This document shows positions 1 to 57,102 of a DNA stretch of 57,102 bases, in pieces (position 1 is the first letter of the stretch; each line of letters begins with the position of its first letter). The notes beneath the pieces were generated by a model, which saw nothing but the letters and a program-made list of their open reading frames with translations, did no database searches and was not told the origin of the DNA. The DNA lies in IMG/VR virus record IMGVR_UViG_3300017430_000001, positions 1 through 57,102 of that record. The stretch is one strand, 5' to 3'. This stretch comes from a virus. The position numbers and the translations under genes are program-made.

Positions 1-123
1 CATGCCGCAGGAACTGCCACGTCGAGATTCACGAATCCCTTGGAAGCCGAAGCCGCAACGTAGGAGTCGATGAAGGTGTCGTTTTCGAGAACAGTCTCTA
101 GTTCTTTGTCGGTAAGAAATTCG
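1..123. repeat. Left copy of the 123-bp sequence that is identical at both window ends (circular assembly overlap)
   Basis: 1..123 read base-for-base identical to 56980..57102. Confidence 0.95.
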
Positions 124-1307
124 CTAGTGGTGTGCTCCTCCCCGATAACCTCTACGTTGTCCAGCTTGGCAAGGGTGGGGTTTTCCCGTACCGGCTCGGG
201 GCGTAGACGGGCATCCTGTACCCGCTTGTGGACAAATTCAAGTCCCCAATCCCGCGCAAGAGCAGAGGTGCGAGGCGAGTTCCACAGCACGGAGGTAGCG
301 GTCAGGTCATCCGCGCCATTTTCCAGCAGCGAGCCCAGCAACTCCCGGAAGATACCCTTATCCCCCGGCTCCCCCGTAACCAGGCGGTCAGGAACACCCT
401 GCGGAACCAGCGAAATGCTGTACACCGGAAGCTGCGAACGCAACTCGATTGCCGCGCCATGTTTTGCGATACCCGACAGAAGCCCCTCTTGAAACTCGTA
501 CAGGTATTCCTCAGGCTCGCGGCTGTGGGCACCTTCCCTGTTAAGGGTCAACTCTTCCAAGCGCTCCAAAAGCACCGGGATTCCAGGGTTCCCTTCGGCG
601 GCGAGGCGAATTGCTCGATGTTGGGCTTCAATTACGTCACTGTGCGTAAAATCATTTCCGCGGTCGGCAAAGAGTGCTTCGGCGTCTTCGATAGCCTTAC
701 GGACCAGCGCGTTAGGCTCGCCCTCTTCCAGCGTCTCGTACCACGCCTTAACGTCACCCTCGAACCGGTCAGCAGTACGGGTGGTGGTTTCGTCCTGTAG
801 CCACTCGGGAGCAACCGTTAGCTCGCTCTTTACAGGTGCAGTATCAGCAGCGAACACCACGTAGCCGTCACCGGAGCAGCGGTCAACACCCGCCATCTTC
901 CGGTAACCGATCTTACGAGGCAGGTTCTTACCCTCGGGGGCGGCGTACCAAATGTGACGGCCCTGACCGCCGGATGAGGTGTATGCGAAAGACTCGGGAA
1001 CCTCAACCCACGCCTTGTCGAGTGAGTCGTAGCCGTCTACGAGGACGACCTTGCCGGATGCGTCCTCTTTGTAGTCCAGGTCGAGAACAACCAGTCCGCT
1101 TTTACCGGTAGCTACACCGATCTTTACCTTGTCCCCATACTTCGCGAACCACTCCTCAACGTGGTACGGGTCGTCGGATGCGTCTTTGAAGCCGTTCTCG
1201 GTTCTCGGGGTACCGTCAAGATTAAGCGGAAATACCCAGAAACCATTTTTGGCGAGGTCGAATGCCAACTGAGCGATTGAGATTGTGGCCTTTTCGGAAA
1301 CAGTAAT
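1..1307 (-). CDS. Primase-polymerase (PrimPol) / P-loop helicase fusion, N-terminal part. The ORF runs off the left edge and continues at 56979 down to 55860
   Basis: My minus-strand translation gives ..NGFWVFPLNLDGTP..GLVVLDLDYK (DxD)..SSGGQGRHIWY. The frame is continuous with ORF 55860..57011 across the duplicated ends. SD GGGAGGGG at 1314-1321. Start uncertain (ATT 1307 / ATC 1310 / TTG 1268). Confidence 0.8.
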   Translation of the reverse strand, partial: MTVSEKATISIAQLAFDLAKNGFWVFPLNLDGTPRTENGFKDASDDPYHVEEWFAKYGDKVKIGVATGKSGLVVLDLDYKEDASGKVVLVDGYDSLDKAWVEVPESFAYTSSGGQGRHIWYAAPEGKNLPRKIGYRKMAGVDRCSGDGYVVFAADTAPVKSELTVAPEWLQDETTTRTADRFEGDVKAWYETLEEGEPNALVRKAIEDAEALFADRGNDFTHSDVIEAQHRAIRLAAEGNPGIPVLLERLEELTLNREGAHSREPEEYLYEFQEGLLSGIAKHGAAIELRSQLPVYSISLVPQGVPDRLVTGEPGDKGIFRELLGSLLENGADDLTATSVLWNSPRTSALARDWGLEFVHKRVQDARLRPEPVRENPTLAKLDNVEVIGEEHTTSEFLTDKELETVLENDTFIDSYVAASASKGFVNLDVAVPAA

Positions 1308-1394
1308 GATTGGCCCCTCCCAGTGGCATCGTCAGACTATCTATCCTATCGCGTTACCCTTTACGTATGCTGTTTACTCTAGCCTCAATATATG

Positions 1395-1469
1395 TCCCCG
1401 TGGCGCGACTCGAACGCGCAAGCCCAGTATTTTGAGTACCGGAGGTATCCCTATTCCCATCACACGGGG
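1395..1469 (-). tRNA. tRNA-like gene, anticodon loop CTCAAAA (anticodon CAA), class-I size, weak D stem
   Basis: Hand fold: acceptor CCCCGTG/CACGGGG, anticodon stem CGGTA/TACTG, T arm GCGCG-TTCGAGT-CGCGC, discriminator A. D stem has only 2 Watson-Crick pairs. Confidence 0.45.
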
Positions 1470-1475
1470 GTAAGC

Positions 1476-1486
1476 AGTTTATCGTC
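1476..1486 (-). promoter_or_regulatory. -10 element CGATAAACT 6 nt upstream of the tRNA-like 5' end
   Basis: Minus strand reads gaCGATAAACTgctta then the tRNA; matches the conserved TGATAAACT motif family. Confidence 0.45.
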
Positions 1487-1553
1487 ATGCTCAGGACTTC
1501 TCCCGCCGTCTTTTCCACCGTACGTCTACGGCTTCTAGGGTTGCGGTTCCCTC

Positions 1554-1625
1554 GCTGTTCCCCTGGACTCGAACCAGGACTAACGCATCCAGAGTGCGTC
1601 GTGCTGCCAATTACACCAGGAGACA
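1554..1625 (-). tRNA. tRNA-Gln(CUG)-like
   Basis: Hand fold: D arm GTGT-AATTGGCA-GCAC, anticodon arm ACGCA-CTCTGGA-TGCGT, T arm CCTGG-TTCGAGT-CCAGG. Acceptor stem has one mismatch or bulge. Confidence 0.55.
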
Positions 1626-1631
1626 TCAAGC

Positions 1632-1643
1632 AGTTTTACATCG
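1632..1643 (-). promoter_or_regulatory. -10-like element TGTAAAACT upstream of tRNA-Gln
   Basis: Minus strand reads gaTGTAAAACTgcttga then the tRNA 5' end. Confidence 0.4.
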
Positions 1644-1693
1644 TGCTTAGGATGAGGGTTTAGAGGTTGACAGCCTCCTATGGCGACCCTAGT

Positions 1694-2077
1694 TTAGAAA
1701 GGCCCTGACGAGTCTCCGCCGCCAGCCGATTCGAGGACGGTGAAGTCGCCGTACCGGAGGGTAATGCCCAGCTTAGGATTGCCCTCCCGGTCGGTGTACT
1801 CGCGGACCTCCTGCTTGGCGTTATCTACCCGAATTTTGTCCCCCTTCTGCACCTGGGAAAGAACGTTCTGAGCAAATTCCCCCGCGCCAGAATAGGTATA
1901 CCAAGTGGTCGAAGTCTTAACGAACTCGCCGTCCTTCTTGTAGCCCTCGTTAACCGGAAGGCTCACCTCTAGAATGCCCCGGTCACCACTCTTATCGTAT
2001 GCAGGCACTCGGGCAGGGGCGGCAGCGTAAGCCACAATGGAGGCCGTAGCGCCAAGGTAGTTGTTCTCGTTAGTCAT
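1694..2077 (-). CDS. ssb: Single-stranded DNA-binding protein
   Basis: OB-fold-like length and a Gly-rich acidic tail ending GGGDSSGPF (SSB C-terminal PF tip). Confidence 0.8.
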   Translation of the reverse strand: MTNENNYLGATASIVAYAAAPARVPAYDKSGDRGILEVSLPVNEGYKKDGEFVKTSTTWYTYSGAGEFAQNVLSQVQKGDKIRVDNAKQEVREYTDREGNPKLGITLRYGDFTVLESAGGGDSSGPF

Positions 2078-2288
2078 TTTTGTTTTCCTCCCGGTTGGAT
2101 GTTGAAACAGCGGCCCACTTAAAGAAGGAAGGGCTATTTTCCAGTTTCTCTACGGCCCATGTTCCGTAGCCGTTTGATCGTTTCTCGGCTTCGTCCACAG
2201 CCTCTTGCCAGCTATGGGCTTCAAGGCTCTGACTTTTGCACTCTTTCGTGGCGTTCACAAGCCAAACCCGATACTTAGCCATCCCCAT
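2070..2288 (-). CDS. Hypothetical protein
   Basis: ORF track; overlaps neighbours in a packed operon. Confidence 0.5.
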   Translation of the reverse strand: MGMAKYRVWLVNATKECKSQSLEAHSWQEAVDEAEKRSNGYGTWAVEKLENSPSFFKWAAVSTSNREENKND

Positions 2289-2517
2289 CCTCCGTACCCG
2301 AGTCTACAACCTCTTCGGGCTCGGTGTCAACTTCCGACTGTTCGGTTACCGGTTCGCCAAACAGGAAGTGACGGCCCAGACGATCCGCTTCCACATCACT
2401 CAGGATGACGTAGGTGCTACCGATAGATAGGCCGAAGCCCTCATCCAACCGGCTGACATGAACCTTCGTCACCGCATCAACGCTGAATAGTTCGTTCACT
2501 AGACATCCACCCTTCAC
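2275..2517 (-). CDS. Hypothetical protein with acidic C-terminus; start uncertain (2517/2499/2472)
   Basis: ORF track; ends ..EPEEVVDSGTEDGDG. Confidence 0.5.
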   Translation of the reverse strand: MKGGCLVNELFSVDAVTKVHVSRLDEGFGLSIGSTYVILSDVEADRLGRHFLFGEPVTEQSEVDTEPEEVVDSGTEDGDG

Positions 2518-2620
2518 TAATAAGACGTTCCGTTACCCGCTCTAGAATTCGGGTGTCAATCGACGCCTCCATGTTCGCATCAAGCGCATCTTGGAGTGCA
2601 TAAGTAGCATTGTTCGTCAT
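2477..2620 (-). CDS. Small hypothetical protein (47 aa, MTNNATYALQDALD..)
   Basis: My translation. Its ATG overlaps the upstream stop (TAATG). Below the 60-aa cutoff of the track. Confidence 0.35.
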   Translation of the reverse strand: MTNNATYALQDALDANMEASIDTRILERVTERLISEGWMSSERTIQR

Positions 2621-3567
2621 TACAACTCTCCCAACTCCTTGTCCAACTGTTTTAATTCCCGTTCGGCTAGTCGGGCTGATACCGCCGCCTCGAAGAGCCT
2701 GAACCCCGCATCCACCTTAGCATGAGGAACACGCTTCAGTTTACAGAACGGTTCGGTGTATACCCCACCGTTGCCTACCTCTCCGGGGCGTACATGAAGG
2801 ATAGCGTACTCCGAGAACGGTGGCAACACATCCTCCACCCACCACCGCTCTTTGTACTCTACCGCGCCGTCTGTACCCGCTGGAACCTCCCGCATGAGGC
2901 TCTGTGCGGCCCCTAGAGCAGCCAACTGGGCAATGTGCTCCCGGCGCGTACGTCGAGAAGTTTTTACGTCTACCAGCGTAGGCACCGCTACGCCTGCCGG
3001 TTGCCCCAAACACGTAGGCCCGTCATGCTCACAGATGATTACCAGCAAGTGATCCAGAGTACCCGCCCAGTTCTCACCAACAACCGTAGCCTCCGACAGC
3101 ACCACTTCGATTTTATGCTGGGATTTCCACTCCAAGAAGGCTTCGATCATCTCGGCCTGCTCTTCGCGGAAAATCTCAGGCTCAAAACGGTCGTTTAGGT
3201 TGTCCTCAATCCACGTGTGGGTAAGGGTTCCCAGTTCGCCTAGATCACTAAGAACACCGTTTGAAGCGTCAGAGAAGTCTTTTAACGGATTGTCAAAATC
3301 ATCTTCTTTCCACCGCGAATGGTAAAACCTAAGAAACCCCCACTGCTGATGTTGTTCCATTTCGGAGAGGCGGTCAATATTTAAAAGGGCGTAGGCAATC
3401 GTGTTATCTACCGACCATTGCGTTACGCCTTTCTTTTCTAGGATTCCCAGAGCAGTGGTCACACCCATTACCCGGGCGGGACGGCCCTTCTCATCTGGCC
3501 GACAAGGTAGAGCGTATCCACGTCCTTCATAGCCCGAGGCATCTACGGCAAGGAACGGCTTCGTCAA
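2620..3567 (-). CDS. PD-(D/E)XK (RecB/Cas4-like) exonuclease, TTG start
   Basis: GTLDHLLV..PTLVDVKTS fits a D..(D/E)xK nuclease core; sits next to Erf and SSB. Confidence 0.65.
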   Translation of the reverse strand: MTKPFLAVDASGYEGRGYALPCRPDEKGRPARVMGVTTALGILEKKGVTQWSVDNTIAYALLNIDRLSEMEQHQQWGFLRFYHSRWKEDDFDNPLKDFSDASNGVLSDLGELGTLTHTWIEDNLNDRFEPEIFREEQAEMIEAFLEWKSQHKIEVVLSEATVVGENWAGTLDHLLVIICEHDGPTCLGQPAGVAVPTLVDVKTSRRTRREHIAQLAALGAAQSLMREVPAGTDGAVEYKERWWVEDVLPPFSEYAILHVRPGEVGNGGVYTEPFCKLKRVPHAKVDAGFRLFEAAVSARLAERELKQLDKELGEL

Positions 3568-3731
3568 AAATGCTTCCTTGCGTCGTCTAATGCCTTCGAT
3601 GCGGACGGGAAAGTCTTGCCCGATCCGTGCTTCCCGTTTTGGGTCACCCAGTCAAACACCTCTTCGCCGTGCTGAATGATATCAATGTTGATCCGATGCT
3701 GCAACGTCGTAATCACCCGAGGGTAATTCAT
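3564..3731 (-). CDS. Small hypothetical protein (55 aa, MNYPRVITTLQHRI..)
   Basis: My translation; ATGA overlap upstream and TTGA overlap downstream. Confidence 0.4.
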   Translation of the reverse strand: MNYPRVITTLQHRINIDIIQHGEEVFDWVTQNGKHGSGKTFPSASKALDDARKHF

Positions 3732-3958
3732 TCGGCCTCCACCTCGGCGTCGGAAATCTGCTTTGCAGGGACCGTCCCGTGCGGGCGGACCTCGACATAG
3801 TGGTCGTGGCTACCACCCCCAGGGCAAAGGCATGAACGGCGCAACGTTCCGCCGCAGTCGAGACCCGAGGAGATCAGCGCGGGAGAGCAGTGCTGCCACT
3901 CACCGCCCCTCGGGGTAACGACGAATGCCAGCGCTTCGCGTACGTCGTCGGTCATCAC
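3728..3958 (-). CDS. Hypothetical Cys-rich protein; C-terminus shares the EVRPHGTV..DAEVEA module with 13345..13587
   Basis: ORF track; shared DNA block at 3738-3795. Confidence 0.5.
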   Translation of the reverse strand: MMTDDVREALAFVVTPRGGEWQHCSPALISSGLDCGGTLRRSCLCPGGGSHDHYVEVRPHGTVPAKQISDAEVEAE

Positions 3959-4599
3959 GCGCCGCCCTTCAGCTTGCCGCTCTTCAGGTCAGCGAGAACG
4001 GCTTCCATTGCCTGAGCGGAGTTCTTACCGACCTTGACGTACTTTTCGTGCGCTGCGTTCACCTCGGGACCGGAGATAAGACCCTTCTCGATGTAGTTCA
4101 CCCGAATGTCGTCCTTGGTGGACTGCACCTTTCCCTGCGATGCCGGTTGGGCCTTAGCCACGCGGGCCTGTGCCGTGGCCGCAGTTGCCTCCGCCTTGGT
4201 GGGAAGCGATGCCGCATTACCGTCATCGTCCGCATCCGCCACGATTCCCGTAAGGGAGGCGAGAAGGTATCGACGTGCGTAAGTGATTGCACTACCGATC
4301 TTCTGCGGGTCGGTGGCGATGATCGGGAAGAAACCGCTTCGCTCTTCCCCGGACTCATGCAGCAAGGTTGCCGAAAGACCGAACTGCCCGTCCTGCATCA
4401 CACCCCCCGCCGTGAATGACAACCCGTTATCTGCCAACTTCGGAAGAACAACCTTCGTGATCTTCGGGAGGGATGCGAACTTGCTCTTGAAATGCGGATT
4501 TTCGCTATCAAGACCAATGTCCGGGAGGTCAGCCTGGAACTTAATCAGCGCTGCCGCCAGCTTGCTACCTTCGCCACTCTCAACGTATGCCTTTACCAA
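3955..4599 (-). CDS. erf: ERF-family single-strand annealing recombinase
   Basis: ENPHFKSKFASL and AITYARRYLL resemble Erf motifs; adjacent to the nuclease and SSB. Confidence 0.7.
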   Translation of the reverse strand: MVKAYVESGEGSKLAAALIKFQADLPDIGLDSENPHFKSKFASLPKITKVVLPKLADNGLSFTAGGVMQDGQFGLSATLLHESGEERSGFFPIIATDPQKIGSAITYARRYLLASLTGIVADADDDGNAASLPTKAEATAATAQARVAKAQPASQGKVQSTKDDIRVNYIEKGLISGPEVNAAHEKYVKVGKNSAQAMEAVLADLKSGKLKGGA

Positions 4600-4651
4600 T
4601 GTGTTTCCTCTCCTTAGCCCGTAGGCGTATCCCAGTCTAACGTACGATTTT

Positions 4652-4858
4652 CTACTTGCCGAGAAGGTGACTCATATCCACCACGGTCACAGCCACTTCC
4701 CAGAGTTTGTCCTGGTACTTTGTGAAGTGGTGAATGCAGTAGGACAGGTTACTCCCGGATTCCAACTCGACAAAGTAGTAAGCCCGGGCCGTCCCACACG
4801 CATCACACGCCACGTACTCGTCTACATCACCCTCAACAATTTCCAGCGTCTTAGTCAT
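4652..4858 (-). CDS. Hypothetical Zn-binding protein (CDAC..C.HH); start at MTKTLEIVEG
   Basis: ORF track with an internal ATG at 4858; its first 10 codons are duplicated at 5038-5066. Confidence 0.55.
   Translation of the reverse strand: MTKTLEIVEGDVDEYVACDACGTARAYYFVELESGSNLSYCIHHFTKYQDKLWEVAVTVVDMSHLLGK
4829..4857. repeat. 29-bp direct repeat, copy A (28/29 identical to 5038..5066)
   Basis: accctcaacaatttccagcgtcttagtca versus accctcaacaatttccagcgttttagtca. Confidence 0.9.
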
Positions 4859-5033
4859 CAGAAGCGCATTCCGGGCAGATATCTTTTCCGTTTCTATACA
4901 CCCACCCATAATCTCGTCCAAAGCGTCGTGCCTGACTTACTGTGGCAATGTCCCCTATTGCACCCGACCCTTGACCATCATGCCACTCATCACAAAAATC
5001 ACACCAAACAGTTACCGATTTTGTATAACTCAT
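4851..5033 (-). CDS. Zn-ribbon protein (60 aa; CDFC..CPEC), bracketed by the 29-bp repeats
   Basis: ORF track 4851..5048, trimmed to the ATG at 5033 (MSYTKSVTVWCDFCDEW..). Confidence 0.55.
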   Translation of the reverse strand: MSYTKSVTVWCDFCDEWHDGQGSGAIGDIATVSQARRFGRDYGWVYRNGKDICPECASDD

Positions 5034-5037
5034 TTTA

Positions 5038-5066
5038 ACCCTCAACAATTTCCAGCGTTTTAGTCA
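5038..5066. repeat. 29-bp direct repeat, copy B; encodes a dead-end 10-codon copy (GTG-TKTLEIVEG-stop)
   Basis: Read directly from the sequence. Confidence 0.9.
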
Positions 5067-5180
5067 CTATGGCACCCGCAATCGCAAGATCGGTTTAGTT
5101 CACCCAACAATACCCGATGGCACCATTCGTGGCTATCCTTCGACGGCCACATACAGAAGCCGGATAGGTGGGGTTTGTCT

Positions 5181-5753
5181 TTAGTCATGCTCGAACTTCT
5201 TAGGCGGGTAGTCCCCTTGAAGACTGAGGCCGTCAAGTTCTTTCAAAGCTTGCAGACAAAGGGGCATTACGTTGTCCCGGGTGAGGACTTCTCGCAGCTT
5301 AACAATCTTGTCGGGGGTTCGTTCATAAGTTGATACACCCGATCCGTAGTAATAGCCATATGGGTATCGGGTTCCCGTGTAATGACTGGTGCCGTAAATC
5401 GTGTCCGTTTCACCCGTGTAGGCAGTGGGGATATCTACGACAAGAATACTTCGGTTCACATAACGGTCATAAGTCACTTCACCCATCTTTGTAACAGTCT
5501 TGTACTTTTCGCGGGGCCACCACCAATGCTTTACCCTTACGCGGGTTTCAACTTCTTCCGTTTTCACCTTAGTTTCTTTGTTGGATCGCTCACCGATTGA
5601 TTTCCCAATGTCGTAAAGCAGCCCGGTAGAACTATACTTCTTCCACTCGGTATCGGGTAGTTTCTTACGGATGGTCACATTGTACTTCCCGAGGCTCCAA
5701 AAGTAACCATCTGGTAGTTCAGGAAGACCCGTGGCGTTGTCAATTTCAGTCAT
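5181..5753 (-). CDS. Hypothetical protein (190 aa from MTEIDN)
   Basis: ORF track; the ATG at 5753 overlaps the upstream stop by 8 nt. Confidence 0.55.
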   Translation of the reverse strand: MTEIDNATGLPELPDGYFWSLGKYNVTIRKKLPDTEWKKYSSTGLLYDIGKSIGERSNKETKVKTEEVETRVRVKHWWWPREKYKTVTKMGEVTYDRYVNRSILVVDIPTAYTGETDTIYGTSHYTGTRYPYGYYYGSGVSTYERTPDKIVKLREVLTRDNVMPLCLQALKELDGLSLQGDYPPKKFEHD

Positions 5754-6105
5754 TGGGAATCTCCATATTCTTTCGGTGCCCGGCAAAAATTCCGTGGCTT
5801 GGTCGGGCTACGATACGGAAAATATCACACTCTCGGAAGGCGGGGCAACCCGCGCACGCTAGCTGGGCATCCCGTTCGGAGAGAAGATTGTCCCCGGAGA
5901 ACTCTTCTGCACGTCCCACACACGGAACGCCTTTACCTTCCCCGCGTTCTTTCTTCATTTCTTCGGCGGTTACTTTGTCGTTGAGGTTTTTCAGCGCTTT
6001 GGCCTCGGCATGACCCAGCAGCAAATTGTTAATCGAGTATTGCTTTTCAACTTTACGGTCTGCCAGAACCTTATAGCCCCGGATGCTAGAAATATTCTCA
6101 GCCAT
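5746..6105 (-). CDS. whiB: WhiB-like (Wbl) Fe-S transcription factor
   Basis: C-x21-C-x2-C-x5-C (PCVG..ACAGCPAFREC) followed by GIFAG (GxWGG-like turn). Confidence 0.8.
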   Translation of the reverse strand: MAENISSIRGYKVLADRKVEKQYSINNLLLGHAEAKALKNLNDKVTAEEMKKERGEGKGVPCVGRAEEFSGDNLLSERDAQLACAGCPAFRECDIFRIVARPSHGIFAGHRKNMEIPND

Positions 6106-6327
6106 TTACTTCTTTCTCACTGCGTATTTCCAAAGGCCGCGTTCTCGGTTCCCACGCTCCACGATCTTACGAGCCATGCTTGCAGCCGCTCGGTAGTGCC
6201 GGTTAGCCACGTCGTAATCCCCGAAAGTCACTTCCCAATTCGTCCGCTCCCGAATAGCACGATACTCCTGCGCTCTCACCACGTAATGCCTACGGGCCTT
6301 TCGATACAGGTTTTTACTGAAAATCAT
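6106..6327 (-). CDS. Hypothetical basic protein (start MIFSKNLYRK)
   Basis: ORF track; SD-like AAGGGGGAA 7 nt upstream of the ATG at 6327. Confidence 0.5.
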   Translation of the reverse strand: MIFSKNLYRKARRHYVVRAQEYRAIRERTNWEVTFGDYDVANRHYRAAASMARKIVERGNRERGLWKYAVRKK

Positions 6328-6474
6328 TGTTGCGTTCCCCCTTAGCAGTGCATCGAAACCAGACCCACATAATAGTGGGCGGACCCTCAGATGGAAAAGC
6401 CGGTATTTTAATAAGGTGCCTGTGCACACCGGAAAGGTCTTCGGTTTCTCGCTTAACTCGTCGTGTTGAGAAAA

Positions 6475-6681
6475 TCATCGCCCCTGTCCAATCGCAAAGT
6501 CGCGGGTCATATAGTAGTGACCAAGGTACTGCTCTACGGCGTCCATCGTCACAAAAGTCTGTGCAAAATGAGAATTAATGTAAAGATCATACTCCCGCCA
6601 TTCGGGGAATTCGCGAACTTCAACTTCCTCGTTTAGTTCCTTTGACCAATACCCTTCAACGGTTTCGTCGCTGTTTCTCAT
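6475..6681 (-). CDS. Hypothetical protein (68 aa, MRNSDETVEGYWSKELNEEVEVREFPEW..)
   Basis: ORF track with an internal ATG at 6681; its 5' third has a diverged duplicate at 7306-7410. Confidence 0.55.
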   Translation of the reverse strand: MRNSDETVEGYWSKELNEEVEVREFPEWREYDLYINSHFAQTFVTMDAVEQYLGHYYMTRDFAIGQGR

Positions 6682-7309
6682 TTCTCTTCCTTTCCCTGTA
6701 AGCAATGTCATAATTGTTTTTAGCAGTTCTGCATTTTTCGCAACGGCAAACATAACCTGTGTACCCGGTTACTGTACCGTGCACCTCACTGTCGGGAGGA
6801 AGTGGGTTACGACGAGCTTTTTCCCTCTTAGACTCCGACCAATCCCGAGAACACTTAATGCACTTTCGGATGCCGTTATAGTATCTTGTATTTTCAGCAG
6901 TAAACTCGTGTTGTTTAGCACAATGACTCTTAATGGATCTATTATCCGTTCCATCCCGAAAGCGGTCCCGCATATTCTTAAGTTGATCGCCCCAAGATAA
7001 GTTTTCAATTCTGTTGACAAACTTACCTTCAGGCCCGTGGATAACAAAAGGAAGATCTTCGGGGTTTTCAAGAAACGCTTTTGCTACCAAACGATGAACA
7101 GAAACAAGTTTTTCATGTCCTGTGTAATCCGATAAATGAACGGCCAGATACCCGCTTCGATCTATTCGAGGTTTTAAAATCTTTCCCTTAACGGGTAAAG
7201 GCCATCCGTTTGAACGTTTTGTTACCCTGGAAACGGACCTTACATTTCCTTCCGACGAAACTTCATATTTACCCTCATAGCCGATAACGGGCAACCAAAC
7301 TTCAGTCAC
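6656..7309 (-). CDS. HNH homing endonuclease with a NUMOD4-like N-terminus (free-standing mobile gene)
   Basis: WLPVIGYEGKYEVSSEGNVRS and HRLVAKAF..N..N motifs; visibly AT-richer than its neighbours. Confidence 0.8.
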   Translation of the reverse strand: MTEVWLPVIGYEGKYEVSSEGNVRSVSRVTKRSNGWPLPVKGKILKPRIDRSGYLAVHLSDYTGHEKLVSVHRLVAKAFLENPEDLPFVIHGPEGKFVNRIENLSWGDQLKNMRDRFRDGTDNRSIKSHCAKQHEFTAENTRYYNGIRKCIKCSRDWSESKREKARRNPLPPDSEVHGTVTGYTGYVCRCEKCRTAKNNYDIAYRERKRNEKQRRNR

Positions 7310-7410
7310 TTCAGGTCAATCTCATTCCACTCGGGAAACTCTCGAATCTCAACCTCTTCGTTAAGCTCATTCGACCAATAAGACTCCACCGTCTCATCAT
7401 CCTTACGCAT
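7306..7410 (-). pseudogene. Truncated 34-codon duplicate of the 5' end of gene 6475..6681
   Basis: My translation MRKDDETVESYWSNELNEEVEIREFPEWNEIDLK-stop is 26/33 identical to the N-terminus of the downstream gene. Its stop overlaps the HNH GTG start (GTGA). Confidence 0.7.
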
Positions 7411-7711
7411 CTTCGTCCCTCTCTCCGAGATACCAACGCAACGTCTCGATCCGCTTCCGAGCATACACCTCGAACTGCGCATCCGTTACGATGGTTTTCA
7501 GTTCGTCATCTTCTTCGATAACGCCGTACTCCGACCAGTCCTTGAATGCCTCGGACATGGCTTGGTCGTAGTCATCAAAACCCACGGCACCCTCACGAAT
7601 AGTGGCGGGAATGCCGTCTTCGAGAGTTGACATAAAGCCCATGATGACATACCACTTCAAGTCATCTGAGTTGAACTTCACCGTGTAGTAATTATCCGCG
7701 CTCATAACCAC
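7403..7711 (-). CDS. Hypothetical acidic protein
   Basis: ORF track. Confidence 0.55.
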   Translation of the reverse strand: MVMSADNYYTVKFNSDDLKWYVIMGFMSTLEDGIPATIREGAVGFDDYDQAMSEAFKDWSEYGVIEEDDELKTIVTDAQFEVYARKRIETLRWYLGERDEDA

Positions 7712-7941
7712 ATCGCTTTCAGAATAGCCTTGCCGAGAGATTCGCCATCTCGAATGTATACAATGCGGTTGGGTGGCCCATCTACGGTGCTACCGATAAG
7801 AATATGAAGGTCACCAACCCCGTTAGTCCACACATCAAGGTATGTGTCACCGTTTACATCATCGGTTTCAGTGAATACCGTGTCTTCGGTCTTCGCCGTA
7901 GGCGAGTGAGGTTCGTTAGAACCGATCATCTTCCACTCCAT
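7702..7941 (-). CDS. Hypothetical protein
   Basis: ORF track. Confidence 0.5.
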   Translation of the reverse strand: MEWKMIGSNEPHSPTAKTEDTVFTETDDVNGDTYLDVWTNGVGDLHILIGSTVDGPPNRIVYIRDGESLGKAILKAMWL

Positions 7942-8077
7942 TCGTCCAGTGTCGGTTACGTGGCACCCAGTCTACAGGTGTATCGGGTAGATCGTCAAAT
8001 CGAATCACGTACGGCCACCCCTTGTACACCGTCAGCGTCAGAAACGCCCCGGCTAAGACCCCCAGCACGAACTTCAC
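7916..8077 (-). CDS. Small membrane protein (53 aa, KFVLGVLAGAFLTLTVY..)
   Basis: My translation; GTGA overlap with the upstream stop; one hydrophobic helix. Confidence 0.4.
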   Translation of the reverse strand: MKFVLGVLAGAFLTLTVYKGWPYVIRFDDLPDTPVDWVPRNRHWTNGVEDDRF

Positions 8078-8259
8078 GACGGCCTCCATCCCCTGTCAAG
8101 TAGGTAATCAATAAGCGGGGTGATGTTCTTCACAGGCGCGAGTTTCTTACCGCCTTCGTGCGTGCATTCATCCACCCACACTTCTTCCATACGAATTTCG
8201 ATCTTGGTCATTCCCAGTGCCACATCCCGAATGAGTTGCGCCCTAACTGAAAGGCTCAT
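8074..8259 (-). CDS. Hypothetical protein
   Basis: ORF track. Confidence 0.5.
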   Translation of the reverse strand: MSLSVRAQLIRDVALGMTKIEIRMEEVWVDECTHEGGKKLAPVKNITPLIDYLLDRGWRPS

Positions 8260-8459
8260 TTCTTACTGTCCAAAATAGCCAAGGCTTCACGCAAGCCCTC
8301 TAGGCGGCCTCTAACCCGGTTGACTTTGCACCCACGATCAAAAGTTTCTTGCGGGTAGGCTGCGGTAATGCCCTCCATAACCCGCATCCTCTCGATAGCT
8401 ACAATCAGTTCATTACGCGCATCTTCAATAGACGCAAGCAACTTCTCACGGGTGTTCAT
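8256..8459 (-). CDS. Hypothetical protein
   Basis: ORF track; 4-nt overlap. Confidence 0.5.
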   Translation of the reverse strand: MNTREKLLASIEDARNELIVAIERMRVMEGITAAYPQETFDRGCKVNRVRGRLEGLREALAILDSKK

Positions 8460-8637
8460 TGTATCCTCCGTCAGCGATAGCCTTAATCAACAGGGCCTTA
8501 CGAAATGCTCGGTCCTCATTGGTAGTGACCTTCGCGTTGTGCTCCCGCGCAAGGTAACGGGAGATCGGCGTATCCTGAAACCGCCCCCATGAAGTCTCGA
8601 CAATACGCCCGTCATCAGTAAACCATTCAGCGGTCAT
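8446..8637 (-). CDS. Hypothetical protein
   Basis: ORF track. Confidence 0.5.
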   Translation of the reverse strand: MTAEWFTDDGRIVETSWGRFQDTPISRYLAREHNAKVTTNEDRAFRKALLIKAIADGGYNEHP

Positions 8638-9044
8638 AGGTCGTTCTCCATAACACTAGATACTGTAACAATGAAGGATACTCGGAGGCCGTCTTTGGTC
8701 TTCCCAAAACACGCAACCTGCCCCGATCCCTGAAAATCAGTCTCATCTACGTCTACGGGACCGCCCCAGCCGCCCGTAAGGTCTAGACCTTGGGCAATTT
8801 CATCTACAGAAGGCAACGTGCGTTTAGATGCATCTGCTGCCTTCATAACCAACTTAATGTCCTTCGGGTCTAAAACGTCTTCTGTACCGTACTCGCTCCA
8901 ACCGCTAGCGTAATACTCGTCGTCTTCTTTCCAATTGGGGTTAGGGTTTACGTCGTCCAGGGTGAATGTACGTCCATCTTTCTTACGAGCAACAATGTCT
9001 CCTACTTCAAAGTTCTTCACTTCTTGTACCTCGCCTTCAGCCAA
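8634..9044 (-). CDS. Hypothetical acidic protein
   Basis: ORF track. Confidence 0.55.
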   Translation of the reverse strand: MAEGEVQEVKNFEVGDIVARKKDGRTFTLDDVNPNPNWKEDDEYYASGWSEYGTEDVLDPKDIKLVMKAADASKRTLPSVDEIAQGLDLTGGWGGPVDVDETDFQGSGQVACFGKTKDGLRVSFIVTVSSVMENDL

Positions 9045-9256
9045 TCAGTCATCTTGTTTAGTAGCCGGGTAGCCTCGTCAAGAAACACCCCTGCAATCTT
9101 TCGCCACGCAATACGCATGTTTGCCATATTCCTCGCGTCCTTCACTCGCTTTGGGTCAGAGTAGCGCCAATAGTGGAATTCAGCTGCCTTTTTACGGGCT
9201 TCAATAACTTCTTCACTTGTCTCGTCGTAACCCAAGTCTCGAAACAGATTGACCAT
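9017..9256 (-). CDS. Hypothetical protein (start MVNLFRDLGY)
   Basis: ORF track; the ATG at 9256 overlaps the upstream stop (TAATG). Confidence 0.5.
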   Translation of the reverse strand: MVNLFRDLGYDETSEEVIEARKKAAEFHYWRYSDPKRVKDARNMANMRIAWRKIAGVFLDEATRLLNKMTDWLKARYKK

Positions 9257-9498
9257 TATCCGTCCCACTCCCTTACTCGTCCAAAGCCTAGGTCCGCATC
9301 GGTTACCTGGCATACCCCGCACCGAATGGCTGGGTTAGGTCCATAGTACGACGGTTGGATTTCTCTGTCAACCGTGTAACGAAACTCCCGAACCTCGCGG
9401 CACTTAAAGCACCACCGCTCCCCATCCGTCTTATCCACGATCCGCTCCATAGCCCCAGGACGGCAGATAACCACGTTCCCGTACGCCTCACACGTCAC
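9256..9498 (-). CDS. Zn-ribbon-like hypothetical protein (CFKC..CGVC)
   Basis: ORF track. Confidence 0.5.
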   Translation of the reverse strand: MTCEAYGNVVICRPGAMERIVDKTDGERWCFKCREVREFRYTVDREIQPSYYGPNPAIRCGVCQVTDADLGFGRVREWDG

Positions 9499-9725
9499 GA
9501 CGGATACTCCCGAAGAATACGCAAAAGATGGTCAAGTGCCTTATGGGGCTTAGCCTCGTAGTATTCCGGCTCTTCAAACTGGCTGAGAATATCCCAACGA
9601 CCCGCGACGAATCCCGAATTCCACATTTCCGTCTCAGTGGGGTACTGACGCGCCACAGCATCGGAGCCGCCGCTAGTGCCCTCAGGCGGGTTGGACGAAC
9701 GCCGATAACTCTTAACCCCTCTCAT
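9495..9725 (-). CDS. Hypothetical protein
   Basis: ORF track. Confidence 0.5.
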   Translation of the reverse strand: MRGVKSYRRSSNPPEGTSGGSDAVARQYPTETEMWNSGFVAGRWDILSQFEEPEYYEAKPHKALDHLLRILREYPS

Positions 9726-9728
9726 TCC

Positions 9729-9992
9729 TTATCCCTTCATCGGCTGGTAGTGGTCGAGTAGAACAGCGGCAAGTTTGGGGTCGTCTTTCTTGTATACGTC
9801 CCACTGGTTGACGTTGACGGTCATGCTCTCGATACCGAAGGTACCCGCGTAAAGGTAGACCTTAAAGTAGGCGCTGTCGCCCAGGGAATACCGCTTATCC
9901 TCGGCTGCTGAGGCTCGAAGAGGCCCCAGAGGCGAACGAGGGTTAATCAACACCAACTCATCCCGCTCTTTCACGTCATAAAACATAGTCAC
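9729..9992 (-). CDS. Hypothetical protein
   Basis: ORF track. Confidence 0.5.
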   Translation of the reverse strand: MTMFYDVKERDELVLINPRSPLGPLRASAAEDKRYSLGDSAYFKVYLYAGTFGIESMTVNVNQWDVYKKDDPKLAAVLLDHYQPMKG

Positions 9993-10312
9993 TTGGCAAT
10001 CTCCTTAGACTGTTCCTTAACCGTTTCGAGCATCTGGGCTAGTTCCTGACGTGCGCAGTCGGAGTTGTATCGGGCGTCGTCGAACTTGCGCTGGGAATCT
10101 TCGAGTGCTTTCTTTGCCTTACCGATAGCCAGCCATGCTTCCTGAGCACGGTCTTCCGCAGCTTTTACTTCATCCTGCATTGCGATGATTTCAGCCGCCG
10201 TAATAATGTGGCCGTCATCGTACCATTCACCCACAGTTTCCTCCAATTGATCGTCAATTAAACGCATCTCGTTAAAGATTGCGCGTCGTTCTGCTTCGCT
10301 GGTCATGCCCAC
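9989..10312 (-). CDS. Hypothetical coiled-coil protein
   Basis: ORF track; heptad-like charged sequence. Confidence 0.5.
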   Translation of the reverse strand: MGMTSEAERRAIFNEMRLIDDQLEETVGEWYDDGHIITAAEIIAMQDEVKAAEDRAQEAWLAIGKAKKALEDSQRKFDDARYNSDCARQELAQMLETVKEQSKEIAK

Positions 10313-10323
10313 AGCCTAGCGCA

Positions 10324-11799
10324 TCAGGCAACGGTTCGCAAGCTGCGATTGACAACAAGTTTCTGCATCCAGAGGTCTTCCATCCGGCCTTCCTGAACCC
10401 CCTCGTCATCGAGCAGGACGTAGCGCTGGACCTGACGAGTATTGTCCATTCGTTCGAGACGGGCCTGGGTCTGAATCTGCATCGTCAGGCTAACCGGCTG
10501 CTCTGCCCAGATTTCGGTACTGCACACCTTGTTCAGCCCTGCCGTACCCGTACCGATGGCTGAGACGACACCTACGAGAACCTGGAAATCCGAACCGAAG
10601 CGGGAAAGATCGGCCTTACGAACCCCCGAATACTCTTCGGTCTTAAACCCGGCTGCATTCAAGCGATGCACCATGACCTCAGCAAAGCGCTGGGATTCCA
10701 GGAACACGGTCACCGGCTCGCCGGTCGGAAGGTTAGAGAGAATGTGGATGGTTTCGTCCACTACGGGAGAGGCGCAATCCCTATCGAATACCAACGTGGT
10801 GCGCTCAACCTCGCCGTCATCCGTCTTCCGCATAACGGTGGTCGCATCAGCCTCACCCAAAGTCAACTGTCGAATGCGCTGCTTTGCGGTCAACGGAATT
10901 TCGGCAACAAGGGGGTTAGCGTCAAGCCATGTAAACATGCTGTCCGACATTTCCCGAATGGCCTTACGCTGCTTTGCGGTCAGAGAAACGGTGCGCTCGA
11001 TAACCTGCGGCTCATCCACCGGGAGGAAGCCTCCGGGGTGGGCGTCACAACAGGTCTCGCGGCGGGTGTGGGTGATAACGCACGGCATCTCCGAGATAAG
11101 GCGTCCGGGGTTCTTTTCCGACTGGAACTGCTTCACCTTCTTCGGCTGGCCGGTGTGGTCGCGCTGGTTGGTGTACACCTCGACGTAATCCATGCGGTCG
11201 AACTGCCACTGGATGAAGTTGTAGTCGGCAATGTCCCCACGTCCGATACGATCCGGCCACAGGAACTTACACAGCGCCCACATGTTAGAGAAGTCGCCGC
11301 GCATGGGGGTGGCAGACAGGGCCAGGCGGTGACGGAACCGAACGTTCAGCGGCTCACCATCGGATGCCACGTACCCAGACACCTTACGCTGCATCTTGGA
11401 CTTCGGGGTAACCGCGCCCTGGTGAATCTCGTCAATGATAAGCATGTCTCCCGACCAATCGGATACGTCCGTGCGGGTAACCCACTGCGGGGATGCCAGG
11501 TAGATGCCCGGGTAGCCCAGACGAAACGCGCTGTATGCCTCTTTGGCCGCTTTGTTTCCGTTGCCGATGATACGAGGGGTGATACCCGCGTTATCGCGAA
11601 GAGTGGGAATCCAGGCCGTCTCATGCGTGGACTGAGGCGCAATGATGAGCGTCACCCGGGGCTTGGCTTCCATGATCGCAAGGGTTGCCGTCAGCGACTT
11701 CCCGCCGCCCGCTTCAATACGAACGAGGCCGGTGTAGTCGTGTGCCCGCAGCTTGGCAAGGTCGGCCAACTGGAAGGGATACGGCGTCAACTTGGTCAT
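10324..11799 (-). CDS. SNF2/DEAH-type superfamily 2 helicase
   Basis: EAGGGKSLTA (Walker A), MLIIDEIHQG (DExH), LALSATPMRG, and a C-terminal QTQARLERM motif VI-like segment. Confidence 0.8.
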   Translation of the reverse strand: MTKLTPYPFQLADLAKLRAHDYTGLVRIEAGGGKSLTATLAIMEAKPRVTLIIAPQSTHETAWIPTLRDNAGITPRIIGNGNKAAKEAYSAFRLGYPGIYLASPQWVTRTDVSDWSGDMLIIDEIHQGAVTPKSKMQRKVSGYVASDGEPLNVRFRHRLALSATPMRGDFSNMWALCKFLWPDRIGRGDIADYNFIQWQFDRMDYVEVYTNQRDHTGQPKKVKQFQSEKNPGRLISEMPCVITHTRRETCCDAHPGGFLPVDEPQVIERTVSLTAKQRKAIREMSDSMFTWLDANPLVAEIPLTAKQRIRQLTLGEADATTVMRKTDDGEVERTTLVFDRDCASPVVDETIHILSNLPTGEPVTVFLESQRFAEVMVHRLNAAGFKTEEYSGVRKADLSRFGSDFQVLVGVVSAIGTGTAGLNKVCSTEIWAEQPVSLTMQIQTQARLERMDNTRQVQRYVLLDDEGVQEGRMEDLWMQKLVVNRSLRTVA

Positions 11800-11805
11800 G
11801 CGTCG

Positions 11806-11834
11806 ATCCTACACGCTCGGTAGAAACACCGCAA
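11806..11834 (-). promoter_or_regulatory. Promoter TTGCGG-N17-TAGGAT with the helicase ATG 6 nt after the -10 (leaderless geometry)
   Basis: Read on the minus strand: ttgcgg tgtttctaccgagcgtg taggat cgacgc ATG. Confidence 0.45.
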
Positions 11835-11861
11835 CCCCGCTCCGAGAAAGGAAACGGGGTT
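11833..11861 (-). terminator. Hairpin AACCCCG-N15-CGGGGTT after gene 11877..12074
   Basis: 7-bp GC stem followed by GCGGTGTTTCT on the minus strand. Confidence 0.4.
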
Positions 11862-11876
11862 ACAGTTGGGTGCTCA

Positions 11877-12074
11877 TCATAGGCGCGCATCACGACGTTC
11901 GGCAAGTACATAAGCGTGTAATGACTTGGTTAGGCTGTTTCTAAAATCTCTGTCGTCTACCCCCGCCTCTTTCAACGCTTTGTCGATGCGCTGCCAGACG
12001 GTTAGGTTACGGTCAATGTTTGTTTTCGTTTTATTTTGAACAACAAATTCCACTTTTAAGTCTTTGTCCACCAC
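11877..12074 (-). CDS. Hypothetical protein
   Basis: ORF track. Confidence 0.5.
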   Translation of the reverse strand: MVDKDLKVEFVVQNKTKTNIDRNLTVWQRIDKALKEAGVDDRDFRNSLTKSLHAYVLAERRDARL

Positions 12075-12076
12075 AA

Positions 12077-12295
12077 CTAGTCACCCTCTCGAAAATCTGT
12101 GCCGCCGGTCAATAGACCCCCCATTGACCATTCAAACACGACAGTATCTCCTTGGATATGCCAGGTTAGTTCGTTATCGTCGGCGACCCCCGAAATAACT
12201 AGGGAATTTGCAACAAAAGCCAATTCTGCAACATCCCCGCCAACAACTCTAACTTGTTCTGTCTCAATCGTCTTTCTATAACGTTTAGCGCTCAT
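12077..12295 (-). CDS. Hypothetical protein
   Basis: ORF track. Confidence 0.5.
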   Translation of the reverse strand: MSAKRYRKTIETEQVRVVGGDVAELAFVANSLVISGVADDNELTWHIQGDTVVFEWSMGGLLTGGTDFREGD

Positions 12296-12417
12296 TAGTC
12301 CCAGTCTCCGTCGTTGGGGAAGGTGACGCCTGATAGCAGGGCGTACACGTCCGATTCATCAAGGCCGAAAGAATACGTCAGCCGCGCCGCCATATCCCGC
12401 AGTTCAATGTTCGGCAT
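12295..12417 (-). CDS. Small hypothetical protein (40 aa, MPNIELRD..); the alternative is the longer track ORF 12295..12501
   Basis: ORF track C-terminal part; TGATG junction with the small TM ORF upstream. Confidence 0.35.
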   Translation of the reverse strand: MPNIELRDMAARLTYSFGLDESDVYALLSGVTFPNDGDWD

Positions 12418-12506
12418 CAGTTGTCTCGATTCCAAATAACCATTCCAACGGCATAGCCAAGAATGAAAGTGCTTACACAAAGAAGAAGTACCTCGTACCA
12501 AGGCAT
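12417..12506 (-). CDS. Tiny membrane peptide (29 aa, MPWYEVLLLCVSTFILGYAVGMVIWNRDN)
   Basis: My translation; the ATG lies 2 nt after the upstream stop; one hydrophobic helix. Confidence 0.3.
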   Translation of the reverse strand: MPWYEVLLLCVSTFILGYAVGMVIWNRDN

Positions 12507-12508
12507 TC

Positions 12509-12793
12509 CTACACCCACTGTCCCATCTTGCGGTAGAGTTCTGCGAAGTCGGTGCCCATGAAGCCGTCCAGGTGCGATTCGATCACCGAGGGGTCAAGGG
12601 CGTTCACCTCAAACACCTCGCCAACGTAGTACGGGGTGTCCTCGCCGTCGTAAAAGGATACCTCCACGACCACACGTTCGCCGTCGCGGGTAGAATCCAC
12701 CGCGGCCCACGTCGTGCCGTGTGAGTAGGTGGCCCCTCGCTCTGCGGCGATCTGGCGGACGGTAGCAAAGTAGCTGTCAATCGTGCTGTTCAT
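12509..12793 (-). CDS. Hypothetical protein (start MNSTIDSYF)
   Basis: ORF track, internal ATG. Confidence 0.5.
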   Translation of the reverse strand: MNSTIDSYFATVRQIAAERGATYSHGTTWAAVDSTRDGERVVVEVSFYDGEDTPYYVGEVFEVNALDPSVIESHLDGFMGTDFAELYRKMGQWV

Positions 12794-12803
12794 AGTGAGT
12801 AGC

Positions 12804-13028
12804 CTACTCTCCGTTGATGACTTCCGCAAGATGCAGAATCGAAAGCCCTAGTGGGGTTGTCTTAAGGAACGTGCGAAGGTGTGGCTTTCCCTGTTCTTCC
12901 CAGTAGTCCTCATCCTCCTTGGCCTCAACCCACGCAAGTTTCAGCACACGGCGAATCTCTTCCGCGTAGGGAACATCGGCAGGTAACGCGTTGATTGCGT
13001 TCTTTACGGTATCCGTTGGGTTAGTCAT
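12804..13028 (-). CDS. Hypothetical protein (start MTNPTDTVK)
   Basis: ORF track, internal ATG with GGAAGA upstream. Confidence 0.5.
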   Translation of the reverse strand: MTNPTDTVKNAINALPADVPYAEEIRRVLKLAWVEAKEDEDYWEEQGKPHLRTFLKTTPLGLSILHLAEVINGE

Positions 13029-13121
13029 GGTTTCTTCCGTCGAGTCGGTCAAGGTAAGAGTAGCGCGGATCGGAGTCGGGTGCAACAACGTTACGACGCC
13101 ACCACACTTTGAGTGCTGCGA

Positions 13122-13343
13122 TCATTGGTGAAACCTCTCAATAGGTTCCGCGTGATTTGCCTCGTATCGCTCGACATCATCACCACAAATTTCACATTTC
13201 TCTGCACCGCACAAATTGCACTCAGCAACTCCGAATTCGTGAACGTGGTTGTAGCCACTCATAATGTGGACACCCCTTACTTCCCGTTCATCTTGTCGAT
13301 AGCCACGGATATAGCACACTTCCACGCCTGGAATGCTGTCCAC
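13122..13343 (-). CDS. Zn-ribbon hypothetical protein (CNLC..CEIC); only the C-terminal third of track ORF 13122..13679 looks coding
   Basis: GTG at 13343 just after the upstream stop; the N-terminal part of the long ORF is Arg/Ser/Pro-rich and overlaps better ORFs. Confidence 0.45.
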   Translation of the reverse strand: MDSIPGVEVCYIRGYRQDEREVRGVHIMSGYNHVHEFGVAECNLCGAEKCEICGDDVERYEANHAEPIERFHQ

Positions 13344-13344
13344 A

Positions 13345-13587
13345 TCATGGACGCTCGTTCCATGCGGCTTCGAGAGCTGCGCGGGCCACGTGGTAATAGC
13401 GAGTGCGGGTAGACGTGTGCGCATTGCCGAAAGTTTCCGACCAACCGTAGATCGCGGCGTCCTTCTCGTAGATGACGTGCCCTGCCGCTTCCACCTCGGC
13501 GTCGGTAACCGTTCCGTGCGGGCGGACCTCGATGCCGGGTGCGGCGAGCACGGCGTCTGCGTAGTACCCCGCTCCAATCTCCGACAT
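13345..13587 (-). CDS. Hypothetical protein carrying the EVRPHGTVTDAEVEAA module
   Basis: ORF track. Confidence 0.55.
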   Translation of the reverse strand: MSEIGAGYYADAVLAAPGIEVRPHGTVTDAEVEAAGHVIYEKDAAIYGWSETFGNAHTSTRTRYYHVARAALEAAWNERP

Positions 13588-13635
13588 TTCGAACTGACCC
13601 GAGCCGTCATTGAGTGCGGAGGCCTCTCGGATAGC

Positions 13636-13749
13636 TCACACCACCTGACTCCTGACGTCAAGACCGAGACCGCAGCCATTGCAGACAGCGCAGTCCATGT
13701 CCCAGCAGAGGGGGCACCCTTTAACCGTCTCGGGAGTTTTGTTGGTCAT
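13636..13749 (-). CDS. Tiny Cys-rich peptide (37 aa, ..GCPLCWDMDCAVCNGCG..)
   Basis: My translation; GGGGTAGAG upstream of the ATG. Confidence 0.3.
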   Translation of the reverse strand: MTNKTPETVKGCPLCWDMDCAVCNGCGLGLDVRSQVV

Positions 13750-13761
13750 TGTCTCTACCCC

Positions 13762-14031
13762 TTAGTAGGCGATGTGGTCGAAGGTGGACATGTCGATGTT
13801 GTGAGCGTCGCTAAGGTACAGCAGGGCCTCGGGGAGAACGATTTCCCAGGCGCTGTCGTTGTCGAGGTTGGGACGCCATGCAGTCTGGTCGTGAACGGTG
13901 TCCACGGCGGCTTCTACGGCCTCCACAACGTCGGAACGAGTGAGGGATAGGAAGTAGGGCAACTGCTCCCACAGCCACTCAGCGCGGTAGTGGGCAGCGG
14001 AAAGGTAAATCGGGGTCGGGTCAATGGTCAT
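13762..14031 (-). CDS. Hypothetical protein
   Basis: ORF track. Confidence 0.5.
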   Translation of the reverse strand: MTIDPTPIYLSAAHYRAEWLWEQLPYFLSLTRSDVVEAVEAAVDTVHDQTAWRPNLDNDSAWEIVLPEALLYLSDAHNIDMSTFDHIAY

Positions 14032-14040
14032 GATGTGCTC

Positions 14041-14403
14041 CTAGTCGTTGTTGCGGTAATCGGCAATGAGGTTCTGCACGCGGATACGGTACTCAAATGC
14101 CATCACCTCAGCGTGGTTGATAAAAGCGTAATCGTCCCGGAGCGAAACAGCGGCCTCACGGATGCTGTCAGCGTACTCCTTGCGAAGTTCGGTCAGAGAC
14201 TGGGTGTACTGGTCGTAAGTCATGATGTGATCCTGGGTGTACTCCGCCACAACTTCGGTCAACTCCGACTGGAATGCTGCCTTAAAAGCGGCTCGGGCCA
14301 TATCGCGGTAATCTTCAATACCGTAAGTCCCGTTCTCGAACTCGGGATCGTCTTTAGCAATTGCGTGCGCTGCGGCGTCGATCTGTGCTTCGGTGATGTT
14401 CAT
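14041..14403 (-). CDS. Hypothetical protein (start MNITEAQIDAAAHAI)
   Basis: ORF track; AGGAGG 4 nt upstream of the ATG at 14403. Confidence 0.6.
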   Translation of the reverse strand: MNITEAQIDAAAHAIAKDDPEFENGTYGIEDYRDMARAAFKAAFQSELTEVVAEYTQDHIMTYDQYTQSLTELRKEYADSIREAAVSLRDDYAFINHAEVMAFEYRIRVQNLIADYRNND

Positions 14404-14431
14404 GTTGCCTCCTAGGGTTCGGTGTAGTTTG

Positions 14432-14461
14432 AGTCTAAGGTACACGCTCACTCGGTGTCAA
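14432..14461 (-). promoter_or_regulatory. Sigma-70-like promoter TTGACA-N18-TAGACT
   Basis: Minus strand: cgcTTGACAccgagtgagcgtgtacctTAGACT, then AGGAGG and ATG. Confidence 0.55.
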
Positions 14462-14808
14462 GCGTTCTTCCGAAAAGCACTCGCTACGCGCTTCCAGCCG
14501 CTCCTAGCGACGTACAGGGTGGAGCCGTCAACGAGGGTGACCTTAAAGGCTTTTCCCGCTTTGAGCGCCGCGAGGTTATCCCGCACGAACTGGTTCTGGT
14601 GCTGATACAGCGGCATCTTCCAGTTCTCGGGAAACTGATCCATCGCAAACGGGTTGTACTTGCCGACGACAGTCTTTAGCTGGGCGTTGTACGTGCCCCG
14701 GTCCTGGCATTCTTCCGGCAGGGGGGGGATACCCTTCTCGGTCATCTCCGGGCGGTGCGAGTACCACATGAGGTCACGAAGAGGGGGATGGTCAAGGTAG
14801 CTGGTCAT
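14458..14808 (-). CDS. Hypothetical protein
   Basis: ORF track. Confidence 0.55.
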   Translation of the reverse strand: MTSYLDHPPLRDLMWYSHRPEMTEKGIPPLPEECQDRGTYNAQLKTVVGKYNPFAMDQFPENWKMPLYQHQNQFVRDNLAALKAGKAFKVTLVDGSTLYVARSGWKRVASAFRKNA

Positions 14809-15377
14809 TCGGAGTCCTTCTTGAATCGTTCGTTAATTACGGGCTGGGCCAGTTCCAGGAGGTTGGCCCGGTTGCTGAATACCTTCAGCGTAGCCGCTAG
14901 GTCGTGCTCTGTCCAGTCGGGGAGGGTCAGGTGCTCAGGATCGACAATGATGTTGATGGGGACTTCAAGGTTCTTCCCCTTCTTATCCTTCAGCCACACC
15001 AACACCGGACGAGGCTGACCCGCCCATTGCCCCTCTTCCCACCGGTAAGCCTTATTGCGTTCGGCCTTCTCATTGCCGATAACAACGCTGTCGGGGGTAA
15101 TCTCGGCTAGGTCGCGCCAATACGTCCACCGGCTCCACACGTTCGTACGCAGCACGTCCCGGCGGATGATGGATTGGGGAACTCCCGCTTCGTTCGCCTC
15201 TTTCAGCAGCTTGGCAAAGTGAAGTTCCGCTGCCCGGTCTGCTTCCTTGATCGCGTGGTCAATTCGGGCTTTGTACTGGGCCGTAATCTCGATGCGGTTG
15301 CGCGCTTTAATGGCCTGCATCTCCCCCCGGGCATTCTGCAAAGAGAACACCTCAGCGGAGTAGTCGTAGCGGGTCAT
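14805..15377 (-). CDS. Hypothetical protein
   Basis: ORF track. Confidence 0.6.
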   Translation of the reverse strand: MTRYDYSAEVFSLQNARGEMQAIKARNRIEITAQYKARIDHAIKEADRAAELHFAKLLKEANEAGVPQSIIRRDVLRTNVWSRWTYWRDLAEITPDSVVIGNEKAERNKAYRWEEGQWAGQPRPVLVWLKDKKGKNLEVPINIIVDPEHLTLPDWTEHDLAATLKVFSNRANLLELAQPVINERFKKDSE

Positions 15378-15532
15378 TTGTTTTCCTCCAGCGCCTCGAA
15401 CATTACGTCCAAAACGGCGTCGTAATGAGTCTTCCCTACAGTGTCAAACTCCTTACCGGAGCGGGTGACCACGGTAGGAATATCGTACAAACGGGCGATG
15501 AGTGTTTTGACTGTTCCTCGGTCTAGTTCCAA
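15374..15532 (-). CDS. Small protein (52 aa, TTG start), possible HTH/excisionase-like DNA binder
   Basis: My translation MELDRGTVKTLIARLYDIPTVVTRSGKEF..; AGGAGG 6 nt upstream; ATGA overlap with the next gene. Confidence 0.45.
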   Translation of the reverse strand: MELDRGTVKTLIARLYDIPTVVTRSGKEFDTVGKTHYDAVLDVMFEALEENK

Positions 15533-15654
15533 AAGTTGCCTCCTAAGCGTCGATTTGAGGTCGTTTCCGAACTCTAGATCAAGCCTAGCATGTGCTTAAC
15601 GAAATGATCGGAATCGGGCTGAAAAGTTGGTGTGAGTTGAGGTTTTTGGGGGTG

Positions 15655-15669
15655 GTGTGGTCTGACCAC
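15655..15669. promoter_or_regulatory. Perfect 15-bp palindrome TGTGGTCTGACCACA in a noncoding region (operator-like)
   Basis: Read directly; flanked by three (G/T)TTGAGGT repeats at 15553, 15635 and 15695. Confidence 0.4.
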
Positions 15670-15802
15670 AGGCTAAAAACCCCAGAAAATCAAGGGTTGA
15701 GGTCAAAAAGTGCCCTCTATAACGTGATAATCTCTTTAATTCATTCATATATATAACTTGAATTGATGATTACGTATATTTGTTTTTAGTAGAGAGAAGT
15801 TT

Positions 15803-16063
15803 TCAGACCGGGCGAACTGACCAGCATTCTTCTACCGGCTTGAAGCAGTCTTCACAGTAGTCACCTGTTCCGAATGAAAGAACGTAGAACCGGGCAGCGG
15901 CGAAGCAAATGAGGAAGCGTTCTGGGCCGCAAGCAAAGGTACTGATGTGGGTGACTATACCGGAGCACGTTTCGTTACCCTCGGCGGTGTGTAGGCACTC
16001 ACACTTACATTCGTCGTTAAGCAACTCTTCAAGAACGGTCAGTTCGATATCGGTAGCATTCAT
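15803..16063 (-). CDS. Cys-rich hypothetical protein (10 Cys in 86 aa)
   Basis: ORF track. Confidence 0.55.
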   Translation of the reverse strand: MNATDIELTVLEELLNDECKCECLHTAEGNETCSGIVTHISTFACGPERFLICFAAARFYVLSFGTGDYCEDCFKPVEECWSVRPV

Positions 16064-16068
16064 TGTAG

Positions 16069-16584
16069 TTACTCCGAGCAGAAGGTTTTGATGAGGTAGT
16101 CGTAGCGGTCTTGCATGGGTTGGAGGTTGTCGGTGATGACGTACTCTCCGAAGGTGGAGGTGCCTCCGTCAAAAACGTTCATGTCCGAGGCTGCCCATTG
16201 CCCGGCAAGGTCGGTGGAGAGGGCCATAGCGTCCCGAGAGAAGCCTTTGAGTTGCTTGGCGCATTCGGCTACGGACTGGTACTCGGGGGTTTCAGTTACC
16301 GCAACCGGGAGGTAATAGATGTTTCCCGCTTCGTCAGCGTAGAAAGACTTACCCGTTGTGCCGTGGGCCTGAGCGTCCCAAAAGCATCCGTTGCTGTCTT
16401 CGGTGGGGCAGGCAGGAGTTGTGGCTTCTACGGGGCTCTGAGGACTTCCTGCGGCGATATCTAGGGCGGTGTAGGTACCGGTAGCGGCAAGGGCCATGAC
16501 GACGGCTGTTGCTCCGATTTCCTTCCAGCGAAGGCGAAATGTACTCGAGGACTTAACCGGGTTGTTAGTGCGGTGTGTGTTCAT
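16069..16584 (-). CDS. Membrane-anchored or secreted hypothetical protein
   Basis: N-terminal basic stretch then hydrophobic IGATAVVMALAATGTYTAL. Confidence 0.6.
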   Translation of the reverse strand: MNTHRTNNPVKSSSTFRLRWKEIGATAVVMALAATGTYTALDIAAGSPQSPVEATTPACPTEDSNGCFWDAQAHGTTGKSFYADEAGNIYYLPVAVTETPEYQSVAECAKQLKGFSRDAMALSTDLAGQWAASDMNVFDGGTSTFGEYVITDNLQPMQDRYDYLIKTFCSE

Positions 16585-16590
16585 GCTTCA

Positions 16591-16619
16591 AGTATCCCCC
16601 GCCCTGACGCCTGTGTCAA
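16591..16619 (-). promoter_or_regulatory. Promoter TTGACA-N17-GATACT; ATG 16584 lies 6 nt after the -10 (leaderless geometry)
   Basis: Minus strand: cTTGACAcaggcgtcagggcggggGATACTtgaagcATG. Confidence 0.55.
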
Positions 16620-16700
16620 GTACCTTCGGCACTTTTCTTCGCTGCGCTCAGAGCAACCCCTACGCGGGAAAAGTTGAAAACCGCTGTACGGCTGTTTAAA

Positions 16701-16746
16701 GACCGAAAACCCCCGCTACCTAGGTCGGAGTACCCGGGACGGGGGT
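16701..16746 (-). terminator. Rho-independent-type terminator after gene 16766..17071
   Basis: ACCCCCG-N24-CGGGGGT followed by TTTCGG on the minus strand. Confidence 0.5.
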
Positions 16747-16765
16747 CAGGTCGTTCAAACGCCTA

Positions 16766-17071
16766 TCAGACTGTAGCGTTTGAGGATTTCCGGGCATGTT
16801 CTAGACGTGCGGCAAGGGCTGCCTTCTGTTCATCGGTGAGGGGCTTACGTGTGTGCTTGAAACCCTTAAGCGGATCGAACCCACCAGCCGGGATCAAATA
16901 CTCTCGGGCCTCTACGCGGTCTTCGATTGCCCAGGTGCGTCGAACGGTAGCTTTGCCCTCTTCCACGCGCTTATCCAGGGCGCGAATGTGCACGGGGTTG
17001 GCAGTGTATACACTCGTATCCCCGTTTCGAATCTGAGTGACGGTGGTTTCTTGCTCTTCCATTGCGGTCAT
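16766..17071 (-). CDS. Hypothetical protein
   Basis: ORF track. Confidence 0.55.
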   Translation of the reverse strand: MTAMEEQETTVTQIRNGDTSVYTANPVHIRALDKRVEEGKATVRRTWAIEDRVEAREYLIPAGGFDPLKGFKHTRKPLTDEQKAALAARLEHARKSSNATV

Positions 17072-17077
17072 ATGTCG

Positions 17078-17106
17078 ATTCTCTCAGTCGGTGACGGCGT
17101 TGTCAA
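17078..17106 (-). promoter_or_regulatory. Promoter TTGACA-N17-GAGAAT; ATG 17071 lies 6 nt after the -10 (leaderless geometry)
   Basis: Minus strand: cTTGACAacgccgtcaccgactgaGAGAATcgacatATG. Confidence 0.5.
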
Positions 17107-17221
17107 GGGGCATTCGAGCGCCGTCGTGCATCCAGGAAAGAAGCTCGCATTCGGCGCAGTACGGTGTGCGACCGTCGCTTACGAAACGGTGGTCGGTGTC
17201 GTACATCGTGTTGTAGCGCAT
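17084..17221 (-). CDS. Tiny protein (45 aa, MRYNTMYDTDHRFVSDGRTPYCAEC..)
   Basis: My translation; TAATG junction with the upstream gene. Confidence 0.35.
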   Translation of the reverse strand: MRYNTMYDTDHRFVSDGRTPYCAECELLSWMHDGARMPLDNAVTD

Positions 17222-17421
17222 TAGATGACCTTCTGAACGGTAGCGGTGCGGGGAAGGATCAGAGACCAGTCCTGACCCACAAAGTCAATGGCGATATCGG
17301 GCAGGCCAGTGCGGGAGTTGACGATGCTGTCCCGGAAAGATTCAACCTGGAAAACTTCACCGTTGACAACCAAACGGTCGTTCTCTCGAAGGTTTGCGGG
17401 GTACGTGGTCTGAGTGTTCAT
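17221..17421 (-). CDS. Hypothetical protein (start MNTQTTYPANL)
   Basis: ORF track; AGGAGG upstream of the ATG at 17421. Confidence 0.55.
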   Translation of the reverse strand: MNTQTTYPANLRENDRLVVNGEVFQVESFRDSIVNSRTGLPDIAIDFVGQDWSLILPRTATVQKVI

Positions 17422-17453
17422 GGTGTCCTCCTGTGTGGGTTGCTGTTGATCCA

Positions 17454-17482
17454 ATTCTGCCCGGTCGGTGCCGGCGTGTCAA
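17454..17482 (-). promoter_or_regulatory. Promoter TTGACA-N17-CAGAAT
   Basis: Minus strand: ggTTGACAcgccggcaccgaccgggCAGAAT; an 11-mer CTCGCGTACGG lies just upstream. Confidence 0.45.
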
Positions 17483-17805
17483 CCCCGTACGCGAGTTTTT
17501 TTCGGAGTTCGCTAGACGCCGATCTAACGCGACAGAATCCGTTCCGTGGGTAGTTTGCCGTACGCGAGGGTTTAGGCCGTTAGAATGGCGCACAGGGCGT
17601 TACAGGGGGTATTTAGCCCTGTCCTGTTCGTAGCCTTCACGCGGGGCAAAGATTGCCCACTCTATCGGCATGGTCGGTTCGTACGCGGATCGGTACTCTA
17701 GATTGTCCAACGGGTTTCCTATGCTCCAGGGCAGCGGGTCGAGTTTCATAAATGTTCCAGTTCTTTACGGACGCGAAACTTACTTTTGTTAAATTTGGGC
17801 GTTTT

Positions 17806-17997
17806 TTAAAGAACGGATATGTCCAACCATTCTTGCCGGGTAAAAACTTCTTCGCGATAGAGCCAATACGCACAAAAAGCGCAGTTCGTATCCCTTGTGG
17901 CCTGTGCTAAACGGGCTGTCTCAATGGGCTCCCCACACACCACACGGTTGTTGTACCTGTCGTAAGCGTGGGTGAGGCTGTCAGGATCGGGCATCAC
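17806..17997 (-). CDS. Zn-ribbon-like hypothetical protein (C..C..CAFC)
   Basis: ORF track; GTGA overlap with the upstream ORF. Confidence 0.5.
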   Translation of the reverse strand: MMPDPDSLTHAYDRYNNRVVCGEPIETARLAQATRDTNCAFCAYWLYREEVFTRQEWLDISVL

Positions 17998-18173
17998 AGC
18001 GCCTCAATCTCAGCGATCCAGTCAGCGTACGTACGCGCAACAACACGGCCACGAACGGTGCCCCGATTAGCCCCCGCGGTGTAGTCGAAGCTACCGATAC
18101 GCTCACCTGTAGTGTCGTCCACTGCAATGGTGTCGTACTTGCGGGTGATGATGTCGTAACCATTGATGTTCAT
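17994..18173 (-). CDS. Hypothetical protein (59 aa, MNINGYDIITRKYDTIAVDD..), preferred over track ORF 17981..18163
   Basis: My translation; AGGAT upstream; ordinary composition, whereas the track ORF is Ser/Thr/Arg-rich. Confidence 0.45.
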   Translation of the reverse strand: MNINGYDIITRKYDTIAVDDTTGERIGSFDYTAGANRGTVRGRVVARTYADWIAEIEAL

Positions 18174-18202
18174 TGGTCTTATCCTTTCGAGGTTGTACGT
18201 TC

Positions 18203-18232
18203 AGCCTAGCGGGTTGGTGTACGCGGTGTCAA
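18203..18232 (-). promoter_or_regulatory. Promoter TTGACA-N18-TAGGCT
   Basis: Minus strand: cTTGACAccgcgtacaccaacccgcTAGGCT. Confidence 0.5.
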
Positions 18233-18369
18233 GAGGCGAATACGGGGTTGTAGATAGCGTCACTATCCATTACGTCTTCGGTTGCGGTGTAGCAGCACAC
18301 GCACTCCCCGTTGGGCCACAGGTCATAGCCATCAGTGAGGCGCTTGCAGGATGCGCAGTAGTAAGTCAT
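18229..18369 (-). CDS. Tiny Zn-ribbon protein (46 aa, MTYYCASCKRL..CVCC..)
   Basis: My translation. Confidence 0.35.
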   Translation of the reverse strand: MTYYCASCKRLTDGYDLWPNGECVCCYTATEDVMDSDAIYNPVFAS

Positions 18370-18372
18370 GGG

Positions 18373-18492
18373 TTAGTCCAGGCTCCAAGTGGGGTGATAG
18401 CCTGAGGTGTAGCCGTCCTCGATCTGACGTGCAATGTCACGCAGGGTGGCAGCGATATCGTAACTGTCGTCAAGTTCAACGGTGATGTTCAT
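18373..18492 (-). CDS. Tiny protein (39 aa, MNITVELDDSYDIAATLRD..), first leftward gene
   Basis: My translation; GGGA upstream. Confidence 0.35.
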   Translation of the reverse strand: MNITVELDDSYDIAATLRDIARQIEDGYTSGYHPTWSLD

Positions 18493-18519
18493 GATGTGAT
18501 CCCTTCGTTGTTGGTAGTT

Positions 18520-18550
18520 ACAGTATGGCAAGGATTGGTGCTGAGGTCAA
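18520..18550 (-). promoter_or_regulatory. Leftward promoter TTGACC-N18/19-(A)TACTGT
   Basis: Minus strand: cTTGACCtcagcaccaatccttgccaTACTGT. Confidence 0.45.
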
Positions 18551-18709
18551 GCTGTACGCGGGGGTATTTTGGTAACAGATTGGTAACGGTGGGGTAGGTG
18601 GCTGGGTAGGGGCGGCATGTATACCTACGCATGTGTAAGTGCTTGACTTCGGTTCCGAGGTGTGCCTATGCGGGCGGGGAAACGTTACGCTTTCGTTATG
18701 TGTTTGGGG

Positions 18710-18738
18710 TTGACAAGACTTCTCATCTTTTATAGGAT
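18710..18738 (+). promoter_or_regulatory. Rightward promoter TTGACA-N17-TAGGAT
   Basis: ggTTGACAagacttctcatcttttaTAGGATtgg. Confidence 0.6.
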
Positions 18739-18773
18739 TGGAGGGTACGCCTGTGTGTGGGGGCAGCTCGCAT

Positions 18774-18859
18774 AGATTTTTCGCCCCTAAATTTTCCGTA
18801 CCCGAGCAGATTTTTCATTCCCAGTTTTTCCCAGCCGAGCACCCTTCCCGAAATTTTTC
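18774..18859 (+). repeat. Five TTTT(T)C pyrimidine repeats in the about 165-nt leader of the first rightward gene
   Basis: T-runs begin at 18777, 18792, 18811, 18825 and 18854, each preceded by A/G-A and followed by C-rich bases. Confidence 0.6.
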
Positions 18860-18910
18860 TTGTGCTACAGTTGTTTTATATAGTGGGACAAACGATCCCA
18901 CCTCGGAGGT

Positions 18911-19267
18911 ATGATGGACGTTCGTAAGGCAGATTCTAAAGGTCGCGTGGCACTGGGTCTACCCAATATTCAATACAAGGTTCACAAATTGGGTGGGACC
19001 GTTCTGTTGGAGCCGTTTATCGACCCGCTGGAAATTATGGAGCACCCCGCACCCAAGCCTGCGCAGGACTACCTGAGAGCCTTTGGTTTGGACCCCATGA
19101 AGATTGCGATTGACGGGGCTAACGACCTGGGTTACGATGAGTTTGCGTACACCGAGAACGGGCGTAAGGAAATTCAGTATGGACGCGTGAAGACCATCCG
19201 CAAGCCCTGGCCGGAAGGTTTCGACTGGAACGTGTTTGTACAACTGGCTGTTGGATTGATTCAGTGA
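18911..19267 (+). CDS. AbrB/SpoVT-type DNA-binding domain protein
   Basis: N-terminus VRKADSKGRVALGLPNIQYKVHKLGGTVLLEP resembles the swapped-hairpin AbrB/MazE fold signature. Confidence 0.55.
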   Translation: MMDVRKADSKGRVALGLPNIQYKVHKLGGTVLLEPFIDPLEIMEHPAPKPAQDYLRAFGLDPMKIAIDGANDLGYDEFAYTENGRKEIQYGRVKTIRKPWPEGFDWNVFVQLAVGLIQ

Positions 19268-19431
19268 CCCGCACAACCCAAGTCGAGTGGCATGAGGACC
19301 GCCCGTTCGTTCACTTTGGTTCGCCGCCCGAGGTAACCTACTGGCGCGAGGAACCCAAGCCCAAGAAGAAAAAGAAGCCCGTGAGGCTGAAAGAGCCGAA
19401 GACCTACTACCCGGGGAGAGGTAAGAAGTGA
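19264..19431 (+). CDS. Small basic protein (55 aa, contains KPKKKKKP)
   Basis: My translation; GTGA overlap. Confidence 0.4.
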   Translation: MTRTTQVEWHEDRPFVHFGSPPEVTYWREEPKPKKKKKPVRLKEPKTYYPGRGKK

Positions 19432-19460
19432 AAGGCTTTATGGTTTGGAGGGGTACGAGA

Positions 19461-19601
19461 ATGCCCGTACTCGATGTGGTTTACGAGCCGAAGATTGATG
19501 AAAGGGGCGTACGAGCTGGGTGGATAGCGACAACAGACGATATTATTGCTTCCCGAATGTTTTACCCTGAGGACATGTTCGACTTTGAAGAGGAACTGTG
19601 A
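19461..19601 (+). CDS. Small acidic protein (46 aa, MPVLDVVYEPK..)
   Basis: My translation; GGAGGGG 7 nt upstream. Confidence 0.4.
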   Translation: MPVLDVVYEPKIDERGVRAGWIATTDDIIASRMFYPEDMFDFEEEL

Positions 19602-19804
19602 CACGACTATCGCCCGTTGAGAAGACGACGCAGTACGCCACGACCGTAGACACCTTGCAAGCAGCCTTCGAGTTCGTGTGGGACCACATGGATGAGTTGG
19701 GCGGCACTCCGCAGATCATCATTAGCCCGCTGGAAATTCACTCCGAAGACGGCATCCAAAGCGCTTTCGAGGTCGTCGTATCCAACATGAACGAGACGAA
19801 ATAA
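19598..19804 (+). CDS. Hypothetical protein
   Basis: ORF track. Confidence 0.5.
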   Translation: MTRLSPVEKTTQYATTVDTLQAAFEFVWDHMDELGGTPQIIISPLEIHSEDGIQSAFEVVVSNMNETK

Positions 19805-20055
19805 TGTGCAACCACTCGGACAGGGAAGCAGCCATGTCGGTAATCATGCGGGACGGGAGTGGGAAACCGACTGTTTGGTGTGATCCGTGTCTTGAACCAC
19901 TGATTAGGGCTTTAAACGAAAACGGCTTACCCACTATCGCCTCTTGCTGCGGACACGACAACCAGCCCGGACGAGTAACTTTGCGGGACGGTACTGACCT
20001 TATTGTGACCGATTTTACTACGGCAAGTTCCTTCTTTGAGAGATACGGTAATTAG
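19804..20055 (+). CDS. Cys/His-rich hypothetical protein (CDPC..SCCGH)
   Basis: ORF track. Confidence 0.5.
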   Translation: MCNHSDREAAMSVIMRDGSGKPTVWCDPCLEPLIRALNENGLPTIASCCGHDNQPGRVTLRDGTDLIVTDFTTASSFFERYGN

Positions 20056-20068
20056 ATAGTCCTAGGCC

Positions 20069-20087
20069 ACTGATAAATTTAATACGA
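20069..20087 (+). promoter_or_regulatory. Motif copy ACTGATAAATTTAATACGA (extended -10)
   Basis: Member of the ACTGATAAACTGGTATAAG family; followed only by a hairpin and a terminator. Confidence 0.45.
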
Positions 20088-20108
20088 TCACATCGGCACC
20101 TGTGCCCG

Positions 20109-20140
20109 AAAACCCCTTCTTAACCGGAGGGGTTTTCGTT
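20109..20140 (+). terminator. Rho-independent terminator
   Basis: AAAACCCCT-N10-AGGGGTTTT followed by cgtt. Confidence 0.7.
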
Positions 20141-20167
20141 GTCCCCCAAATGACCGACAAAGACCCG

Positions 20168-20186
20168 ACTGATAAACTAGTTAGGA
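20168..20186 (+). promoter_or_regulatory. Motif copy ACTGATAAACTAGTTAGGA
   Basis: TGATAAACT lies 28 nt upstream of the ATG at 20206. Confidence 0.5.
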
Positions 20187-20205
20187 CGCTTAAAAAGAGG
20201 ACGAC

Positions 20206-20649
20206 ATGCGGAAGAAACTGATTCACTGGGTGCATTGGAGTAAGACGCCCATTATCGTTCCGCGGTGGCTTTTAACGATGAAGTACGCCGGTTTCATCAT
20301 CCTCGGCATCTTTTCTGCGCTATCGGGGGGTTTGCGAACTCTTAACACCGTGTCTGTGGATGTTTACCCAACGATTTGGTCATTCGGGGTTATTGCAGTG
20401 GGGGCAGCGGCTTTGGTGGGGTCGCTGAGGGAAAAATGGGAATGCCACGTAGAGAAGTGGGCGGGGCTTGTTCTCTTCGGATTACTGCTTTCATGGGCGT
20501 TTGCGTCGATGATTATTGCCTTTAATGAGGGTGATTTGGCACGAGCTACGGGTGCATTCGCTATTTTGCTGCTGTCAATGCTCCCGGGGGTACGATCTTT
20601 CAGCCTGCTTTCTCAGCATGGCGTTGGCGGGGGTAGCAAGAAGGTATGA
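20206..20649 (+). CDS. Integral membrane protein (about 4 TM helices)
   Basis: Four hydrophobic stretches in the ORF-track protein. Confidence 0.6.
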   Translation: MRKKLIHWVHWSKTPIIVPRWLLTMKYAGFIILGIFSALSGGLRTLNTVSVDVYPTIWSFGVIAVGAAALVGSLREKWECHVEKWAGLVLFGLLLSWAFASMIIAFNEGDLARATGAFAILLLSMLPGVRSFSLLSQHGVGGGSKKV

Positions 20650-21068
20650 ATTGGGAAGCACTCATCGTCCCCTCCATCCCGGGAGTCCTCGCCCTTATCG
20701 GCGTCGTATACGGGGTGTACGCATCTCGCCGGAACAAAATTGACGAAACAGATTCCACCAAGCAAGCCCGCCGGGAGCCTACCTGGAACGAGGTTGTGAA
20801 CGAGAACCGTCAACTGCGTAAAGACCTGGACGAGCAGAAGAAAGACCACGAAGACGCTATCAAGAAGTTGGAAGAGCGCTTCGATGCCTTCGAGAAAAAG
20901 ACGAATACCCGCATCGGTGGCCTGAGCAACATGCTTCATGAGGCGAGTCGCCAATGGCCGTCTGACCGCGAGGGACCCTACTTCGACCAGGAGTACCTAG
21001 ACGCCCTGGAGAACACCGACGTTCCCTACATCTGGCGAAATCGGGTGCGCCCCGGGGGTGCGGTGTGA
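20646..21068 (+). CDS. Single-pass membrane protein with a coiled-coil domain
   Basis: N-terminal IVPSIPGVLALIGVVYGVY, then charged heptad-like ENRQLRKDLDEQKKDHEDAIKKLEERF. Confidence 0.6.
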   Translation: MNWEALIVPSIPGVLALIGVVYGVYASRRNKIDETDSTKQARREPTWNEVVNENRQLRKDLDEQKKDHEDAIKKLEERFDAFEKKTNTRIGGLSNMLHEASRQWPSDREGPYFDQEYLDALENTDVPYIWRNRVRPGGAV

Positions 21069-21379
21069 ACCCGTACGATGCTATCCGGTGGATCAACATT
21101 GTCGCGCTTTCACTTGTTGTACTGGGTCTATCAATATCCGCGTGGGTGTATCGTCGTTACCCTCTTAACGTCAAAGGCGTAGCACTCGGGCTGTTCGCGG
21201 TTTCGGGTTTGTACTCTACCGTGGAAGCACTTATCAACAACGTCCCGGGCGGCATTCGTTCCGTAACCGTTCTGTTCGTAGCGTTGGTTGCGGTCATCTT
21301 GATCTACACGCCTATGGTTGAGTGCTGGGTGACGAACGTTCGCCGCCGCAAGCAATTCCGCGGCCCTGATCTCGACTAG
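21065..21379 (+). CDS. Integral membrane protein (about 3 TM helices)
   Basis: Hydrophobic stretches in the ORF-track protein. Confidence 0.6.
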   Translation: MNPYDAIRWINIVALSLVVLGLSISAWVYRRYPLNVKGVALGLFAVSGLYSTVEALINNVPGGIRSVTVLFVALVAVILIYTPMVECWVTNVRRRKQFRGPDLD

Positions 21380-21432
21380 CAAGCTCGGCTGACAACTCGC
21401 GCTCACTCCGTTTGCTGACAGTTTACTGAGAA

Positions 21433-21465
21433 CCCTCTTGTTTTCGAGCAAGGGGGCTTTTCTTT
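21433..21465 (+). terminator. Rho-independent terminator
   Basis: CCCTCTTG-N8-CAAGGGGG followed by CTTTTCTTT. Confidence 0.7.
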
Positions 21466-21495
21466 GCCCTAGAGTAGACACAGGAGGAAAATACA

Positions 21496-21975
21496 ATGAC
21501 TTTTAAAGTAGGCGACTACGTTCGATTGATTGGGCCTAATTGGCGTCCCGAAGAAAAAACGGCGGTAATTGCAGAAACTAACTGGGACGGCCCGACCAGT
21601 TATCGTGTCCGCGTGGATGGGTTTACGTATTCAGATGATCCTGAAGATGGGCACGAGGCGGATGAGTCGGAAATTGAAAAGATCGAGACGTGGGCGACTG
21701 TGGGGGACAAAGCAATCGGCCAATTAAAGGGTTCCCTCGAAGAGTTCATTGAAGCTAACACCCGAAAGGGCGGCAGTTACTACGACTTCCCGGGCGGCGT
21801 AGAAGTTCGGCAGATTTCGGCCCACCTTACCGGATTTGGCGCACAGGCGCTTCAGTACGTGGCACGTTCCACTCGACTTGACGGCAAGAACAAGGGCGAC
21901 GTCGTATCGGACCTTCGAAAAGCCATCGACTTTATTACGTGGGAAATTGAACGACTTCAGGGGGATGCCGAATGA
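21496..21975 (+). CDS. DUF3310-like protein
   Basis: C-terminal YYDFPGGVEVRQI..ALQYVARS..DLRKAIDFITWEIERL resembles the DUF3310 pattern. Confidence 0.5.
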   Translation: MTFKVGDYVRLIGPNWRPEEKTAVIAETNWDGPTSYRVRVDGFTYSDDPEDGHEADESEIEKIETWATVGDKAIGQLKGSLEEFIEANTRKGGSYYDFPGGVEVRQISAHLTGFGAQALQYVARSTRLDGKNKGDVVSDLRKAIDFITWEIERLQGDAE

Positions 21976-22208
21976 CCATTGACGAGATCGAACAGTGGAT
22001 TTACAATTACTACCAGTCCATGACTGCGCGTATTACTGAACTCAAAGGCCCTGTGGTTGCGGGCTACACCAAAGTTCAAGAAGTGGGCGAGATTGCAAAT
22101 TACTGGGCCGTTGCCGATTCGCTTTACCTTGAAGATGCTAAGAAGTTGACTTACAAGGAATGCGTAAACGAGTACGGAACAATGACTGCGATGGAGCGTG
22201 AGTTTTGA
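21972..22208 (+). CDS. Hypothetical protein
   Basis: ORF track; 4-nt overlap. Confidence 0.5.
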   Translation: MTIDEIEQWIYNYYQSMTARITELKGPVVAGYTKVQEVGEIANYWAVADSLYLEDAKKLTYKECVNEYGTMTAMEREF

Positions 22209-22387
22209 GCGAGGAACTGATTGAGCGCTATCTGTTGCAGGAAATGGTGGCGTACGGTTTGATTTCGTGGGATCGAGACGACAGTTACGTTTACGAGGGT
22301 CATCATCATCATCATCAGGACTACGCCGTAGAGGTTCGCGTCCTACCGCTAGGTACGAAGAGCGTTCGATTGAAGGAGAGGGAATGA
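22205..22387 (+). CDS. Hypothetical protein with a native His5 tract
   Basis: ORF track; (CAT)5 at 22301-22315. Confidence 0.5.
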   Translation: MSEELIERYLLQEMVAYGLISWDRDDSYVYEGHHHHHQDYAVEVRVLPLGTKSVRLKERE

Positions 22388-22569
22388 GCAAGAAACCCCG
22401 CCATTTTATTCCTTACGGCTCTTACTTTGCGCCGTGTGACTATATTACAGACACACGTCACGCTGATCAGGAAACCGACCGCCGGAAGGAAGTTACCTGC
22501 CCCGAGTGTCAAAGAAGCATGAAAGATTTGGGTGACTTACCGGAACCCGTTACGCATTATCGTAACTGA
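22384..22569 (+). CDS. Zn-ribbon-like hypothetical protein (61 aa, ..C..CPEC..)
   Basis: ORF track 22267..22569, trimmed to the ATG at 22384 (ATGA overlap, GAAGGAGAGGG upstream). Confidence 0.5.
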   Translation: MSKKPRHFIPYGSYFAPCDYITDTRHADQETDRRKEVTCPECQRSMKDLGDLPEPVTHYRN

Positions 22570-22583
22570 TAAACTGAAATAAG
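22565..22583 (+). promoter_or_regulatory. Motif copy ACTGATAAACTGAAATAAG overlapping the stop TGA at 22567
   Basis: Followed by about 100 nt of structured noncoding sequence and a terminator. Confidence 0.45.
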
Positions 22584-22640
22584 CGAATTACACTCCCACG
22601 ATTCGCAAGTAGGCTCCCACCCCTCCTGGCCTGCGGGCTT

Positions 22641-22688
22641 AACCCCTTTCGTTGTTGGTCTTAGATCACCGAGAGGGGTTTTGTCTTG
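22641..22688 (+). terminator. Rho-independent terminator
   Basis: AACCCCTTTC-N20-GAGAGGGGTT (10 bp, one G-U pair) followed by TTGTCTTG. Confidence 0.65.
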
Positions 22689-22700
22689 CCCGAAAACATA

Positions 22701-22719
22701 AGCGATAAACTGGTATAAG
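22701..22719 (+). promoter_or_regulatory. Motif copy AGCGATAAACTGGTATAAG upstream of the small terminase gene
   Basis: TAAACT at 22706-22711, then AGGAGG and the ATG at 22735. Confidence 0.55.
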
Positions 22720-22734
22720 GAGGAATACAAGACA

Positions 22735-23247
22735 ATGACTAATGAGGTAGATACAACCGACGCTCGTATCGAGTCGTATATCTACAAGCACATCGGTAAG
22801 AAGAGTGCCCGCGAGATGGCAACTGATCTGGGGGTGCAGCCCGAACAGATTCTTGCTATCAAACGGGAAATGGTCGACTCTGTAGATGAACTAACCATCT
22901 CCATTCAGAAAGCTAAACTGCTTCGAAGTCTTCAAGAACTAGCTGAGGACGCGCAGGAAAAGTCTAAAAACGTTGCTGATATGCGCAACTACTCGGGGAT
23001 GATCAACGCTTCTGTGGGTGCGATTAAAGAACTGTTCCGGCAACTTAACGCGTTGTCGAAACAGGACAACGAAAAGATCAACCAGCTTAATGATCTTCGT
23101 AAGCGCGAGATTGTGGCAATGTATATTTCGACCGTTGACGCCTCGGTGAAGGAGGTAGCCCACCTCTTCAGTATTGGTGAAGACGCGCTGTTCGATATCT
23201 TCAACAAGAACCTGGAAGCCGCTGCCGCTGAAATGGATAGCCGGTGA
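22735..23247 (+). CDS. terS: Terminase small subunit (by position; HTH-like N-terminus)
   Basis: Immediately upstream of and overlapping the large terminase gene; N-terminal GKKSAREMATDLGVQPEQILAIKR. Confidence 0.55.
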   Translation: MTNEVDTTDARIESYIYKHIGKKSAREMATDLGVQPEQILAIKREMVDSVDELTISIQKAKLLRSLQELAEDAQEKSKNVADMRNYSGMINASVGAIKELFRQLNALSKQDNEKINQLNDLRKREIVAMYISTVDASVKEVAHLFSIGEDALFDIFNKNLEAAAAEMDSR

Positions 23248-24800
23248 CGGGTCTTTTTAACGCAACCTCTGCCGCCCTTGACGATATCCGGGATAGGGCA
23301 CGCCGTCAAGCCTACAAAGAAGACCCCGTTTTGTGGGCTAAAGACGTTCCCGGCATCCACCTGTGGTCCCAGCAAGCAGATGTTGCCCGCTCTGTCGCCA
23401 AGAACAAAGACGTTGTTGTCAAGGCCGGTCACGGTGTGGGTAAGTCCCTACTGGCTGCCCTCCTTGTGTGTTGGTGGATTGACACCCGCTACCCCGATTG
23501 CTTCGTAGCCTCTACCGCCCCCTCAACCGCTCAGATTGGCGCTATCGTCTGGCGTGAAATCGAGAACATCTCCGCGATGGTGGACAAGCGCTTCAAAGAA
23601 GGCAAGGTCGATCACAAACTCCCCGGCTACCGGACCAGTCAAAACGAATGGAAGACGGATACCGGAACGGTAATCGGCTTTGGTCGTAAACCCCCGGACG
23701 GCGAAAACCGTACTGGAGACTCCCTTCAAGGTATTCACGCATCCGGCGGTGTTCTGGCAATCGGTGACGAGGCAGTGGGTCTTACCGAAAGCCTGATTGA
23801 CGCCCTCGGTAACATCACCTCTACCCGTAACTCCCGGCGCTTGCTTATCTGCAACCCCACCAACCCGGGGTCGTACGTTGCAAAGCTGTTCAAAAACAAG
23901 CCCGCTAACTGGACGTATCATACGATTTCCGTCCTGAACAGCCCAAACTTCACGGATGAGAAGCATGTCACCCCGCCTGAGGTGCTGGAAGCTCTGACGG
24001 ATGAGTCGTACCTGGAAGCCAAGCGCGAAGAGTACGGCGAAGGCTCCCCGATGTGGAAATCCCGCGTCGAGGGTGAATTCGCCTGGGACATGGGTAATAC
24101 CCTGTTCAAGCCCGAAGACCTGGAAAAAGGCTACGACTGCGTGGCCCCCATTTCCGATGCGCTCCCTGTCCTCGGTGTTGACGTATCTCGCTCCAAGTCC
24201 GGCGACACCAACACGATTTACGAATACCTCTCGGGCCGCTTGCGCTTTGTCGATGAATGGAACGACGCCAACGCGATGAACACCGCGGGCAAGATTCACA
24301 AAACGGCGCTGGGCCGCGGCGTATCCGAAGTCCGTATCGACGGTGCCGGTTTGGGTGGCCCTATTGCCGACCGGGTGCGGGAACTCTCCGAAGGCCGATA
24401 CGACGTTATCGAAATTCTGGGTGGTAACGCTTCCCCTGACCGCAACCGGTGGTTCAACTTCCGCGCGTGGAGTTTTTGGTCACTGCAAGATCGTCTCGCC
24501 AAGGGTCAAATCGACTTGGACATTGAAGACGAGCAATTGGCCGATGAATTGCTGGGCATGGAGATTAAAAAACGTACCTCGGGGGTGGCAAACCTTCTGA
24601 TGGAGTCCAAGGAGGATATGCGCGCCCGTAACGTCAAATCCCCCAACCGGGCAGACGCCGCCAACTACGCAAGCATTGACCTCTCCCCTTGGACGGGTCG
24701 TGTTCCCGAGGGCACTTTGTACACCGAAGACCCGAGTGACATTCCCGACTACGGCTACCGGCAGTATTTGACCCGCCCGGGACAGCCAATTTTGGGATGA
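23244..24800 (+). CDS. terL: Terminase large subunit
   Basis: Walker A KAGHGVGKS, Walker B-like VLAIGDEA, C-terminal nuclease-sized domain; followed by portal. Confidence 0.85.
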   Translation: MTGLFNATSAALDDIRDRARRQAYKEDPVLWAKDVPGIHLWSQQADVARSVAKNKDVVVKAGHGVGKSLLAALLVCWWIDTRYPDCFVASTAPSTAQIGAIVWREIENISAMVDKRFKEGKVDHKLPGYRTSQNEWKTDTGTVIGFGRKPPDGENRTGDSLQGIHASGGVLAIGDEAVGLTESLIDALGNITSTRNSRRLLICNPTNPGSYVAKLFKNKPANWTYHTISVLNSPNFTDEKHVTPPEVLEALTDESYLEAKREEYGEGSPMWKSRVEGEFAWDMGNTLFKPEDLEKGYDCVAPISDALPVLGVDVSRSKSGDTNTIYEYLSGRLRFVDEWNDANAMNTAGKIHKTALGRGVSEVRIDGAGLGGPIADRVRELSEGRYDVIEILGGNASPDRNRWFNFRAWSFWSLQDRLAKGQIDLDIEDEQLADELLGMEIKKRTSGVANLLMESKEDMRARNVKSPNRADAANYASIDLSPWTGRVPEGTLYTEDPSDIPDYGYRQYLTRPGQPILG

Positions 24801-24833
24801 TGGTTGGTCATTTGTATGATAGTGTTAAGTATC

Positions 24834-25709
24834 ATGCAAACGGGATTTATTTATGGTCTTTACGACGTTCGCGACTCCAAGAAGACGGTTCGGTACGTAG
24901 GACAGACGCGCCAGAAGAGGGGCGTGACTATGCGTATCTACGGGCATGTCCACGATTCAAAAACACCCGTCTACCCAGTTTCGCATTGGATCTCTGCGAT
25001 AAAGCCCGAAAACCTGTCTTATATTACGCTGTCCCAGCCTCAGGTTGAAGACCTAGATGCTGACGAGATTTGGTTTATCGCCAAGTACCGTTCTATGGGT
25101 CAAGCCGACTTGAATGTAGCAGAGGGTGGTCAGGGACTTACAAGCAAAAGGGCTCAGGGTGAAAACAATCCTAAAGCTAAACTTACCCAGCTTCTCGTAG
25201 ATCGGTTCCGGGAACTGTCCAAAACGGAGTATGTATCCACCGTTAAACTAGCGGAACAACTAGGTGTGACATCTATCACAGTGTCAAAGTTTCTAACTAA
25301 CTACACGTGGTATGACGCGGACTATGACCCGAGCAAACGTAAGACCGTTTCAGATACGAATAAAACAGACGCGCTTGTTTGGCGCTCTTTGACCGACGAT
25401 CAGGTAAACAATCTGCGCCGGGAATATCTAGATGGCGTCCCAGGGGCCAAATTGAGCAAAAAATACAACATTCCTGCTACGTCTCGGTCACGATACCTAT
25501 TTGAGAAGTACGGTGACGAGGAACTTCGTTTAAAGTGTGTTGCGGTGCGACCCCCTGTAGTAAACCGATCCAACAAGGTCACCCCCGAAGAGAGGATTGA
25601 GATTTTGAAGCGCTATGAGTCCGGGGAGAAGCAGAAAGATATTGCGCGAGACTATGGCATAACGCAGAGCGGTGTATCCGCAATCTGTAAAATGCTAAAA
25701 TTGAACTAA
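24834..25709 (+). CDS. GIY-YIG homing endonuclease with repeated HTH (NUMOD1/IENR1-like) modules; the start could also be 24804 or 24816
   Basis: GFIYGLYD..VRYVGQT (GIY-x10-YVG), E..WFI, repeated ..LAEQLGVTSITVSKF.. and DIARDYGITQSGVSAI; AT-richer than its flanks. Confidence 0.8.
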   Translation: MQTGFIYGLYDVRDSKKTVRYVGQTRQKRGVTMRIYGHVHDSKTPVYPVSHWISAIKPENLSYITLSQPQVEDLDADEIWFIAKYRSMGQADLNVAEGGQGLTSKRAQGENNPKAKLTQLLVDRFRELSKTEYVSTVKLAEQLGVTSITVSKFLTNYTWYDADYDPSKRKTVSDTNKTDALVWRSLTDDQVNNLRREYLDGVPGAKLSKKYNIPATSRSRYLFEKYGDEELRLKCVAVRPPVVNRSNKVTPEERIEILKRYESGEKQKDIARDYGITQSGVSAICKMLKLN

Positions 25710-25711
25710 CC

Positions 25712-27292
25712 ATGGATGCTAATACCGACCCAATTGCCCTTTTAGGCGAGGCTTTCTCGCGCATTCCCGCTCTAGAGGCTGAAAATGGTGAACTTCGAGA
25801 ATCTATTGCGCAGGTTCGCGCCCAACTCGAGGGAGATAATGAGGGTTGGGCGCTCATCTCGGGTATCCAGCGCGGCGAGAAGCTAGAGGGCCTGGACCTC
25901 GACGAGGTGCAGAAAGTGGCTGCCCTCATTCAGCCCAAAGTTGCCGCAGGTTCTATGGCGGGTCGTGCGGTAGACCTCCATACCGGATTCGTCTTCGGTC
26001 GCGGCATGAGCATCGAGGGCTTGGAAAAGCCCGCTAAGGCTACTCGGGGTGCTAAGAGGGGCATTGTCGCCTTTTACGGGGACCCCGATAATCAGGAAGC
26101 GCTTTTCAATAGCGACTCGCAGGCGGAACTTCAAAAAGCCCGCTTTATTGACGGTAACGTGCTGATTGCGTGCAACACCAAGACGAAAAAAGTCAGTCGT
26201 ATCCCGTTCAACCAAGTCACCGGGCTTCGTATGGACCCCGACTTCCCAGAGCGGATTACCGCCTATAAGCGTACGTGGACGAGCCAGAACGCCAGCGGGG
26301 ATGACGTGGTAGTAAACCGTTGGTACGTCACTCGTCGTTGGGCTGGCCGTATTCCCGAAACCCTACTAACCGGACCGGATAAGAAAGAAGTCCCGGTCGA
26401 TCAGGACACCACGATAGTTGATTTCCGAGCCAACCGACAGACGGGTTTCGTACTCGGCATCCCGGACGGCCTTCGAGGCATTCACTGGTCGCAGGCATAC
26501 ACCGAGCACATTCGCCACGGCCAGGTTGTTACCGAGGGTCTTTCCCGCCTCATCTTTAAGATCACGAATGTCAAGTCCAAGGCGGGCGCTCAGAACGCTG
26601 GCGTCAAGATGGGTTCGTTCACCGGTAATGGGGGAATGGCCGCTGTTGGAGAAGGTCAGGACGTAGAGGCTGTCCGCACCGCGGGTAATGCCTATGCCTT
26701 CGAGAAACTACGCCCCATTGCAGCCCTTGCAGCAGCAGCGTGGAACGTTTCTAACGCCGATCTTCTGAACGATTCGGCAGCAGCAGGTGCATCGTACGGT
26801 GCCCTCTCCGGGCTAGTTGTTGGTAACCGTAACGCCATGACGCTCATGCAAAAGCAGTGGGCGAACGTCTACCAGGACGTGTTTGAGGTCTTCGGGTTTG
26901 GGCGTCCCGAGATTCACTGGGAACCGCTGGAAGCCCCCGACCCTTACCGGGCGGCACAGGCACTTACTCTTCTCGCCCCTACCCTTCACAACGCGGAATA
27001 CCGCAAGGGCGCTCTCGATATTCTCGATATGACCGGCGATCCGAACGAAACTCCCGAAACTCTTGCGGCCCGAGTAGCCCAGGCCAACACGAATGGCGCA
27101 TCCGCAGGCACTCAGCAGGCGTCTCCAAACCAGGGTCAGAACTCCCCCTCAGGTGCCGCGGGATCTTCAGACTCCAATGACCTGAGAACAGATACACTCG
27201 CCAACTCACTTCGACGTGAAATGGCTAACGACGATTTCCTTACAAAGTTTGAACAATTGGTTATTCGCGCGGAGAACCTTAGTAACAACTGA
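25712..27292 (+). CDS. Portal protein
   Basis: 526 aa, located between terminase and scaffold/capsid genes. Confidence 0.75.
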   Translation: MDANTDPIALLGEAFSRIPALEAENGELRESIAQVRAQLEGDNEGWALISGIQRGEKLEGLDLDEVQKVAALIQPKVAAGSMAGRAVDLHTGFVFGRGMSIEGLEKPAKATRGAKRGIVAFYGDPDNQEALFNSDSQAELQKARFIDGNVLIACNTKTKKVSRIPFNQVTGLRMDPDFPERITAYKRTWTSQNASGDDVVVNRWYVTRRWAGRIPETLLTGPDKKEVPVDQDTTIVDFRANRQTGFVLGIPDGLRGIHWSQAYTEHIRHGQVVTEGLSRLIFKITNVKSKAGAQNAGVKMGSFTGNGGMAAVGEGQDVEAVRTAGNAYAFEKLRPIAALAAAAWNVSNADLLNDSAAAGASYGALSGLVVGNRNAMTLMQKQWANVYQDVFEVFGFGRPEIHWEPLEAPDPYRAAQALTLLAPTLHNAEYRKGALDILDMTGDPNETPETLAARVAQANTNGASAGTQQASPNQGQNSPSGAAGSSDSNDLRTDTLANSLRREMANDDFLTKFEQLVIRAENLSNN

Positions 27293-27307
27293 TAAGATTG
27301 GATAGAG
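27288..27307 (+). promoter_or_regulatory. Motif copy ACTGATAAGATTGGATAGAG overlapping the portal stop codon
   Basis: TAAGAT at 27293-27298; ATG 27308 follows 9 nt later. Confidence 0.4.
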
Positions 27308-28201
27308 ATGACTACGAAACTTCTGTCCGAATCTACGGCGGTCGCCACTAAGGCGGGGAATGGCCGCTGGAAGAGCGTGCTTATTACGCCTGGGCAAGGC
27401 TCTAGTGGATACTACTCCGAGTCTACTTTGCGGGAGACAGGACCAATTGCGCTACGAAAAGGCGCTAAGTCTTTTGTCACGCATAACCGTGCCGAAAACG
27501 GAGAACCCGATCCGTTCGCAATGTGGGGTTTTCTTGCGGAGGATTCTTATTACGAAGAAGGCGTTGGACTAGTCGGAATTATTGAAGTCCTCCCATCTTG
27601 GCGTGAAAAGGTAGACGAAGTCGCGCCTCATGTTGCCCTTTCGGTGTTTGTATCGGGAGAAGTCGACAATGAAGGTAACGTCACTAAGTTTGTAGAAGAT
27701 GTTCAGAACGGTGTGGACATGGTTGTCTACCCCGGGCGGCCTGGAAGCTCTCTTGTCGAGCAGATGGTCGAAAGCGCGGCTCAAATGGCCCGCGAATCTG
27801 ATGAACCAACAGTCACCTCGGCTGTGGATCAAGAAAAGGAAATCAAGATGGAAGACCTAGAAAAGGTGACTGCCGCTATTGAGGCACTAACCGCACAGGT
27901 TTCCGCCCTGGTAGCCAAGGAGAACGCCGCACAGGCCGAGGCCATCCAGGCCGAGGCTGACGAAAAGGCTGTAGACGAGGCTCTTGCTTCGTACGACGCT
28001 GCGGTGGACGCGATTGAAGCTGCGGAGCTTCCGGCTGATGCAGCCAAGAGCCTCCGCGCAGAGGCGCGTAAGGGCGTGGACGTTGCCCCTCTCATTGAGT
28101 TTGCCAAGACGGTTAAGACCTCCACTATTTCGGAATCCGCCCGTGGCCGCGAGTATGTCGGCACCGATAAGGCTAGCAAGTTTGGAGCGTTCAAGCGATA
28201 A
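27308..28201 (+). CDS. Scaffolding protein, possibly with an N-terminal prohead-protease-like domain
   Basis: Ala/Glu-rich coiled-coil C-terminal half; position between portal and capsid. Confidence 0.55.
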   Translation: MTTKLLSESTAVATKAGNGRWKSVLITPGQGSSGYYSESTLRETGPIALRKGAKSFVTHNRAENGEPDPFAMWGFLAEDSYYEEGVGLVGIIEVLPSWREKVDEVAPHVALSVFVSGEVDNEGNVTKFVEDVQNGVDMVVYPGRPGSSLVEQMVESAAQMARESDEPTVTSAVDQEKEIKMEDLEKVTAAIEALTAQVSALVAKENAAQAEAIQAEADEKAVDEALASYDAAVDAIEAAELPADAAKSLRAEARKGVDVAPLIEFAKTVKTSTISESARGREYVGTDKASKFGAFKR

Positions 28202-28629
28202 TGGCTACGAATCTCGTATTTAAGGGCGACAACAAGCAGAACCGCACGGAGACGCTTGCTGCTACCTACGCCCCCGGAGTTCCGGTCCTGTCTCTCAGCG
28301 GCCAGCCTGCCGTTACCGTAACCGGCTCGGGCGATTACGTCAAGAGTGAGGTTATCCCCGGTGGCGGCACCATCTCGGGTATCCCCGCAGGTGGCGTTGG
28401 CCTTACCGGTAAGCAGGTTACCCTTGCTTTCTCCGGTACCTGGGAGTTCCCCGCTTCGTCCATCACCGGTATTACCGCAGCGTCCGCACAGGGCACCAAG
28501 GTTTACATTACCTCGGGCGGTCAGCTAACGGGTACCGCTACCAGCAACACCCTATACGGCACGGTGGATTTCCCCGTTGACTACGACAAGACCCGCGGTT
28601 TCGTGCCGGTCAAGATTGGAAACCGATAA
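28201..28629 (+). CDS. Head decoration-like protein (DUF2190-like)
   Basis: 142 aa, Gly/Thr-rich beta-type sequence directly upstream of the major capsid gene. Confidence 0.45.
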   Translation: MATNLVFKGDNKQNRTETLAATYAPGVPVLSLSGQPAVTVTGSGDYVKSEVIPGGGTISGIPAGGVGLTGKQVTLAFSGTWEFPASSITGITAASAQGTKVYITSGGQLTGTATSNTLYGTVDFPVDYDKTRGFVPVKIGNR

Positions 28630-29744
28630 TGGCTGAATTCAAGGATGACTTTACCCTTGATGGTCGGCTAAAGCCCGCTAACTTCAAGGTTACCCGCCAG
28701 AAGGTTGAGGCGGCTGACGCTCTTATCACGGCAGCACAGCGCGGCGACCGTATCGCGGCTGGAAAGCTTGCTGAGGCGTTTTCTACCACCGACCTTCCCT
28801 TCAACGCCGCTCACCTCATCTCGGCTATCACGATTCCGCAGTTCGATGCCGCGGAGCGCACGTGGAGCCAGGTTGCCGGTGTCCGTACCGTTGACGACTT
28901 CGGCCCGGTTCGCCTACAGTCGCTCTACGCTTCTGTGACCGGCAGCGGTGTCGCTCAGACCGGCGGCCTGCCCACCATCCCCGAGGCAAACCCGTACCCC
29001 CACATCACCGTCACGGGTGCTGAGGCTTTCTACTCGAAGCTTCAGAAGTCCGGTGCTCGCTTTGACTGGACCTGGGAGTCGAACGTTAACGACGTTCTCG
29101 GCTTCTTCGATCAGATTCCTGGCGAACTGCTGAACCTTGCTCTCGACACCGAAGAGCGTGAGGTTTACGAGGCTCTTATTAACGGTACGACCAACGAGCT
29201 TGCTTCGCAGACGCTCCCGGACGGCACCGTTACGGACCCCAACGCCGCTATTTCCCCTGAGGCTATCTGGGCTGCTATCCTTCAGCTTCAGAACGTCACG
29301 GTCAACGGTCGCAAGGTCGGCCGCGCCACTGGCTACAACGTCGTCGTACCCGCAGGAACCGCGGATTATGTCAACTACGCCATCAACCGCACCATCCTTC
29401 AGGTCATCGATGGCAACATTGTCTACGGCCCCGGCGACCGCTCGGCTCTCAACAACGTCACGGTTGTCGAGTCCGACTACGTTACCGGTACCAACTGGTA
29501 CGTGCTTCCCAAGCCCGGTGCGATCCGTCGTCCCGTTCTTGAACTGCTCCGTCTCCGTGGCTACGAGCAGCCGGAACTTCGTGTTCAGGCCAACGCAGGT
29601 AACTACCTCGGCGGCGGCGTTGTCTCCCCGTTCGAGGGTGACTTCGAGGCCGACGAGATTGCCATGCGCGTTCGCTTCGTGGCTGGGGGCGTTCTTTGGG
29701 ATAGCAACTACTCGGTCAAGTCGGACGGTTCGGGATACGCCTAA
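28629..29744 (+). CDS. Major capsid protein
   Basis: 371 aa; position after scaffold/decoration genes; followed by a strong terminator. Confidence 0.75.
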   Translation: MAEFKDDFTLDGRLKPANFKVTRQKVEAADALITAAQRGDRIAAGKLAEAFSTTDLPFNAAHLISAITIPQFDAAERTWSQVAGVRTVDDFGPVRLQSLYASVTGSGVAQTGGLPTIPEANPYPHITVTGAEAFYSKLQKSGARFDWTWESNVNDVLGFFDQIPGELLNLALDTEEREVYEALINGTTNELASQTLPDGTVTDPNAAISPEAIWAAILQLQNVTVNGRKVGRATGYNVVVPAGTADYVNYAINRTILQVIDGNIVYGPGDRSALNNVTVVESDYVTGTNWYVLPKPGAIRRPVLELLRLRGYEQPELRVQANAGNYLGGGVVSPFEGDFEADEIAMRVRFVAGGVLWDSNYSVKSDGSGYA

Positions 29745-29810
29745 ACCAAGGGTACGGTCTTAGTTCCTACGGGAACGGTGCCTACGGTTCATAACAAGAC
29801 CTAAACGATT

Positions 29811-29842
29811 AACCCCCATGCTTGTACAGGTGGGGGTTTTTC
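29811..29842 (+). terminator. Rho-independent terminator after the capsid gene
   Basis: AACCCCCA-N12-TGGGGGTT followed by TTTCG. Confidence 0.7.
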
Positions 29843-29881
29843 GCACCCTAAACGAAAGATGAGAATTCTCTAATACACCCG

Positions 29882-29900
29882 TCCGATAAAATGGAAAGAG
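29882..29900 (+). promoter_or_regulatory. Motif copy TCCGATAAAATGGAAAGAG
   Basis: TAAAAT at 29887-29892, upstream of the ATG at 29932. Confidence 0.45.
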
Positions 29901-29931
29901 AAGCCTTAACCCCCGGAAGGTATTACTCGCC

Positions 29932-31257
29932 ATGCAGTTGGAAGACAAGCATTTTCCTGTAAATCGAACAGCGACGATGGGTGGCGTAGTTCTTGTAGAC
30001 CCCGCTACCAAAAAGCCCTATAAAGCGGGCGTTACAATTCAGCAGGTAGACGGTGGGTTCGACCCCACAGGACTTGCCACCGATACGGGCCAGGAAGTCA
30101 TTGTCCAGGCGCTTGAAGATTTGCTTGCGGCTGTTCGGGCGAATGCGACCAACGGTGAAGTCAGCATTGCCGACGAGGAATTGCCGCCCGTAGCAGGCGG
30201 CGCTACTGCAACAAAACAGGACGCCATTCTTGCAGCGCTGCAAAACCTAGCGGGTGTTCTCGGCGGGACCCTTACCGTCACGGCAACGGAGCCAATTGCG
30301 GTAACGGCGGAAAGTGTGCCCTTGCCCGCGGGTTCGTCTACTGCCGCTAGACAAGACGCAATCCTTAGCGCACTGAACGCACTGGCCGAGATATTTCGCA
30401 CCGAAACCCTGGACGTAACCGGGTCGGTAAACGTAGAGGGCACGGTTCCTGTCTCAGGTGCGGTATCTCTCTCCAACGCAAGTATTGCTGTAACGCCTTC
30501 AGGGGCCTTTACGGTCGATTTGCCAGGTTCTGCCACCTCCGCCAAGCAAGACGCTATTCTGAGCGCTCTAGGGTCGCTTCTAACGGGTATTCAGGCACCA
30601 CAGGTCATCACGGACGGCGGGCAGTCGATCACCGTAGATGGGGTAGTGGGTGTTTCGGGTAGTGTCCCCGTAACGGACAACGGCGGCTCGCTCACGGTGG
30701 ACGGAACGGTTGGGGCAACCCAGTCTGGCACCTGGAACGTGGGTATCTCAGGCACGCCCACGGTAAACGTCGGTAACACGGTCACGATCAGCGACGGCAG
30801 TGGACCCCTTACGGTAGATGGCGCGGTTTCGGCGACCATTACCGGGACGCCGAACGTCAACGTTGCTAATACGTCTCTTCCCGTTACGCAGTCGGGAACA
30901 TGGAACGTGGGGCTTACCGGCACCCCCTCGGTTAGCGTTTCGAACAGCCCGAACGTCAATACCCTCCCTCAAAACGCGGCAACCCTTACCACCAGCCCTA
31001 CTGCTATTTCGGTCGGTACAACAAGCGTTCAATTGGTGGCATCCCTTGCCACCCGTAAGAGCGTCATTATTCAGAACATGGGCGGCACCAACCTTGTACT
31101 GTCGTTTGCGGGCACAGCCGTTGCTACAGCGCCTACGATGATTGTCCCGGCTAACAACTGGGTGAACATCTCCCGGGGGACGTGGACAGGTGTTGTGACG
31201 GCTATTCGACCTTCCGGGTCGGCCACGGCGGATGCAGTTGTGACGGTGGTTTCTTAA
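29932..31257 (+). CDS. Repeat-containing fibre-like protein
   Basis: Three T(K/R)QDAIL(A/S)AL repeats, two TQSGTWNVG(I/L)(S/T)GTP repeats, three (S/P/I)(L/T)TVDG repeats; Thr/Val/Gly-rich. Confidence 0.65.
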   Translation: MQLEDKHFPVNRTATMGGVVLVDPATKKPYKAGVTIQQVDGGFDPTGLATDTGQEVIVQALEDLLAAVRANATNGEVSIADEELPPVAGGATATKQDAILAALQNLAGVLGGTLTVTATEPIAVTAESVPLPAGSSTAARQDAILSALNALAEIFRTETLDVTGSVNVEGTVPVSGAVSLSNASIAVTPSGAFTVDLPGSATSAKQDAILSALGSLLTGIQAPQVITDGGQSITVDGVVGVSGSVPVTDNGGSLTVDGTVGATQSGTWNVGISGTPTVNVGNTVTISDGSGPLTVDGAVSATITGTPNVNVANTSLPVTQSGTWNVGLTGTPSVSVSNSPNVNTLPQNAATLTTSPTAISVGTTSVQLVASLATRKSVIIQNMGGTNLVLSFAGTAVATAPTMIVPANNWVNISRGTWTGVVTAIRPSGSATADAVVTVVS

Positions 31258-31811
31258 TGTCTATCGAAATGGGTGGGCCTTCGGGCGTTATTACCTCTTT
31301 TGAATCCCGTTACCTCTCCACTGGCTCTGTAAGTGCAACGGGTACAGCGGAGCAGTCGCTTATCGCCCCGGGGATGGGCTCGATGACCATCCCGGCAAGT
31401 TGGGTTGTCCCCGGGGCTACGGCACGACTCGTTATTCGAGGTCTTCTTACCACCCCTACGTTGTCACTGGGTACCTCCACGTTCCGATTCAAAGTCAACG
31501 GTACTACCCGGACGACAGGCCAGACGCTGAATATTCTTGGGGGCATGACAGATGCCGGATTTATGACCGTGCAGACGATTAGTTTCCGGTCATCAGGTAC
31601 GAGCGGTACAGCCGTGTGCGCCGGGGACATTCGGTATCCGTCGGGAAGTCTTACCAACCGGGCGGTGGTTGACATGATTGCAGCCACCCCGTTTACGCTG
31701 GACACGACCGCCCCTATTACCCTGGACTTGACTGCTCAATGGTCCCTTATTAGTCACTCAATGACTTCGGTTACGACAACGCTGGAATTGCTATCGCCTA
31801 CGCCTTCGTAA
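31257..31811 (+). CDS. Hypothetical beta-rich protein (184 aa from MSIEMGGPSG)
   Basis: ORF track 31182..31811, trimmed to the ATG at 31257 (TAATG junction). Confidence 0.55.
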   Translation: MSIEMGGPSGVITSFESRYLSTGSVSATGTAEQSLIAPGMGSMTIPASWVVPGATARLVIRGLLTTPTLSLGTSTFRFKVNGTTRTTGQTLNILGGMTDAGFMTVQTISFRSSGTSGTAVCAGDIRYPSGSLTNRAVVDMIAATPFTLDTTAPITLDLTAQWSLISHSMTSVTTTLELLSPTPS

Positions 31812-31817
31812 ACCCCT

Positions 31818-31836
31818 ACTGATAAACTGGTATAAG
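31818..31836 (+). promoter_or_regulatory. Consensus motif copy ACTGATAAACTGGTATAAG
   Basis: Read directly; followed by TATAAT at 31840-31845 and another copy at 31877-31895. Confidence 0.5.
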
Positions 31837-31876
31837 ACTTATAATCGAACGTTAGGGTTAATTTGTGGCTCAGCAT

Positions 31877-31895
31877 GTTCATAAAATGGATATAG
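31877..31895 (+). promoter_or_regulatory. Motif copy GTTCATAAAATGGATATAG
   Basis: TAAAAT at 31882-31887. Confidence 0.4.
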
Positions 31896-31985
31896 TTCCC
31901 GGACTGTTGCTAACCAGCATGCCCCCAAAACTTTTGGCTATTTGCTCCGAATGTAAAAACGTAGAATACGTTGAGGTGGTTAAGA

Positions 31986-33089
31986 ATGGCTGATATTGGC
32001 ACTCGTCCCGCCATTGGGCAAAAGCCGTGGGATTTGTGGCCCGCAATTTCAGCGGTTAACGATGAGGTCACAACTCGACTGGCAGACTCCGCCCTGGTTA
32101 AGACCACTGGGGCTCAAACCGTAGCGGGAACCAAGACCTTTTCGTCCGCGCCTGTTGTACCCGATGGCGCTTTCTCTTTCTCAAAGGTAACGGGCCTACA
32201 AACTGCTCTAGACGGCAAGATCAATTCGGGTGCCGCCGCCGGTAACGTGGTGATTGGGTCAAACCAAGTACACACGCCCCCCGCCGATACAAACACCGGC
32301 TTCGAGGTTGTTAAATCCATTACTAACCCAAACGTTACTTTCCTTGGGGCACTTTCCGGCTACACGGTCTACTTTGGTACGGAGGGGGCAAACGCTGGTA
32401 GCATCCAGGGCGGTGCCTGCGAAGCGTACTCCCTTATGACGGGCACCGTGACCCACGCCGTTCTTGGATGGGAGGGTGTGGGGTCAGTCGCCGGTACGGG
32501 CTCTTATTCACAAGTCATTGGTTTGGCATCCACCGCCCAGGCGAAAGACACCACTTCGGTCACGAACCTCATTGGTTACCAGGCCCGCGGCCCTGTCGGC
32601 AGTGGTACGCCGAATGTTACCAATGCATATTCGGTTAAGATTCTAGAGCCGACCGTAGGTACGGAGCGCCATGCCCTGCACGTCATCGGTAGAACTACCC
32701 TCTCACTGGGTGTTCACTCCAAGTCACTTGAAATTCTCGGTACATCTGCGGTCAAGCGTTGGGACGTAGATGGCGGCGGTGTGTTTACCGGGTACGCCTC
32801 TAACGGCACCTCTGTTCGTACCAAGATGAGCACCGCCGAGGAAACTACTGGTAAGCTGTACTCGGATGCTTACACTGCGACTACTAAGCACGCAGCGTAC
32901 CTTTGGCAGGGCAGCGAGCGTCTATCCATCATGGCGGAGGGCTACCTTCGATTCGGGGACGCCATCCGTCAAACAACCGTAGGTGCGGCGGGAACCGCTT
33001 CGGCTCTGCCAGCCCAACCCACCACCTATATTCAAGTAAAAACCGCCGCCGGTTCTACGCTGGTTATCCCGGCGTACCTTGCGGCCTAA
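31986..33089 (+). CDS. Tail-fibre-like protein
   Basis: LVKTTGAQTVAGTKTFSSAPVVP motif, common in actinophage minor tail/fibre proteins; start at MADIGTRP with GAGGTGG upstream. Confidence 0.55.
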   Translation: MADIGTRPAIGQKPWDLWPAISAVNDEVTTRLADSALVKTTGAQTVAGTKTFSSAPVVPDGAFSFSKVTGLQTALDGKINSGAAAGNVVIGSNQVHTPPADTNTGFEVVKSITNPNVTFLGALSGYTVYFGTEGANAGSIQGGACEAYSLMTGTVTHAVLGWEGVGSVAGTGSYSQVIGLASTAQAKDTTSVTNLIGYQARGPVGSGTPNVTNAYSVKILEPTVGTERHALHVIGRTTLSLGVHSKSLEILGTSAVKRWDVDGGGVFTGYASNGTSVRTKMSTAEETTGKLYSDAYTATTKHAAYLWQGSERLSIMAEGYLRFGDAIRQTTVGAAGTASALPAQPTTYIQVKTAAGSTLVIPAYLAA

Positions 33090-33101
33090 CAGGAGGATAA
33101 A

Positions 33102-33230
33102 ATGTCGGAAGTTAAGGCCCCCGTGGAGTACGTACGCTTTGAATGCCTAACCGCCCCCGTTATTGACGGTGGAGAGGTAAAAGCTCTTTACGCACCCGTT
33201 TTTCCGTCTGTAGAAAAGGGTGACAAGTAA
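33102..33230 (+). CDS. Small hypothetical protein (42 aa, MSEVKAPVEYVRFE..)
   Basis: My translation; AGGAGG 5 nt upstream. Confidence 0.45.
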   Translation: MSEVKAPVEYVRFECLTAPVIDGGEVKALYAPVFPSVEKGDK

Positions 33231-33583
33231 TGGCTGAATCTGACGTTGTTCTAAAACTTATCGCAGACCTATACGCCACAAGTCTGGTTAAGGACCAAAA
33301 CCTTAATGAGATGAACGAGCAGATCAAGACTTTATCTGCGTCAGTTGAGAAGGACGAAACCCCTGTTTCATCTCACGGAATTGTTGACTCTTTTGTAGGA
33401 GTGACAATCGGAAATGGTACCGTTGGGTTGGGAAGCGACTCCCTTATTGTTGACTTTAACAACGGCGAGGTGCGAGGTACATTCGAAGACCTCAGTGAAG
33501 CCGCGGCTATTTTTGTCCGGGAGGTTCGTAACATGTTGCCATCCGGTAGGGGTAATGGCGAACCGGGGGAGGGGGAACTGTGA
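33230..33583 (+). CDS. Hypothetical protein
   Basis: ORF track. Confidence 0.55.
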   Translation: MAESDVVLKLIADLYATSLVKDQNLNEMNEQIKTLSASVEKDETPVSSHGIVDSFVGVTIGNGTVGLGSDSLIVDFNNGEVRGTFEDLSEAAAIFVREVRNMLPSGRGNGEPGEGEL

Positions 33584-33807
33584 TTTTGGACTACGATCAC
33601 CAAGTTGAAACGGTAAACAACCACATTTCAACAGATTCCTACGTCTACGGCTTGAAGTCAGACGGAACAGTTCTGTACGCAGCGTATAAAGATGGTACGT
33701 ATGAGGGTAGTCTAAAGGCCGTTCTTGATCGCGCGGAGGGACAAGATTGGTATATCTCTACTGCCGCGTTGAAAGCACTTTTAGGTACCCCAGAGCAGAA
33801 TAGATAA
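33580..33807 (+). CDS. Hypothetical protein
   Basis: ORF track. Confidence 0.5.
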   Translation: MILDYDHQVETVNNHISTDSYVYGLKSDGTVLYAAYKDGTYEGSLKAVLDRAEGQDWYISTAALKALLGTPEQNR

Positions 33808-33808
33808 G

Positions 33809-34264
33809 ATGGTTAACCGCGGCCTCGCGCCTTATGATCCGACAACCCCCACGGGCCACTTTCGTGTTTTCTATGGGGACGTAACGTATACCCCACTCGA
33901 CCCTGAGGAAGCGGGTTACGGGGATTACGTCGAAATTGCGGATACAGAAATTGAGGCCTTTCTGAACTCGGCCAACGGCTCTGTTTACCGAGCAATCGGT
34001 AACTACTACGCTCAACTGGCAGGGCAAGCGGCAAAGGCCTCATCCTCCATCAAGGATTACGACCTCACTGTAGACACCACTAAACGTGCTACCGATTTGC
34101 TTAACCTTGCTAAGTATTGGTGGGGTTTGGCGGATGATGAGGACACTACCGCAGGCGGGTCGGATATCTTCGAGGTCTTCGGAGTAACCAACGCGGATAC
34201 GTGTTGCACGCCCGAAGGTGCTGCGTATTACTGCGGGTGCCGAGGTCGAAATGTACTCTTTTGA
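33809..34264 (+). CDS. Head-tail adaptor-like protein (by position)
   Basis: ORF track; first of four connector-sized genes upstream of the tail tube genes. Confidence 0.4.
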   Translation: MVNRGLAPYDPTTPTGHFRVFYGDVTYTPLDPEEAGYGDYVEIADTEIEAFLNSANGSVYRAIGNYYAQLAGQAAKASSSIKDYDLTVDTTKRATDLLNLAKYWWGLADDEDTTAGGSDIFEVFGVTNADTCCTPEGAAYYCGCRGRNVLF

Positions 34265-34724
34265 GTCGGAGGATTGGACAGCCCCGATCCATGCCGTATC
34301 CACCCAGTCCCGCTTTCAGAAATCCAAAATCAGGATCGAAGACTACAGTCTTATCACCCCGGGTGAATACCACGTGGACACCGGGACCTACACGGAACCG
34401 ACAGGTGACCCCGTTGTATACGAGGGACAAGCGCGTCTAATCGGTATTCGCTGGGGTACCTTTACCGGCGGTGAATCCCAAGCCAACGCCACCACCCTAT
34501 CGGCTATCCGCGTACAAATCCCGAAGGCCGATGAAACGACGGTACGGGTAAAACGGGGTTGCAAAATCTTCGTGCTCGAATCACCCAACAACCCCGCCCT
34601 GAACGGTTTGATCCTGACCATTACCTCCGACTTGCAAGGCTCTTCCGCTGCGGCTCGCACCTTTGAAGCAGCCCTTGATGCGGACACAACCGTTGTATCA
34701 AGTGGGGTTCCGCAAGATGGTTAA
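34251..34724 (+). CDS. Head closure/stopper-like protein (by position)
   Basis: ORF track 34218..34724, trimmed to MYSFESEDW. Confidence 0.4.
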   Translation: MYSFESEDWTAPIHAVSTQSRFQKSKIRIEDYSLITPGEYHVDTGTYTEPTGDPVVYEGQARLIGIRWGTFTGGESQANATTLSAIRVQIPKADETTVRVKRGCKIFVLESPNNPALNGLILTITSDLQGSSAAARTFEAALDADTTVVSSGVPQDG

Positions 34725-35127
34725 TTTCACCAACGGACGCCAACTCTACGAATGGGTTGAAGACAAATTAGACCGTCTTACCGATCAGGCAAAAGACGCT
34801 ATCCGTGAGGGCGCTAAAGAGGGTGAAGATTTAACCAAGTTGCACATTGAGACGCGGGGTACGGCCAAGTCGGGCAAGCAAGGGCGTATTGAAACCGGTC
34901 GTATGCGGGACGCTGTGTCCTCCCGGGTGGAAAAGGATACGGATACCGAGATTGAAGCATTTTTCGGTTGGCTGGATGACCGTGCGAACTATTTCGGACT
35001 GCAAGAGCGTGGCTTTACCCACACATCCGGCGTAGACGTTGAAGGTATGTTCGCACTTTCGGACGCGGCAGACCAAGTGGTGCGAGATATCGAACGCAAA
35101 CTCGGTAAGGCGGTGAGAGATGTATAG
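34717..35127 (+). CDS. HK97 gp10-like neck/tail completion protein
   Basis: ORF track trimmed to MVNFTNG; ..FFGWLDDRANYFGLQERGFTH.. resembles the gp10-family core. Confidence 0.5.
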   Translation: MVNFTNGRQLYEWVEDKLDRLTDQAKDAIREGAKEGEDLTKLHIETRGTAKSGKQGRIETGRMRDAVSSRVEKDTDTEIEAFFGWLDDRANYFGLQERGFTHTSGVDVEGMFALSDAADQVVRDIERKLGKAVRDV

Positions 35128-35551
35128 CCTGGAAGAAGCTCAGGAAGCAATTCTTGCCTTTATCGACGCTGAATTTGTTCAGGACGTATATGAGCAGTCC
35201 ATTTCGGATTTGACCCTTGTGAGCCGCGATGCCCAGGGACGACTTAAGCCCTACATCGCCGTAGACTTTGGGGACACTGCGGAAGCAGGCGCGCGAACTT
35301 TCGCAGGCCCTCGCACTTACGATTACGCCCTCACAATCCGATGCCGCGCCATTGCCCCCACCCCGAAGATTGCCCGTCAACTCGGAAACAAGCTTGTCCG
35401 AAAAATGCTGGGCTTTTCAACCGATTGGTCAGGTGGGATTACGAAAAGCCGCGCGGCGGGGCTATTCCCGATTACCACTTCGAATATGGCGACCGAAGCC
35501 TACCAAATGGCGGTCGGCTTTAATTTGACGCTCCAACTACAGGAATACTGA
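35120..35551 (+). CDS. Tail terminator-like protein (by position)
   Basis: ORF track. Confidence 0.4.
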   Translation: MYSLEEAQEAILAFIDAEFVQDVYEQSISDLTLVSRDAQGRLKPYIAVDFGDTAEAGARTFAGPRTYDYALTIRCRAIAPTPKIARQLGNKLVRKMLGFSTDWSGGITKSRAAGLFPITTSNMATEAYQMAVGFNLTLQLQEY

Positions 35552-35565
35552 TAGAATTAAGTGAG
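35547..35565 (+). promoter_or_regulatory. Motif copy ACTGATAGAATTAAGTGAG overlapping the stop at 35549
   Basis: TAGAAT at 35552-35557; ATG 35566 follows 8 nt later. Confidence 0.35.
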
Positions 35566-35781
35566 ATGAACATTGATTTTGTAACCGTGCGAAACACCGA
35601 AACCGGTAAGGTTGGTCGGATTTCTCGGCGTCTGTTCGAGAACCCCGCCATTAACCGTGATGGCATTCTTGTCGAGGTCGAAGCGGATGCAAAACCTTAC
35701 GTCAAAGAACTTTACACCGCAAAGCCCCGCACCAAGGACGCAGACAAGTCCAAGGCGTCTGAAAAAGAGGTTTCTGACTGA
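35566..35781 (+). CDS. Hypothetical protein
   Basis: ORF track. Confidence 0.5.
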   Translation: MNIDFVTVRNTETGKVGRISRRLFENPAINRDGILVEVEADAKPYVKELYTAKPRTKDADKSKASEKEVSD

Positions 35782-36335
35782 TGGCTAATTCCCGGCTAAT
35801 CGAAGATGTTGTCTACCGGTACTACATCGCCTACCCCGAGGCTTTTGCGGACCTTACGGACATTACCGCAGCAGAACTAAACGCTAATCCCAACAACGAC
35901 GAGTCCGGTCTGATTTGGAACGTCACTTGCGCGATTTCAACGGATGGCACCACGTTCAACCTGGACGAGCCCGACTACGACGAGTCCACGTCATTCTGCC
36001 AGAAGGCGGGTGCACGTGAGCCGATGGCTAAGAACGCGGATGTGGTGTTCGAGTTCTTCCGGGCCACTTCTGAGCAGTCAACGATTAACCCCGCTCGCGT
36101 CAACTCGGCAACCATTGCCCAGCACCTTCTTACCTGGCGGGGTCAGGAAATGATCGCCATTATGTCTATCGGTAAGTCCGAAGATGCCCCGTTTGCTGAG
36201 GGCGATGAAATCTCGGTTGTTCAGGTTGCTACGGACAACGCCACGACCAACTTCGGTTCGGGTGAAAACGTCACCATGACTCAGAACTTCGCCCAGCGTG
36301 GCGTGTGGGCCTGGGAATGGCCCCTCGCGGCTTAA
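35781..36335 (+). CDS. Major tail (tube) protein paralogue 1
   Basis: Shares TAAELN plus a downstream acidic pattern with the next gene; position upstream of the chaperones. Confidence 0.5.
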   Translation: MANSRLIEDVVYRYYIAYPEAFADLTDITAAELNANPNNDESGLIWNVTCAISTDGTTFNLDEPDYDESTSFCQKAGAREPMAKNADVVFEFFRATSEQSTINPARVNSATIAQHLLTWRGQEMIAIMSIGKSEDAPFAEGDEISVVQVATDNATTNFGSGENVTMTQNFAQRGVWAWEWPLAA

Positions 36336-36354
36336 GTATTAGGAGAACATAAAT

Positions 36355-37173
36355 ATGCCTATGGATTACGTTAAGCTCCGCGCTAACCTGGACGCTTCTG
36401 TCGTCACCCCTTACATTGGCCCCTCCGGTGGTACCACGCTTGGTATCACCGACATTCACCAGCCCACCGCTGCGGAACTAAACAACACAGGCGGAAGTTC
36501 TGCCGTTGTGATGGCCGCTGAGGCAATTAGCTGGAACGACTGGGACTTCGGTGTCAGCGAGTCGGAAACCAACAACGAGCCGTCAATGGCGGACATTTCG
36601 ACCTATGAAGAGTTCGGTCAGTACAACTACGGCGGCGGTATCTCCTTCTTCCAGCCGCTCGAAAACGATGACCCCTCGAACGTTCTTTCCGTTGTCAAGG
36701 AACTGACCAAGGTTGATCTTGACCAGGACATTGCTATCCGGGTAGACGGCAACAAGTCTAACGCCACCCCCGCGGCTAACGGCGACTACATCTCGGTCTT
36801 CCGCACCACTTCAACCGCCGTTGAAAACCCCTTCACCCCGGGTGAGTCCAAGCGCCGTACGGTCACTTTCGTTGAGAACGGTGATTTCGCTCACTACACA
36901 GTTGTCGGCCCCCACACCCTTGTTGCTGTCCCCCCTGCAACTGCTCCTTGGGCTTCGGGCAAGAAGGCGCGTCTTCGTGTAACCGTTCAGGGCCGCGATT
37001 ACACCAACGCCACCCCGATTCGTTTCACGTCTTCGGATTCAACGGTTGTCGCCATTGGTCCGGGCGGCGTTTACACCGTCACCGGCGCGGCAGGCACTTC
37101 CGCCACGATTACGATCACCGACACTGACGCTAACACCACGACCACGGTAAACGTTACGGTGACTGCGCCGTAG
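36355..37173 (+). CDS. Major tail (tube) protein paralogue 2 with a C-terminal Ig-like extension
   Basis: C-terminus RLRVTVQGRDYTNATPIRFTSSDSTVVAIGPGGVYTVTGAAGTSATITITD looks like a Big_2-type domain. Confidence 0.6.
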   Translation: MPMDYVKLRANLDASVVTPYIGPSGGTTLGITDIHQPTAAELNNTGGSSAVVMAAEAISWNDWDFGVSESETNNEPSMADISTYEEFGQYNYGGGISFFQPLENDDPSNVLSVVKELTKVDLDQDIAIRVDGNKSNATPAANGDYISVFRTTSTAVENPFTPGESKRRTVTFVENGDFAHYTVVGPHTLVAVPPATAPWASGKKARLRVTVQGRDYTNATPIRFTSSDSTVVAIGPGGVYTVTGAAGTSATITITDTDANTTTTVNVTVTAP

Positions 37174-37253
37174 TAAACTAGAAGAGTAGCAAGATGGCCC
37201 CTGGCTGGTTAATTCTGGCTGGGGGCCTCCACTATTAAACGAGGGGTTTAATT

Positions 37254-37823
37254 ATGACGGAACTTGATCCGCAGACATTTAACATTGCCGATATGTTCAC
37301 CGGGGCGGCTTTCCCCAAAGAGAACGTTACGATTTACACGAATGAAGAAGCCGGGTACAAACTCGACAAACTCAACAAGCGTATCGCCCGCGAAATTGGG
37401 GTCGGTGACGACGAGACGCTAACCGAACTCGAAGAAGAGGCTAAGGCCCTTCTTGAAATCGTGAATAAGTCCCGGTACGTATTTCACATGACGGGTGTCT
37501 CCCGGGACGATCTTAAAACAATCGCGGAGAAGGCTCGCCAGGCGCACCCCTCAAAGTACGGAACGTTCGGGCAGGAACTTCCCAACCCCGAGCAGGACGA
37601 CTACTTCTCGAACCTTTTGTGGGCCATCCACACCGAGCGTATCGAAGCGCCCAATGGGGCAATGATTACCGCCCCTGACGATTCACAGATGAAGATTATC
37701 CGCACCCACCTCTCTAAGTCGCAGCAGGAAAAGATTGTGGCTCAGATTGATGACTTTGCGTCTGGGTCCGCCTCTGGGTTTGAAGCTGCGGCCCAGGAAA
37801 GCGATTTTTTATCACGGCCCTGA
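37254..37823 (+). CDS. Tail assembly chaperone (G-like, zero-frame product)
   Basis: Position upstream of the tape measure gene; slippery site near its 3' end. Confidence 0.75.
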   Translation: MTELDPQTFNIADMFTGAAFPKENVTIYTNEEAGYKLDKLNKRIAREIGVGDDETLTELEEEAKALLEIVNKSRYVFHMTGVSRDDLKTIAEKARQAHPSKYGTFGQELPNPEQDDYFSNLLWAIHTERIEAPNGAMITAPDDSQMKIIRTHLSKSQQEKIVAQIDDFASGSASGFEAAAQESDFLSRP

Positions 37824-38251
37824 CCCGGGGGGCATCCCGGGGGTTCGTACCTGCCATTCGGGCGGGTAGAACTTACGACAAGCGGCCATCTTCGTGCGTT
37901 ATCGGGGATGATTGGGTTGGGCATCGTGATCCCGTAACGGGTGAGCCTTTCGGTAATAAAACCGATTGGACGGACTGGGATTACGCCCTTATGTTTGCTG
38001 TTCAAACGATTGAGGACTTCACCACCCCGGACGGGTTACTAGCGTGGGAAATTGACGAGGACGAGGTTCGTGTTGATGCTGTGAAAAAGATCAACAAATT
38101 TGAAGCCGTTAAGCAACGAAAAACGGGCGGGGAAAAGTATAAGCCCACCCCGGGCGAGTACTTCGTCCCGGCGATTCGCCCCCCTCGCGGTAAAGATCGC
38201 CACCAGACAATTGCGGAATGGCGCGAGAATTCGCTTACCGAAGATGATTAA
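37254..38251 (+). CDS. Tail assembly chaperone, -1 frameshift product (GT-like)
   Basis: T_TTT_TTA at 37805-37811 in the correct register. The -1 frame is open from 37811 and joins track ORF 37991..38251. Confidence 0.7.
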
Positions 38252-38260
38252 ATGCCCTTA

Positions 38261-38279
38261 ACTGATAAACTGGATAGAG
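38261..38279 (+). promoter_or_regulatory. Motif copy ACTGATAAACTGGATAGAG
   Basis: TAAACT at 38266-38271, upstream of the GTG at 38313. Confidence 0.45.
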
Positions 38280-38312
38280 AGTATTTTACCCCCTGTACGG
38301 ATAGAGGATTAA

Positions 38313-41300
38313 GTGGCGGACGCGAATCTTGATATTCTGCTTCGCCTGGCGGTACAGGGCGCTAAGGGTTCAAAGCAGGAACTAGAGGGTGTTCTCAAAA
38401 CCACAGAGGAACTTTCCCGTCAAGGTAAGATTACTGAAAAGACCCTGGAATCTACCACCAAGGCGGTAAACCGGGCTCTCTCTTCCTCTACGTCCGGCTT
38501 AACCAAGCAGGAACGCGCGTTCATCCAACAGGACCGCATTTACACGAACTACCTGGAAAAGCAGGAGTCGGGATACCGCAAACAGGACGCTATTTACTCG
38601 GATTACCTTCAGAAGCAGGAATCAGGGTATCGTAAACAAGACGCCATCTACAACTCCTACATGGAGGCGCAGTACCGGGCGGATGCAAAACGGGCACAGT
38701 CTCTTGAACGACTCGGAACGGTTTTTGAAAAGTCTGAAACTCGCTCTCAGAATGCTCTTCTAAAAACGCAGCAAGCGGAACTATCCCTCAACCGGGAACG
38801 TTCACGCCGCGACAATAAGGCGGCATCCGCGGCTTGGGACGCTGAGTTTAAAGCCCTCAGTAATACAGCCGATGCGGCTAATAAGACAAAGCGGGTCTAT
38901 GCTGGGCTGGAATCCGGCTCTGCGGCTCTCAGGTACGCCAACTACGACATTGCCAACACGATGTTCACCGTGGCAGGGGCCTTTACGGCTGCGGGTGCTG
39001 CGGCGGCAGTGGCGTTTGCAAGCCAGGAAGCGGCGTTCACAACCGTTGAGCGCATTGTGGGCGGTTCGGCATCCGAGGTTGCGAAACTTCGGGAAGAACT
39101 GCAAACCCTTTCCACTGAAATTCCCCGCTCTTTCAACGACCTCTCTAGCGTTGCCTCTCTCGGTGCGGCCCTCGATATCCCGGCTAGGTCTCTGGATGAA
39201 TTCACCCGCGTTGTAGCGACGTTCGCGGCGACCACGGGCGTTACCGAAGAGGCTGCGGCTACGGGCTTTGGTCGAATCGCCCAGTACCTAAAGGTGCCCG
39301 CGGAGGAATTTGACAAACTCGGTTCCGCGATTCTTAAGGCCGGTAACATCTCGGTTGCGACCGAAGAACAGGTTCTAAAGTTTACGCAGACTTTGGCTCC
39401 GGCGGCTGCGCGTGTAGGATTCGCTACGGACGAGACAATTGCCCTCGGTGCGGCTCTTGCCTCTTTCGGTAACATCAACGTTGAAGGTGCGGGCTCCGCC
39501 CTTTCCCGTATCACCAACCAGATTGAGCGTGCAACGGCTATTGGTGGCGAGGAACTGGACCGTTTCGCTTTGGCTGCGGGTATGTCGGCTGAGCAGTTCC
39601 GTATTGCCTGGGAGTCGGACGCGGGTGGTACGTTCAACGCCATCCTAAAGGGTATTGGCGGGGTAGAAAACCTCACTATCGCACTGGATAACCTGGGCAT
39701 CCGTAACGAACGTGACCGCCGCGTTGTCCAGGCTCTTGCTCAGAATTACGGGTCATTCTCCAAGATTCTCGGTGACACCTCAGATGCATGGCGTGAAGGC
39801 ACGTACATGTCAGAGGCGTACGGACTTGTGCTGGACGACCTTAATTCCAAGTGGCAAATTTTTGTCAATGCGGTAACCAACGCGGCTGCGGCTGTGGGGT
39901 CTGCGGCGGGACCCGCCCTGAAAGACCTTCTCGATATCTCCACTCAGCTACTTGTGAAGTTGGCTGATTTCGCAGGTTCCGGTGCCGGTCAGGCGATGAT
40001 CCGCTTTGCCACAGGGGTTGGTCTCGTCGTAACCGCTTACGTCGCTCTTCGGGGTGCTATCGCCCTGGCGACGGGTACGCAACTTGCCCTCAACTTTGCT
40101 TCGGCTCAGTTGGGCGGTGCGGGCATCATGGCAGGTATTCGCGCCTACATCACGGCTCTCGGCGGCGTTACGGGGGCCGCTACCCGGGCAACCCTTGCTA
40201 CTCGGGCAATCGGAGTTGCAGCCAGGGGTGCCGTAGCGGCCGTAGCTATTGCGGCAGCTACCGTCCCCGGGTTCTTTGATGTGTTGGTGTCTGCGGCTAA
40301 AACTGCGGGCGCGGCAATGGGTGTTGCAGCCACAGGTGTCATCAAGGGTATCTTCTTTATCCTTTCGCGGGCTATTGACGGTGTTGTTCAGTTCGCGGGG
40401 ATCGCCGCACAAGCGTTCGCAGATGTTGTTTCCATCATCGACGGGGGCGCTGCAAAACAGGCAGTCTCCGGGTGGCTTAAAGATGCTTCCGCGAACGCAC
40501 TCGCCTTCGGCAGTACGGTTGACTACGCTTTCAACGCGGCTGTTTCCGATGTTGCCAAGTACGGTAAAGAGACGGGTGACAACTGGAACAAGATGCTTGC
40601 GGGCTTCCAGTCGAACACCGAAGACTCTACCGCAAACGTTGACGATCTTCTCGGTTCGCTGGAAGACCTGGGAACAGACGGATCAGACGCACTTGATGAC
40701 CTAGGCGGTAGCGCACAAAAGAACCTCCGAACCCTAGCAGACTATGCAGGCGACCTCTCCGGGGTCATCTCGCGGGCGTTTGAGATTCGTTACAACCCGG
40801 GCGCAACCCTCGACGCTATTGCAACCTCTTTCCAGTCGATTCGGGATGCTGCGGACGATGCTGCCAAGAACATTCGTACCCTGAAGGCTGATATCCAGGG
40901 CCTCGAATCGGACTTGAACATCCAACAGCGATTCTTGAACATCGCGCTTGAATACCGTGACTACGACCGAGCGCAGGCCATCCAAGCCAACATTGCCAAA
41001 CTACAAGCGGAATTGGCTGACAAAGCGGCAGAACTTTCCAAGGAGCAGGACACTAACTCCAAGACGCTGGAAGGCAATTCCCGGGCGGCAGTTGCTAACC
41101 GAACCACGGTGCGCGACCTTGTATCTCAGTACCAGGCCCACATCAACGCTCTTGCATCCTCCGGGCTTTCCCAGGAAGAATTAGCGCGTCAAACTGAGGT
41201 TCTTCGCCAGGACTTTATTAACCAGGCAACTCAACTCGGCTTCAACCGAAACGAATTGGCGCTTTACGAGCAGGGCTTCCGGGACGTAAGTGTTGCAATT

Positions 41301-41921
41301 GCGGGCGTGCCTCGTAACATTGACATTGCCGTAAACGCGGACCCCGCTATTCAAGCGCTTAATGAATTCGCCGCACGGGCACAGGCTCAAATGGGCGGAC
41401 TCGGCAACTCTTTGGGTCAATCCCTTGGTGCAGGCATGGGTTCGGGATTCAACTCGGAGCTAAGCAAGATTCTCGCTGAAGCAGCTACGGGCCTTACAAG
41501 TGCTGCCACAAGTGCTCTTCGGATTCTTGACCCCCGATACCGAGCAAATGGCGGGGGTTCCGGGACACGTAACGGTTTTGCCAATGGCGGATACACGGGT
41601 GCAGGCGGGAAGTACGAACCCGCAGGTATCGTGCACCGGGGTGAGTACGTTGTGCCGAAGCACCAGGTCAACCAACGTACGGGTCTTCCCTATGCGGATG
41701 CCCTCGGCAAACTTCAAAAGGGTAGCCCAGGACGTTCAGGATATTCGGGCGGGGGCTTTGTATCGGGTGGCGGTTTTAACGGCATCATCCAAGGTCTTTC
41801 CCCAATGGCTATGCAGCAATTCATGGCGGCGCTGCAAAACAACGTATACGTCGGAAATCAGCAAGTAGCTAATGCCGCAAACACCGCAAACGCACAGGCA
41901 ACGAACACGGGAGCGTGGTAA
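38313..41921 (+). CDS. Tape measure protein
   Basis: 1202 aa, Ala-rich with hydrophobic segments, C-terminal GGYTGAGGKYEPAGIVHRGEYVVP motif. Confidence 0.9.
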   Translation: MADANLDILLRLAVQGAKGSKQELEGVLKTTEELSRQGKITEKTLESTTKAVNRALSSSTSGLTKQERAFIQQDRIYTNYLEKQESGYRKQDAIYSDYLQKQESGYRKQDAIYNSYMEAQYRADAKRAQSLERLGTVFEKSETRSQNALLKTQQAELSLNRERSRRDNKAASAAWDAEFKALSNTADAANKTKRVYAGLESGSAALRYANYDIANTMFTVAGAFTAAGAAAAVAFASQEAAFTTVERIVGGSASEVAKLREELQTLSTEIPRSFNDLSSVASLGAALDIPARSLDEFTRVVATFAATTGVTEEAAATGFGRIAQYLKVPAEEFDKLGSAILKAGNISVATEEQVLKFTQTLAPAAARVGFATDETIALGAALASFGNINVEGAGSALSRITNQIERATAIGGEELDRFALAAGMSAEQFRIAWESDAGGTFNAILKGIGGVENLTIALDNLGIRNERDRRVVQALAQNYGSFSKILGDTSDAWREGTYMSEAYGLVLDDLNSKWQIFVNAVTNAAAAVGSAAGPALKDLLDISTQLLVKLADFAGSGAGQAMIRFATGVGLVVTAYVALRGAIALATGTQLALNFASAQLGGAGIMAGIRAYITALGGVTGAATRATLATRAIGVAARGAVAAVAIAAATVPGFFDVLVSAAKTAGAAMGVAATGVIKGIFFILSRAIDGVVQFAGIAAQAFADVVSIIDGGAAKQAVSGWLKDASANALAFGSTVDYAFNAAVSDVAKYGKETGDNWNKMLAGFQSNTEDSTANVDDLLGSLEDLGTDGSDALDDLGGSAQKNLRTLADYAGDLSGVISRAFEIRYNPGATLDAIATSFQSIRDAADDAAKNIRTLKADIQGLESDLNIQQRFLNIALEYRDYDRAQAIQANIAKLQAELADKAAELSKEQDTNSKTLEGNSRAAVANRTTVRDLVSQYQAHINALASSGLSQEELARQTEVLRQDFINQATQLGFNRNELALYEQGFRDVSVAIAGVPRNIDIAVNADPAIQALNEFAARAQAQMGGLGNSLGQSLGAGMGSGFNSELSKILAEAATGLTSAATSALRILDPRYRANGGGSGTRNGFANGGYTGAGGKYEPAGIVHRGEYVVPKHQVNQRTGLPYADALGKLQKGSPGRSGYSGGGFVSGGGFNGIIQGLSPMAMQQFMAALQNNVYVGNQQVANAANTANAQATNTGAW
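38529..38681 (+). repeat. About 2.8 tandem copies of a 54-bp (18-aa) unit inside the tape measure gene
   Basis: QDRIYTNYLEKQESGYRK / QDAIYSDYLQKQESGYRK / QDAIYNSYMEAQYR. Confidence 0.8.
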
Positions 41922-42895
41922 TGGTTCGCTTAACCCGTAAGAACTTCTGGCTGGATGTAGAGGGCGGCTGGAAAGGCTGGATTCGTACCCCCAACCGCGG
42001 TGCTGATTCCTCCCCCACCGGCTGGGCAGTCGATGGAACCCTGCTCAACGGCGGTGGTTATGCGCTGAACTCGTTTGGCTCTCACAAGCGTTACACCTAC
42101 GCCTGGCCGGATTCATCCCCCCGGCAAGAAGCTCAGTTTATGAAGAGCCTGGCGGATGGCACATACGGACGCGGGCTTATCCACTTCATTGAACCCACCC
42201 TTTACGACCAGAACATTCTCCCCGCCCGGGTGGCAGACCCCTCAATGGCCGTGGATGACGAAGGTGCATCCCTGGTCTACGGCTACGATCCTTCGGGGGT
42301 GGTAACAAGCGGGTGGGAAACGAACCTTCTACCGCTCACCTCGGCATACTACAATCTCTTCAATGTTGAAACGGGTTACCGCGGATCGTCCGACACTGTT
42401 TATGTGCCGATTCCCGAAGGGTACACGCTTTTCCTTGGTGCGTTCTATTCAGCTACGGGTTCAGGCGGTATCTTTGCCCGGGAGGTGCTATCCAATGGCG
42501 TTGAGGGTTCAGACACAACCCTTACACCTTTGTCTAATGACTCATCCGTTGTAACTGCGGATTCTTTTTCGGGTATTCGCGGCATTCGTATTTGGCTGGG
42601 TAAAACGGTTTCAGGTGCGGCAACGGTAACCGCCACGGCTCTTATTGGTAGACTGGTAAAGAGCGAGATTCTTAATTCCGCTTTGGGCTACGGTGAGGGT
42701 GGGTATGGCGAAGAACCTTACGGCGGCGTATACCTTCCCGAATGGGTCACGGCGGGGCCTTGGGTTGGCGGTATGGGGCACAGTGGGTGCCGGTTCGTCG
42801 GTAAGCCCTCATTCGTCTCTAATACAGGCGTAAACGGCGGTCAAGTCGGTTATTCCGCAACCTTCCAAGAAGTAGGCTCGTGGCTATCGGGCTAG
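41915..42895 (+). CDS. Distal tail protein (Dit-like) minor tail protein
   Basis: First gene after the tape measure gene; 326 aa. Confidence 0.55.
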   Translation: MVMVRLTRKNFWLDVEGGWKGWIRTPNRGADSSPTGWAVDGTLLNGGGYALNSFGSHKRYTYAWPDSSPRQEAQFMKSLADGTYGRGLIHFIEPTLYDQNILPARVADPSMAVDDEGASLVYGYDPSGVVTSGWETNLLPLTSAYYNLFNVETGYRGSSDTVYVPIPEGYTLFLGAFYSATGSGGIFAREVLSNGVEGSDTTLTPLSNDSSVVTADSFSGIRGIRIWLGKTVSGAATVTATALIGRLVKSEILNSALGYGEGGYGEEPYGGVYLPEWVTAGPWVGGMGHSGCRFVGKPSFVSNTGVNGGQVGYSATFQEVGSWLSG

Positions 42896-42905
42896 GGGAG
42901 AAGTA

Positions 42906-44576
42906 ATGGGTTTTCGAGTTGATATCGGTGGCAAGGTCTATGAGGCGCAGGACTGGAACGTTCAAGAGGCGGCTACACCTCTCGCGGCGGGGGATTCTTC
43001 CGGTTCTACAGGGTCCATTGACCTGACCTTCCCCGTTATCGACTCCCAAATTCTTCCCGATCACCCCGTCAACATTTTCGGCCCTGAGTGGTTTATCGAC
43101 CAAGAAGTTCGCCTGGCGGATTCTCGTAAAGGCTTCACTCTCGGCAAAGTTGAGTCGGTGCGCCGCGGGGACCAGCAAGGGACTTACACGCTGTCCTGTG
43201 CCACCCGGCTGGGAGAACTAAACGTTTACGGTGTTCAAGCTCAACCTTTTGTGGGTACGCTCCGTAACGCCTTCATCTATTACCTGTCTTTGGCTAACAT
43301 TTCGACCGACCTCTTCATTGACGACGTTATTGGTGACCGGCCCGTTGTATTTCCGGGGTGGAACGGGGAACTATGGTTCCACCTGAAAGAGATGGCCGTT
43401 TCCCAGGACTGCGACATCTCCCTAGTATCGGGAATTATACTACTTCGACCCATCCGCGCCCGTGTAGCAACGCGAGGTCGCGATATTGACCGCAGCCGGG
43501 ATATCGGTGGTGGAACGCTTGCACGAGCGGTTGAGGTCTACCGGTACGCTGCGGAGCCCATCACCAACGAACTGGTTTACCCCCCCGGGGGGTGGGAACC
43601 CGAGACGCAGGTTCTCAATGTTAACGCAGGTGAAGAGTCCGAGTACGTTCTAGAACTTTCATCCTCCGTTGGCTCCATCCAACAACCCGTGATGGGCACA
43701 TTTGTGGCCGAGGACTACGATTTATCCTCCGTATATACGGTAGTCGCAAATGACGGCCTCCCGGTATCCCCCGCGGCATGGTTTAACAATGGGGGCTCAC
43801 TGACTGTCTCCATTGAGCCCGATACCGTCTCACTGCGAGTAAAACTCCGGGGTCCCACCAACCTTCCCACCGTTTCGGGTGGTCCCGCAACCAATTTTCA
43901 AGTTGCGCTTGCCTCCGACACCACGGGTAACAGGTACTCAACGCTTCGGATTGTCGGTACGGGTGTTCGCTTCGATAAACAGAAAATCACTGTTCGCACT
44001 ACCGTTCCACCCAGTAAAACGGCAACTGAGATTGGCGTAACGGTAGATAATATCTTCATTAACACAATTGACGATGCTTACCGGGCGGGTACTCGGGCCG
44101 CAAAACGCTTCAGTGGTTATTCCCCCACCCTTTCAGGTAGCGTTACGGCCATCAACCGCCGTGGGGATTCGGGGGTTGCGGACTACCCCACCTACGGAGA
44201 GGTAAGAACTATTCTCAACGAGGAACTAGCCGCCCCCTCTTATGGTGAAGTTCAGGACTACTACACGAATAGCCTGGGACTTTCCACCTATTACGATGTG
44301 GACCAGTATTGGTTTTCTTTTGTTCGGGACTCCGCTGTCAACCAGGTCTTTGGCAATGTTCAGGGGTGCCGTATCTACGACCGTAAATCACGTCGGTGGT
44401 ACCGTATTCGTACAGGCACGCTCACCCCTCCCAACATTCAGCAATTTGAAGCAGATGACGACTTAATCTTTGCGGATATTGAAGAGTTTTTCATCGACAA
44501 GACTTACGGTGACGTGCAATTACCCCGAACAGGTTTGACCTATAAACAGGAGCAAATGGCGGGTCTTTATGGCTGA
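42906..44576 (+). CDS. Minor tail protein (Tal/baseplate hub-like)
   Basis: Second gene after the tape measure gene; 556 aa. Confidence 0.5.
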   Translation: MGFRVDIGGKVYEAQDWNVQEAATPLAAGDSSGSTGSIDLTFPVIDSQILPDHPVNIFGPEWFIDQEVRLADSRKGFTLGKVESVRRGDQQGTYTLSCATRLGELNVYGVQAQPFVGTLRNAFIYYLSLANISTDLFIDDVIGDRPVVFPGWNGELWFHLKEMAVSQDCDISLVSGIILLRPIRARVATRGRDIDRSRDIGGGTLARAVEVYRYAAEPITNELVYPPGGWEPETQVLNVNAGEESEYVLELSSSVGSIQQPVMGTFVAEDYDLSSVYTVVANDGLPVSPAAWFNNGGSLTVSIEPDTVSLRVKLRGPTNLPTVSGGPATNFQVALASDTTGNRYSTLRIVGTGVRFDKQKITVRTTVPPSKTATEIGVTVDNIFINTIDDAYRAGTRAAKRFSGYSPTLSGSVTAINRRGDSGVADYPTYGEVRTILNEELAAPSYGEVQDYYTNSLGLSTYYDVDQYWFSFVRDSAVNQVFGNVQGCRIYDRKSRRWYRIRTGTLTPPNIQQFEADDDLIFADIEEFFIDKTYGDVQLPRTGLTYKQEQMAGLYG

Positions 44577-45606
44577 CGTATTCCCGCGCCGGAACTTAGG
44601 CTCAGGTGAATATTGGGGCCGGACGGTAGAAACGCGTATTCAGTCGGTAGAGAAGAAAAAGGGTTACGCAGACCTTACCCAAGCGGGCACGAACCGGGGT
44701 GTTGTTGCTTCCTCATCCGATCTTGCCCGTAACCTGGAATCTCTTCGGCAACAAGCTCTTCAAACGCAAGCACTTATCAATGCCACCCCCGCTACGGGCA
44801 CGAACGGCTCCTATGCATCTAACTTTTCCCTCTCTCCCGGGTGGCAGACCGTCCTTGTCACAGCAATCCCCGAGGTTAACGGACGACCCGTTCTCGATAT
44901 TTTCGCTACCGCGGTCGTTAGAATTGTCGATCCCGGAACGGGGGGTGGTTCTGGGGGCGGAGGGTTTCGGTGGCCCTTTCCCACCTCTACTGTAACGAGC
45001 GAATACGGCCCCCGCGATGGCCGAATGCACCAGGGTATTGACTTCGGAGTCCCCGAGGGTACCCCCATTCCCGCGTCCAACGCAGGTACTGTTACCGGTA
45101 ACGGATTCGGCAGCGGCACCGGATGGTATGTCGATATCACCCACCCCGGTAACATTAAAACACGCTATTTCCACATGGTTGCGCAATCAGATGTAGCAAT
45201 TGGGACCGTTGTATCCAAAAGCCAGGTAATTGGGTTTGTAGGCAACACCGGTAACTCTTTCGGCGCTCACCTTCACTGGGAGACTATTGTGAACGGGAGT
45301 CACTGGAATCCCCGAGACTTTATGTCCGTTTATGGTGATGGTGGGTCGGGTGGCGGTTCGTCGGGTCCATCTTACGCACGACCTAAGGCAAGAATCTTTC
45401 TTAACGGTATGCCTTCTTTTGATTTCTTTCCGCATCGTGACTTGGCCGCAAACTCCGTGACGCTGAATCAGCTTTTTCCGATTCACGCGCTTAGAATTAC
45501 GGGAGGCCAAATGGACGCAGAACTGCAAGTTTTCTCCGAGACGAATGTGCCCGCGAACGCTGGTAACTTTGCCCGCCTTACGATGGAGGGTGTTTTTAAC
45601 CCGTGA
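44569..45606 (+). CDS. Minor tail protein with an M23 (LytM) peptidase domain
   Basis: HQGIDFGVPEGTPI (HxxxD) and GAHLHWET (HxH); preceded by a Gly-rich linker. Confidence 0.75.
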   Translation: MADVFPRRNLGSGEYWGRTVETRIQSVEKKKGYADLTQAGTNRGVVASSSDLARNLESLRQQALQTQALINATPATGTNGSYASNFSLSPGWQTVLVTAIPEVNGRPVLDIFATAVVRIVDPGTGGGSGGGGFRWPFPTSTVTSEYGPRDGRMHQGIDFGVPEGTPIPASNAGTVTGNGFGSGTGWYVDITHPGNIKTRYFHMVAQSDVAIGTVVSKSQVIGFVGNTGNSFGAHLHWETIVNGSHWNPRDFMSVYGDGGSGGGSSGPSYARPKARIFLNGMPSFDFFPHRDLAANSVTLNQLFPIHALRITGGQMDAELQVFSETNVPANAGNFARLTMEGVFNP

Positions 45607-46238
45607 ACCCCAAAGACGTTTTTCCCCGTCGTAATCTTGGCCCGTCTGATGAATGGGCTAGAGCCGTTGAAGACAGAATTCGAGACCTTGAATACGCTGT
45701 TCTAGGCCAAAGCACGAACCTTAAAAGCGATAATCGAGCCAACTCATCTAACTTTCAGGAACTCGCACGTCAGCTTGTGCAATTGCGCGCCCTTCAGGCT
45801 CAAAACGAGGCTGCAATTCGGGCTATTCCCAAGACGTTGCAGTCCCTTGATTCCGCCGCCAATTTCTCTTTGGGTGCGGGCTGGAACACGGTGGTATCTA
45901 CCTCGATTACGGTCCCTCAGGGTGTGAATTACGTTCGTCTTGCCGCTTACGGTTCGGGTCAAGTCGTAAGCACTACCACCACTCAAAACGTGGAGACACA
46001 GTACCGAGTAGTCGTCCCGGGTATCGGTGAGCAGCCTCCCGCCCCTGGACCTTGGGCTGTCGGCTACGGAGATTTCCGTACAATCCTTCTCCCGTCTTAC
46101 GCCTGGGAAGCGTCTGTAAGTCCGGGACAAATCCTTACAGCACAGTTTCAAGTGCTACCCACAGACCCCGGGGCGTATTCCGCGCCTAACGGGGATTCCT
46201 ACGCCATCATTACCCTCCGTGCAACTTTCACAGGGTGA
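45603..46238 (+). CDS. Minor tail protein sharing its N-terminal domain with the M23 protein
   Basis: KDVFPRRNLGPSDEWARAVEDRI.. parallels ADVFPRRNLGSGEYWGRTVETRI.. Confidence 0.55.
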   Translation: MNPKDVFPRRNLGPSDEWARAVEDRIRDLEYAVLGQSTNLKSDNRANSSNFQELARQLVQLRALQAQNEAAIRAIPKTLQSLDSAANFSLGAGWNTVVSTSITVPQGVNYVRLAAYGSGQVVSTTTTQNVETQYRVVVPGIGEQPPAPGPWAVGYGDFRTILLPSYAWEASVSPGQILTAQFQVLPTDPGAYSAPNGDSYAIITLRATFTG

Positions 46239-46239
46239 T

Positions 46240-46258
46240 GCTGGTAAAATTGATTAGG
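46240..46258 (+). promoter_or_regulatory. Extended -10-like TGGTAAAAT
   Basis: gcTGGTAAAATtgattAGGAGG, then the ATG at 46272. Confidence 0.35.
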
Positions 46259-46271
46259 AGGACACATACTT

Positions 46272-46796
46272 ATGGCGACTACTAACGGCGACGACCTTTG
46301 GACCCCGGATGCTGGGGATGATTACGCCCTTACTGTGGACCTTGCGGCGTTTGCGGACACGGTACAAACCGGCCTGAACAACCGCGTTAAAAAGTCCGAT
46401 ATGGGGGCGGCAACTTACAACATTGCCTCCAACCAAGTAGCGGATGCATCTATTACGGCTAATGCTGCCACCACCGTTGTACCCGCACAAACCAATAACT
46501 CGGGCTTTGTTATTTCGTCCGCGGGAACTGTTTTCACAGTAACCCCCGGCTATTACAATTGCAGCGCACTTATCAAACTGAACACCGCGGGTACAGGACG
46601 TTGTTTTGTCGAAATCCAAGTTAATGGCGAACTTGTAAATCGTAATACCGTCTTTGCCCCCGAAGACAGCTATGGCGTTAGTGCGGGGTTCTACGTCTCG
46701 GCACAGTCCACGGTGACTGTCCAATTCTTCAAGACCACGGGTGGCGGGGCAAATATTACAGGCCGGGTGGCGCTTATGAAACTGGGCGCGCAGTGA
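46272..46796 (+). CDS. Minor tail protein (fibre tip-like)
   Basis: N-terminal DLWTPDAGDDYALTVDLAAFADTV pattern typical of actinophage minor tail proteins. Confidence 0.5.
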   Translation: MATTNGDDLWTPDAGDDYALTVDLAAFADTVQTGLNNRVKKSDMGAATYNIASNQVADASITANAATTVVPAQTNNSGFVISSAGTVFTVTPGYYNCSALIKLNTAGTGRCFVEIQVNGELVNRNTVFAPEDSYGVSAGFYVSAQSTVTVQFFKTTGGGANITGRVALMKLGAQ

Positions 46797-47677
46797 TCGG
46801 CATTGAAGGCACAGTTCCTCTAAACGGCGGAAGGGGACGTGCAACCCCGCAGTGTCAATGGTCGATCCACCGTATTGATGCGCAACTAGGCCGGTACTTG
46901 GACATCAACTCCGCCTGGCGTGACCCGCAAGAGCAAGAGCGTTTCTATACCGCTTACCGCGCGTACGTCAATGGTAACGGCCCGTGGGCACCTATTGCAC
47001 TCCCCCCGGAGCAGTCGGTTCACTGCAAGGGTGAGGCAATCGACACAGACGACAACAATGCGTCGATGACCCGTATCCTTAACGACAACGGCTGGTTCCA
47101 CACGGTTTTCCGGGATGGGAAACTTGTCGAGCCGTGGCACTACGAATACGACTATAAGCGAGACAAATATTTCGGTGGCACCCCTGCATCGGGCGGGGAA
47201 GCAACACCTCTACCGCAGGAATGGGATGAAATGGCTACTAAGCAGGAAATTAAGGATGCTCTTTCCGAGGTGATTAGCGCTCGCCCCGCCACTTCGGATA
47301 CGGTAATTATCAGTTACTCGGGTTCTGGGGGGCGTAATGGTGTCTTCCTCGCGGCTCCTGGGTTCTGGCACCAGTTCAGCCCCGAACAGTGGGAACAGTT
47401 TCAGGCTTACGGCGCTCACGCAGGTATCAAGATTATTCGACCCAACAACGACCGAGCCTTTGATATCTTCCTTGAAATCTTTACCAATAACGACAGCCCT
47501 GCAAATGCGGCCCTCCCCGGTAACATCGCAACCGCGGTTCTCGGTGGGCGTGTTCAGGCTCAGGATGCCGCGGGTAACTTCTTGACCCGAGATGGGAAGC
47601 CCCTCACCTTCCCGCTATCCGGGTTTGTCGCCTCCACCAACGCTCAGGTCAACGCAATCTACACCGCCCCAAAATAA
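46793..47677 (+). CDS. Endolysin, M15 (VanY/L-Ala-D-Glu-type) peptidase domain plus a C-terminal domain
   Basis: SAWRDPQEQ, SVHCKGEAIDTDD and EPWHYEY zinc-peptidase motifs. Confidence 0.75.
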   Translation: MIGIEGTVPLNGGRGRATPQCQWSIHRIDAQLGRYLDINSAWRDPQEQERFYTAYRAYVNGNGPWAPIALPPEQSVHCKGEAIDTDDNNASMTRILNDNGWFHTVFRDGKLVEPWHYEYDYKRDKYFGGTPASGGEATPLPQEWDEMATKQEIKDALSEVISARPATSDTVIISYSGSGGRNGVFLAAPGFWHQFSPEQWEQFQAYGAHAGIKIIRPNNDRAFDIFLEIFTNNDSPANAALPGNIATAVLGGRVQAQDAAGNFLTRDGKPLTFPLSGFVASTNAQVNAIYTAPK

Positions 47678-47691
47678 GTAACCCTAGCCAA

Positions 47692-48138
47692 TTGGACGTT
47701 CCGATAAACGGGACAACCACCCGGCTAGGGAAACGGCAGTTGGATATTGCAATCGCTATCATTCGAGGTGCGTACTCGCGTAATCTCGGGGTCGCAGGTG
47801 CGAAAGTCGGGCTTATGACGGCTCTGCAAGAATCGGGCCTTCGTATGTACGCGAACATGAACGTACCTGAATCCCTGAACTACCCGCATGACGCCGTAGG
47901 CTCCGATTACGATTCGCTTAACCCGTTCCAACAGAGGGTTAAGTATTGGGGCACGGTAGCGCAATTGATGAACCTCGATTACGCCATTAACGCCTTCTAC
48001 GCCGCTTTGGTTCGAGTACCCGGGTGGGCTGTTATGCGTCCAGGTGTTGCCGCTCAGCGAGTTCAGGTAAGTGCTTACCCCGATGCGTACGCCAAGTGGG
48101 AACAAGCCGCTGACACACTTCTTGATACACTTAAATAG
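47692..48138 (+). CDS. Possible second lysin component (lytic transglycosylase-like)
   Basis: MTALQESGL (E-S motif) and its position between the peptidase and the holin. Confidence 0.35.
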   Translation: MDVPINGTTTRLGKRQLDIAIAIIRGAYSRNLGVAGAKVGLMTALQESGLRMYANMNVPESLNYPHDAVGSDYDSLNPFQQRVKYWGTVAQLMNLDYAINAFYAALVRVPGWAVMRPGVAAQRVQVSAYPDAYAKWEQAADTLLDTLK

Positions 48139-48149
48139 GAAAGGTAATT

Positions 48150-48428
48150 ATGGCTGATTCAAGTCTAGGAACGGTTATCACTAACCCGAACGTCCGCAAG
48201 GTTATCTACGGCATCTACATTGTTGCCGGTGTAATCCTTGGCGCTGTACAGGTCGCATTCGCGGCTATCGAAGGGGCGGGCCAGCCCGATTGGCTCACCG
48301 TTAGCCTTGCCGTCTACGCCTTCCTGAGCGTGCCGGTTGGTTCTCTTGCCCTGGTCAACACGACCGCGGGTGAAATCAAGACCTCGGAGGCTATCTACAC
48401 GGGTACGCCGGATTCAGACTTCCGATAG
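48150..48428 (+). CDS. Holin-like membrane protein (2 TM)
   Basis: Two hydrophobic helices and a charged C-terminus; last gene of the lysis cassette. Confidence 0.55.
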   Translation: MADSSLGTVITNPNVRKVIYGIYIVAGVILGAVQVAFAAIEGAGQPDWLTVSLAVYAFLSVPVGSLALVNTTAGEIKTSEAIYTGTPDSDFR

Positions 48429-48539
48429 AGGAAGAGGGGCAATTCGCTACTGCCCACGGTTATAGTGCAGGTCACTAGTAGAAAGGAGCATCCCACTTTG
48501 ACTACCCTGTCATAAGGAGGTGTTCACGTCTACGGCGAA

Positions 48540-48588
48540 GCCCCCAGTCAGGACTCTTACACCTGAAGCTGGGGGCCTTGTCGTTTCT
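48540..48588. terminator. Hairpin at the convergent junction of the two arms
   Basis: GCCCCCAG-N21-CTGGGGGC followed by CTTGTCGTTTCT. Confidence 0.5.
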
Positions 48589-48590
48589 AC

Positions 48591-48719
48591 TTACGGGCGG
48601 GGCGTCACTATCACAGTCGAGACCTCTAGAGACTCCAAATAGAAAAAAGCAATCCCCGCAATAAGGCCAGCGATAAAGACGAGAATAACGGCCCCGGTGG
48701 TTTTAAGAATGTCGCTCAT
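48591..48719 (-). CDS. Small membrane protein (42 aa, MSDILKTTGAVILVFIAGLIAGIAFFYL..)
   Basis: ORF track trimmed to an internal ATG. Confidence 0.45.
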   Translation of the reverse strand: MSDILKTTGAVILVFIAGLIAGIAFFYLESLEVSTVIVTPRP

Positions 48720-48730
48720 TTCGTCCCGAG

Positions 48731-49462
48731 TCACGAAATCTCCCTCTGATTGGTGGACGGGGTGCGGGTCGTGCCGTGAGTCCAGTGACCGCAATCCTGA
48801 CACTGATACCGCTGGTACTCGCCCTGAAGACTACGGGCGGTCCCACGCTTCTGAAGGTTGTAGGAAGCGCACGTACGACACCGGTCTTCACCTTCCTTGA
48901 TGGGGTGCGGCATTTTCAGCCAGCCTTGGAGTTTGTAGAACAACTCTTCGAGAAGGTCAACGTCCTGCTTCTGATAACGACGCATTTTCCGCCACGCCGC
49001 CTCATCCCCCGCCATAACGCCCTGCCAGAGTGCGAAACCCCCGGTATCGACCTTCTTGCCGACCCCGAGTTCCTGAGCCACAAAGTCTAGCTTGTTAGAC
49101 GCGAATGCGAACCGCGACTTAGCCAACTTCATCAAGTCGAGTTCTTTGTACGGGGCCGGTGGGGTAAGCCCGTGCTTCACAAACTCCGTGTTCGCTTTCT
49201 TCGTATCGAAGCGCTGCCCGTTCCAAGACACCACCATATCTGCCTCGGTGAGTAAATCGCGGAGTACGGTGAGCATTTCCACGTAGCCCATGCGCTGGTC
49301 GTAGACCTTGGTCGGCTTACCCAGCCACTTAGCCCCGAAGCACAGCATTTCCGAGGGGTTGATGACCATGTTAGCGGGAATGAACTTCGGCCACAACCCC
49401 CAGGAATACACCTCCATCGGCGTGTTCTCCAAATCCCAGCACAGAACGCGAGCATCACTCAA
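48731..49462 (-). CDS. DEDD-type 3'-5' exonuclease (RNase H-like) with a C-terminal Zn ribbon
   Basis: LCWDLEN (DxE), SWNGQRFD, YQKQDVDLL, CRTC..CQDC; TTG start. Confidence 0.6.
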   Translation of the reverse strand: MSDARVLCWDLENTPMEVYSWGLWPKFIPANMVINPSEMLCFGAKWLGKPTKVYDQRMGYVEMLTVLRDLLTEADMVVSWNGQRFDTKKANTEFVKHGLTPPAPYKELDLMKLAKSRFAFASNKLDFVAQELGVGKKVDTGGFALWQGVMAGDEAAWRKMRRYQKQDVDLLEELFYKLQGWLKMPHPIKEGEDRCRTCASYNLQKRGTARSLQGEYQRYQCQDCGHWTHGTTRTPSTNQREIS

Positions 49463-49629
49463 AAGATGACCTCAATCCCTACGGGCTTACCATCAAACCC
49501 CGTGTCGAAGAGGATAGCAACACCCTCAGAATAGGTTGTCAGTTGTTCCGACTTCTTAACCTCGCTGTCGCTAAACTTCAAATACCCTGCGTTTGCATCC
49601 GGGTCGAACGTCCAAATTGGTTCAGTCAT
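49459..49629 (-). CDS. DUF2283-like small protein (56 aa)
   Basis: My translation MTEPIWTFDPDANAGYLKFSD..GVAILFDTGFDGKPVGIEVIF; GGGAGGGG upstream. Confidence 0.5.
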   Translation of the reverse strand: MTEPIWTFDPDANAGYLKFSDSEVKKSEQLTTYSEGVAILFDTGFDGKPVGIEVIF

Positions 49630-49672
49630 TACCCCTCCCGGGTACTAGCCTATCAGGTGCCTCAAAGACACC

Positions 49673-49690
49673 GGTAGTAAAATGGAACTC
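49673..49690 (+). promoter_or_regulatory. -10-like GTAGTAAAATGG upstream of nrdH
   Basis: TAAAAT at 49678-49683. Confidence 0.3.
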
Positions 49691-49715
49691 ACCCCTAAAA
49701 TTCAAAGGAGCCTCC

Positions 49716-49946
49716 TTGGTCACTGTCTACACCAAACCTGGATGCGTTCAGTGCAACGCTACTTACCGCAAACTTAACGAAAACGGGGTGGAGTACCGCG
49801 TAGTCGATATCTCCAAAGACGCCGATGCATTTGCGTACGTGAAGTCGTTAAACCCCGCGTACATGCAGGCACCTATTGTTGTGGCGGGTGAAGATCACTG
49901 GTCCGGGTTCGATCCGAACAAGTTGGATGCTCTTACTGCTGCGTAG
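49716..49946 (+). CDS. nrdH: NrdH-like glutaredoxin (TTG start)
   Basis: VTVYTKPGCVQCNATYRKL.. (CxxC redoxin); AAAGGAG upstream; the only plus-strand gene in this arm. Confidence 0.7.
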   Translation: MVTVYTKPGCVQCNATYRKLNENGVEYRVVDISKDADAFAYVKSLNPAYMQAPIVVAGEDHWSGFDPNKLDALTAA

Positions 49947-50619
49947 TCTTTAGCCACGCGGCGTAGGTAAGTGGGAATAGCTCGGAGATGTGGGTTTCAA
50001 TCTTCCGGGCTACTTCCATAATCTCGTGCTGTGGGTGCCCGTGTGAGCCGTTACGCTGACTCAGGACGTAGAACCACGCTCGGAGGTTTCCTGAGACGTA
50101 CAGGGACGTGTACAGGCCCTCCGGGAGCACCGTACGGGCTACTTCCTTGGCTACCCCGTCTGCGAGTAGCGCCTGGTACTGTTCGGTGGCCGCGGTTGCA
50201 ACGTGTCGAATTTGTGTGACCGTTCGGAAAGACAGGAAGTTCTTTTCCTTCTCGTCAGGGTGTTGCAGATTGGGCCGTGCCGAGTCCCCCTTGTTCACCA
50301 GCGGGCGGTCCGTGTCGGGAACCCAGAACACAGGGTCAGCCTCGGTATACCGGCCAGACTGCACAGAGAATGACAGGTGGCGGTGGCGGGTTAGTTGACC
50401 TAGGGCAAACAGTGGAACCTCTAGCCGGAAGGTTGCCCCTAGATGCTCGAACGGTGCCCAATGCCCCTCGGACACAAGGTAGTTAATTAGCCCTGTCAGT
50501 CGCTCGGGCTTTAGTTCCTGCTCCCCCGTAGACACCCGCGCAGCAAGAGCCGCAAAGTGATCCGTCCCCCACGACTGTAGCAGGTCTACGGTCATATCGC
50601 TTCTAAAAGTCGGCGTCAT
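49933..50619 (-). CDS. thyX: Flavin-dependent thymidylate synthase
   Basis: ThyX signature RHRHLSFSVQSGRY. Confidence 0.9.
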   Translation of the reverse strand: MTPTFRSDMTVDLLQSWGTDHFAALAARVSTGEQELKPERLTGLINYLVSEGHWAPFEHLGATFRLEVPLFALGQLTRHRHLSFSVQSGRYTEADPVFWVPDTDRPLVNKGDSARPNLQHPDEKEKNFLSFRTVTQIRHVATAATEQYQALLADGVAKEVARTVLPEGLYTSLYVSGNLRAWFYVLSQRNGSHGHPQHEIMEVARKIETHISELFPLTYAAWLKTTQQ

Positions 50620-50816
50620 TCAACAACTCTCCGTAATTTGTCCATTGTAAAACGGGTGTACGCATACGTGTAAGCATCACGCCAAGTTGTAAAGTCTTCG
50701 CGGTCTTTTGGACGGGCCGCTCTATGAGCACACCACCACTCGTCTCCCGACTGATGCACAATCCATTTAAGACTGTGATCCGAGTAAGAGTTGTCATACC
50801 AGCGAGATGTTTTCAT
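50616..50816 (-). CDS. Hypothetical protein
   Basis: ORF track. Confidence 0.5.
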   Translation of the reverse strand: MKTSRWYDNSYSDHSLKWIVHQSGDEWWCAHRAARPKDREDFTTWRDAYTYAYTRFTMDKLRRVVE

Positions 50817-51040
50817 TCAGCAATCTCCCAGTTTTGTTCGTGAAGTGCGAACTCTAGCGACCGGTAGGCTTCCTGTGCCGTCTTACCCTTGCGCTCGATG
50901 AAGATGTTCTCACCTGTGCTCAGCGGGCCTTGGATGCTCGCCACCCACTCGTAACTGACGACGTTGGAACTATCGTGAAGGTTATAACCGCTAATCTGAC
51001 CCTCGGCCAGTGATACGTGCTTCCGCTTAATTGTCTTCAC
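50813..51040 (-). CDS. Hypothetical protein
   Basis: ORF track. Confidence 0.5.
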   Translation of the reverse strand: MKTIKRKHVSLAEGQISGYNLHDSSNVVSYEWVASIQGPLSTGENIFIERKGKTAQEAYRSLEFALHEQNWEIAE

Positions 51041-51072
51041 GGTAGTACCCTTCCAGCCGTTCCAGGATTTGC

Positions 51073-51231
51073 TCAGTTGTCTCGATCACGGTACGACCCC
51101 TTTGCCGCCTGGATTGCCAACTCTTCCGTGCGATAGTTCCCGTCAGCACCCCACGGCGTACCGTTCACGCTCATCGTGTAGTCGTACAGGTACCCGTCAT
51201 TCTCCCAGACGGTAATGTCAAGCCTTGCCAT
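51073..51231 (-). CDS. Small hypothetical protein (52 aa, MARLDITVWENDGYLYDY..)
   Basis: My translation. Confidence 0.35.
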   Translation of the reverse strand: MARLDITVWENDGYLYDYTMSVNGTPWGADGNYRTEELAIQAAKGSYRDRDN

Positions 51232-51454
51232 TCTTCAACCCCTCAATAGTATTACGCAATTCAGCCATGCGCTTGCGCTCGTTAGGCACGTCAAGTGGTT
51301 CTGGGGGCTGAGGTTCATATCCAACCCAATCAGCCAACGCCGCAATAGCCTTGTATACGTTGGTAATATCGTATTGGAGAGCGAAATCAAACTCGCTTCC
51401 ATAGGACAAAGGATTGTCTGCCCGCCAGATACCGTAGTCTAGGTACGTCTTCAT
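51218..51454 (-). CDS. Hypothetical protein
   Basis: ORF track. Confidence 0.5.
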   Translation of the reverse strand: MKTYLDYGIWRADNPLSYGSEFDFALQYDITNVYKAIAALADWVGYEPQPPEPLDVPNERKRMAELRNTIEGLKNGKA

Positions 51455-51606
51455 CAGATAATCCCCTCGTCAATAGCCCACTTCAATTCCGCCATCAGCT
51501 TCGGGTAGGCGTTGATGCTATCCACATACTCTAGAACGCGGTCAACGCCCTGCCGGTAAGCATCCTCCTTAACCTCGCCCACCCATGTATCGCTGTTGTA
51601 TCGCAT
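51454..51606 (-). CDS. Small hypothetical protein (50 aa, MRYNSDTWVGEVKEDAYRQG..)
   Basis: My translation; TGATG junctions on both sides. Confidence 0.4.
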   Translation of the reverse strand: MRYNSDTWVGEVKEDAYRQGVDRVLEYVDSINAYPKLMAELKWAIDEGII

Positions 51607-52208
51607 CAGTTATTCTCCATCCACTCCGACACCATAGCATGTACGCCACGGTGCTTCAACTCCCGCTGCAAATAGGCCAGACCGTGAGCACATGCTGAAC
51701 GAAAGTCATCCGCGTCCGTCGTCCCCAGCGCTAACGGGGCCACGTAGAACCCGCTATCTTTCAGAAACTTGTGCTCACGCTTCTTCTTATCCGCCTTATC
51801 CTTGCCGCCCACAAGATACTGTAACTTCGGGTCACGCCAACGCTTCTCAGTAGGTGAATAGTCGGGCATCAACCCCAGGGCGATAAGGGCACCCTCCCCC
51901 CGGAGGGGTTCGAGGCTATCCGTCGTGTAGGAAAAACCTTGAGTATTACGGGCAGTAAACTTTTCGGAAATCGGAGTAAACTTTACCCACTCGGGCCACC
52001 CTTTCCTACCAATCCAATTGACACCTTCCTCTTTTTCAAGATCGTGAACGGCAAGAGTCAGGTGCTGGTCGGTCCAATGTAAAAGCCCATTTACGCCCCC
52101 ACTGAACTGCCAGGACCCCTCTAGCCACGCCTCTTGGTCGTTGTATGCCAATAGGGCAATTCCCGAACTCTTGCCCGGGTCGATGCTCAGAATGTATTGG
52201 TCAGTCAA
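51606..52208 (-). CDS. ruvC: RuvC-like Holliday junction resolvase
   Basis: ILSIDPGKSSGIALL and C-terminal TTDADDFRSACAHGLAYL. Confidence 0.7.
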   Translation of the reverse strand: MTDQYILSIDPGKSSGIALLAYNDQEAWLEGSWQFSGGVNGLLHWTDQHLTLAVHDLEKEEGVNWIGRKGWPEWVKFTPISEKFTARNTQGFSYTTDSLEPLRGEGALIALGLMPDYSPTEKRWRDPKLQYLVGGKDKADKKKREHKFLKDSGFYVAPLALGTTDADDFRSACAHGLAYLQRELKHRGVHAMVSEWMENN

Positions 52209-52425
52209 TGATCGACCTTCCGTCTAGGTAACGCTTCATGTCCCAAGGGTACACAATCGGTGCCCCGTGTGCAACCTCGCACTTTTTGTCGCCACCATCA
52301 TCAGACCCACCGCAGACCATCATCGTCTGACCCCGCATCCAATCCCAGAAGTCATCCTCACGGTCTCCAACGAGTTCTTTCACCTGATGATATGTGTAGC
52401 CTCCACGGCACTCCGGGTCAATCAT
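52201..52425 (-). CDS. Hypothetical protein
   Basis: ORF track. Confidence 0.5.
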   Translation of the reverse strand: MIDPECRGGYTYHQVKELVGDREDDFWDWMRGQTMMVCGGSDDGGDKKCEVAHGAPIVYPWDMKRYLDGRSIID

Positions 52426-52582
52426 TGACTTTCCCCTCTGCTACGTAGTCACGCCACCGGGACCACGAATCCAAGGCCCGATCAATGTAGGCCAGGTCCG
52501 CATCGTCAACATCAAAGCTCCACTCACCCACCTGGTAGAACGACCCATTGAATACAACTTCGGGGCTTTCGTAGTTAGGCAT
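52418..52582 (-). CDS. Hypothetical protein (start MPNYESPEVVF)
   Basis: ORF track trimmed; TGATG junction with the polA stop. Confidence 0.45.
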   Translation of the reverse strand: MPNYESPEVVFNGSFYQVGEWSFDVDDADLAYIDRALDSWSRWRDYVAEGKVND

Positions 52583-54582
52583 CAGTGAGCGGCATCCTTC
52601 CACGTCTTGCCATATCCTACCCCAACCGGGAAAAGAATAGGCATGCTTACGTTCGTCTTGGGATCAAACACCCGTTCCATGCAATCTTTGGTCACCGCCA
52701 CGTCCCTCTCAATCGTTTCCTCATCGTAGGCTAACAGAAGTTCGTCGTGAATAATAGCCCGAAGAGAGCGAATGTAATACTCGCCCTTGCGAATCAGACG
52801 GAGGATCGCGTCACCCATCATCTCCCGGGTGGTTGACTGTCCCAGGTGCGCGGGTCCCTGGTTGTACGCGCGGCCTTCATCCACCTTCAAACGTCGTCCC
52901 CAAGAGTTTACAACGTAGCCTTGCTGTTCAGCGTCTTTTACGGCCTTGTCCTTGAACATCTTCAGCCACGCATAGGACTCGTTGAAGTTGGTAATAAAGT
53001 CTCTGGTATCCATCGCGTCCTCGGGCTTGGGAAGTTCTTTCTGCCCGTACTTGGTGTTCGCGGGTGCCCAGAACGTCAGACCCATTTTCTCTTTCTTGGA
53101 CTCCTTGTTCAACGTTACCGCCAGCTTGTAGGCACCGATGTTGAAGTTCTGCGCGTGTCCTGCGGCTTTGGAAACCGGGCGGAGAGCAGGTCGGGCTTTC
53201 TTATCGCGCGGTCCTGTGCCGTAGTAAGCGTCCGCTCCAAAAAGCGCTTCACCGGTCAAGTTATGGGCGTCGTGAAGATCGTTTCCCTCTTCGTCTCGCT
53301 CGAACCGGCGCGCGTATTCGTCGTCTCCACTCATCGCGGCCATCGCGCGGGCGTCAGCACCCGAGAAGTCAAATCCTGCCAAGACCTTACCGTCTTCTGC
53401 GGTGAACAGTGCTTTATCGGCCTTTAGCTTTTCGTTGCGCTCCCCGAAGATCGTAACCCCCGGGTTGGTGAAGGACCACCGGCCCGAGCGCTGCAAGGAA
53501 GTAATGTCGGGGTGTACTCGACCATCCGGCTTGGTGTTGTCGAGAACAAGTTGCGGGATAGAACGCATTCCCTTTAGTTCTGAGATAGCCGCCGCAAAAG
53601 CCTCGGCCTCTTCGCTCACACCCTCGGCCAGCATCTTCAGTTCCTCGCCGCCCATCTTCAGCGACCCATCAGGGAACTTAGCACTTGGCGGGTTACGCGG
53701 CCAGTCCACCGTCTCAACTGAAATACCAAAATCGCACATAGCTGAATAGATCGCGGCTTTACCCTTATCGGTGTCCCACGGCTTCTTGCCCTCGGTGGGG
53801 AAATCGTATCTCTCTACAAGCCACGCCATGATCTTCTCGCGCGATTCGGTCATCTCTTGAACGCGGGCACGGGCGTATTCTTGGTTGACAAGGATACCGT
53901 TGCGGTGCATTTGCCCCACCGTTGCTGAGATAATTTCCATCTCGCGCCAAATGTATTCGCCCGGGTAGTTCTGCAACTTGATTTCGTTCAGCAGGTACTT
54001 GTAAAGCGCCCGGAGTGCAATTACGTCGTTCTCCGCGTAGATTCGGAAGTCAGGGTCATCGAGCGGGATGAGTCCGTACTCGTAGTCCTTGACAAGTGTG
54101 CCTTTAGGCTGGTACTTCTTGGCAAGTTCTTTCAGGTTCCCGATCTTGCCGGGCAGGTTCTTTTGGTACGTCAGGTTAGCAAGTGAGAGCCATCCCATCG
54201 TGTGCTCAACCGGCTTGGTGGCAGCAGTCGATACCGCGCCGCTTTCACGCTTGTACGCGAACGGGGACGGGAGCAAAATGTTCGCCATGTAAAAGGTGTC
54301 AATGACCTTACGCTCCATCGCCATGTACAGCGGCTCAATGGAATCCATGCCGAAAATCCAGGTAAGGTCGCTGGAAATACCGTTGTGGCTGACGATGTAA
54401 TCTGCCGTCCTGAGAATGTTGCGAACTTCCTCCAAGTCTTCGGGGGTATGAACCTCTTTGAGAATAACGGGACCGTTGTCAAGAGCGTACTGGAACAGGC
54501 GTACGAACTCAAACGGCTCCATCTCGTATTCACGGCCAGCCGAAAAAGTTTCCGAGTCAAAATAGCACGTCGTCTTAGTCAC
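52582..54582 (-). CDS. polA: Family A DNA polymerase with a 3'-5' exonuclease domain
   Basis: YFDSETFS (exo I), DFSGADARAM (motif A), RPVSKAAGHAQNFNIGAY (motif B), IIHDELLL (motif C). Confidence 0.9.
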   Translation of the reverse strand: MTKTTCYFDSETFSAGREYEMEPFEFVRLFQYALDNGPVILKEVHTPEDLEEVRNILRTADYIVSHNGISSDLTWIFGMDSIEPLYMAMERKVIDTFYMANILLPSPFAYKRESGAVSTAATKPVEHTMGWLSLANLTYQKNLPGKIGNLKELAKKYQPKGTLVKDYEYGLIPLDDPDFRIYAENDVIALRALYKYLLNEIKLQNYPGEYIWREMEIISATVGQMHRNGILVNQEYARARVQEMTESREKIMAWLVERYDFPTEGKKPWDTDKGKAAIYSAMCDFGISVETVDWPRNPPSAKFPDGSLKMGGEELKMLAEGVSEEAEAFAAAISELKGMRSIPQLVLDNTKPDGRVHPDITSLQRSGRWSFTNPGVTIFGERNEKLKADKALFTAEDGKVLAGFDFSGADARAMAAMSGDDEYARRFERDEEGNDLHDAHNLTGEALFGADAYYGTGPRDKKARPALRPVSKAAGHAQNFNIGAYKLAVTLNKESKKEKMGLTFWAPANTKYGQKELPKPEDAMDTRDFITNFNESYAWLKMFKDKAVKDAEQQGYVVNSWGRRLKVDEGRAYNQGPAHLGQSTTREMMGDAILRLIRKGEYYIRSLRAIIHDELLLAYDEETIERDVAVTKDCMERVFDPKTNVSMPILFPVGVGYGKTWKDAAH

Positions 54583-54929
54583 TTCAACTCCAATCCGTTG
54601 AGAAGTTCGTTGCCCTTTCGGACCATGCGGGAGTGTGCGGAAAAGCCTTGGGGGTTGGGGTTATAGTCTGGGAACCACCTGTGGACTGTTCTGTGATCGA
54701 AGCCAAGAGTCTTACGAATCTCCGACAGACTCCACTCATCCTCAACCGCCGCGCACAAGGCATCGTAGCGCTCTAGGGTGAACGTGGAGTCCCGCTTGGT
54801 GTCACCTGCCGCCCGGAGGACTGCGCACACGTTATCGTACGCCATGCCCGTCTCCCGTGCGATCCAGTGGCGAGGCCGGTTATTCTGTCGATGCCCCCAC
54901 ACCGCCGTCAGCAGTTCCAACCCCTGCAC
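54579..54929 (-). CDS. Helix-turn-helix DNA-binding protein
   Basis: WSLSEIRKTLGFDHRTVHRWFP is an HTH-like segment. Confidence 0.5.
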   Translation of the reverse strand: MQGLELLTAVWGHRQNNRPRHWIARETGMAYDNVCAVLRAAGDTKRDSTFTLERYDALCAAVEDEWSLSEIRKTLGFDHRTVHRWFPDYNPNPQGFSAHSRMVRKGNELLNGLELK

Positions 54930-54930
54930 G

Positions 54931-55077
54931 TTACTCCGTCAGTTCGAGGATAGCGTGAGCAATGTCGCGGGCGTCTTCAACCGAAATGTTGATTGCATCC
55001 GCCGCATACGCACGAATGTATACGCCAATCGAGTCCACTGCGACGTGCCAGTTCTCAGTCCGTCGTACATCAACCAT
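54931..55077 (-). CDS. Small hypothetical protein (48 aa, MVDVRRTENWHVAVDS..)
   Basis: My translation. Confidence 0.35.
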   Translation of the reverse strand: MVDVRRTENWHVAVDSIGVYIRAYAADAINISVEDARDIAHAILELTE

Positions 55078-55282
55078 TAACCGCCACCTCCATCACAAAC
55101 AGTTCGCCCTCGTCATCAACCTTAAATACGGAAACGTTAGACAGGCGCTTACGTTCTTTCTCCGCTGATTCATAGTCAAGGAAGAACGTAGACCACGCGC
55201 CGTACACATACCCGTCTACTGCGTGCTTGCTACGACTCTTCCACTTCTCGACAACAACGTAAGCATTAAACCTCGTAGACAC
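55070..55282 (-). CDS. Hypothetical protein (70 aa from GTG; ..STRFNAYVVVEKWKSRSK..)
   Basis: C-terminal part of track ORF 55070..55432; GAAGGAGG 5 nt upstream of the GTG at 55282. Confidence 0.45.
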   Translation of the reverse strand: MSTRFNAYVVVEKWKSRSKHAVDGYVYGAWSTFFLDYESAEKERKRLSNVSVFKVDDEGELFVMEVAVNG

Positions 55283-55655
55283 CAAAGCCTCCTTCAATTC
55301 CGGTGAACACGCACTTACCCACGCCAGCCCTAGCAATAGCGATACGACACTGGGGGCAGGGCATAGACAGCATAGGTCCCCCGAGCCGGTTGACGCGGGC
55401 CACGAACAAAACCGAACGTCCGTCGTGAACATCGTAGTTCAGTTGACGCAAAACCGCAACCTCGGCGTGGAAAGAGGCTTCGCGCTTCGGGTCGGTAACA
55501 TGCATCGGGTGGGAGCGAAACGAATTCACCCCCACCGCCAGCACCCGCCTACCGATAGCCAACACGCTTCCGTGCATCTGCCGACACGTACTCTGCCCCG
55601 CCACCTTCACCGCCCGGGACAGGTGCGCTTCTTCCGCTCGGGTAAGGCTACTCAC
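55266..55655 (-). CDS. dCMP/cytidine deaminase
   Basis: Zinc motifs FHAEVAV and PCPQC. Confidence 0.8.
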   Translation of the reverse strand: MSSLTRAEEAHLSRAVKVAGQSTCRQMHGSVLAIGRRVLAVGVNSFRSHPMHVTDPKREASFHAEVAVLRQLNYDVHDGRSVLFVARVNRLGGPMLSMPCPQCRIAIARAGVGKCVFTGIEGGFGVYEV

Positions 55656-55876
55656 TGCCCCATCTCATCCGCTTCAAAGATATCCCAATATCGGGCGTCG
55701 ATGGCGATACGGAGGTAATTAGACGGCTGTTCGGGAATGATTTCCAGGTAAGCGTTGGAATCAAACCCACCAAGATACCTACGTGTGATCCAGCCTTTAA
55801 TCACGTCCTGAGGCACACTTACGGATGAAGCATGGACGTACGAGCCCTCTTCGATAATCTCACCCGTTGATGACAT
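55652..55876 (-). CDS. Hypothetical protein
   Basis: ORF track. Confidence 0.5.
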   Translation of the reverse strand: MSSTGEIIEEGSYVHASSVSVPQDVIKGWITRRYLGGFDSNAYLEIIPEQPSNYLRIAIDARYWDIFEADEMGQ

Positions 55877-57102
55877 ACATAATCTCCTTGTTGTTGCCCG
55901 ATACCGGGACGTGATTCACCCTACCACTCTCCACCAAGAAACTCAACCTGTCGTTCAACTCGTTTTGGGAGCGAACGATGAGACCCTTGAACTGATGGAG
56001 CAGTGCCGCCCGGGAGACTGAGCCGCCTTCGTGCTTGATGTAATCTTCGATGAGGGCAAGATCACGTGAATACGGACTCTCCGCAATCTCGTTGGCTACC
56101 ATCAGTAGGGTCTTAAACCATGTCTCAGCGTGGTAAATCGCCGTCAGCACGTCCACGGTGTCAAAGACCGTTTCACCTCGGTACAGGGCCAGCAGCGCCG
56201 CGCACTTAAGGATGGTTTCTTTCAGTCGGGTGACACTCGGCTCAATCGAGTCGTAGCGGGGGTGCTTCTCGCCCTTCTTGTAGAACGCCCGGATTGCCTT
56301 TTCAACCCGCTTAGTGGCCTTGTCATCGCCAGTCACCGGAACCGTGGAGTCGAACTGGGCTGCGACACTTGCAAGGTCGTTTGCCAACTCGAAGGCTGCG
56401 GGACTGATGCGCTTTTCAGTCGTTGTGGAGTAGGTGATGCGGTTCTTGGCGTCCGGGTCGATGGGGGGTGCCCCGATAACCCAGTTCGTTCGTGCTAGGA
56501 AGCCGGATGCGAACATGGATGCATCAATGAGGGGGAGGAAGCGGTCAGGCGTTGCCATCATAAAAGACGACAGGGAAGTACGCGCGTTCTTACCCCGGAG
56601 TTCTTTCATGTTCAGCTTGGTAGAACCCTTAACCCAGCCGTTGTACCAGCGGGCGAACCGGTCAGGAAGAGTTGCCATCCAATCTTTAGATCGGAGATTC
56701 ATAAAGAACGACGACGCCTCATCTTCGTAAATAAGGGTTGGCTTTCCATCCCGGGTAAGAAGGTCCATCTCCATGCCCTCGGGGGAGGAATTAGCGCTCA
56801 TGGAAAACGAACTGTCATCTTCGTGTAGCAGAACGCGGAACACTTCTTGCAGGAATTCACCTTCAGAAGTCTTACCCGTACCACTCATCGCAGCAATTGT
56901 GAACCACAGATTCATTTCCAGCGGGGTTGCACCGATAGGAACGTACGCCCGGGTTCCGAAAGCCATTGACAAACACGTCCATGCCGCAGGAACTGCCACG
57001 TCGAGATTCACGAATCCCTTGGAAGCCGAAGCCGCAACGTAGGAGTCGATGAAGGTGTCGTTTTCGAGAACAGTCTCTAGTTCTTTGTCGGTAAGAAATT
57101 CG
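55860..57102 (-). CDS. PrimPol/helicase fusion, C-terminal P-loop NTPase part (continues from 1307..1 through the circular junction)
   Basis: Walker A AAMSGTGKTS. The ORF stays open to the right window edge, in frame with the PrimPol domain at 1..1307. Combined length about 808 aa. Confidence 0.8.
   Translation of the reverse strand, partial: EFLTDKELETVLENDTFIDSYVAASASKGFVNLDVAVPAAWTCLSMAFGTRAYVPIGATPLEMNLWFTIAAMSGTGKTSEGEFLQEVFRVLLHEDDSSFSMSANSSPEGMEMDLLTRDGKPTLIYEDEASSFFMNLRSKDWMATLPDRFARWYNGWVKGSTKLNMKELRGKNARTSLSSFMMATPDRFLPLIDASMFASGFLARTNWVIGAPPIDPDAKNRITYSTTTEKRISPAAFELANDLASVAAQFDSTVPVTGDDKATKRVEKAIRAFYKKGEKHPRYDSIEPSVTRLKETILKCAALLALYRGETVFDTVDVLTAIYHAETWFKTLLMVANEIAESPYSRDLALIEDYIKHEGGSVSRAALLHQFKGLIVRSQNELNDRLSFLVESGRVNHVPVSGNNKEIMYVING
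56980..57102. repeat. Right copy of the 123-bp terminal overlap
   Basis: Identical to 1..123. Confidence 0.95.

Follow-up and report, generated by a model that had tools for sequence, protein, structure and literature searches.

Organization of the locus

The window analysed here is the whole 57,102-nt stretch of the virus record IMGVR_UViG_3300017430_000001. On its minus strand lie, in this order, a 34-codon ORF (7410–7306; referred to as the stub), an HNH gene (7309–6656), and a 68-aa gene (6681–6475; referred to as X). The coordinates and translations of the three ORFs, read directly from the sequence, agree with a preliminary description of this DNA. Related contigs are designated by L and a number. 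The features of the locus are as follows.

7403–7711, minus strand: resident upstream gene of about 100 aa (102 aa), with homologues in L015 (2706–3008) and L016 (968–1270)
7306–7410, minus strand: stub ORF, composed of resident X nt 1–99 (7410–7312) and junction-derived AAG TGA; assigned by its identity to the X of L004
7311–7312, minus strand: apparent illegitimate left junction, at which resident X nt 99 gives way to foreign DNA 2 nt ahead of the HNH GTG
6565–7311, minus strand: cassette of about 747 nt, judged foreign from the L014 alignment, GC content, and breakpoint tests; contains the HNH gene and X nt 1 to about 117
6656–7309, minus strand: free-standing gene for a putative HNH endonuclease of 217 aa with a GTG start, identified by Pfam, PHROG, and PDB/Foldseek
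6656–6681, minus strand: 26 nt shared by the 3′ end of the HNH gene and the start of X, read from the sequence
6475–6681, minus strand: chimeric gene X, 68 aa, with nt 1 to about 117 (6681–6565) of donor type and nt about 118 to 207 (6564–6475) of resident type
6572–6597, minus strand: X nt 85–110 in the HNH-linked state, presumed from allele comparison to be cleavage-resistant

The stub, translated from the ATG at 7410 to the TGA at 7306, reads MRKDDETVESYWSNELNEEVEIREFPEWNEIDLK. The final 8 nt of the upstream gene overlap the stub ATG (ATGCGTAA); in L015 and L016, the homologue of the upstream gene overlaps an intact X by 8 nt in the same way. As described earlier, the stop codon of the stub overlaps the GTG start of the HNH gene as GTGA. 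The HNH gene has its own start and stop, and its frame differs from those of the stub and X. No Shine–Dalgarno (SD) sequence precedes its GTG in the window, whereas L014 has GGAAAGAGG before its HNH ATG. The SD sequence of X (GGAAAGGAAGAG) lies within the HNH codons for YRERKR, just 5′ of the 26-nt overlap; L014 has the same overlap and the same X SD. No promoter-like or terminator-like excess was seen in the region around the locus.

The HNH gene was also said to be AT-richer than its flanks. Its GC content is 0.434, compared to a genome mean of 0.543 (sd 0.031, 654-nt windows). No segment of the genome has a lower GC than the cassette (0.43), and the ten windows of lowest GC in the whole 57 kb all fall at 6531–6671.

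The HNH protein

Residues 3–60 of the HNH protein matched NUMOD4 (Pfam PF07463, E = 1.5e-14, 54.4 bits against a cutoff of 23.4), and the protein matched PHROG 1492, HNH endonuclease (8.5e-52). Phmmer gave a match to PDB 1U3E, I-HmuI (8.9e-8). When the AlphaFold model (pLDDT 87.8) was searched with Foldseek, 1U3E_M was the one significant PDB match (E = 1e-6, prob 1.00, 121 columns, 35% identity). H91, N103, and N112 align to the I-HmuI motif and are invariant in 36 homologues. Where I-HmuI has Asp before the catalytic His, the window protein has Ile; the L014 protein and Cassita gp88 have Leu at this position, and others have Cys or Asn. Pfam HNH_3 did not match the window HNH protein at E ≤ 0.1. 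From N- to C-terminus, the protein comprises NUMOD4, an HNH core resembling that of I-HmuI, and a region rich in Cys and His. Between the window and L014 HNH genes, pN was 0.19 and pS was 0.83; by this substitution pattern, the protein is under purifying selection.

Related loci with and without the HNH gene

The HNH-less loci recovered comprise about 13 distinct ones and 24 contigs carrying the allele P0130. The HNH gene is absent at the site in all of them, and each has one stub-like sequence, contiguous with the rest of X. In the roughly 13 distinct loci, X is single and intact, directly after the upstream gene. The 34-codon ORF was found as a separate gene in none of the roughly 13 distinct loci or the 24 P0130 contigs, in keeping with its earlier description as a left-over gene end. 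The known HNH-bearing lineages number two, the window and L014, and only the former has the stub; among the recovered related loci, the window alone carries two stub-like copies. The presence of the HNH gene is thus a polymorphism at one locus among otherwise colinear relatives. As a side observation, X precedes a WhiB-like gene in a group of uncultured genomes from soil that resemble actinophages.

Comparison with relatives lacking the HNH gene had been suggested earlier as a way to find the empty site, and L015 and L016, with the upstream gene followed by intact X, provide it. In blastn, both are colinear with the window from 8065 to 7312, where homology ends, and the alignments of HNH-less loci to the stub all end at 7312 or 7313. 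At the junction, the stub reads GAGATTGACCTG followed by AAGTGA, and L016 reads GAGATTGACCTG followed by TACCTT.

The alignment of L014 to the window covers 7328 to 6512. In this contig, an HNH gene (71% aa identity) lies directly upstream of X, and the stub is absent. The left boundary of its cassette, 45 nt upstream of the ATG and inside a 55-aa gene, indicates a clean two-sided replacement. The nearest sampled cassette is 67% identical in nucleotides to that of the window, with saturated synonymous sites.

A megablast of 5700–8300 against 50,697 GenBank phages gave no match. Among cultured phages, the closest are those of Microbacterium paraoxydans (Lifes, Cassita, and others), with a terminase identity of only about 55% in aa. 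They have a weak X homologue (35–37%) that precedes WhiB, their HNH (47%) is located elsewhere, and they are too distant to be used as empty sites. When IMG/VR was scanned, the 102-aa upstream gene gave no match, the HNH protein gave only L005, a 39% relative, a degenerate DNA pattern for the HNH-linked motif EYDLY[IL]NSHFAQ gave no match, and the X profile gave only two contigs, both already known. The X profile also found no match among GTDB genomes, and hence gave no prophage or host clue.

Origin of the stub and of the two parts of gene X

The stub and codons 1–33 of the window X are identical at 26 of 33 amino acids, the count given in the preliminary description, and at 66 of 99 nucleotides (66.7%, where about 70 percent had been stated). 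Of the nucleotide differences, 23 out of 33 fall at codon position 3, and the longest exact match is 8 nt. When all ORF fragments of the window were compared with one another by blastp, the pair scored E = 1e-16, a similarity beyond chance; the only other internal partial duplication was one tandem paralogue pair in the tail region.

The stub is far closer to the X of L004 than to the X 5′ copy next to it. Compared with the 5′ end of L004 X, it shows 92.9% nucleotide identity and 31 of 33 identical amino acids; its ORF is intact, and the 7 of 99 nucleotides that differ are mostly at codon position 3 (1, 1, and 5 for the three positions). The dS for this pair is about 0.29, whereas pS between the stub and the window X 5′ copy exceeds 0.75, with synonymous sites saturated. 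By this allele comparison, the stub is the resident allele. The claim that the resident 5′ end was left behind as a stub is borne out both by this similarity and by the end of homology to HNH-less loci at 7312.

The first ~117 nt of X behave differently from the rest of the gene. This 5′ part is an outlier, only 60–68% identical to all HNH-less alleles, and its closest relative is the X of L014, the only other HNH-bearing contig (74% for nt 1–99, 83% for nt 100–117, against 56–72% for HNH-less alleles). The 3′ part is 90–95% identical to L003, L006, L007, and L011, but 72% to L014; 4 of 81 nucleotides differ from its nearest allele. The 3′ part of L014 X, in turn, is 98% identical to the HNH-less L013. 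The 3′ halves of both HNH-linked X genes thus match different HNH-less backbones (95% for the window, 98% for L014), and X nt 1 to about 117 accompanies the HNH gene in both, as in co-conversion of flanking markers. The right breakpoint was placed at X nt 112–129 in the window (Fisher breakpoint p = 9e-6 to 2e-4) and at nt 110–120 in L014 (p = 3e-9). Judged by these alignments and tests, the cassette from 7311 to about 6565 (the HNH gene and X codons 1 to about 39) is foreign, both of its boundaries are mapped, and a stub-free cassette with the same right boundary exists in another backbone. The preliminary description had the endonuclease arriving together with a donor allele of its neighbour. 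This holds for the X 5′ part, which groups with L014, but only about 117 nt were imported and the 3′ half is resident.

When the 13 HNH-less alleles and the stub were compared with the two HNH-linked alleles, fixed differences, i.e., positions where no base is shared between the two sets, were found outside the HNH/X overlap zone at nt 85–87, 109–110, 29, and 42. The HNH-less L019 is a recombinant whose crossover lies at X nt 69–77. It keeps the HNH-linked state at nt 85–110 (15 of 15 informative sites, p = 1e-8), including nt 85–87 and 109–110, and has the HNH-less state at nt 29 and 42. The break of the stub (nt 99/100) falls between the clusters at nt 85–87 and 109–110. The HNH-less equivalents of X nt 85–110 are, from this pattern, the predicted target region.

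X could not be assigned to a family, as no Pfam or PHROG match was obtained. Its AlphaFold model (pLDDT 88.8) has the order alpha-beta-beta-beta-alpha, with the seam at the beta2–beta3 turn. No significant PDB neighbour was found for the model, only weak matches of dsRBD-like topology (E about 0.6–0.9). The stub covers helix 1, strand 1, and part of strand 2 of this model, which is less than a whole domain.

A proposed event

The reading of the locus as a product of homing or illegitimate recombination, put forward earlier, gains support from the allele comparison, with two refinements. We consider it likely, on the strength of that comparison, that the locus originated by one-sided homing, homologous on the right and illegitimate on the left. 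The starting point would be a free-standing I-HmuI-like HNH gene situated immediately upstream of the small conserved early gene X. Since the HNH ORF overlaps the start of X by 26 nt, the HNH gene is immobile without it, and the mobile unit would be the HNH gene plus the first ~39 codons of X. This cassette may have been copied into an ancestor of the window phage during co-infection with a diverged relative. Repair on the right would have been homologous, with a crossover at X nt ~112–129, and the expressed X would therefore be a chimera of donor codons 1 to ~39 and resident codons ~40–68. On the left side, usable homology beside the break would have been missing, since two additional genes separate the donor-type upstream gene from X in the resident; the join would therefore have been illegitimate, placed directly behind resident X nt 99 and 2 nt ahead of the HNH start codon. 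Resident codons 1–33 would then be left as a 34-codon stub ending in a junction-derived TGA.

From the positions of the fixed differences and boundaries, we infer that the HNH enzyme cuts or nicks HNH-less X alleles around nt 85–130, that such a break started the event, and that the HNH-linked changes at nt 85–87 and 109–110 confer immunity. The GTGA overlap and the missing SD suggest that translation of the HNH gene in the window phage now depends on coupling to the stub. The common right boundary could mark the first well-conserved stretch of X open to crossover, rather than proximity to the cut. If repair proceeded by template switching (BIR-like), nt 99 would be a landing site rather than the break. 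A patch matching at 11 of 13 nt (GGAA.GAG.TTGA) occurs in resident X at nt 83–95 and 11–23 nt upstream of the L014 HNH ATG; it may represent the microhomology of the left join, but by a rough estimate it is only marginally above chance, and we do not rely on it. In phage T4, one-sided, microhomology-mediated illegitimate repair of double-strand breaks during homing was shown by experiment (Parker et al. 1999, as summarised in PMC2988022).

It is conceivable, though we put it forward only tentatively, that the HNH lineage pursues a ‘bring-your-own-gene-start’ strategy. Its 3′ end would be locked to recoded, cleavage-immune X codons 1 to ~39 and to the X SD; it would invade genomes that share only the conserved 3′ half of X and rebuild the gene there, and the displaced start would serve as a leader ORF driving HNH translation.

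Alternative explanations

The same arrangement might be ascribed to illegitimate or mosaic recombination of a generic sort between two phages, in which the HNH gene was carried along passively; the endonuclease, perhaps inactive or a mere DNA binder, would not have made the break. The missing Asp of the I-HmuI D-H pair and the unmatched HNH_3 model fit such a view, as do the high mosaicism of actinophage genomes and the variation of the genes around X among relatives, and available homology can account for the crossover positions. We nevertheless regard it as unlikely. Four independent boundaries lie within ~60 nt of X (nt 99, nt 112–129, nt 110–120 in L014, and nt 69–77 in L019), and both cassettes, whose synonymous sites are saturated, keep a full-length HNH gene under purifying selection and its overlap with X. 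The invariant H/N/N residues and the I-HmuI fold also speak against passive cargo, and so does the sporadic occurrence of the HNH gene among close relatives, which is typical of homing.

A somewhat less probable alternative is that the stub is retained for a function, either as a leader ORF feeding the SD-less HNH GTG by termination–reinitiation at GTGA or as an active 34-aa peptide. An intact ORF, the resident SD and 8-nt overlap with the upstream gene, and a stop overlapping the HNH start are what one would expect of a leader; so is an HNH GTG without SD in the window, where the L014 gene has GGAAAGAGG, in a region with no promoter-like or terminator-like excess. The stub is, however, known from a single lineage, and its divergence from the nearest allele (7 of 99) resembles that of the resident X 3′ part (4 of 81), so that the event may simply be recent. 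As for an active peptide, it would lack half of the predicted beta-sheet and helix 2. Retention of the stub is compatible with one-sided homing, as a secondary consequence.

An assembly artefact, i.e., a false duplication formed as a chimera of HNH-plus and HNH-minus strains, deserves mention as the genome is uncultured and assembled, and both X allele types co-occur in soil metagenomes. It is very improbable, as a Logan contig of SRR6987409 shows the arrangement at 100% identity along 3207 nt and two contigs contain the exact window X. The two sides of the left junction share no long k-mer, and with a longest stub/X match of 8 nt, a de Bruijn graph offers no path to the arrangement. The genome also closes on itself through a 123-nt terminal repeat.

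The direct orientation of the two copies, with the HNH gene between them, would be expected had the 5′ end of X been tandemly duplicated in situ, with divergence of the copies and later insertion of the HNH gene. This highly improbable scheme was rejected on allele grouping and on the saturated synonymous sites between the copies: the stub is 93% identical to alleles of other phages, whereas the other copy is 67% identical to them and groups with L014, pS between the copies is above 0.75 against a dS of about 0.29 for stub and L004, and L014 has the same cassette without any duplication.

Stub codons 1–33 joined to X from codon 34 onward would restore a resident-type X, as for exons flanking a group I intron or an intein, but both readings were rejected as practically untenable: Rfam gave no match at E ≤ 1 in 6000–8000 on either strand, the ~750-nt insert is filled by the HNH ORF and a complete X start with its own SD and ATG and so cannot accommodate a ribozyme core, a stop closes the stub and the HNH gene is in another frame, which excludes an intein, and L014 expresses X from the cassette copy alone, with no upstream exon. 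Derivation of the HNH-less alleles from a stub-bearing ancestor by repeat deletion was likewise rejected, the state that they have at nt 100–117 (x-G-H/D) being absent from the window.

Implications

Homing endonuclease genes are considered a major force behind phage mosaicism. Traces of single natural homing events are usually erased, as two-sided gene conversion leaves no scar. If one-sided homing is the correct reading, the window holds a surviving scar, in which resident and imported DNA can be told apart and both boundaries are placed to within a few nucleotides. The likely target is narrowed to ~45 bp of a small conserved gene (X nt 85–130), and the specificity of the enzyme thereby becomes directly testable. 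A free-standing phage HNH gene would be able to spread into a genome without upstream homology by carrying a replacement gene start, in parallel with what has so far been described chiefly for endonuclease ORFs of fungal mitochondria. Should the tentative ‘bring-your-own-gene-start’ strategy prove true, it would represent a phage equivalent of mORF/portable C-terminus elements, with the replaced end at 5′ instead of 3′, and a general route for homing endonucleases between phages of differing gene order, one-sided homology being sufficient. There is also a warning for annotation: short ORFs beside HNH genes may be displaced gene ends, and the gene next to an HNH gene may be a chimera that misleads phylogenies.

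Comparison with known systems

The atp6 mORF of Allomyces macrogynus reportedly carries a foreign gene end (Paquin, Laforest and Lang, in 1994). In Glomus, hybrids of atp6, atp9, cox2, and nad3 are mORF elements with a foreign gene end (PMC3630166). Like the window, fungal mORFs have an endonuclease ORF that travels with a diverged end of the adjacent gene, making the host gene a native/foreign hybrid, and the displaced native end persists as a stub next to the element. In both cases this stub groups with close relatives (91% in Glomus atp6, PMC3630166; 93% in the window), and the duplicated ends are only ~64–67% identical in nucleotides, with the protein largely preserved. The replaced end, in contrast, is 3′/C-terminal in the fungal mORFs and 5′/N-terminal in the window. 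The fungal elements reside in mtDNA, encode LAGLIDADG or GIY-YIG enzymes, and are often in frame with the host gene, whereas the window is dsDNA phage with an HNH enzyme, an out-of-frame 26-nt overlap with X, and a known stub-free version of the cassette (L014). With its HNH enzyme, out-of-frame overlap, and phage genome, the window element works like the fungal mORF class but is not a member of it.

The free-standing T4 enzymes SegF, SegG, SegB, and MobE carry out intronless homing and marker exclusion (PMC2988022, PMC2790892). As in the window, their genes lie between genes and occur sporadically among phages, and the neighbouring flank is co-converted to give mosaic alleles; a difference between the endonuclease-plus and minus alleles near the presumed cut site may be a further common trait. 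The T4 cases, however, involve two-sided conversion, no duplicated stub, and experimentally mapped cleavage sites, while the left join of the window would be illegitimate. Closer to our proposal is the one-sided illegitimate homing of T4, in which, as summarised in PMC2988022, homology was used on one side and the other was joined at microhomology after nucleolytic degradation. The T4 experiments were done in the laboratory on engineered substrates, with a GIY-YIG enzyme encoded in an intron, whereas the window would be a natural product of a free-standing HNH enzyme in an unrelated phage group. By analogy, T4-type microhomology joining is proposed as the mechanism of the junction between 7312 and 7311.

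I-HmuI (PDB 1U3E) is the HNH nicking homing endonuclease of Bacillus phage SPO1. Its N-terminal ~120 residues match those of the window HNH protein across the NUMOD4-type beta-sheet DNA-binding region and the beta-beta-alpha-metal core, with the general-base His and two Asn conserved. I-HmuI is intron-encoded and has a C-terminal helix-turn-helix, whereas the window protein is free-standing, with a Cys/His-rich C-terminal half and Ile in place of the Asp beside the catalytic His.

In ICP1 vibriophages, homing endonuclease genes lie at boundaries of genetic exchange (PMC10448857). There too, nuclease genes are found at recombination breakpoints between related phages, with adjacent sequence exchanged. 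A text search of the ICP1 paper gave no description of a gene end displaced as a stub or of a portable gene start with an overlap, and the duplications it mentions lie within the DNA-binding domains of the endonucleases. The window event is not unprecedented in kind, its closest precedents being the fungal mORFs and the one-sided illegitimate intron homing of T4.

Results

Gene order and the duplicated gene start

Reading of the sequence and its translations over 6475-7410 gave the same gene order, coordinates and stop/start overlap on the minus strand as the preliminary description:

7410-7306, minus strand: ORF of 34 codons (the stub), reading MRKDDETVESYWSNELNEEVEIREFPEWNEIDLK followed by a stop
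7309-6656, minus strand: HNH ORF of 217 aa, whose GTG start overlaps the stub TGA as GTGA
6681-6475, minus strand: gene X, 68 aa, whose ATG is overlapped by the last 26 nt of the 217-aa ORF

When the stub was compared with codons 1-33 of X, 26 of 33 residues were identical, as first described, and DNA identity was measured as 66/99; 23 of the 33 nucleotide differences lie at third codon positions. When all ORF fragments of the window were compared with one another by blastp, the stub-X pair (E=1e-16) was the sole internal partial duplication besides one tandem pair of paralogues in the tail region. In the latter, a tail-fibre-like module seems to have been duplicated in tandem:

44539-45603 and 45600-46235, plus strand: two adjacent ORFs, 44% identical (aa) over 102 residues, E=3e-17

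Since the longest exact match between the stub and the 5' copy in X is 8 nt, precise loss by homologous recombination between them is unlikely. The HNH ORF is AT-richer than its surroundings, having a GC content of 0.434 where the genome averages 0.543 (sd 0.031), and the ten lowest-GC 654-nt windows of the full 57 kb all start within 6531-6671. The initial observation is confirmed. Production of the arrangement by an assembly chimera is unlikely, as an identical Logan contig exists (run SRR6987409; 100% identity over 3.2 kb around the locus) and no k-mer is shared at the junction.

The HNH protein

The 217-aa protein is an HNH endonuclease. Its N-terminus is a NUMOD4 domain (Pfam, 1.5e-14), and it matches PHROG 1492 'HNH endonuclease' (8.5e-52) and the homing endonuclease I-HmuI of solved structure (PDB 1U3E, 8.9e-8), which was also the only significant PDB match (E=1e-6, prob 1.00) of a model with pLDDT 87.8. 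The catalytic His and two Asn (H91, N103, N112) are invariant in 36 homologues. Because the residue preceding the catalytic His is Ile, where I-HmuI has Asp, and Pfam HNH_3 was not matched, endonuclease activity of the predicted protein is no more than plausible.

HNH-less relatives

Relatives were sought with X in IMG/VR, JGI metagenomes and a collection of 5.8 billion proteins, followed by context look-ups. About 13 distinct related loci lacked an HNH gene upstream of X (L003, L004, L006, L007, L011, L012, L013, L015, L016, L017, L018, L019 and L020); 24 contigs with the X allele P0130 were additionally counted as HNH-less. Searched with the stub peptide by tblastn, each locus yielded exactly one stub-like sequence, which in all cases continued into the remainder of X; the window alone yielded two. 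Among the HNH-less relatives, the 34-codon ORF was not found as an independent conserved gene, the observation that would have refuted the interpretation first offered.

The empty site was seen in L015 and L016. Both carry the ~100-aa gene upstream of the stub in the window (7711-7403, minus strand), with the same 8-nt overlap to an intact X. Both are colinear with the window in DNA from 8065 as far as 7312, where the homology ends. At the junction the stub reads ...GAGATTGACCTG/AAGTGA and L016 reads ...GAGATTGACCTG/TACCTT.

Other free-standing HNH genes occur in the HNH-less relatives (L003 6824-7429; L004 5666-6199 and 6549-7049; L015 4699-5220), where they occupy separate intergenic positions within the same block of early genes. 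They include NUMOD4-type genes (31-41% identity) and a single gene of another HNH type. A 73-aa gene and the WhiB-like gene flank one of them, and a further one closely precedes ERF. The block appears to be a hotspot for endonuclease insertions.

Resident and foreign parts of X

Numbering X from its ATG, the stub (nt 1-99) is 93% identical to the X of L004 and 92% to that of L011, in line with the proposal that it is the resident 5' end left behind. Nucleotides 1-99 of the complete X are just 60-68% identical to each HNH-less allele, and nt 118-198 are 90-95% identical to L003, L006, L007 and L011. With its 5' part diverged from the HNH-less alleles and its 3' part close to them, the complete X is evidently a chimera. 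The HNH gene had been thought to arrive with a donor allele of its neighbour; this held for the first ~39 codons of X, which are donor-type, and not for nt 118-198, which are resident-type. The comparisons show that the stub is resident and a tract of ~747 nt (7311 to ~6565) foreign; the left junction, 2 nt before the HNH start, is non-homologous, and the right junction is a homologous crossover within X.

The same cassette in L014

The only close homologue of the HNH protein among the 5.8 billion proteins was P0002 (71% aa identity). Its gene immediately precedes X on contig L014 and overlaps it by 26 nt, as in the window, and no stub is present. The X of L014 is the nearest relative of the 5' part of the window X (74% over nt 1-99, 83% over nt 100-117), whereas over nt 118-198 it shares 98% identity with HNH-less L013 and just 72% with the window. 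In L014 the maximum-difference test, over 58 candidate breakpoints, located the switch at nt 110-120 (Fisher p=3e-9); in the window it fell at nt 112-129, with p between 9e-6 and 2e-4 according to the comparator. On the left, L014 matches L013 until ~45 nt before the HNH ATG, within a 55-aa gene, and then diverges, which marks a clean replacement on both sides; L014 does not have the 60-aa gene of L013. The HNH gene and the first ~39 codons of X thus behave as one transferable unit, which entered two backbones with the same right-hand boundary.

Between the two HNH genes, 83% of synonymous but just 19% of non-synonymous sites differ. The protein has therefore long been preserved by selection, and each cassette is an old variant independent of the other.

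Resident X (nt 83-95) and the DNA 11-23 nt upstream of the L014 HNH start have a patch of 11/13 nt in common, GGAA.GAG.TTGA:

L014 78-101 and window 7328-7306: shared patch, followed by GAAG(A)TGAC in both

The left end may have been joined illegitimately at this microhomology; alternatively, the patch may be left over from an older stub in L014 or have arisen by chance.

HNH-linked positions and the allele of L019

We scanned X for positions at which 13 HNH-less alleles and the stub share no base with either HNH-linked allele (window, L014), setting aside the zone near the HNH overlap (nt 4-18). The positions were nt 29, 42, 85-87 (codon 29) and 109-110 (codon 37); the stub break at nt 99/100 falls between the last two clusters. 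L019 (210-416, Logan SRR28413686_32368) has an X without HNH that is recombinant, resembling L013 as far as nt 69 and L014 from nt 77 on (15/15 informative sites over nt 77-111, p=1e-8). At nt 85-87 and 109-110 it agrees with the HNH-linked alleles, and at the earlier positions with the HNH-less ones. Because the HNH-linked codons 29 and 37 are kept without the endonuclease, L019 is a candidate cleavage-resistant, endonuclease-free allele.

Gene X and the phage

X matched no Pfam or PHROG family. Its AlphaFold model is confident (pLDDT 88.8), with the order helix-strand-strand-strand-helix and no significant PDB neighbour (best E about 0.5); this order is the same as in the dsRBD. X is conserved just upstream of a WhiB-like gene in the phage group that includes the window:

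5746-6105, minus strand: WhiB-like candidate, 119 aa, sub-threshold Pfam WhiB match (21.8 bits, cutoff 23.6)

A weak homologue of X lies just upstream of a WhiB-family gene in Microbacterium paraoxydans phages, including Cassita and Lifes, where the gene equivalent in position to 5746-6105 is annotated as a WhiB-family transcription factor. In Microbacterium paraoxydans phages the terminase is ~55% identical to that of the window. An exact 123-nt direct repeat (1-123 and 56980-57102) implies that the contig is circularly closed or terminally redundant, a complete genome of about 56,979 bp, from an uncultured soil phage whose host is probably actinobacterial.

The gene directly downstream of X varies: a 54-aa ORF in the window (6314-6478, minus strand), unrelated ORFs of 63-85 aa in others (e.g. 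L015 3204-3395, L016 1469-1660, L013 3001-3198), and no immediate ORF in L014 and L019. A second mosaic boundary lies right at the 3' end of X.

Discussion

The HNH-less relatives, the resident stub and the foreign tract support the interpretation first offered. The locus is most likely a natural, well-resolved footprint of one-sided homing by an HNH gene with a portable gene start. The enzyme would nick or cut X alleles without the HNH gene around nt 85-130, after which the X-3' side of the broken DNA would invade a co-infecting donor, and the 5' part of X and the HNH gene would be copied. In the resident, two further genes (7941-7702 and 7711-7403) separate X from the donor-type upstream gene; no homology would therefore be at hand on the left, and that end would be joined illegitimately. 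For T4 intron homing, one-sided repair at microhomology has been demonstrated (summarised in PMC2988022). The right boundary common to both cassettes could simply lie where X first becomes well conserved. If repair involved template switching, nt 99 would be a landing site, not the break.

Passive carriage of the HNH gene in a generic mosaic exchange seems improbable to us. That the HNH-less alleles arose when an arrangement like that of the window lost the DNA between its repeats was ruled out, because their state at nt 100-117, with Gly at codon 37, is absent from the window. Duplication of the X 5' end in situ is excluded by the allele relationships, an intron by the lack of an Rfam match at the locus and of non-coding room, and an intein by incompatible frames and stops; L014, using the cassette copy of X alone, also contradicts the last two.

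The sequence also bears on expression. The Shine-Dalgarno sequence of X (GGAAAGGAAGAG) lies within the HNH codons YRERKR in both cassettes. For the window HNH, none was found on reading the sequence, and the GTG overlaps the stub stop; its translation is therefore probably coupled to the stub. On the model, the stub peptide would extend no further than part of strand 2 of X, after helix 1 and strand 1, so it is probably non-functional.

The literature searched holds no description of a displaced 5' stub beside a free-standing phage HNH gene, an absence that is no proof of novelty. The value of the locus lies in its precisely mapped boundaries, a predicted target of ~45 bp, and the parallel with mitochondrial elements. 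The enzyme groups with I-HmuI-like NUMOD4/HNH endonucleases, and its genetic behaviour matches the intronless homing with co-conversion of the T4 Seg and Mob enzymes (PMC2988022, PMC2790892). In architecture, the stub is closest to the mobile endonuclease ORFs of fungal mitochondria, which bring in a foreign C-terminus for atp6, atp9, cox2 or nad3, with the native one remaining downstream (PMC3630166). The identity figures are strikingly similar, the duplicated ends there being 63.5% identical and the native end 91% identical to a close relative (PMC3630166). Unlike those ORFs, the present case is mirrored to the 5' end and found in a phage, and the enzyme is an HNH protein whose gene overlaps the host gene out of frame. 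The cassette works like the fungal class without being a member of it.

Follow-up and report, generated by a model that had tools for sequence, protein, structure and literature searches.

The window, that is, the whole stretch of 57,102 nt analyzed here (IMG/VR record IMGVR_UViG_3300017430_000001), has a tightly packed rightward arm with terS-like, portal, head protease, major tail, tape measure and lysis-region genes, along which a short motif recurs in the gaps between genes. All 13 plus-strand coordinates given for this motif in a preliminary description, and both minus-strand sites next to tRNA genes, carry the sequences reported there. They are listed in Table 1 together with three plus-strand sites absent from that description (18861, 25691, and 48121).

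Table 1. Predicted promoter sites and associated features in the window.
Coordinates	Strand	Feature	Context
1470..1486	-	promoter GACGA-TAAACT	6 nt before mature 5' end of tRNA-Leu(CAA)
1628..1642	-	related site GATG-TAAAACT	directly before tRNA-Gln(CTG)
5746..6105	-	WhiB-like protein	candidate polymerase modulator, putative role
18861..18879	+	extended -10 promoter TGC-TACAGT	precedes first rightward gene
20069..20087	+	promoter-like site ACTGA-TAAATT	then small hairpin, strong intrinsic terminator (~20107-20146), next site
20168..20186	+	extended -10 promoter ACTGA-TAAACT	27 nt before ATG 20206
22565..22583	+	extended -10 promoter ACTGA-TAAACT-GAAATA-AG	ahead of structured RNA
22582..22695	+	candidate small RNA or leader	two hairpins, C-rich loops (CUCCCAC, CCCACCCCUCCU), terminator-like hairpin
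22701..22719	+	promoter AGCGA-TAAACT-GGTATAAGGAGG, G-14 only	23 nt before terS-like gene at 22735
25691..25709	+	extended -10 promoter TGC-TAAAAT	10 nt before portal ATG 25712
27288..27306	+	extended -10 promoter, TGA is the portal stop	TAAGAT-N9-ATG, head protease gene 27308; predicted 2-nt leader
29882..29900	+	promoter TCCGA-TAAAAT-GG	after post-capsid terminator, 39 nt before ATG 29932
31818..31836	+	exact 19-mer ACTGATAAACTGGTATAAG	
31877..31895	+	weaker tandem second site GTTCA-TAAAAT-GG, without TG	
35547..35565	+	extended -10 promoter, TGA is the stop of gene 35120-35551	TAGAAT-N8-ATG 35566; upstream of major tail genes
37169..37187	+	doubtful site TAG-TAAACT, without TG	then 13-bp hairpin without U tract
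38261..38279	+	extended -10 promoter ACTGA-TAAACT-GGATAGAG	41 nt before tape measure gene
46240..46258	+	extended -10 promoter TGG-TAAAAT-TGATTAGGAGG	before gene 46272 (lysis region)
48121..48139	+	extended -10 promoter TGA-TACACT	18 nt before gene 48150
49673..49691	+	weak site TAG-TAAAAT-GG	before lone plus-strand NrdH-like gene 49716

The repeated motif is real, but the recurring unit is a shorter core, (A)CTG(A/G)-TAAAnT-(G/T)G followed by A-G 7–8 nt past the hexamer, and not the conserved 19-mer in at least 13 copies described before. That count was overstated, as only three sites lie within three mismatches of ACTGATAAACTGGTATAAG: the ten copies ranked as strong differ from it, in coordinate order, by 9, 6, 2, 2, 6, 6, 0, 8, 7, and 4 positions and the weak ones by 9, 7, and 10, and since a binomial estimate gives ~1000 window positions with 9–10 mismatches by chance, such matches are uninformative alone. 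The shorter core is clearly non-random. Over the whole window ACTGATA occurs eight times on the plus strand (seven of them in the rightward arm, outside coding sequence or at the border of a gene) and once on the minus strand, ACTGATAAAC is found four times on the plus strand and never on the other, and the top k-mers in an unbiased enrichment of rightward non-coding DNA are GATAAAC, ATAAACT, and TGATAAA. Enrichment over shuffled intergenic sequence with stop-codon context controlled, a check put forward in the preliminary description, holds: in 18 intergenic segments of the plus arm, taken without stop codons and compared with 1000 dinucleotide shuffles, ACTGATA was observed 5 times (0.14 expected) and GATAAANT 7 times (0.18 expected), with no shuffle reaching either count, and both are absent from the reverse strand of the same segments. 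Fusion to a preceding stop codon was confirmed at 27290 (the portal stop), 35549, 37171 (TAG), and 22567; the ORF ending at this last position is weakly supported. Since the enrichment persists with stop codons removed, such fusion is not needed for it. It is probably a by-product, given that the motif holds TGA and then an in-frame TAA or TAG, so that upstream frames end inside it under tight gene packing.

The hexamer fits TAnnnT at every site, while the TG is present at 11 of 16 sites and G-14 at 13 of 16. Conservation is confined to -17 through +2, the invariant positions being T-15, G-14, T-12, A-11, T-7, G-5, A+1, and G+2, and no -35 signal was found, the information content from -52 to -18 being at noise level, which bears out the original reading of an extended -10 element without a -35. 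The T-15/G-14 pair, T-12/A-11/T-7, the G-rich discriminator and A+1/G+2 are what we take to be contacts of RNA polymerase with its primary sigma factor. Between phage lineages TG, T-12, A-11, T-7, G-5, and AG are fixed and positions -10 to -8 drift (e.g., TAAACT in the window versus TAGAAT in the phages Lifes and Jojan60). A-17, C-16, and A-13 are uniform in the genome and are found again in L004 and L007, whose TerL is only ~52% identical, a uniformity greater than expected from sigma contacts alone and one that counts against a sigma-only reading.

The sites are also placed like promoters, as had been proposed, being co-oriented with genes and nearly all intergenic, with several located after terminators (20168, 22701, and 29882) and two abutting tRNA genes. 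They are indeed distinct from the class in the leftward arm, which consists of TTGACA-N17/18-TAG(A/G)CT promoters with clear non-coding examples at 8–18.7 kb. Their distance to the start codon spans 8–159 nt, and at the fused window sites the hexamer lies 8–10 nt from the ATG versus a canonical 6, so that "leaderless" here stands for a predicted leader of 0–3 nt. Sites 20069 and 22565 are followed by terminators, an unusual order for a simple operon promoter.

Matching positions are conserved in diverged phages. In the close relatives (L001, L002, L017, and L018) the sites survive sequence drift, matching gaps are also occupied in the "Stenotrophomonas" phage Jojan60 and metagenomic relatives, and Lifes, a Cluster GB Microbacterium phage, has matching sites before its portal, protease, post-capsid, tape measure, NrdH, and tRNA-Leu genes. 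Starting from the left, the 18861 site is followed by an inverted repeat (GTGGGAC-AAAC-GATCCCAC) and has counterparts in Lifes (TGCTACACT plus GGTGGGATCGTCCCAC) and L030 (TGCTATACT). Relatives keep a -10-like hexamer (TAAATT, TACAAT) at the 20069 site ahead of the same terminator, and the 20168 site is conserved in L001 and reduced to TAAACT-N10-ATG by deletion of the leader in L002. The portal site (TGCTAAAAT-N10-ATG) corresponds to TGGTAAAAT in L002 and to GGTAGAAT in Lifes and Jojan60, and the 27288 site has counterparts in L001, L002, Lifes (CTGATAGAAT-N9-ATG), and Jojan60 (TAAACT-N6-ATG). A scaffold assignment for the gene after 27288 was rejected, as it matches the head maturation protease family. 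Lifes has a terminator and then CTGGTAGAATGG at the counterpart of 29882, and its tail chaperone genes are preceded by CTGATAAACT and a hairpin, comparable to 37169. The 35547 site is nearly identical in L002 and L018, and the tape measure site is identical in L018, with TGATAGAAT and CTGGTAGAATGG preceding the tape measure genes of Lifes and Jojan60, respectively. The 46240 site, whose downstream part doubles as a ribosome-binding site, is conserved in L017 and L018, both of which have TTGATAGACT at the counterpart of 48121. The NrdH-like gene is 60% identical to Lifes gp48, which has CCTGATAAACTAG ~30 nt before it. Jojan60 and several IMG/VR relatives carry TGnTAnnnT or GGTAGAAT with the hexamer exactly 6–7 nt before the ATG, the spacing expected for leaderless mRNAs.

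Cluster GB phages as a group (Lifes, WaterT, LeeroyJenkins, and BarnCat) share the genome layout and the motif family of the window, with CTG(A/G)TAGAAT(A/G)G before portal, protease, tape measure, NrdH, and tRNA-Leu genes, but their TerL is only 55% identical and their preferred hexamer is TAGAAT, not TAAACT. No publication describing the motif in Cluster GB phages was found. The only genome matches were TerL hits at 28% in Dehalococcoidia genome bins.

Two kinds of non-coding gene also lie behind the motif. The tRNA-Leu site has a Lifes counterpart (TGATAAACT-N8-tRNA), and because the motif adjoins two tRNA genes its reading as a translation signal is ruled out. Transcription from the 22565 promoter appears to yield a conserved structured RNA of ~110 nt with a fold z-score of -3.3, which is ~97–100% identical in L001, L002, and L033 versus 64–85% for the flanking terS/terL DNA, and gave no match in an Rfam search. 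The promoter itself varies among relatives (TGCTAAACT, GGGTAAAGT) with the hexamer and the AG start kept.

The probable explanation is that the genome carries ~15 extended -10 promoters lacking a -35, read most likely by the host RNA polymerase with its primary sigma factor; we infer the identity of the polymerase, the exact start sites and the timing. Each promoter would comprise T-15/G-14, the hexamer TAAAnT and a G-rich discriminator, with the A-G as start point, and the sites would restart transcription within the rightward arm. Some predicted products are mRNAs that open with a ribosome-binding site, others near-leaderless mRNAs (protease gene 27308, gene 35566, and portal gene 25712), one the short structured RNA and, on the minus strand, two tRNAs starting at or beside their mature 5' ends. 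It would be an ordinary though neatly organized form of phage gene control, known in kind and new as an example. Actinobacterial sigma-A promoters, as in Corynebacterium glutamicum, likewise have TAnnnT with a frequent TG one base upstream (TGnTAnnnT), a weak or absent -35, a start spacer of 3–11 nt, within which the spacing here falls, and frequent (33%) leaderless mRNAs (PMC3890552). Unlike them, the phage sites form a very uniform family in one genome, with extra uniform -17, -16, and -13 positions and an A-G start, and in many cases they overlap the stop codon of the gene before. The 18-bp motif of Cluster EC phages (TAGaCTATaGGTgTaAgC) is also similar, with ~12 copies that share one orientation, sit in short gaps between genes ahead of start codons, and open with a -10-like TAGACT followed by conserved bases, but it differs in sequence and spacing, its sites lie 21–30 bp from the start codon, and those phages encode a sigma factor (PMC7302621, PMC12776033). 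Neither a sigma factor nor an RNA polymerase gene was found among the ~68 window proteins screened; a small polymerase-binding factor may hide among the ~35 small ORFs outside this screen. A gene annotated as "sigma-H" in Jojan60 shows no sigma domain in Pfam and matches the gene that immediately precedes terL in relatives.

The preliminary description went further and proposed a phage-specific middle/late class, taking the conservation downstream of the hexamer to imply a dedicated trans factor. We consider it rather unlikely that a phage activator or sigma-remodelling protein is needed, with the conserved bases outside the minimal -10 as its recognition or response element. Every strongly conserved position coincides with a presumed holoenzyme contact, so a dedicated factor is not required by the data; no activator box or other conserved element lies beyond -17 on the upstream side, the hexamer changes from lineage to lineage as expected if sigma alone reads it, and the same element precedes tRNAs and the NrdH-like gene, not structural genes alone. 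In its favor are the clear difference in promoter class between the two arms, the uniform -17, -16, and -13 bases, and a WhiB-like protein conserved in the window, Lifes, and Jojan60. The WhiB-like label stands, with a C-X21-C-X2-C-X5-C pattern of four invariant cysteines, homology to Lifes gp80 (30% identity, E 2e-18), and a Pfam Whib score of 21.8 bits, under the 23.6 cut-off, which makes this protein a candidate trans factor, whereas neither Pfam nor PDB sequence nor fold searches supported the AbrB-like label (18911..19267). Wbl proteins bind sigma-A region 4, but WhiB genes are widespread among phages of actinobacteria, and their co-occurrence therefore carries little weight. In a variant with no DNA site, the WhiB-like or another small protein would bind sigma region 4 and disable the -35-dependent early promoters while the extended -10 promoters stay active, as with gp39 of Thermus phage P23-45 and AsiA of T4. 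P23-45 likewise has -10/-35 promoters for one set of genes and, for a later set, extended -10 promoters that lack a -35, all read by the host polymerase, and its gp39 both switches transcription to the middle/late promoters and has anti-termination activity, which could explain why some window sites precede terminators (PMC3950348). Here no gp39 or AsiA homologue was identified among the ~68 proteins screened, and any switch factor is hypothetical, as is the timing.

Two other readings depart from promoters altogether. The "stoperators" of Cluster A mycobacteriophages are asymmetric sites in one orientation, scattered in short intergenic gaps, where bound repressor blocks transcription. That the sites are operators of this kind for a phage DNA-binding regulator seems very improbable: the motif is similarly asymmetric, has one orientation relative to transcription and lies in short gaps, often over stop codons, but its invariant bases coincide exactly with a -10 element, it keeps a promoter-like fixed distance of 6–10 nt to ATGs and tRNA 5' ends, and its sequence drifts between lineages with no matching change in any identified regulator. 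The searched proteins include no integrase or repressor, and cultured relatives are described as lytic (PMC12776033). Least credible of all is a motif acting in RNA, either associated with translation starts, like the SAS/ESAS of Cluster K and Cluster EF phages, or as a processing site. The downstream half does overlap ribosome-binding sites at 22701, 46240, and 48121, and many sites are near start codons, but at widely varying distances; the tRNA sites already contradict this reading, a non-coding RNA is preceded by the motif as well, and the best-conserved part (TG and hexamer) would lie upstream of the predicted transcript start.

The 57.1-kb phage genome that fills the window has a GC content of ~54% and is matched by a contig of 57,009 bp from the assembly of run SRR6987409; 10 kb of it retrieved no match among GenBank phages by megablast. 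Its minus-strand genes (1–18.5 and 48.6–57 kb) provide replication functions, and the plus-strand genes (18.9–48.4 kb) start with small unknown proteins followed by packaging, structural, and lysis genes. The search for a host among bacterial genomes with TerL was uninformative, giving only 28% matches to Dehalococcoidia/Chloroflexi genome bins. The HNH/homing-endonuclease-like gene inserted between terL and portal is missing at that spot from L002, one of the close IMG/VR relatives, in which terL leads directly to the portal gene.

Features of the phage genome discussed in the text
Feature	Position	Strand	Remarks
Family A DNA polymerase, DUF3987 primase-helicase-like protein, ThyX		-	Minus-strand arm
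RNase H-fold exonuclease, SNF2-like helicase, ERF, SSB		-	Minus-strand arm
WhiB-like protein	5746-6105	-	Minus-strand arm
Two tRNA genes, for tRNA-Leu(CAA) and tRNA-Gln(CTG), each with the promoter-like site before it	1394-1486, 1553-1642	-	Minus-strand arm
Three small leftward early genes	14403, 18173, 18492	-	Shared opening ATGAACATCA (Met-Asn-Ile); each downstream of a TTGAC(A/C)-class promoter
Promoter of first rightward gene and inverted repeat	18861-18912	+	TGCTACAGT, then GTGGGAC-AAAC-GATCCCAC
Protein labelled AbrB-like	18914-19267		
Small hairpin and strong intrinsic terminator	20087-20146	+	Within ~20 nt of the 20069 site, then a second promoter; terminator with 13-bp stem, z-score -3.95
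Structured non-coding element, ~110 nt	22582-22695	+	Flanked by the promoters of 22565 and terS
terS-like, terL, inserted HNH endonuclease, portal, head protease, capsid		+	In this order
HNH/homing-endonuclease-like protein	24834-25709	+	291 aa, helix-turn-helix domains; inserted between terL and portal
Tail genes, tape measure, M23 peptidase, VanY-like lysin		+	Further on

The preliminary description had proposed a conserved 19-nt extended -10 motif along the rightward (plus-strand) arm, and the sequence given for each copy is present at its coordinates. The recurring sites are real, but the 19-mer as a whole is not conserved and a shorter core recurs instead: only the sites 22565, 22701, and 31818 (named by the first coordinate of the copy) come within three mismatches of it, the remaining copies departing from it at 4–10 of the 19 positions. 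Exact copies of the 19-mer in viral contigs, found only in L014 and L015 (unrelated, 38% GC), were dismissed as chance matches. The plus strand has eight copies of the heptamer ACTGATA and the minus strand one; seven of the eight plus copies are non-coding or at gene edges in the rightward arm. An unbiased k-mer screen, independent of the motif as first described, returned GATAAAC, ATAAACT, and TGATAAA as the top k-mers of the rightward non-coding DNA and CTAGGCT as that of the leftward non-coding DNA; the recurrent 10-mers CGGTAACATC and AGTTCTTTCA were discarded as in-frame coding coincidences. Enrichment with stop-codon context controlled, a test set beforehand, was measured by shuffling the plus-arm intergenic segments 1000 times with stop codons removed and dinucleotide content kept. 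None of the 1000 shuffles reached the observed counts of ACTGATA (5 vs. 0.14 in shuffled segments), GATAAANT (7 vs. 0.18), or TAAANTGG (5 vs. 0.20), and neither ACTGATA nor GATAAANT occurs on the reverse strand of these segments. It is therefore evident that the motif is real and strand-specific, and that its enrichment is independent of stop-codon fusion rather than an artefact of it. A weight matrix built from ten strong copies adds the sites 46240, 48121 (before gene 48150), and 25691 (before the portal gene), together with one intragenic site (42644); scores below ~14 bits are at shuffle level.

These sites are well supported as a promoter family of a known kind, the extended -10 type, of which they are a new example of modest surprise. 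When 13 window sites were aligned on the -10 hexamer (TAnnnT, T-12 to T-7), information was found only from -17 through +2, with a conserved upstream part (A-17, C-16, T-15, G-14, and A-13), a hexamer of consensus T-A-A-A-(C/A)-T followed by (G/T)-6, G-5, and A-4, and an A-G at the seventh and eighth bases past the hexamer. There is no conservation from -52 to -18 in these 13 sites, and hence no -35 box and no box for an activator; information from -40 to -28 is also ~0 in the site sets of the window, Lifes (a Cluster GB Microbacterium phage), and Jojan60 (ON045087, a "Stenotrophomonas" phage). The TAnnnT hexamer (T-12, A-11, and T-7) is present in 16/16 plus-strand sites, TG at -15/-14 in 11/16 and G-14 in 13/16, with 1.2–1.4 bits at -15 and -14. 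The sites stand ahead of transcription units and point the same way as these, 20168, 22701, and 29882 sitting directly past intrinsic terminators. A translation signal is ruled out as an explanation because sites also precede tRNA genes: the tRNA-Leu site has a TAnnnT hexamer, TAAACT, that ends 6 nt from the mature 5′ end, and a near copy (TAAAACT) lies ahead of tRNA-Gln. Both tRNA genes start ~6 nt past the hexamer (8 nt in Lifes), so that their primary transcripts would begin at or beside the mature 5′ end and RNase P would have little, if anything, to trim. The motif lies anywhere between 8 and 159 nt ahead of the next start codon.

The two arms do differ in promoter architecture, as had been claimed, the leftward promoters carrying perfect TTGACA-N17/18 boxes and TAG(A/G)CT-type hexamers vs. 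the -35-less rightward class. Clear non-coding cases of the TTGACA class are found at ~8–18.7 kb, one of which (18710) points rightward, and more consensus matches to TTGACA, at ~2.3 and 2.8 kb, lie within predicted genes.

The motif holds a TGA and then an in-frame TAA or TAG, so that an upstream reading frame entering it in that frame terminates. The fusion with stop codons is a consequence of gene packing, the limit of which can be seen in the compact lineage, where stop codon, promoter, and start codon are squeezed into 14–20 bases. At the fused window sites the arrangement hexamer-N8-N10-ATG predicts leaders of 0–3 nt, and in Jojan60 and four other relatives (L003, L004, L008, and L011) the start codon follows the hexamer by N6–7. 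Transcription is predicted to start at the A 7–8 nt past the hexamer, which would give 2-nt leaders to genes 27308 and 35566 and a 5′-terminal ribosome-binding site to genes 22735 and 46272.

The strongest evidence for the promoter reading comes from the relatives. The two close IMG/VR relatives, the contigs L001/L017 and L002/L018, are mosaic, with DNA 70–97% identical to the window, and their matching gaps retain the element despite base differences; the 20206 homologue of L002 has lost its leader by deletion, leaving TAAACT-N10-ATG. The conserved RNA at 22582 is preceded in four phages by as many different promoters (ACTGATAAACT, CCTGATAAACT, TTGCTAAACT, and GGGTAAAGT), all of which retain TAnnnT and the spacing to AG. 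The cultured phage Lifes, with a TerL 55% identical to that of the window and the same genome layout, carries CTG(A/G)TAGAAT(A/G)G ahead of its portal, protease, post-capsid, tail chaperone, tape measure, NrdH-like, and tRNA-Leu genes, several of these sites being fused with TGA stop codons. This supports the weak site at 49673, whose downstream NrdH-like gene is 60% identical between window and Lifes, the Lifes site standing ahead of its own copy. In Jojan60, GGTAGAAT-, TAAACT-, or TAGGAT-N6-ATG precedes the portal, protease, and capsid genes, and more distant IMG/VR relatives repeatedly show TGnTAnnnT-N6-ATG; k-mer enrichment in single loci of this sort (L004, L011, and others) is too weak alone, and it was the direct examination of their TGnTAnnnT sites that proved informative. 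Judged from the sequence, the N6-ATG spacing would be that expected for leaderless-mRNA promoters, at which the A of the ATG would itself be the first transcribed base. In Corynebacterium glutamicum 33% of mRNAs are leaderless, and its sigma-A promoters have TAnnnT, a 3–11 nt spacer, a weak -35, and many an extended -10 (PMC3890552). One promoter layout runs through the whole lineage, the Microbacterium phages of Cluster GB among them, which are in culture and make it directly testable, and the sites amount to a ready transcription map of an uncultured phage.

Although Jojan60 was deposited with a Stenotrophomonas host, its WhiB1-like gene, its leaderless promoters of actinobacterial style, and a gene order shared with Microbacterium phages make the host assignment look questionable. 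We also observed that blocks of homology with L001, L002, L017, and L018 end at 22566, 25690, 27311, 29852, 31795, and 48138, in each case no more than ~30 nt from a motif site. Gene modules may recombine through the promoter sequence that they share, which would then serve as a linker, or both features may simply coincide with gene boundaries.

What reads the sites is best explained as the primary-sigma holoenzyme of the host, with the sites as its extended -10 promoters. The hexamer drifts by lineage (TAAACT in the window, TAGAAT in Lifes and Jojan60), TG, T-12, A-11, T-7, and G-5 are fixed across lineages, and the A-G start is fixed in window and Lifes. These fixed bases correspond to the contacts that an ordinary holoenzyme makes through sigma regions 3.0, 2.4, and 1.2 and at the core recognition element. 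Together with the lack of any sigma factor or RNA polymerase among the ~68 window proteins screened with Pfam and PHROGs (~35 small predicted ORFs being outside the screen), this match leads us to propose that the host holoenzyme would transcribe the extended -10 sites. Conservation downstream of the hexamer had been read as a sign of a special factor; the data do not require one, and the idea that conservation past a -10 box must imply it needs correcting. Promoters that lack a -35 box have to stay near consensus everywhere else, and the extended -10 class is for that reason more uniform than the class containing -35 boxes. Such promoters could be used as compact, -35-independent expression parts in actinobacteria.

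Repeated motifs of one orientation in short intergenic gaps have already been described in actinobacterial phages, among them an 18-bp motif in Cluster EC phages with a sigma factor, the start-associated sequences of Clusters EF and K, and the inverted repeats of Cluster EG (PMC7302621, PMC12776033); for Cluster GB and its relatives we found no published description of the motif. Start-associated sequences (SAS/ESAS) always coincide with the ribosome-binding site, a few bases ahead of the start codon, which does not fit the variable distance to the start codon or the tRNAs and non-coding RNA downstream of some sites. The stoperators of Cluster A mycobacteriophages are bound by the repressor of temperate phages; Cluster GB phages are described as lytic (PMC12776033), and neither integrase nor repressor was found among the searched window proteins. 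Promoters dependent on a phage sigma, of the Cluster EC or T4 gp55 late type, would call for a sigma domain that the ~68 window proteins lack, and the "RNA polymerase sigma-H factor" annotated in Jojan60 has no Pfam sigma domain and is homologous to the gene that directly precedes terL (the terS position) in relatives. The motif contains an internal direct repeat, CTGATAAA then CTGGTATAA at 31818–31836 and 38261–38279, with a counterpart in Lifes (L026, 12254–12275; GGTAGAAT then GGTAGAAG), and its downstream half resembles a degenerate second -10 box without the final T. We did not adopt a second -10 element or sigma-dependent pause site as its meaning, given that the final T is usually missing, that it lies at -4 to +2, and that neither the tRNA sites nor those of Jojan60 have it.

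A dedicated trans factor is not required by the data but may exist, and two candidates had been put forward. The AbrB-like label finds no support in Pfam (no match even at E 10), PDB sequences (no match), or ten homologues in the protein collection, all without Pfam domain or source name, nor in a fold search with its AlphaFold model (pLDDT 79), where the best E-value was 1.2 and AbrB N-domains appeared only at E 2–5; the sole resemblance is the short motif VRKADSKGRV. The WhiB-like protein is a reasonable candidate: it is conserved in window, Lifes, and Jojan60, and has the four invariant cysteines (C-Xn-C-X2-C-X5-C), with a turn GIFAG vs. the G(V/I)WGG pattern (GVWGG/GIWGG) of relatives and a Pfam score of 21.8, below the 23.6 cut-off. 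WhiB genes are, however, common in actinobacterial phages, and the link of this one to the promoters is only an inference. A further reading, which we consider unlikely, is that the two classes of promoter make up a timing switch in which a small phage protein acts on the host polymerase and not on DNA, the most likely candidate being the WhiB-like protein binding region 4 of sigma-A. TTGACA-dependent early and host promoters would then be turned off, leaving or favoring the -35-less extended -10 class, and the same protein might permit read-through of the terminators past some sites. The closest functional precedent is gp39 of Thermus phage P23-45, which moves sigma region 4 so that -10/-35 promoters are silenced, spares the extended -10 middle/late promoters, and also anti-terminates, T4 AsiA acting similarly (PMC3950348). 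The switch, if true, would be an actinobacterial counterpart of both, and if a WhiB-like protein ran it, a very common and poorly understood phage gene would gain a function.

The structured element at 22582–22695 has two C-rich-loop hairpins (one loop with CCUCC, anti-Shine-Dalgarno) and a terminator-like hairpin, and is ~97–100% identical in L001, L002, and the further relative L033, the adjacent terS/terL DNA being only 64–85% identical. Its copies are too alike for covariation. The sole Rfam match at gathering score is the tRNA, and 19.5–38.4 kb, where this element lies, has none at E ≤ 1. Analogous hairpins with a CCCUCCC loop lie upstream of the terS-like genes of Lifes and another relative (L030). 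The 22582–22695 element could represent either a small RNA of the phage or a leader with a regulatory role, and within the timing-switch reading it could add a second layer, the C-rich-loop RNA from the 22565 promoter masking ribosome-binding sites, from which near-leaderless phage mRNAs could escape. The order promoter, terminator, promoter seen from the 20069 site is repeated at 22565/22701, and terminator-like hairpins also follow extended -10 sites before terL in Jojan60 and before the tail chaperone genes in Lifes; such an order could serve to make short RNAs or to regulate read-through.

The first rightward gene's promoter and the inverted repeat after it have a counterpart at the same place in Lifes (TGCTACACT then GGTGGGATCGTCCCAC), and the repeat could be an operator or a 5′-UTR hairpin. 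The three small leftward early genes may be paralogues or may have a common start context.
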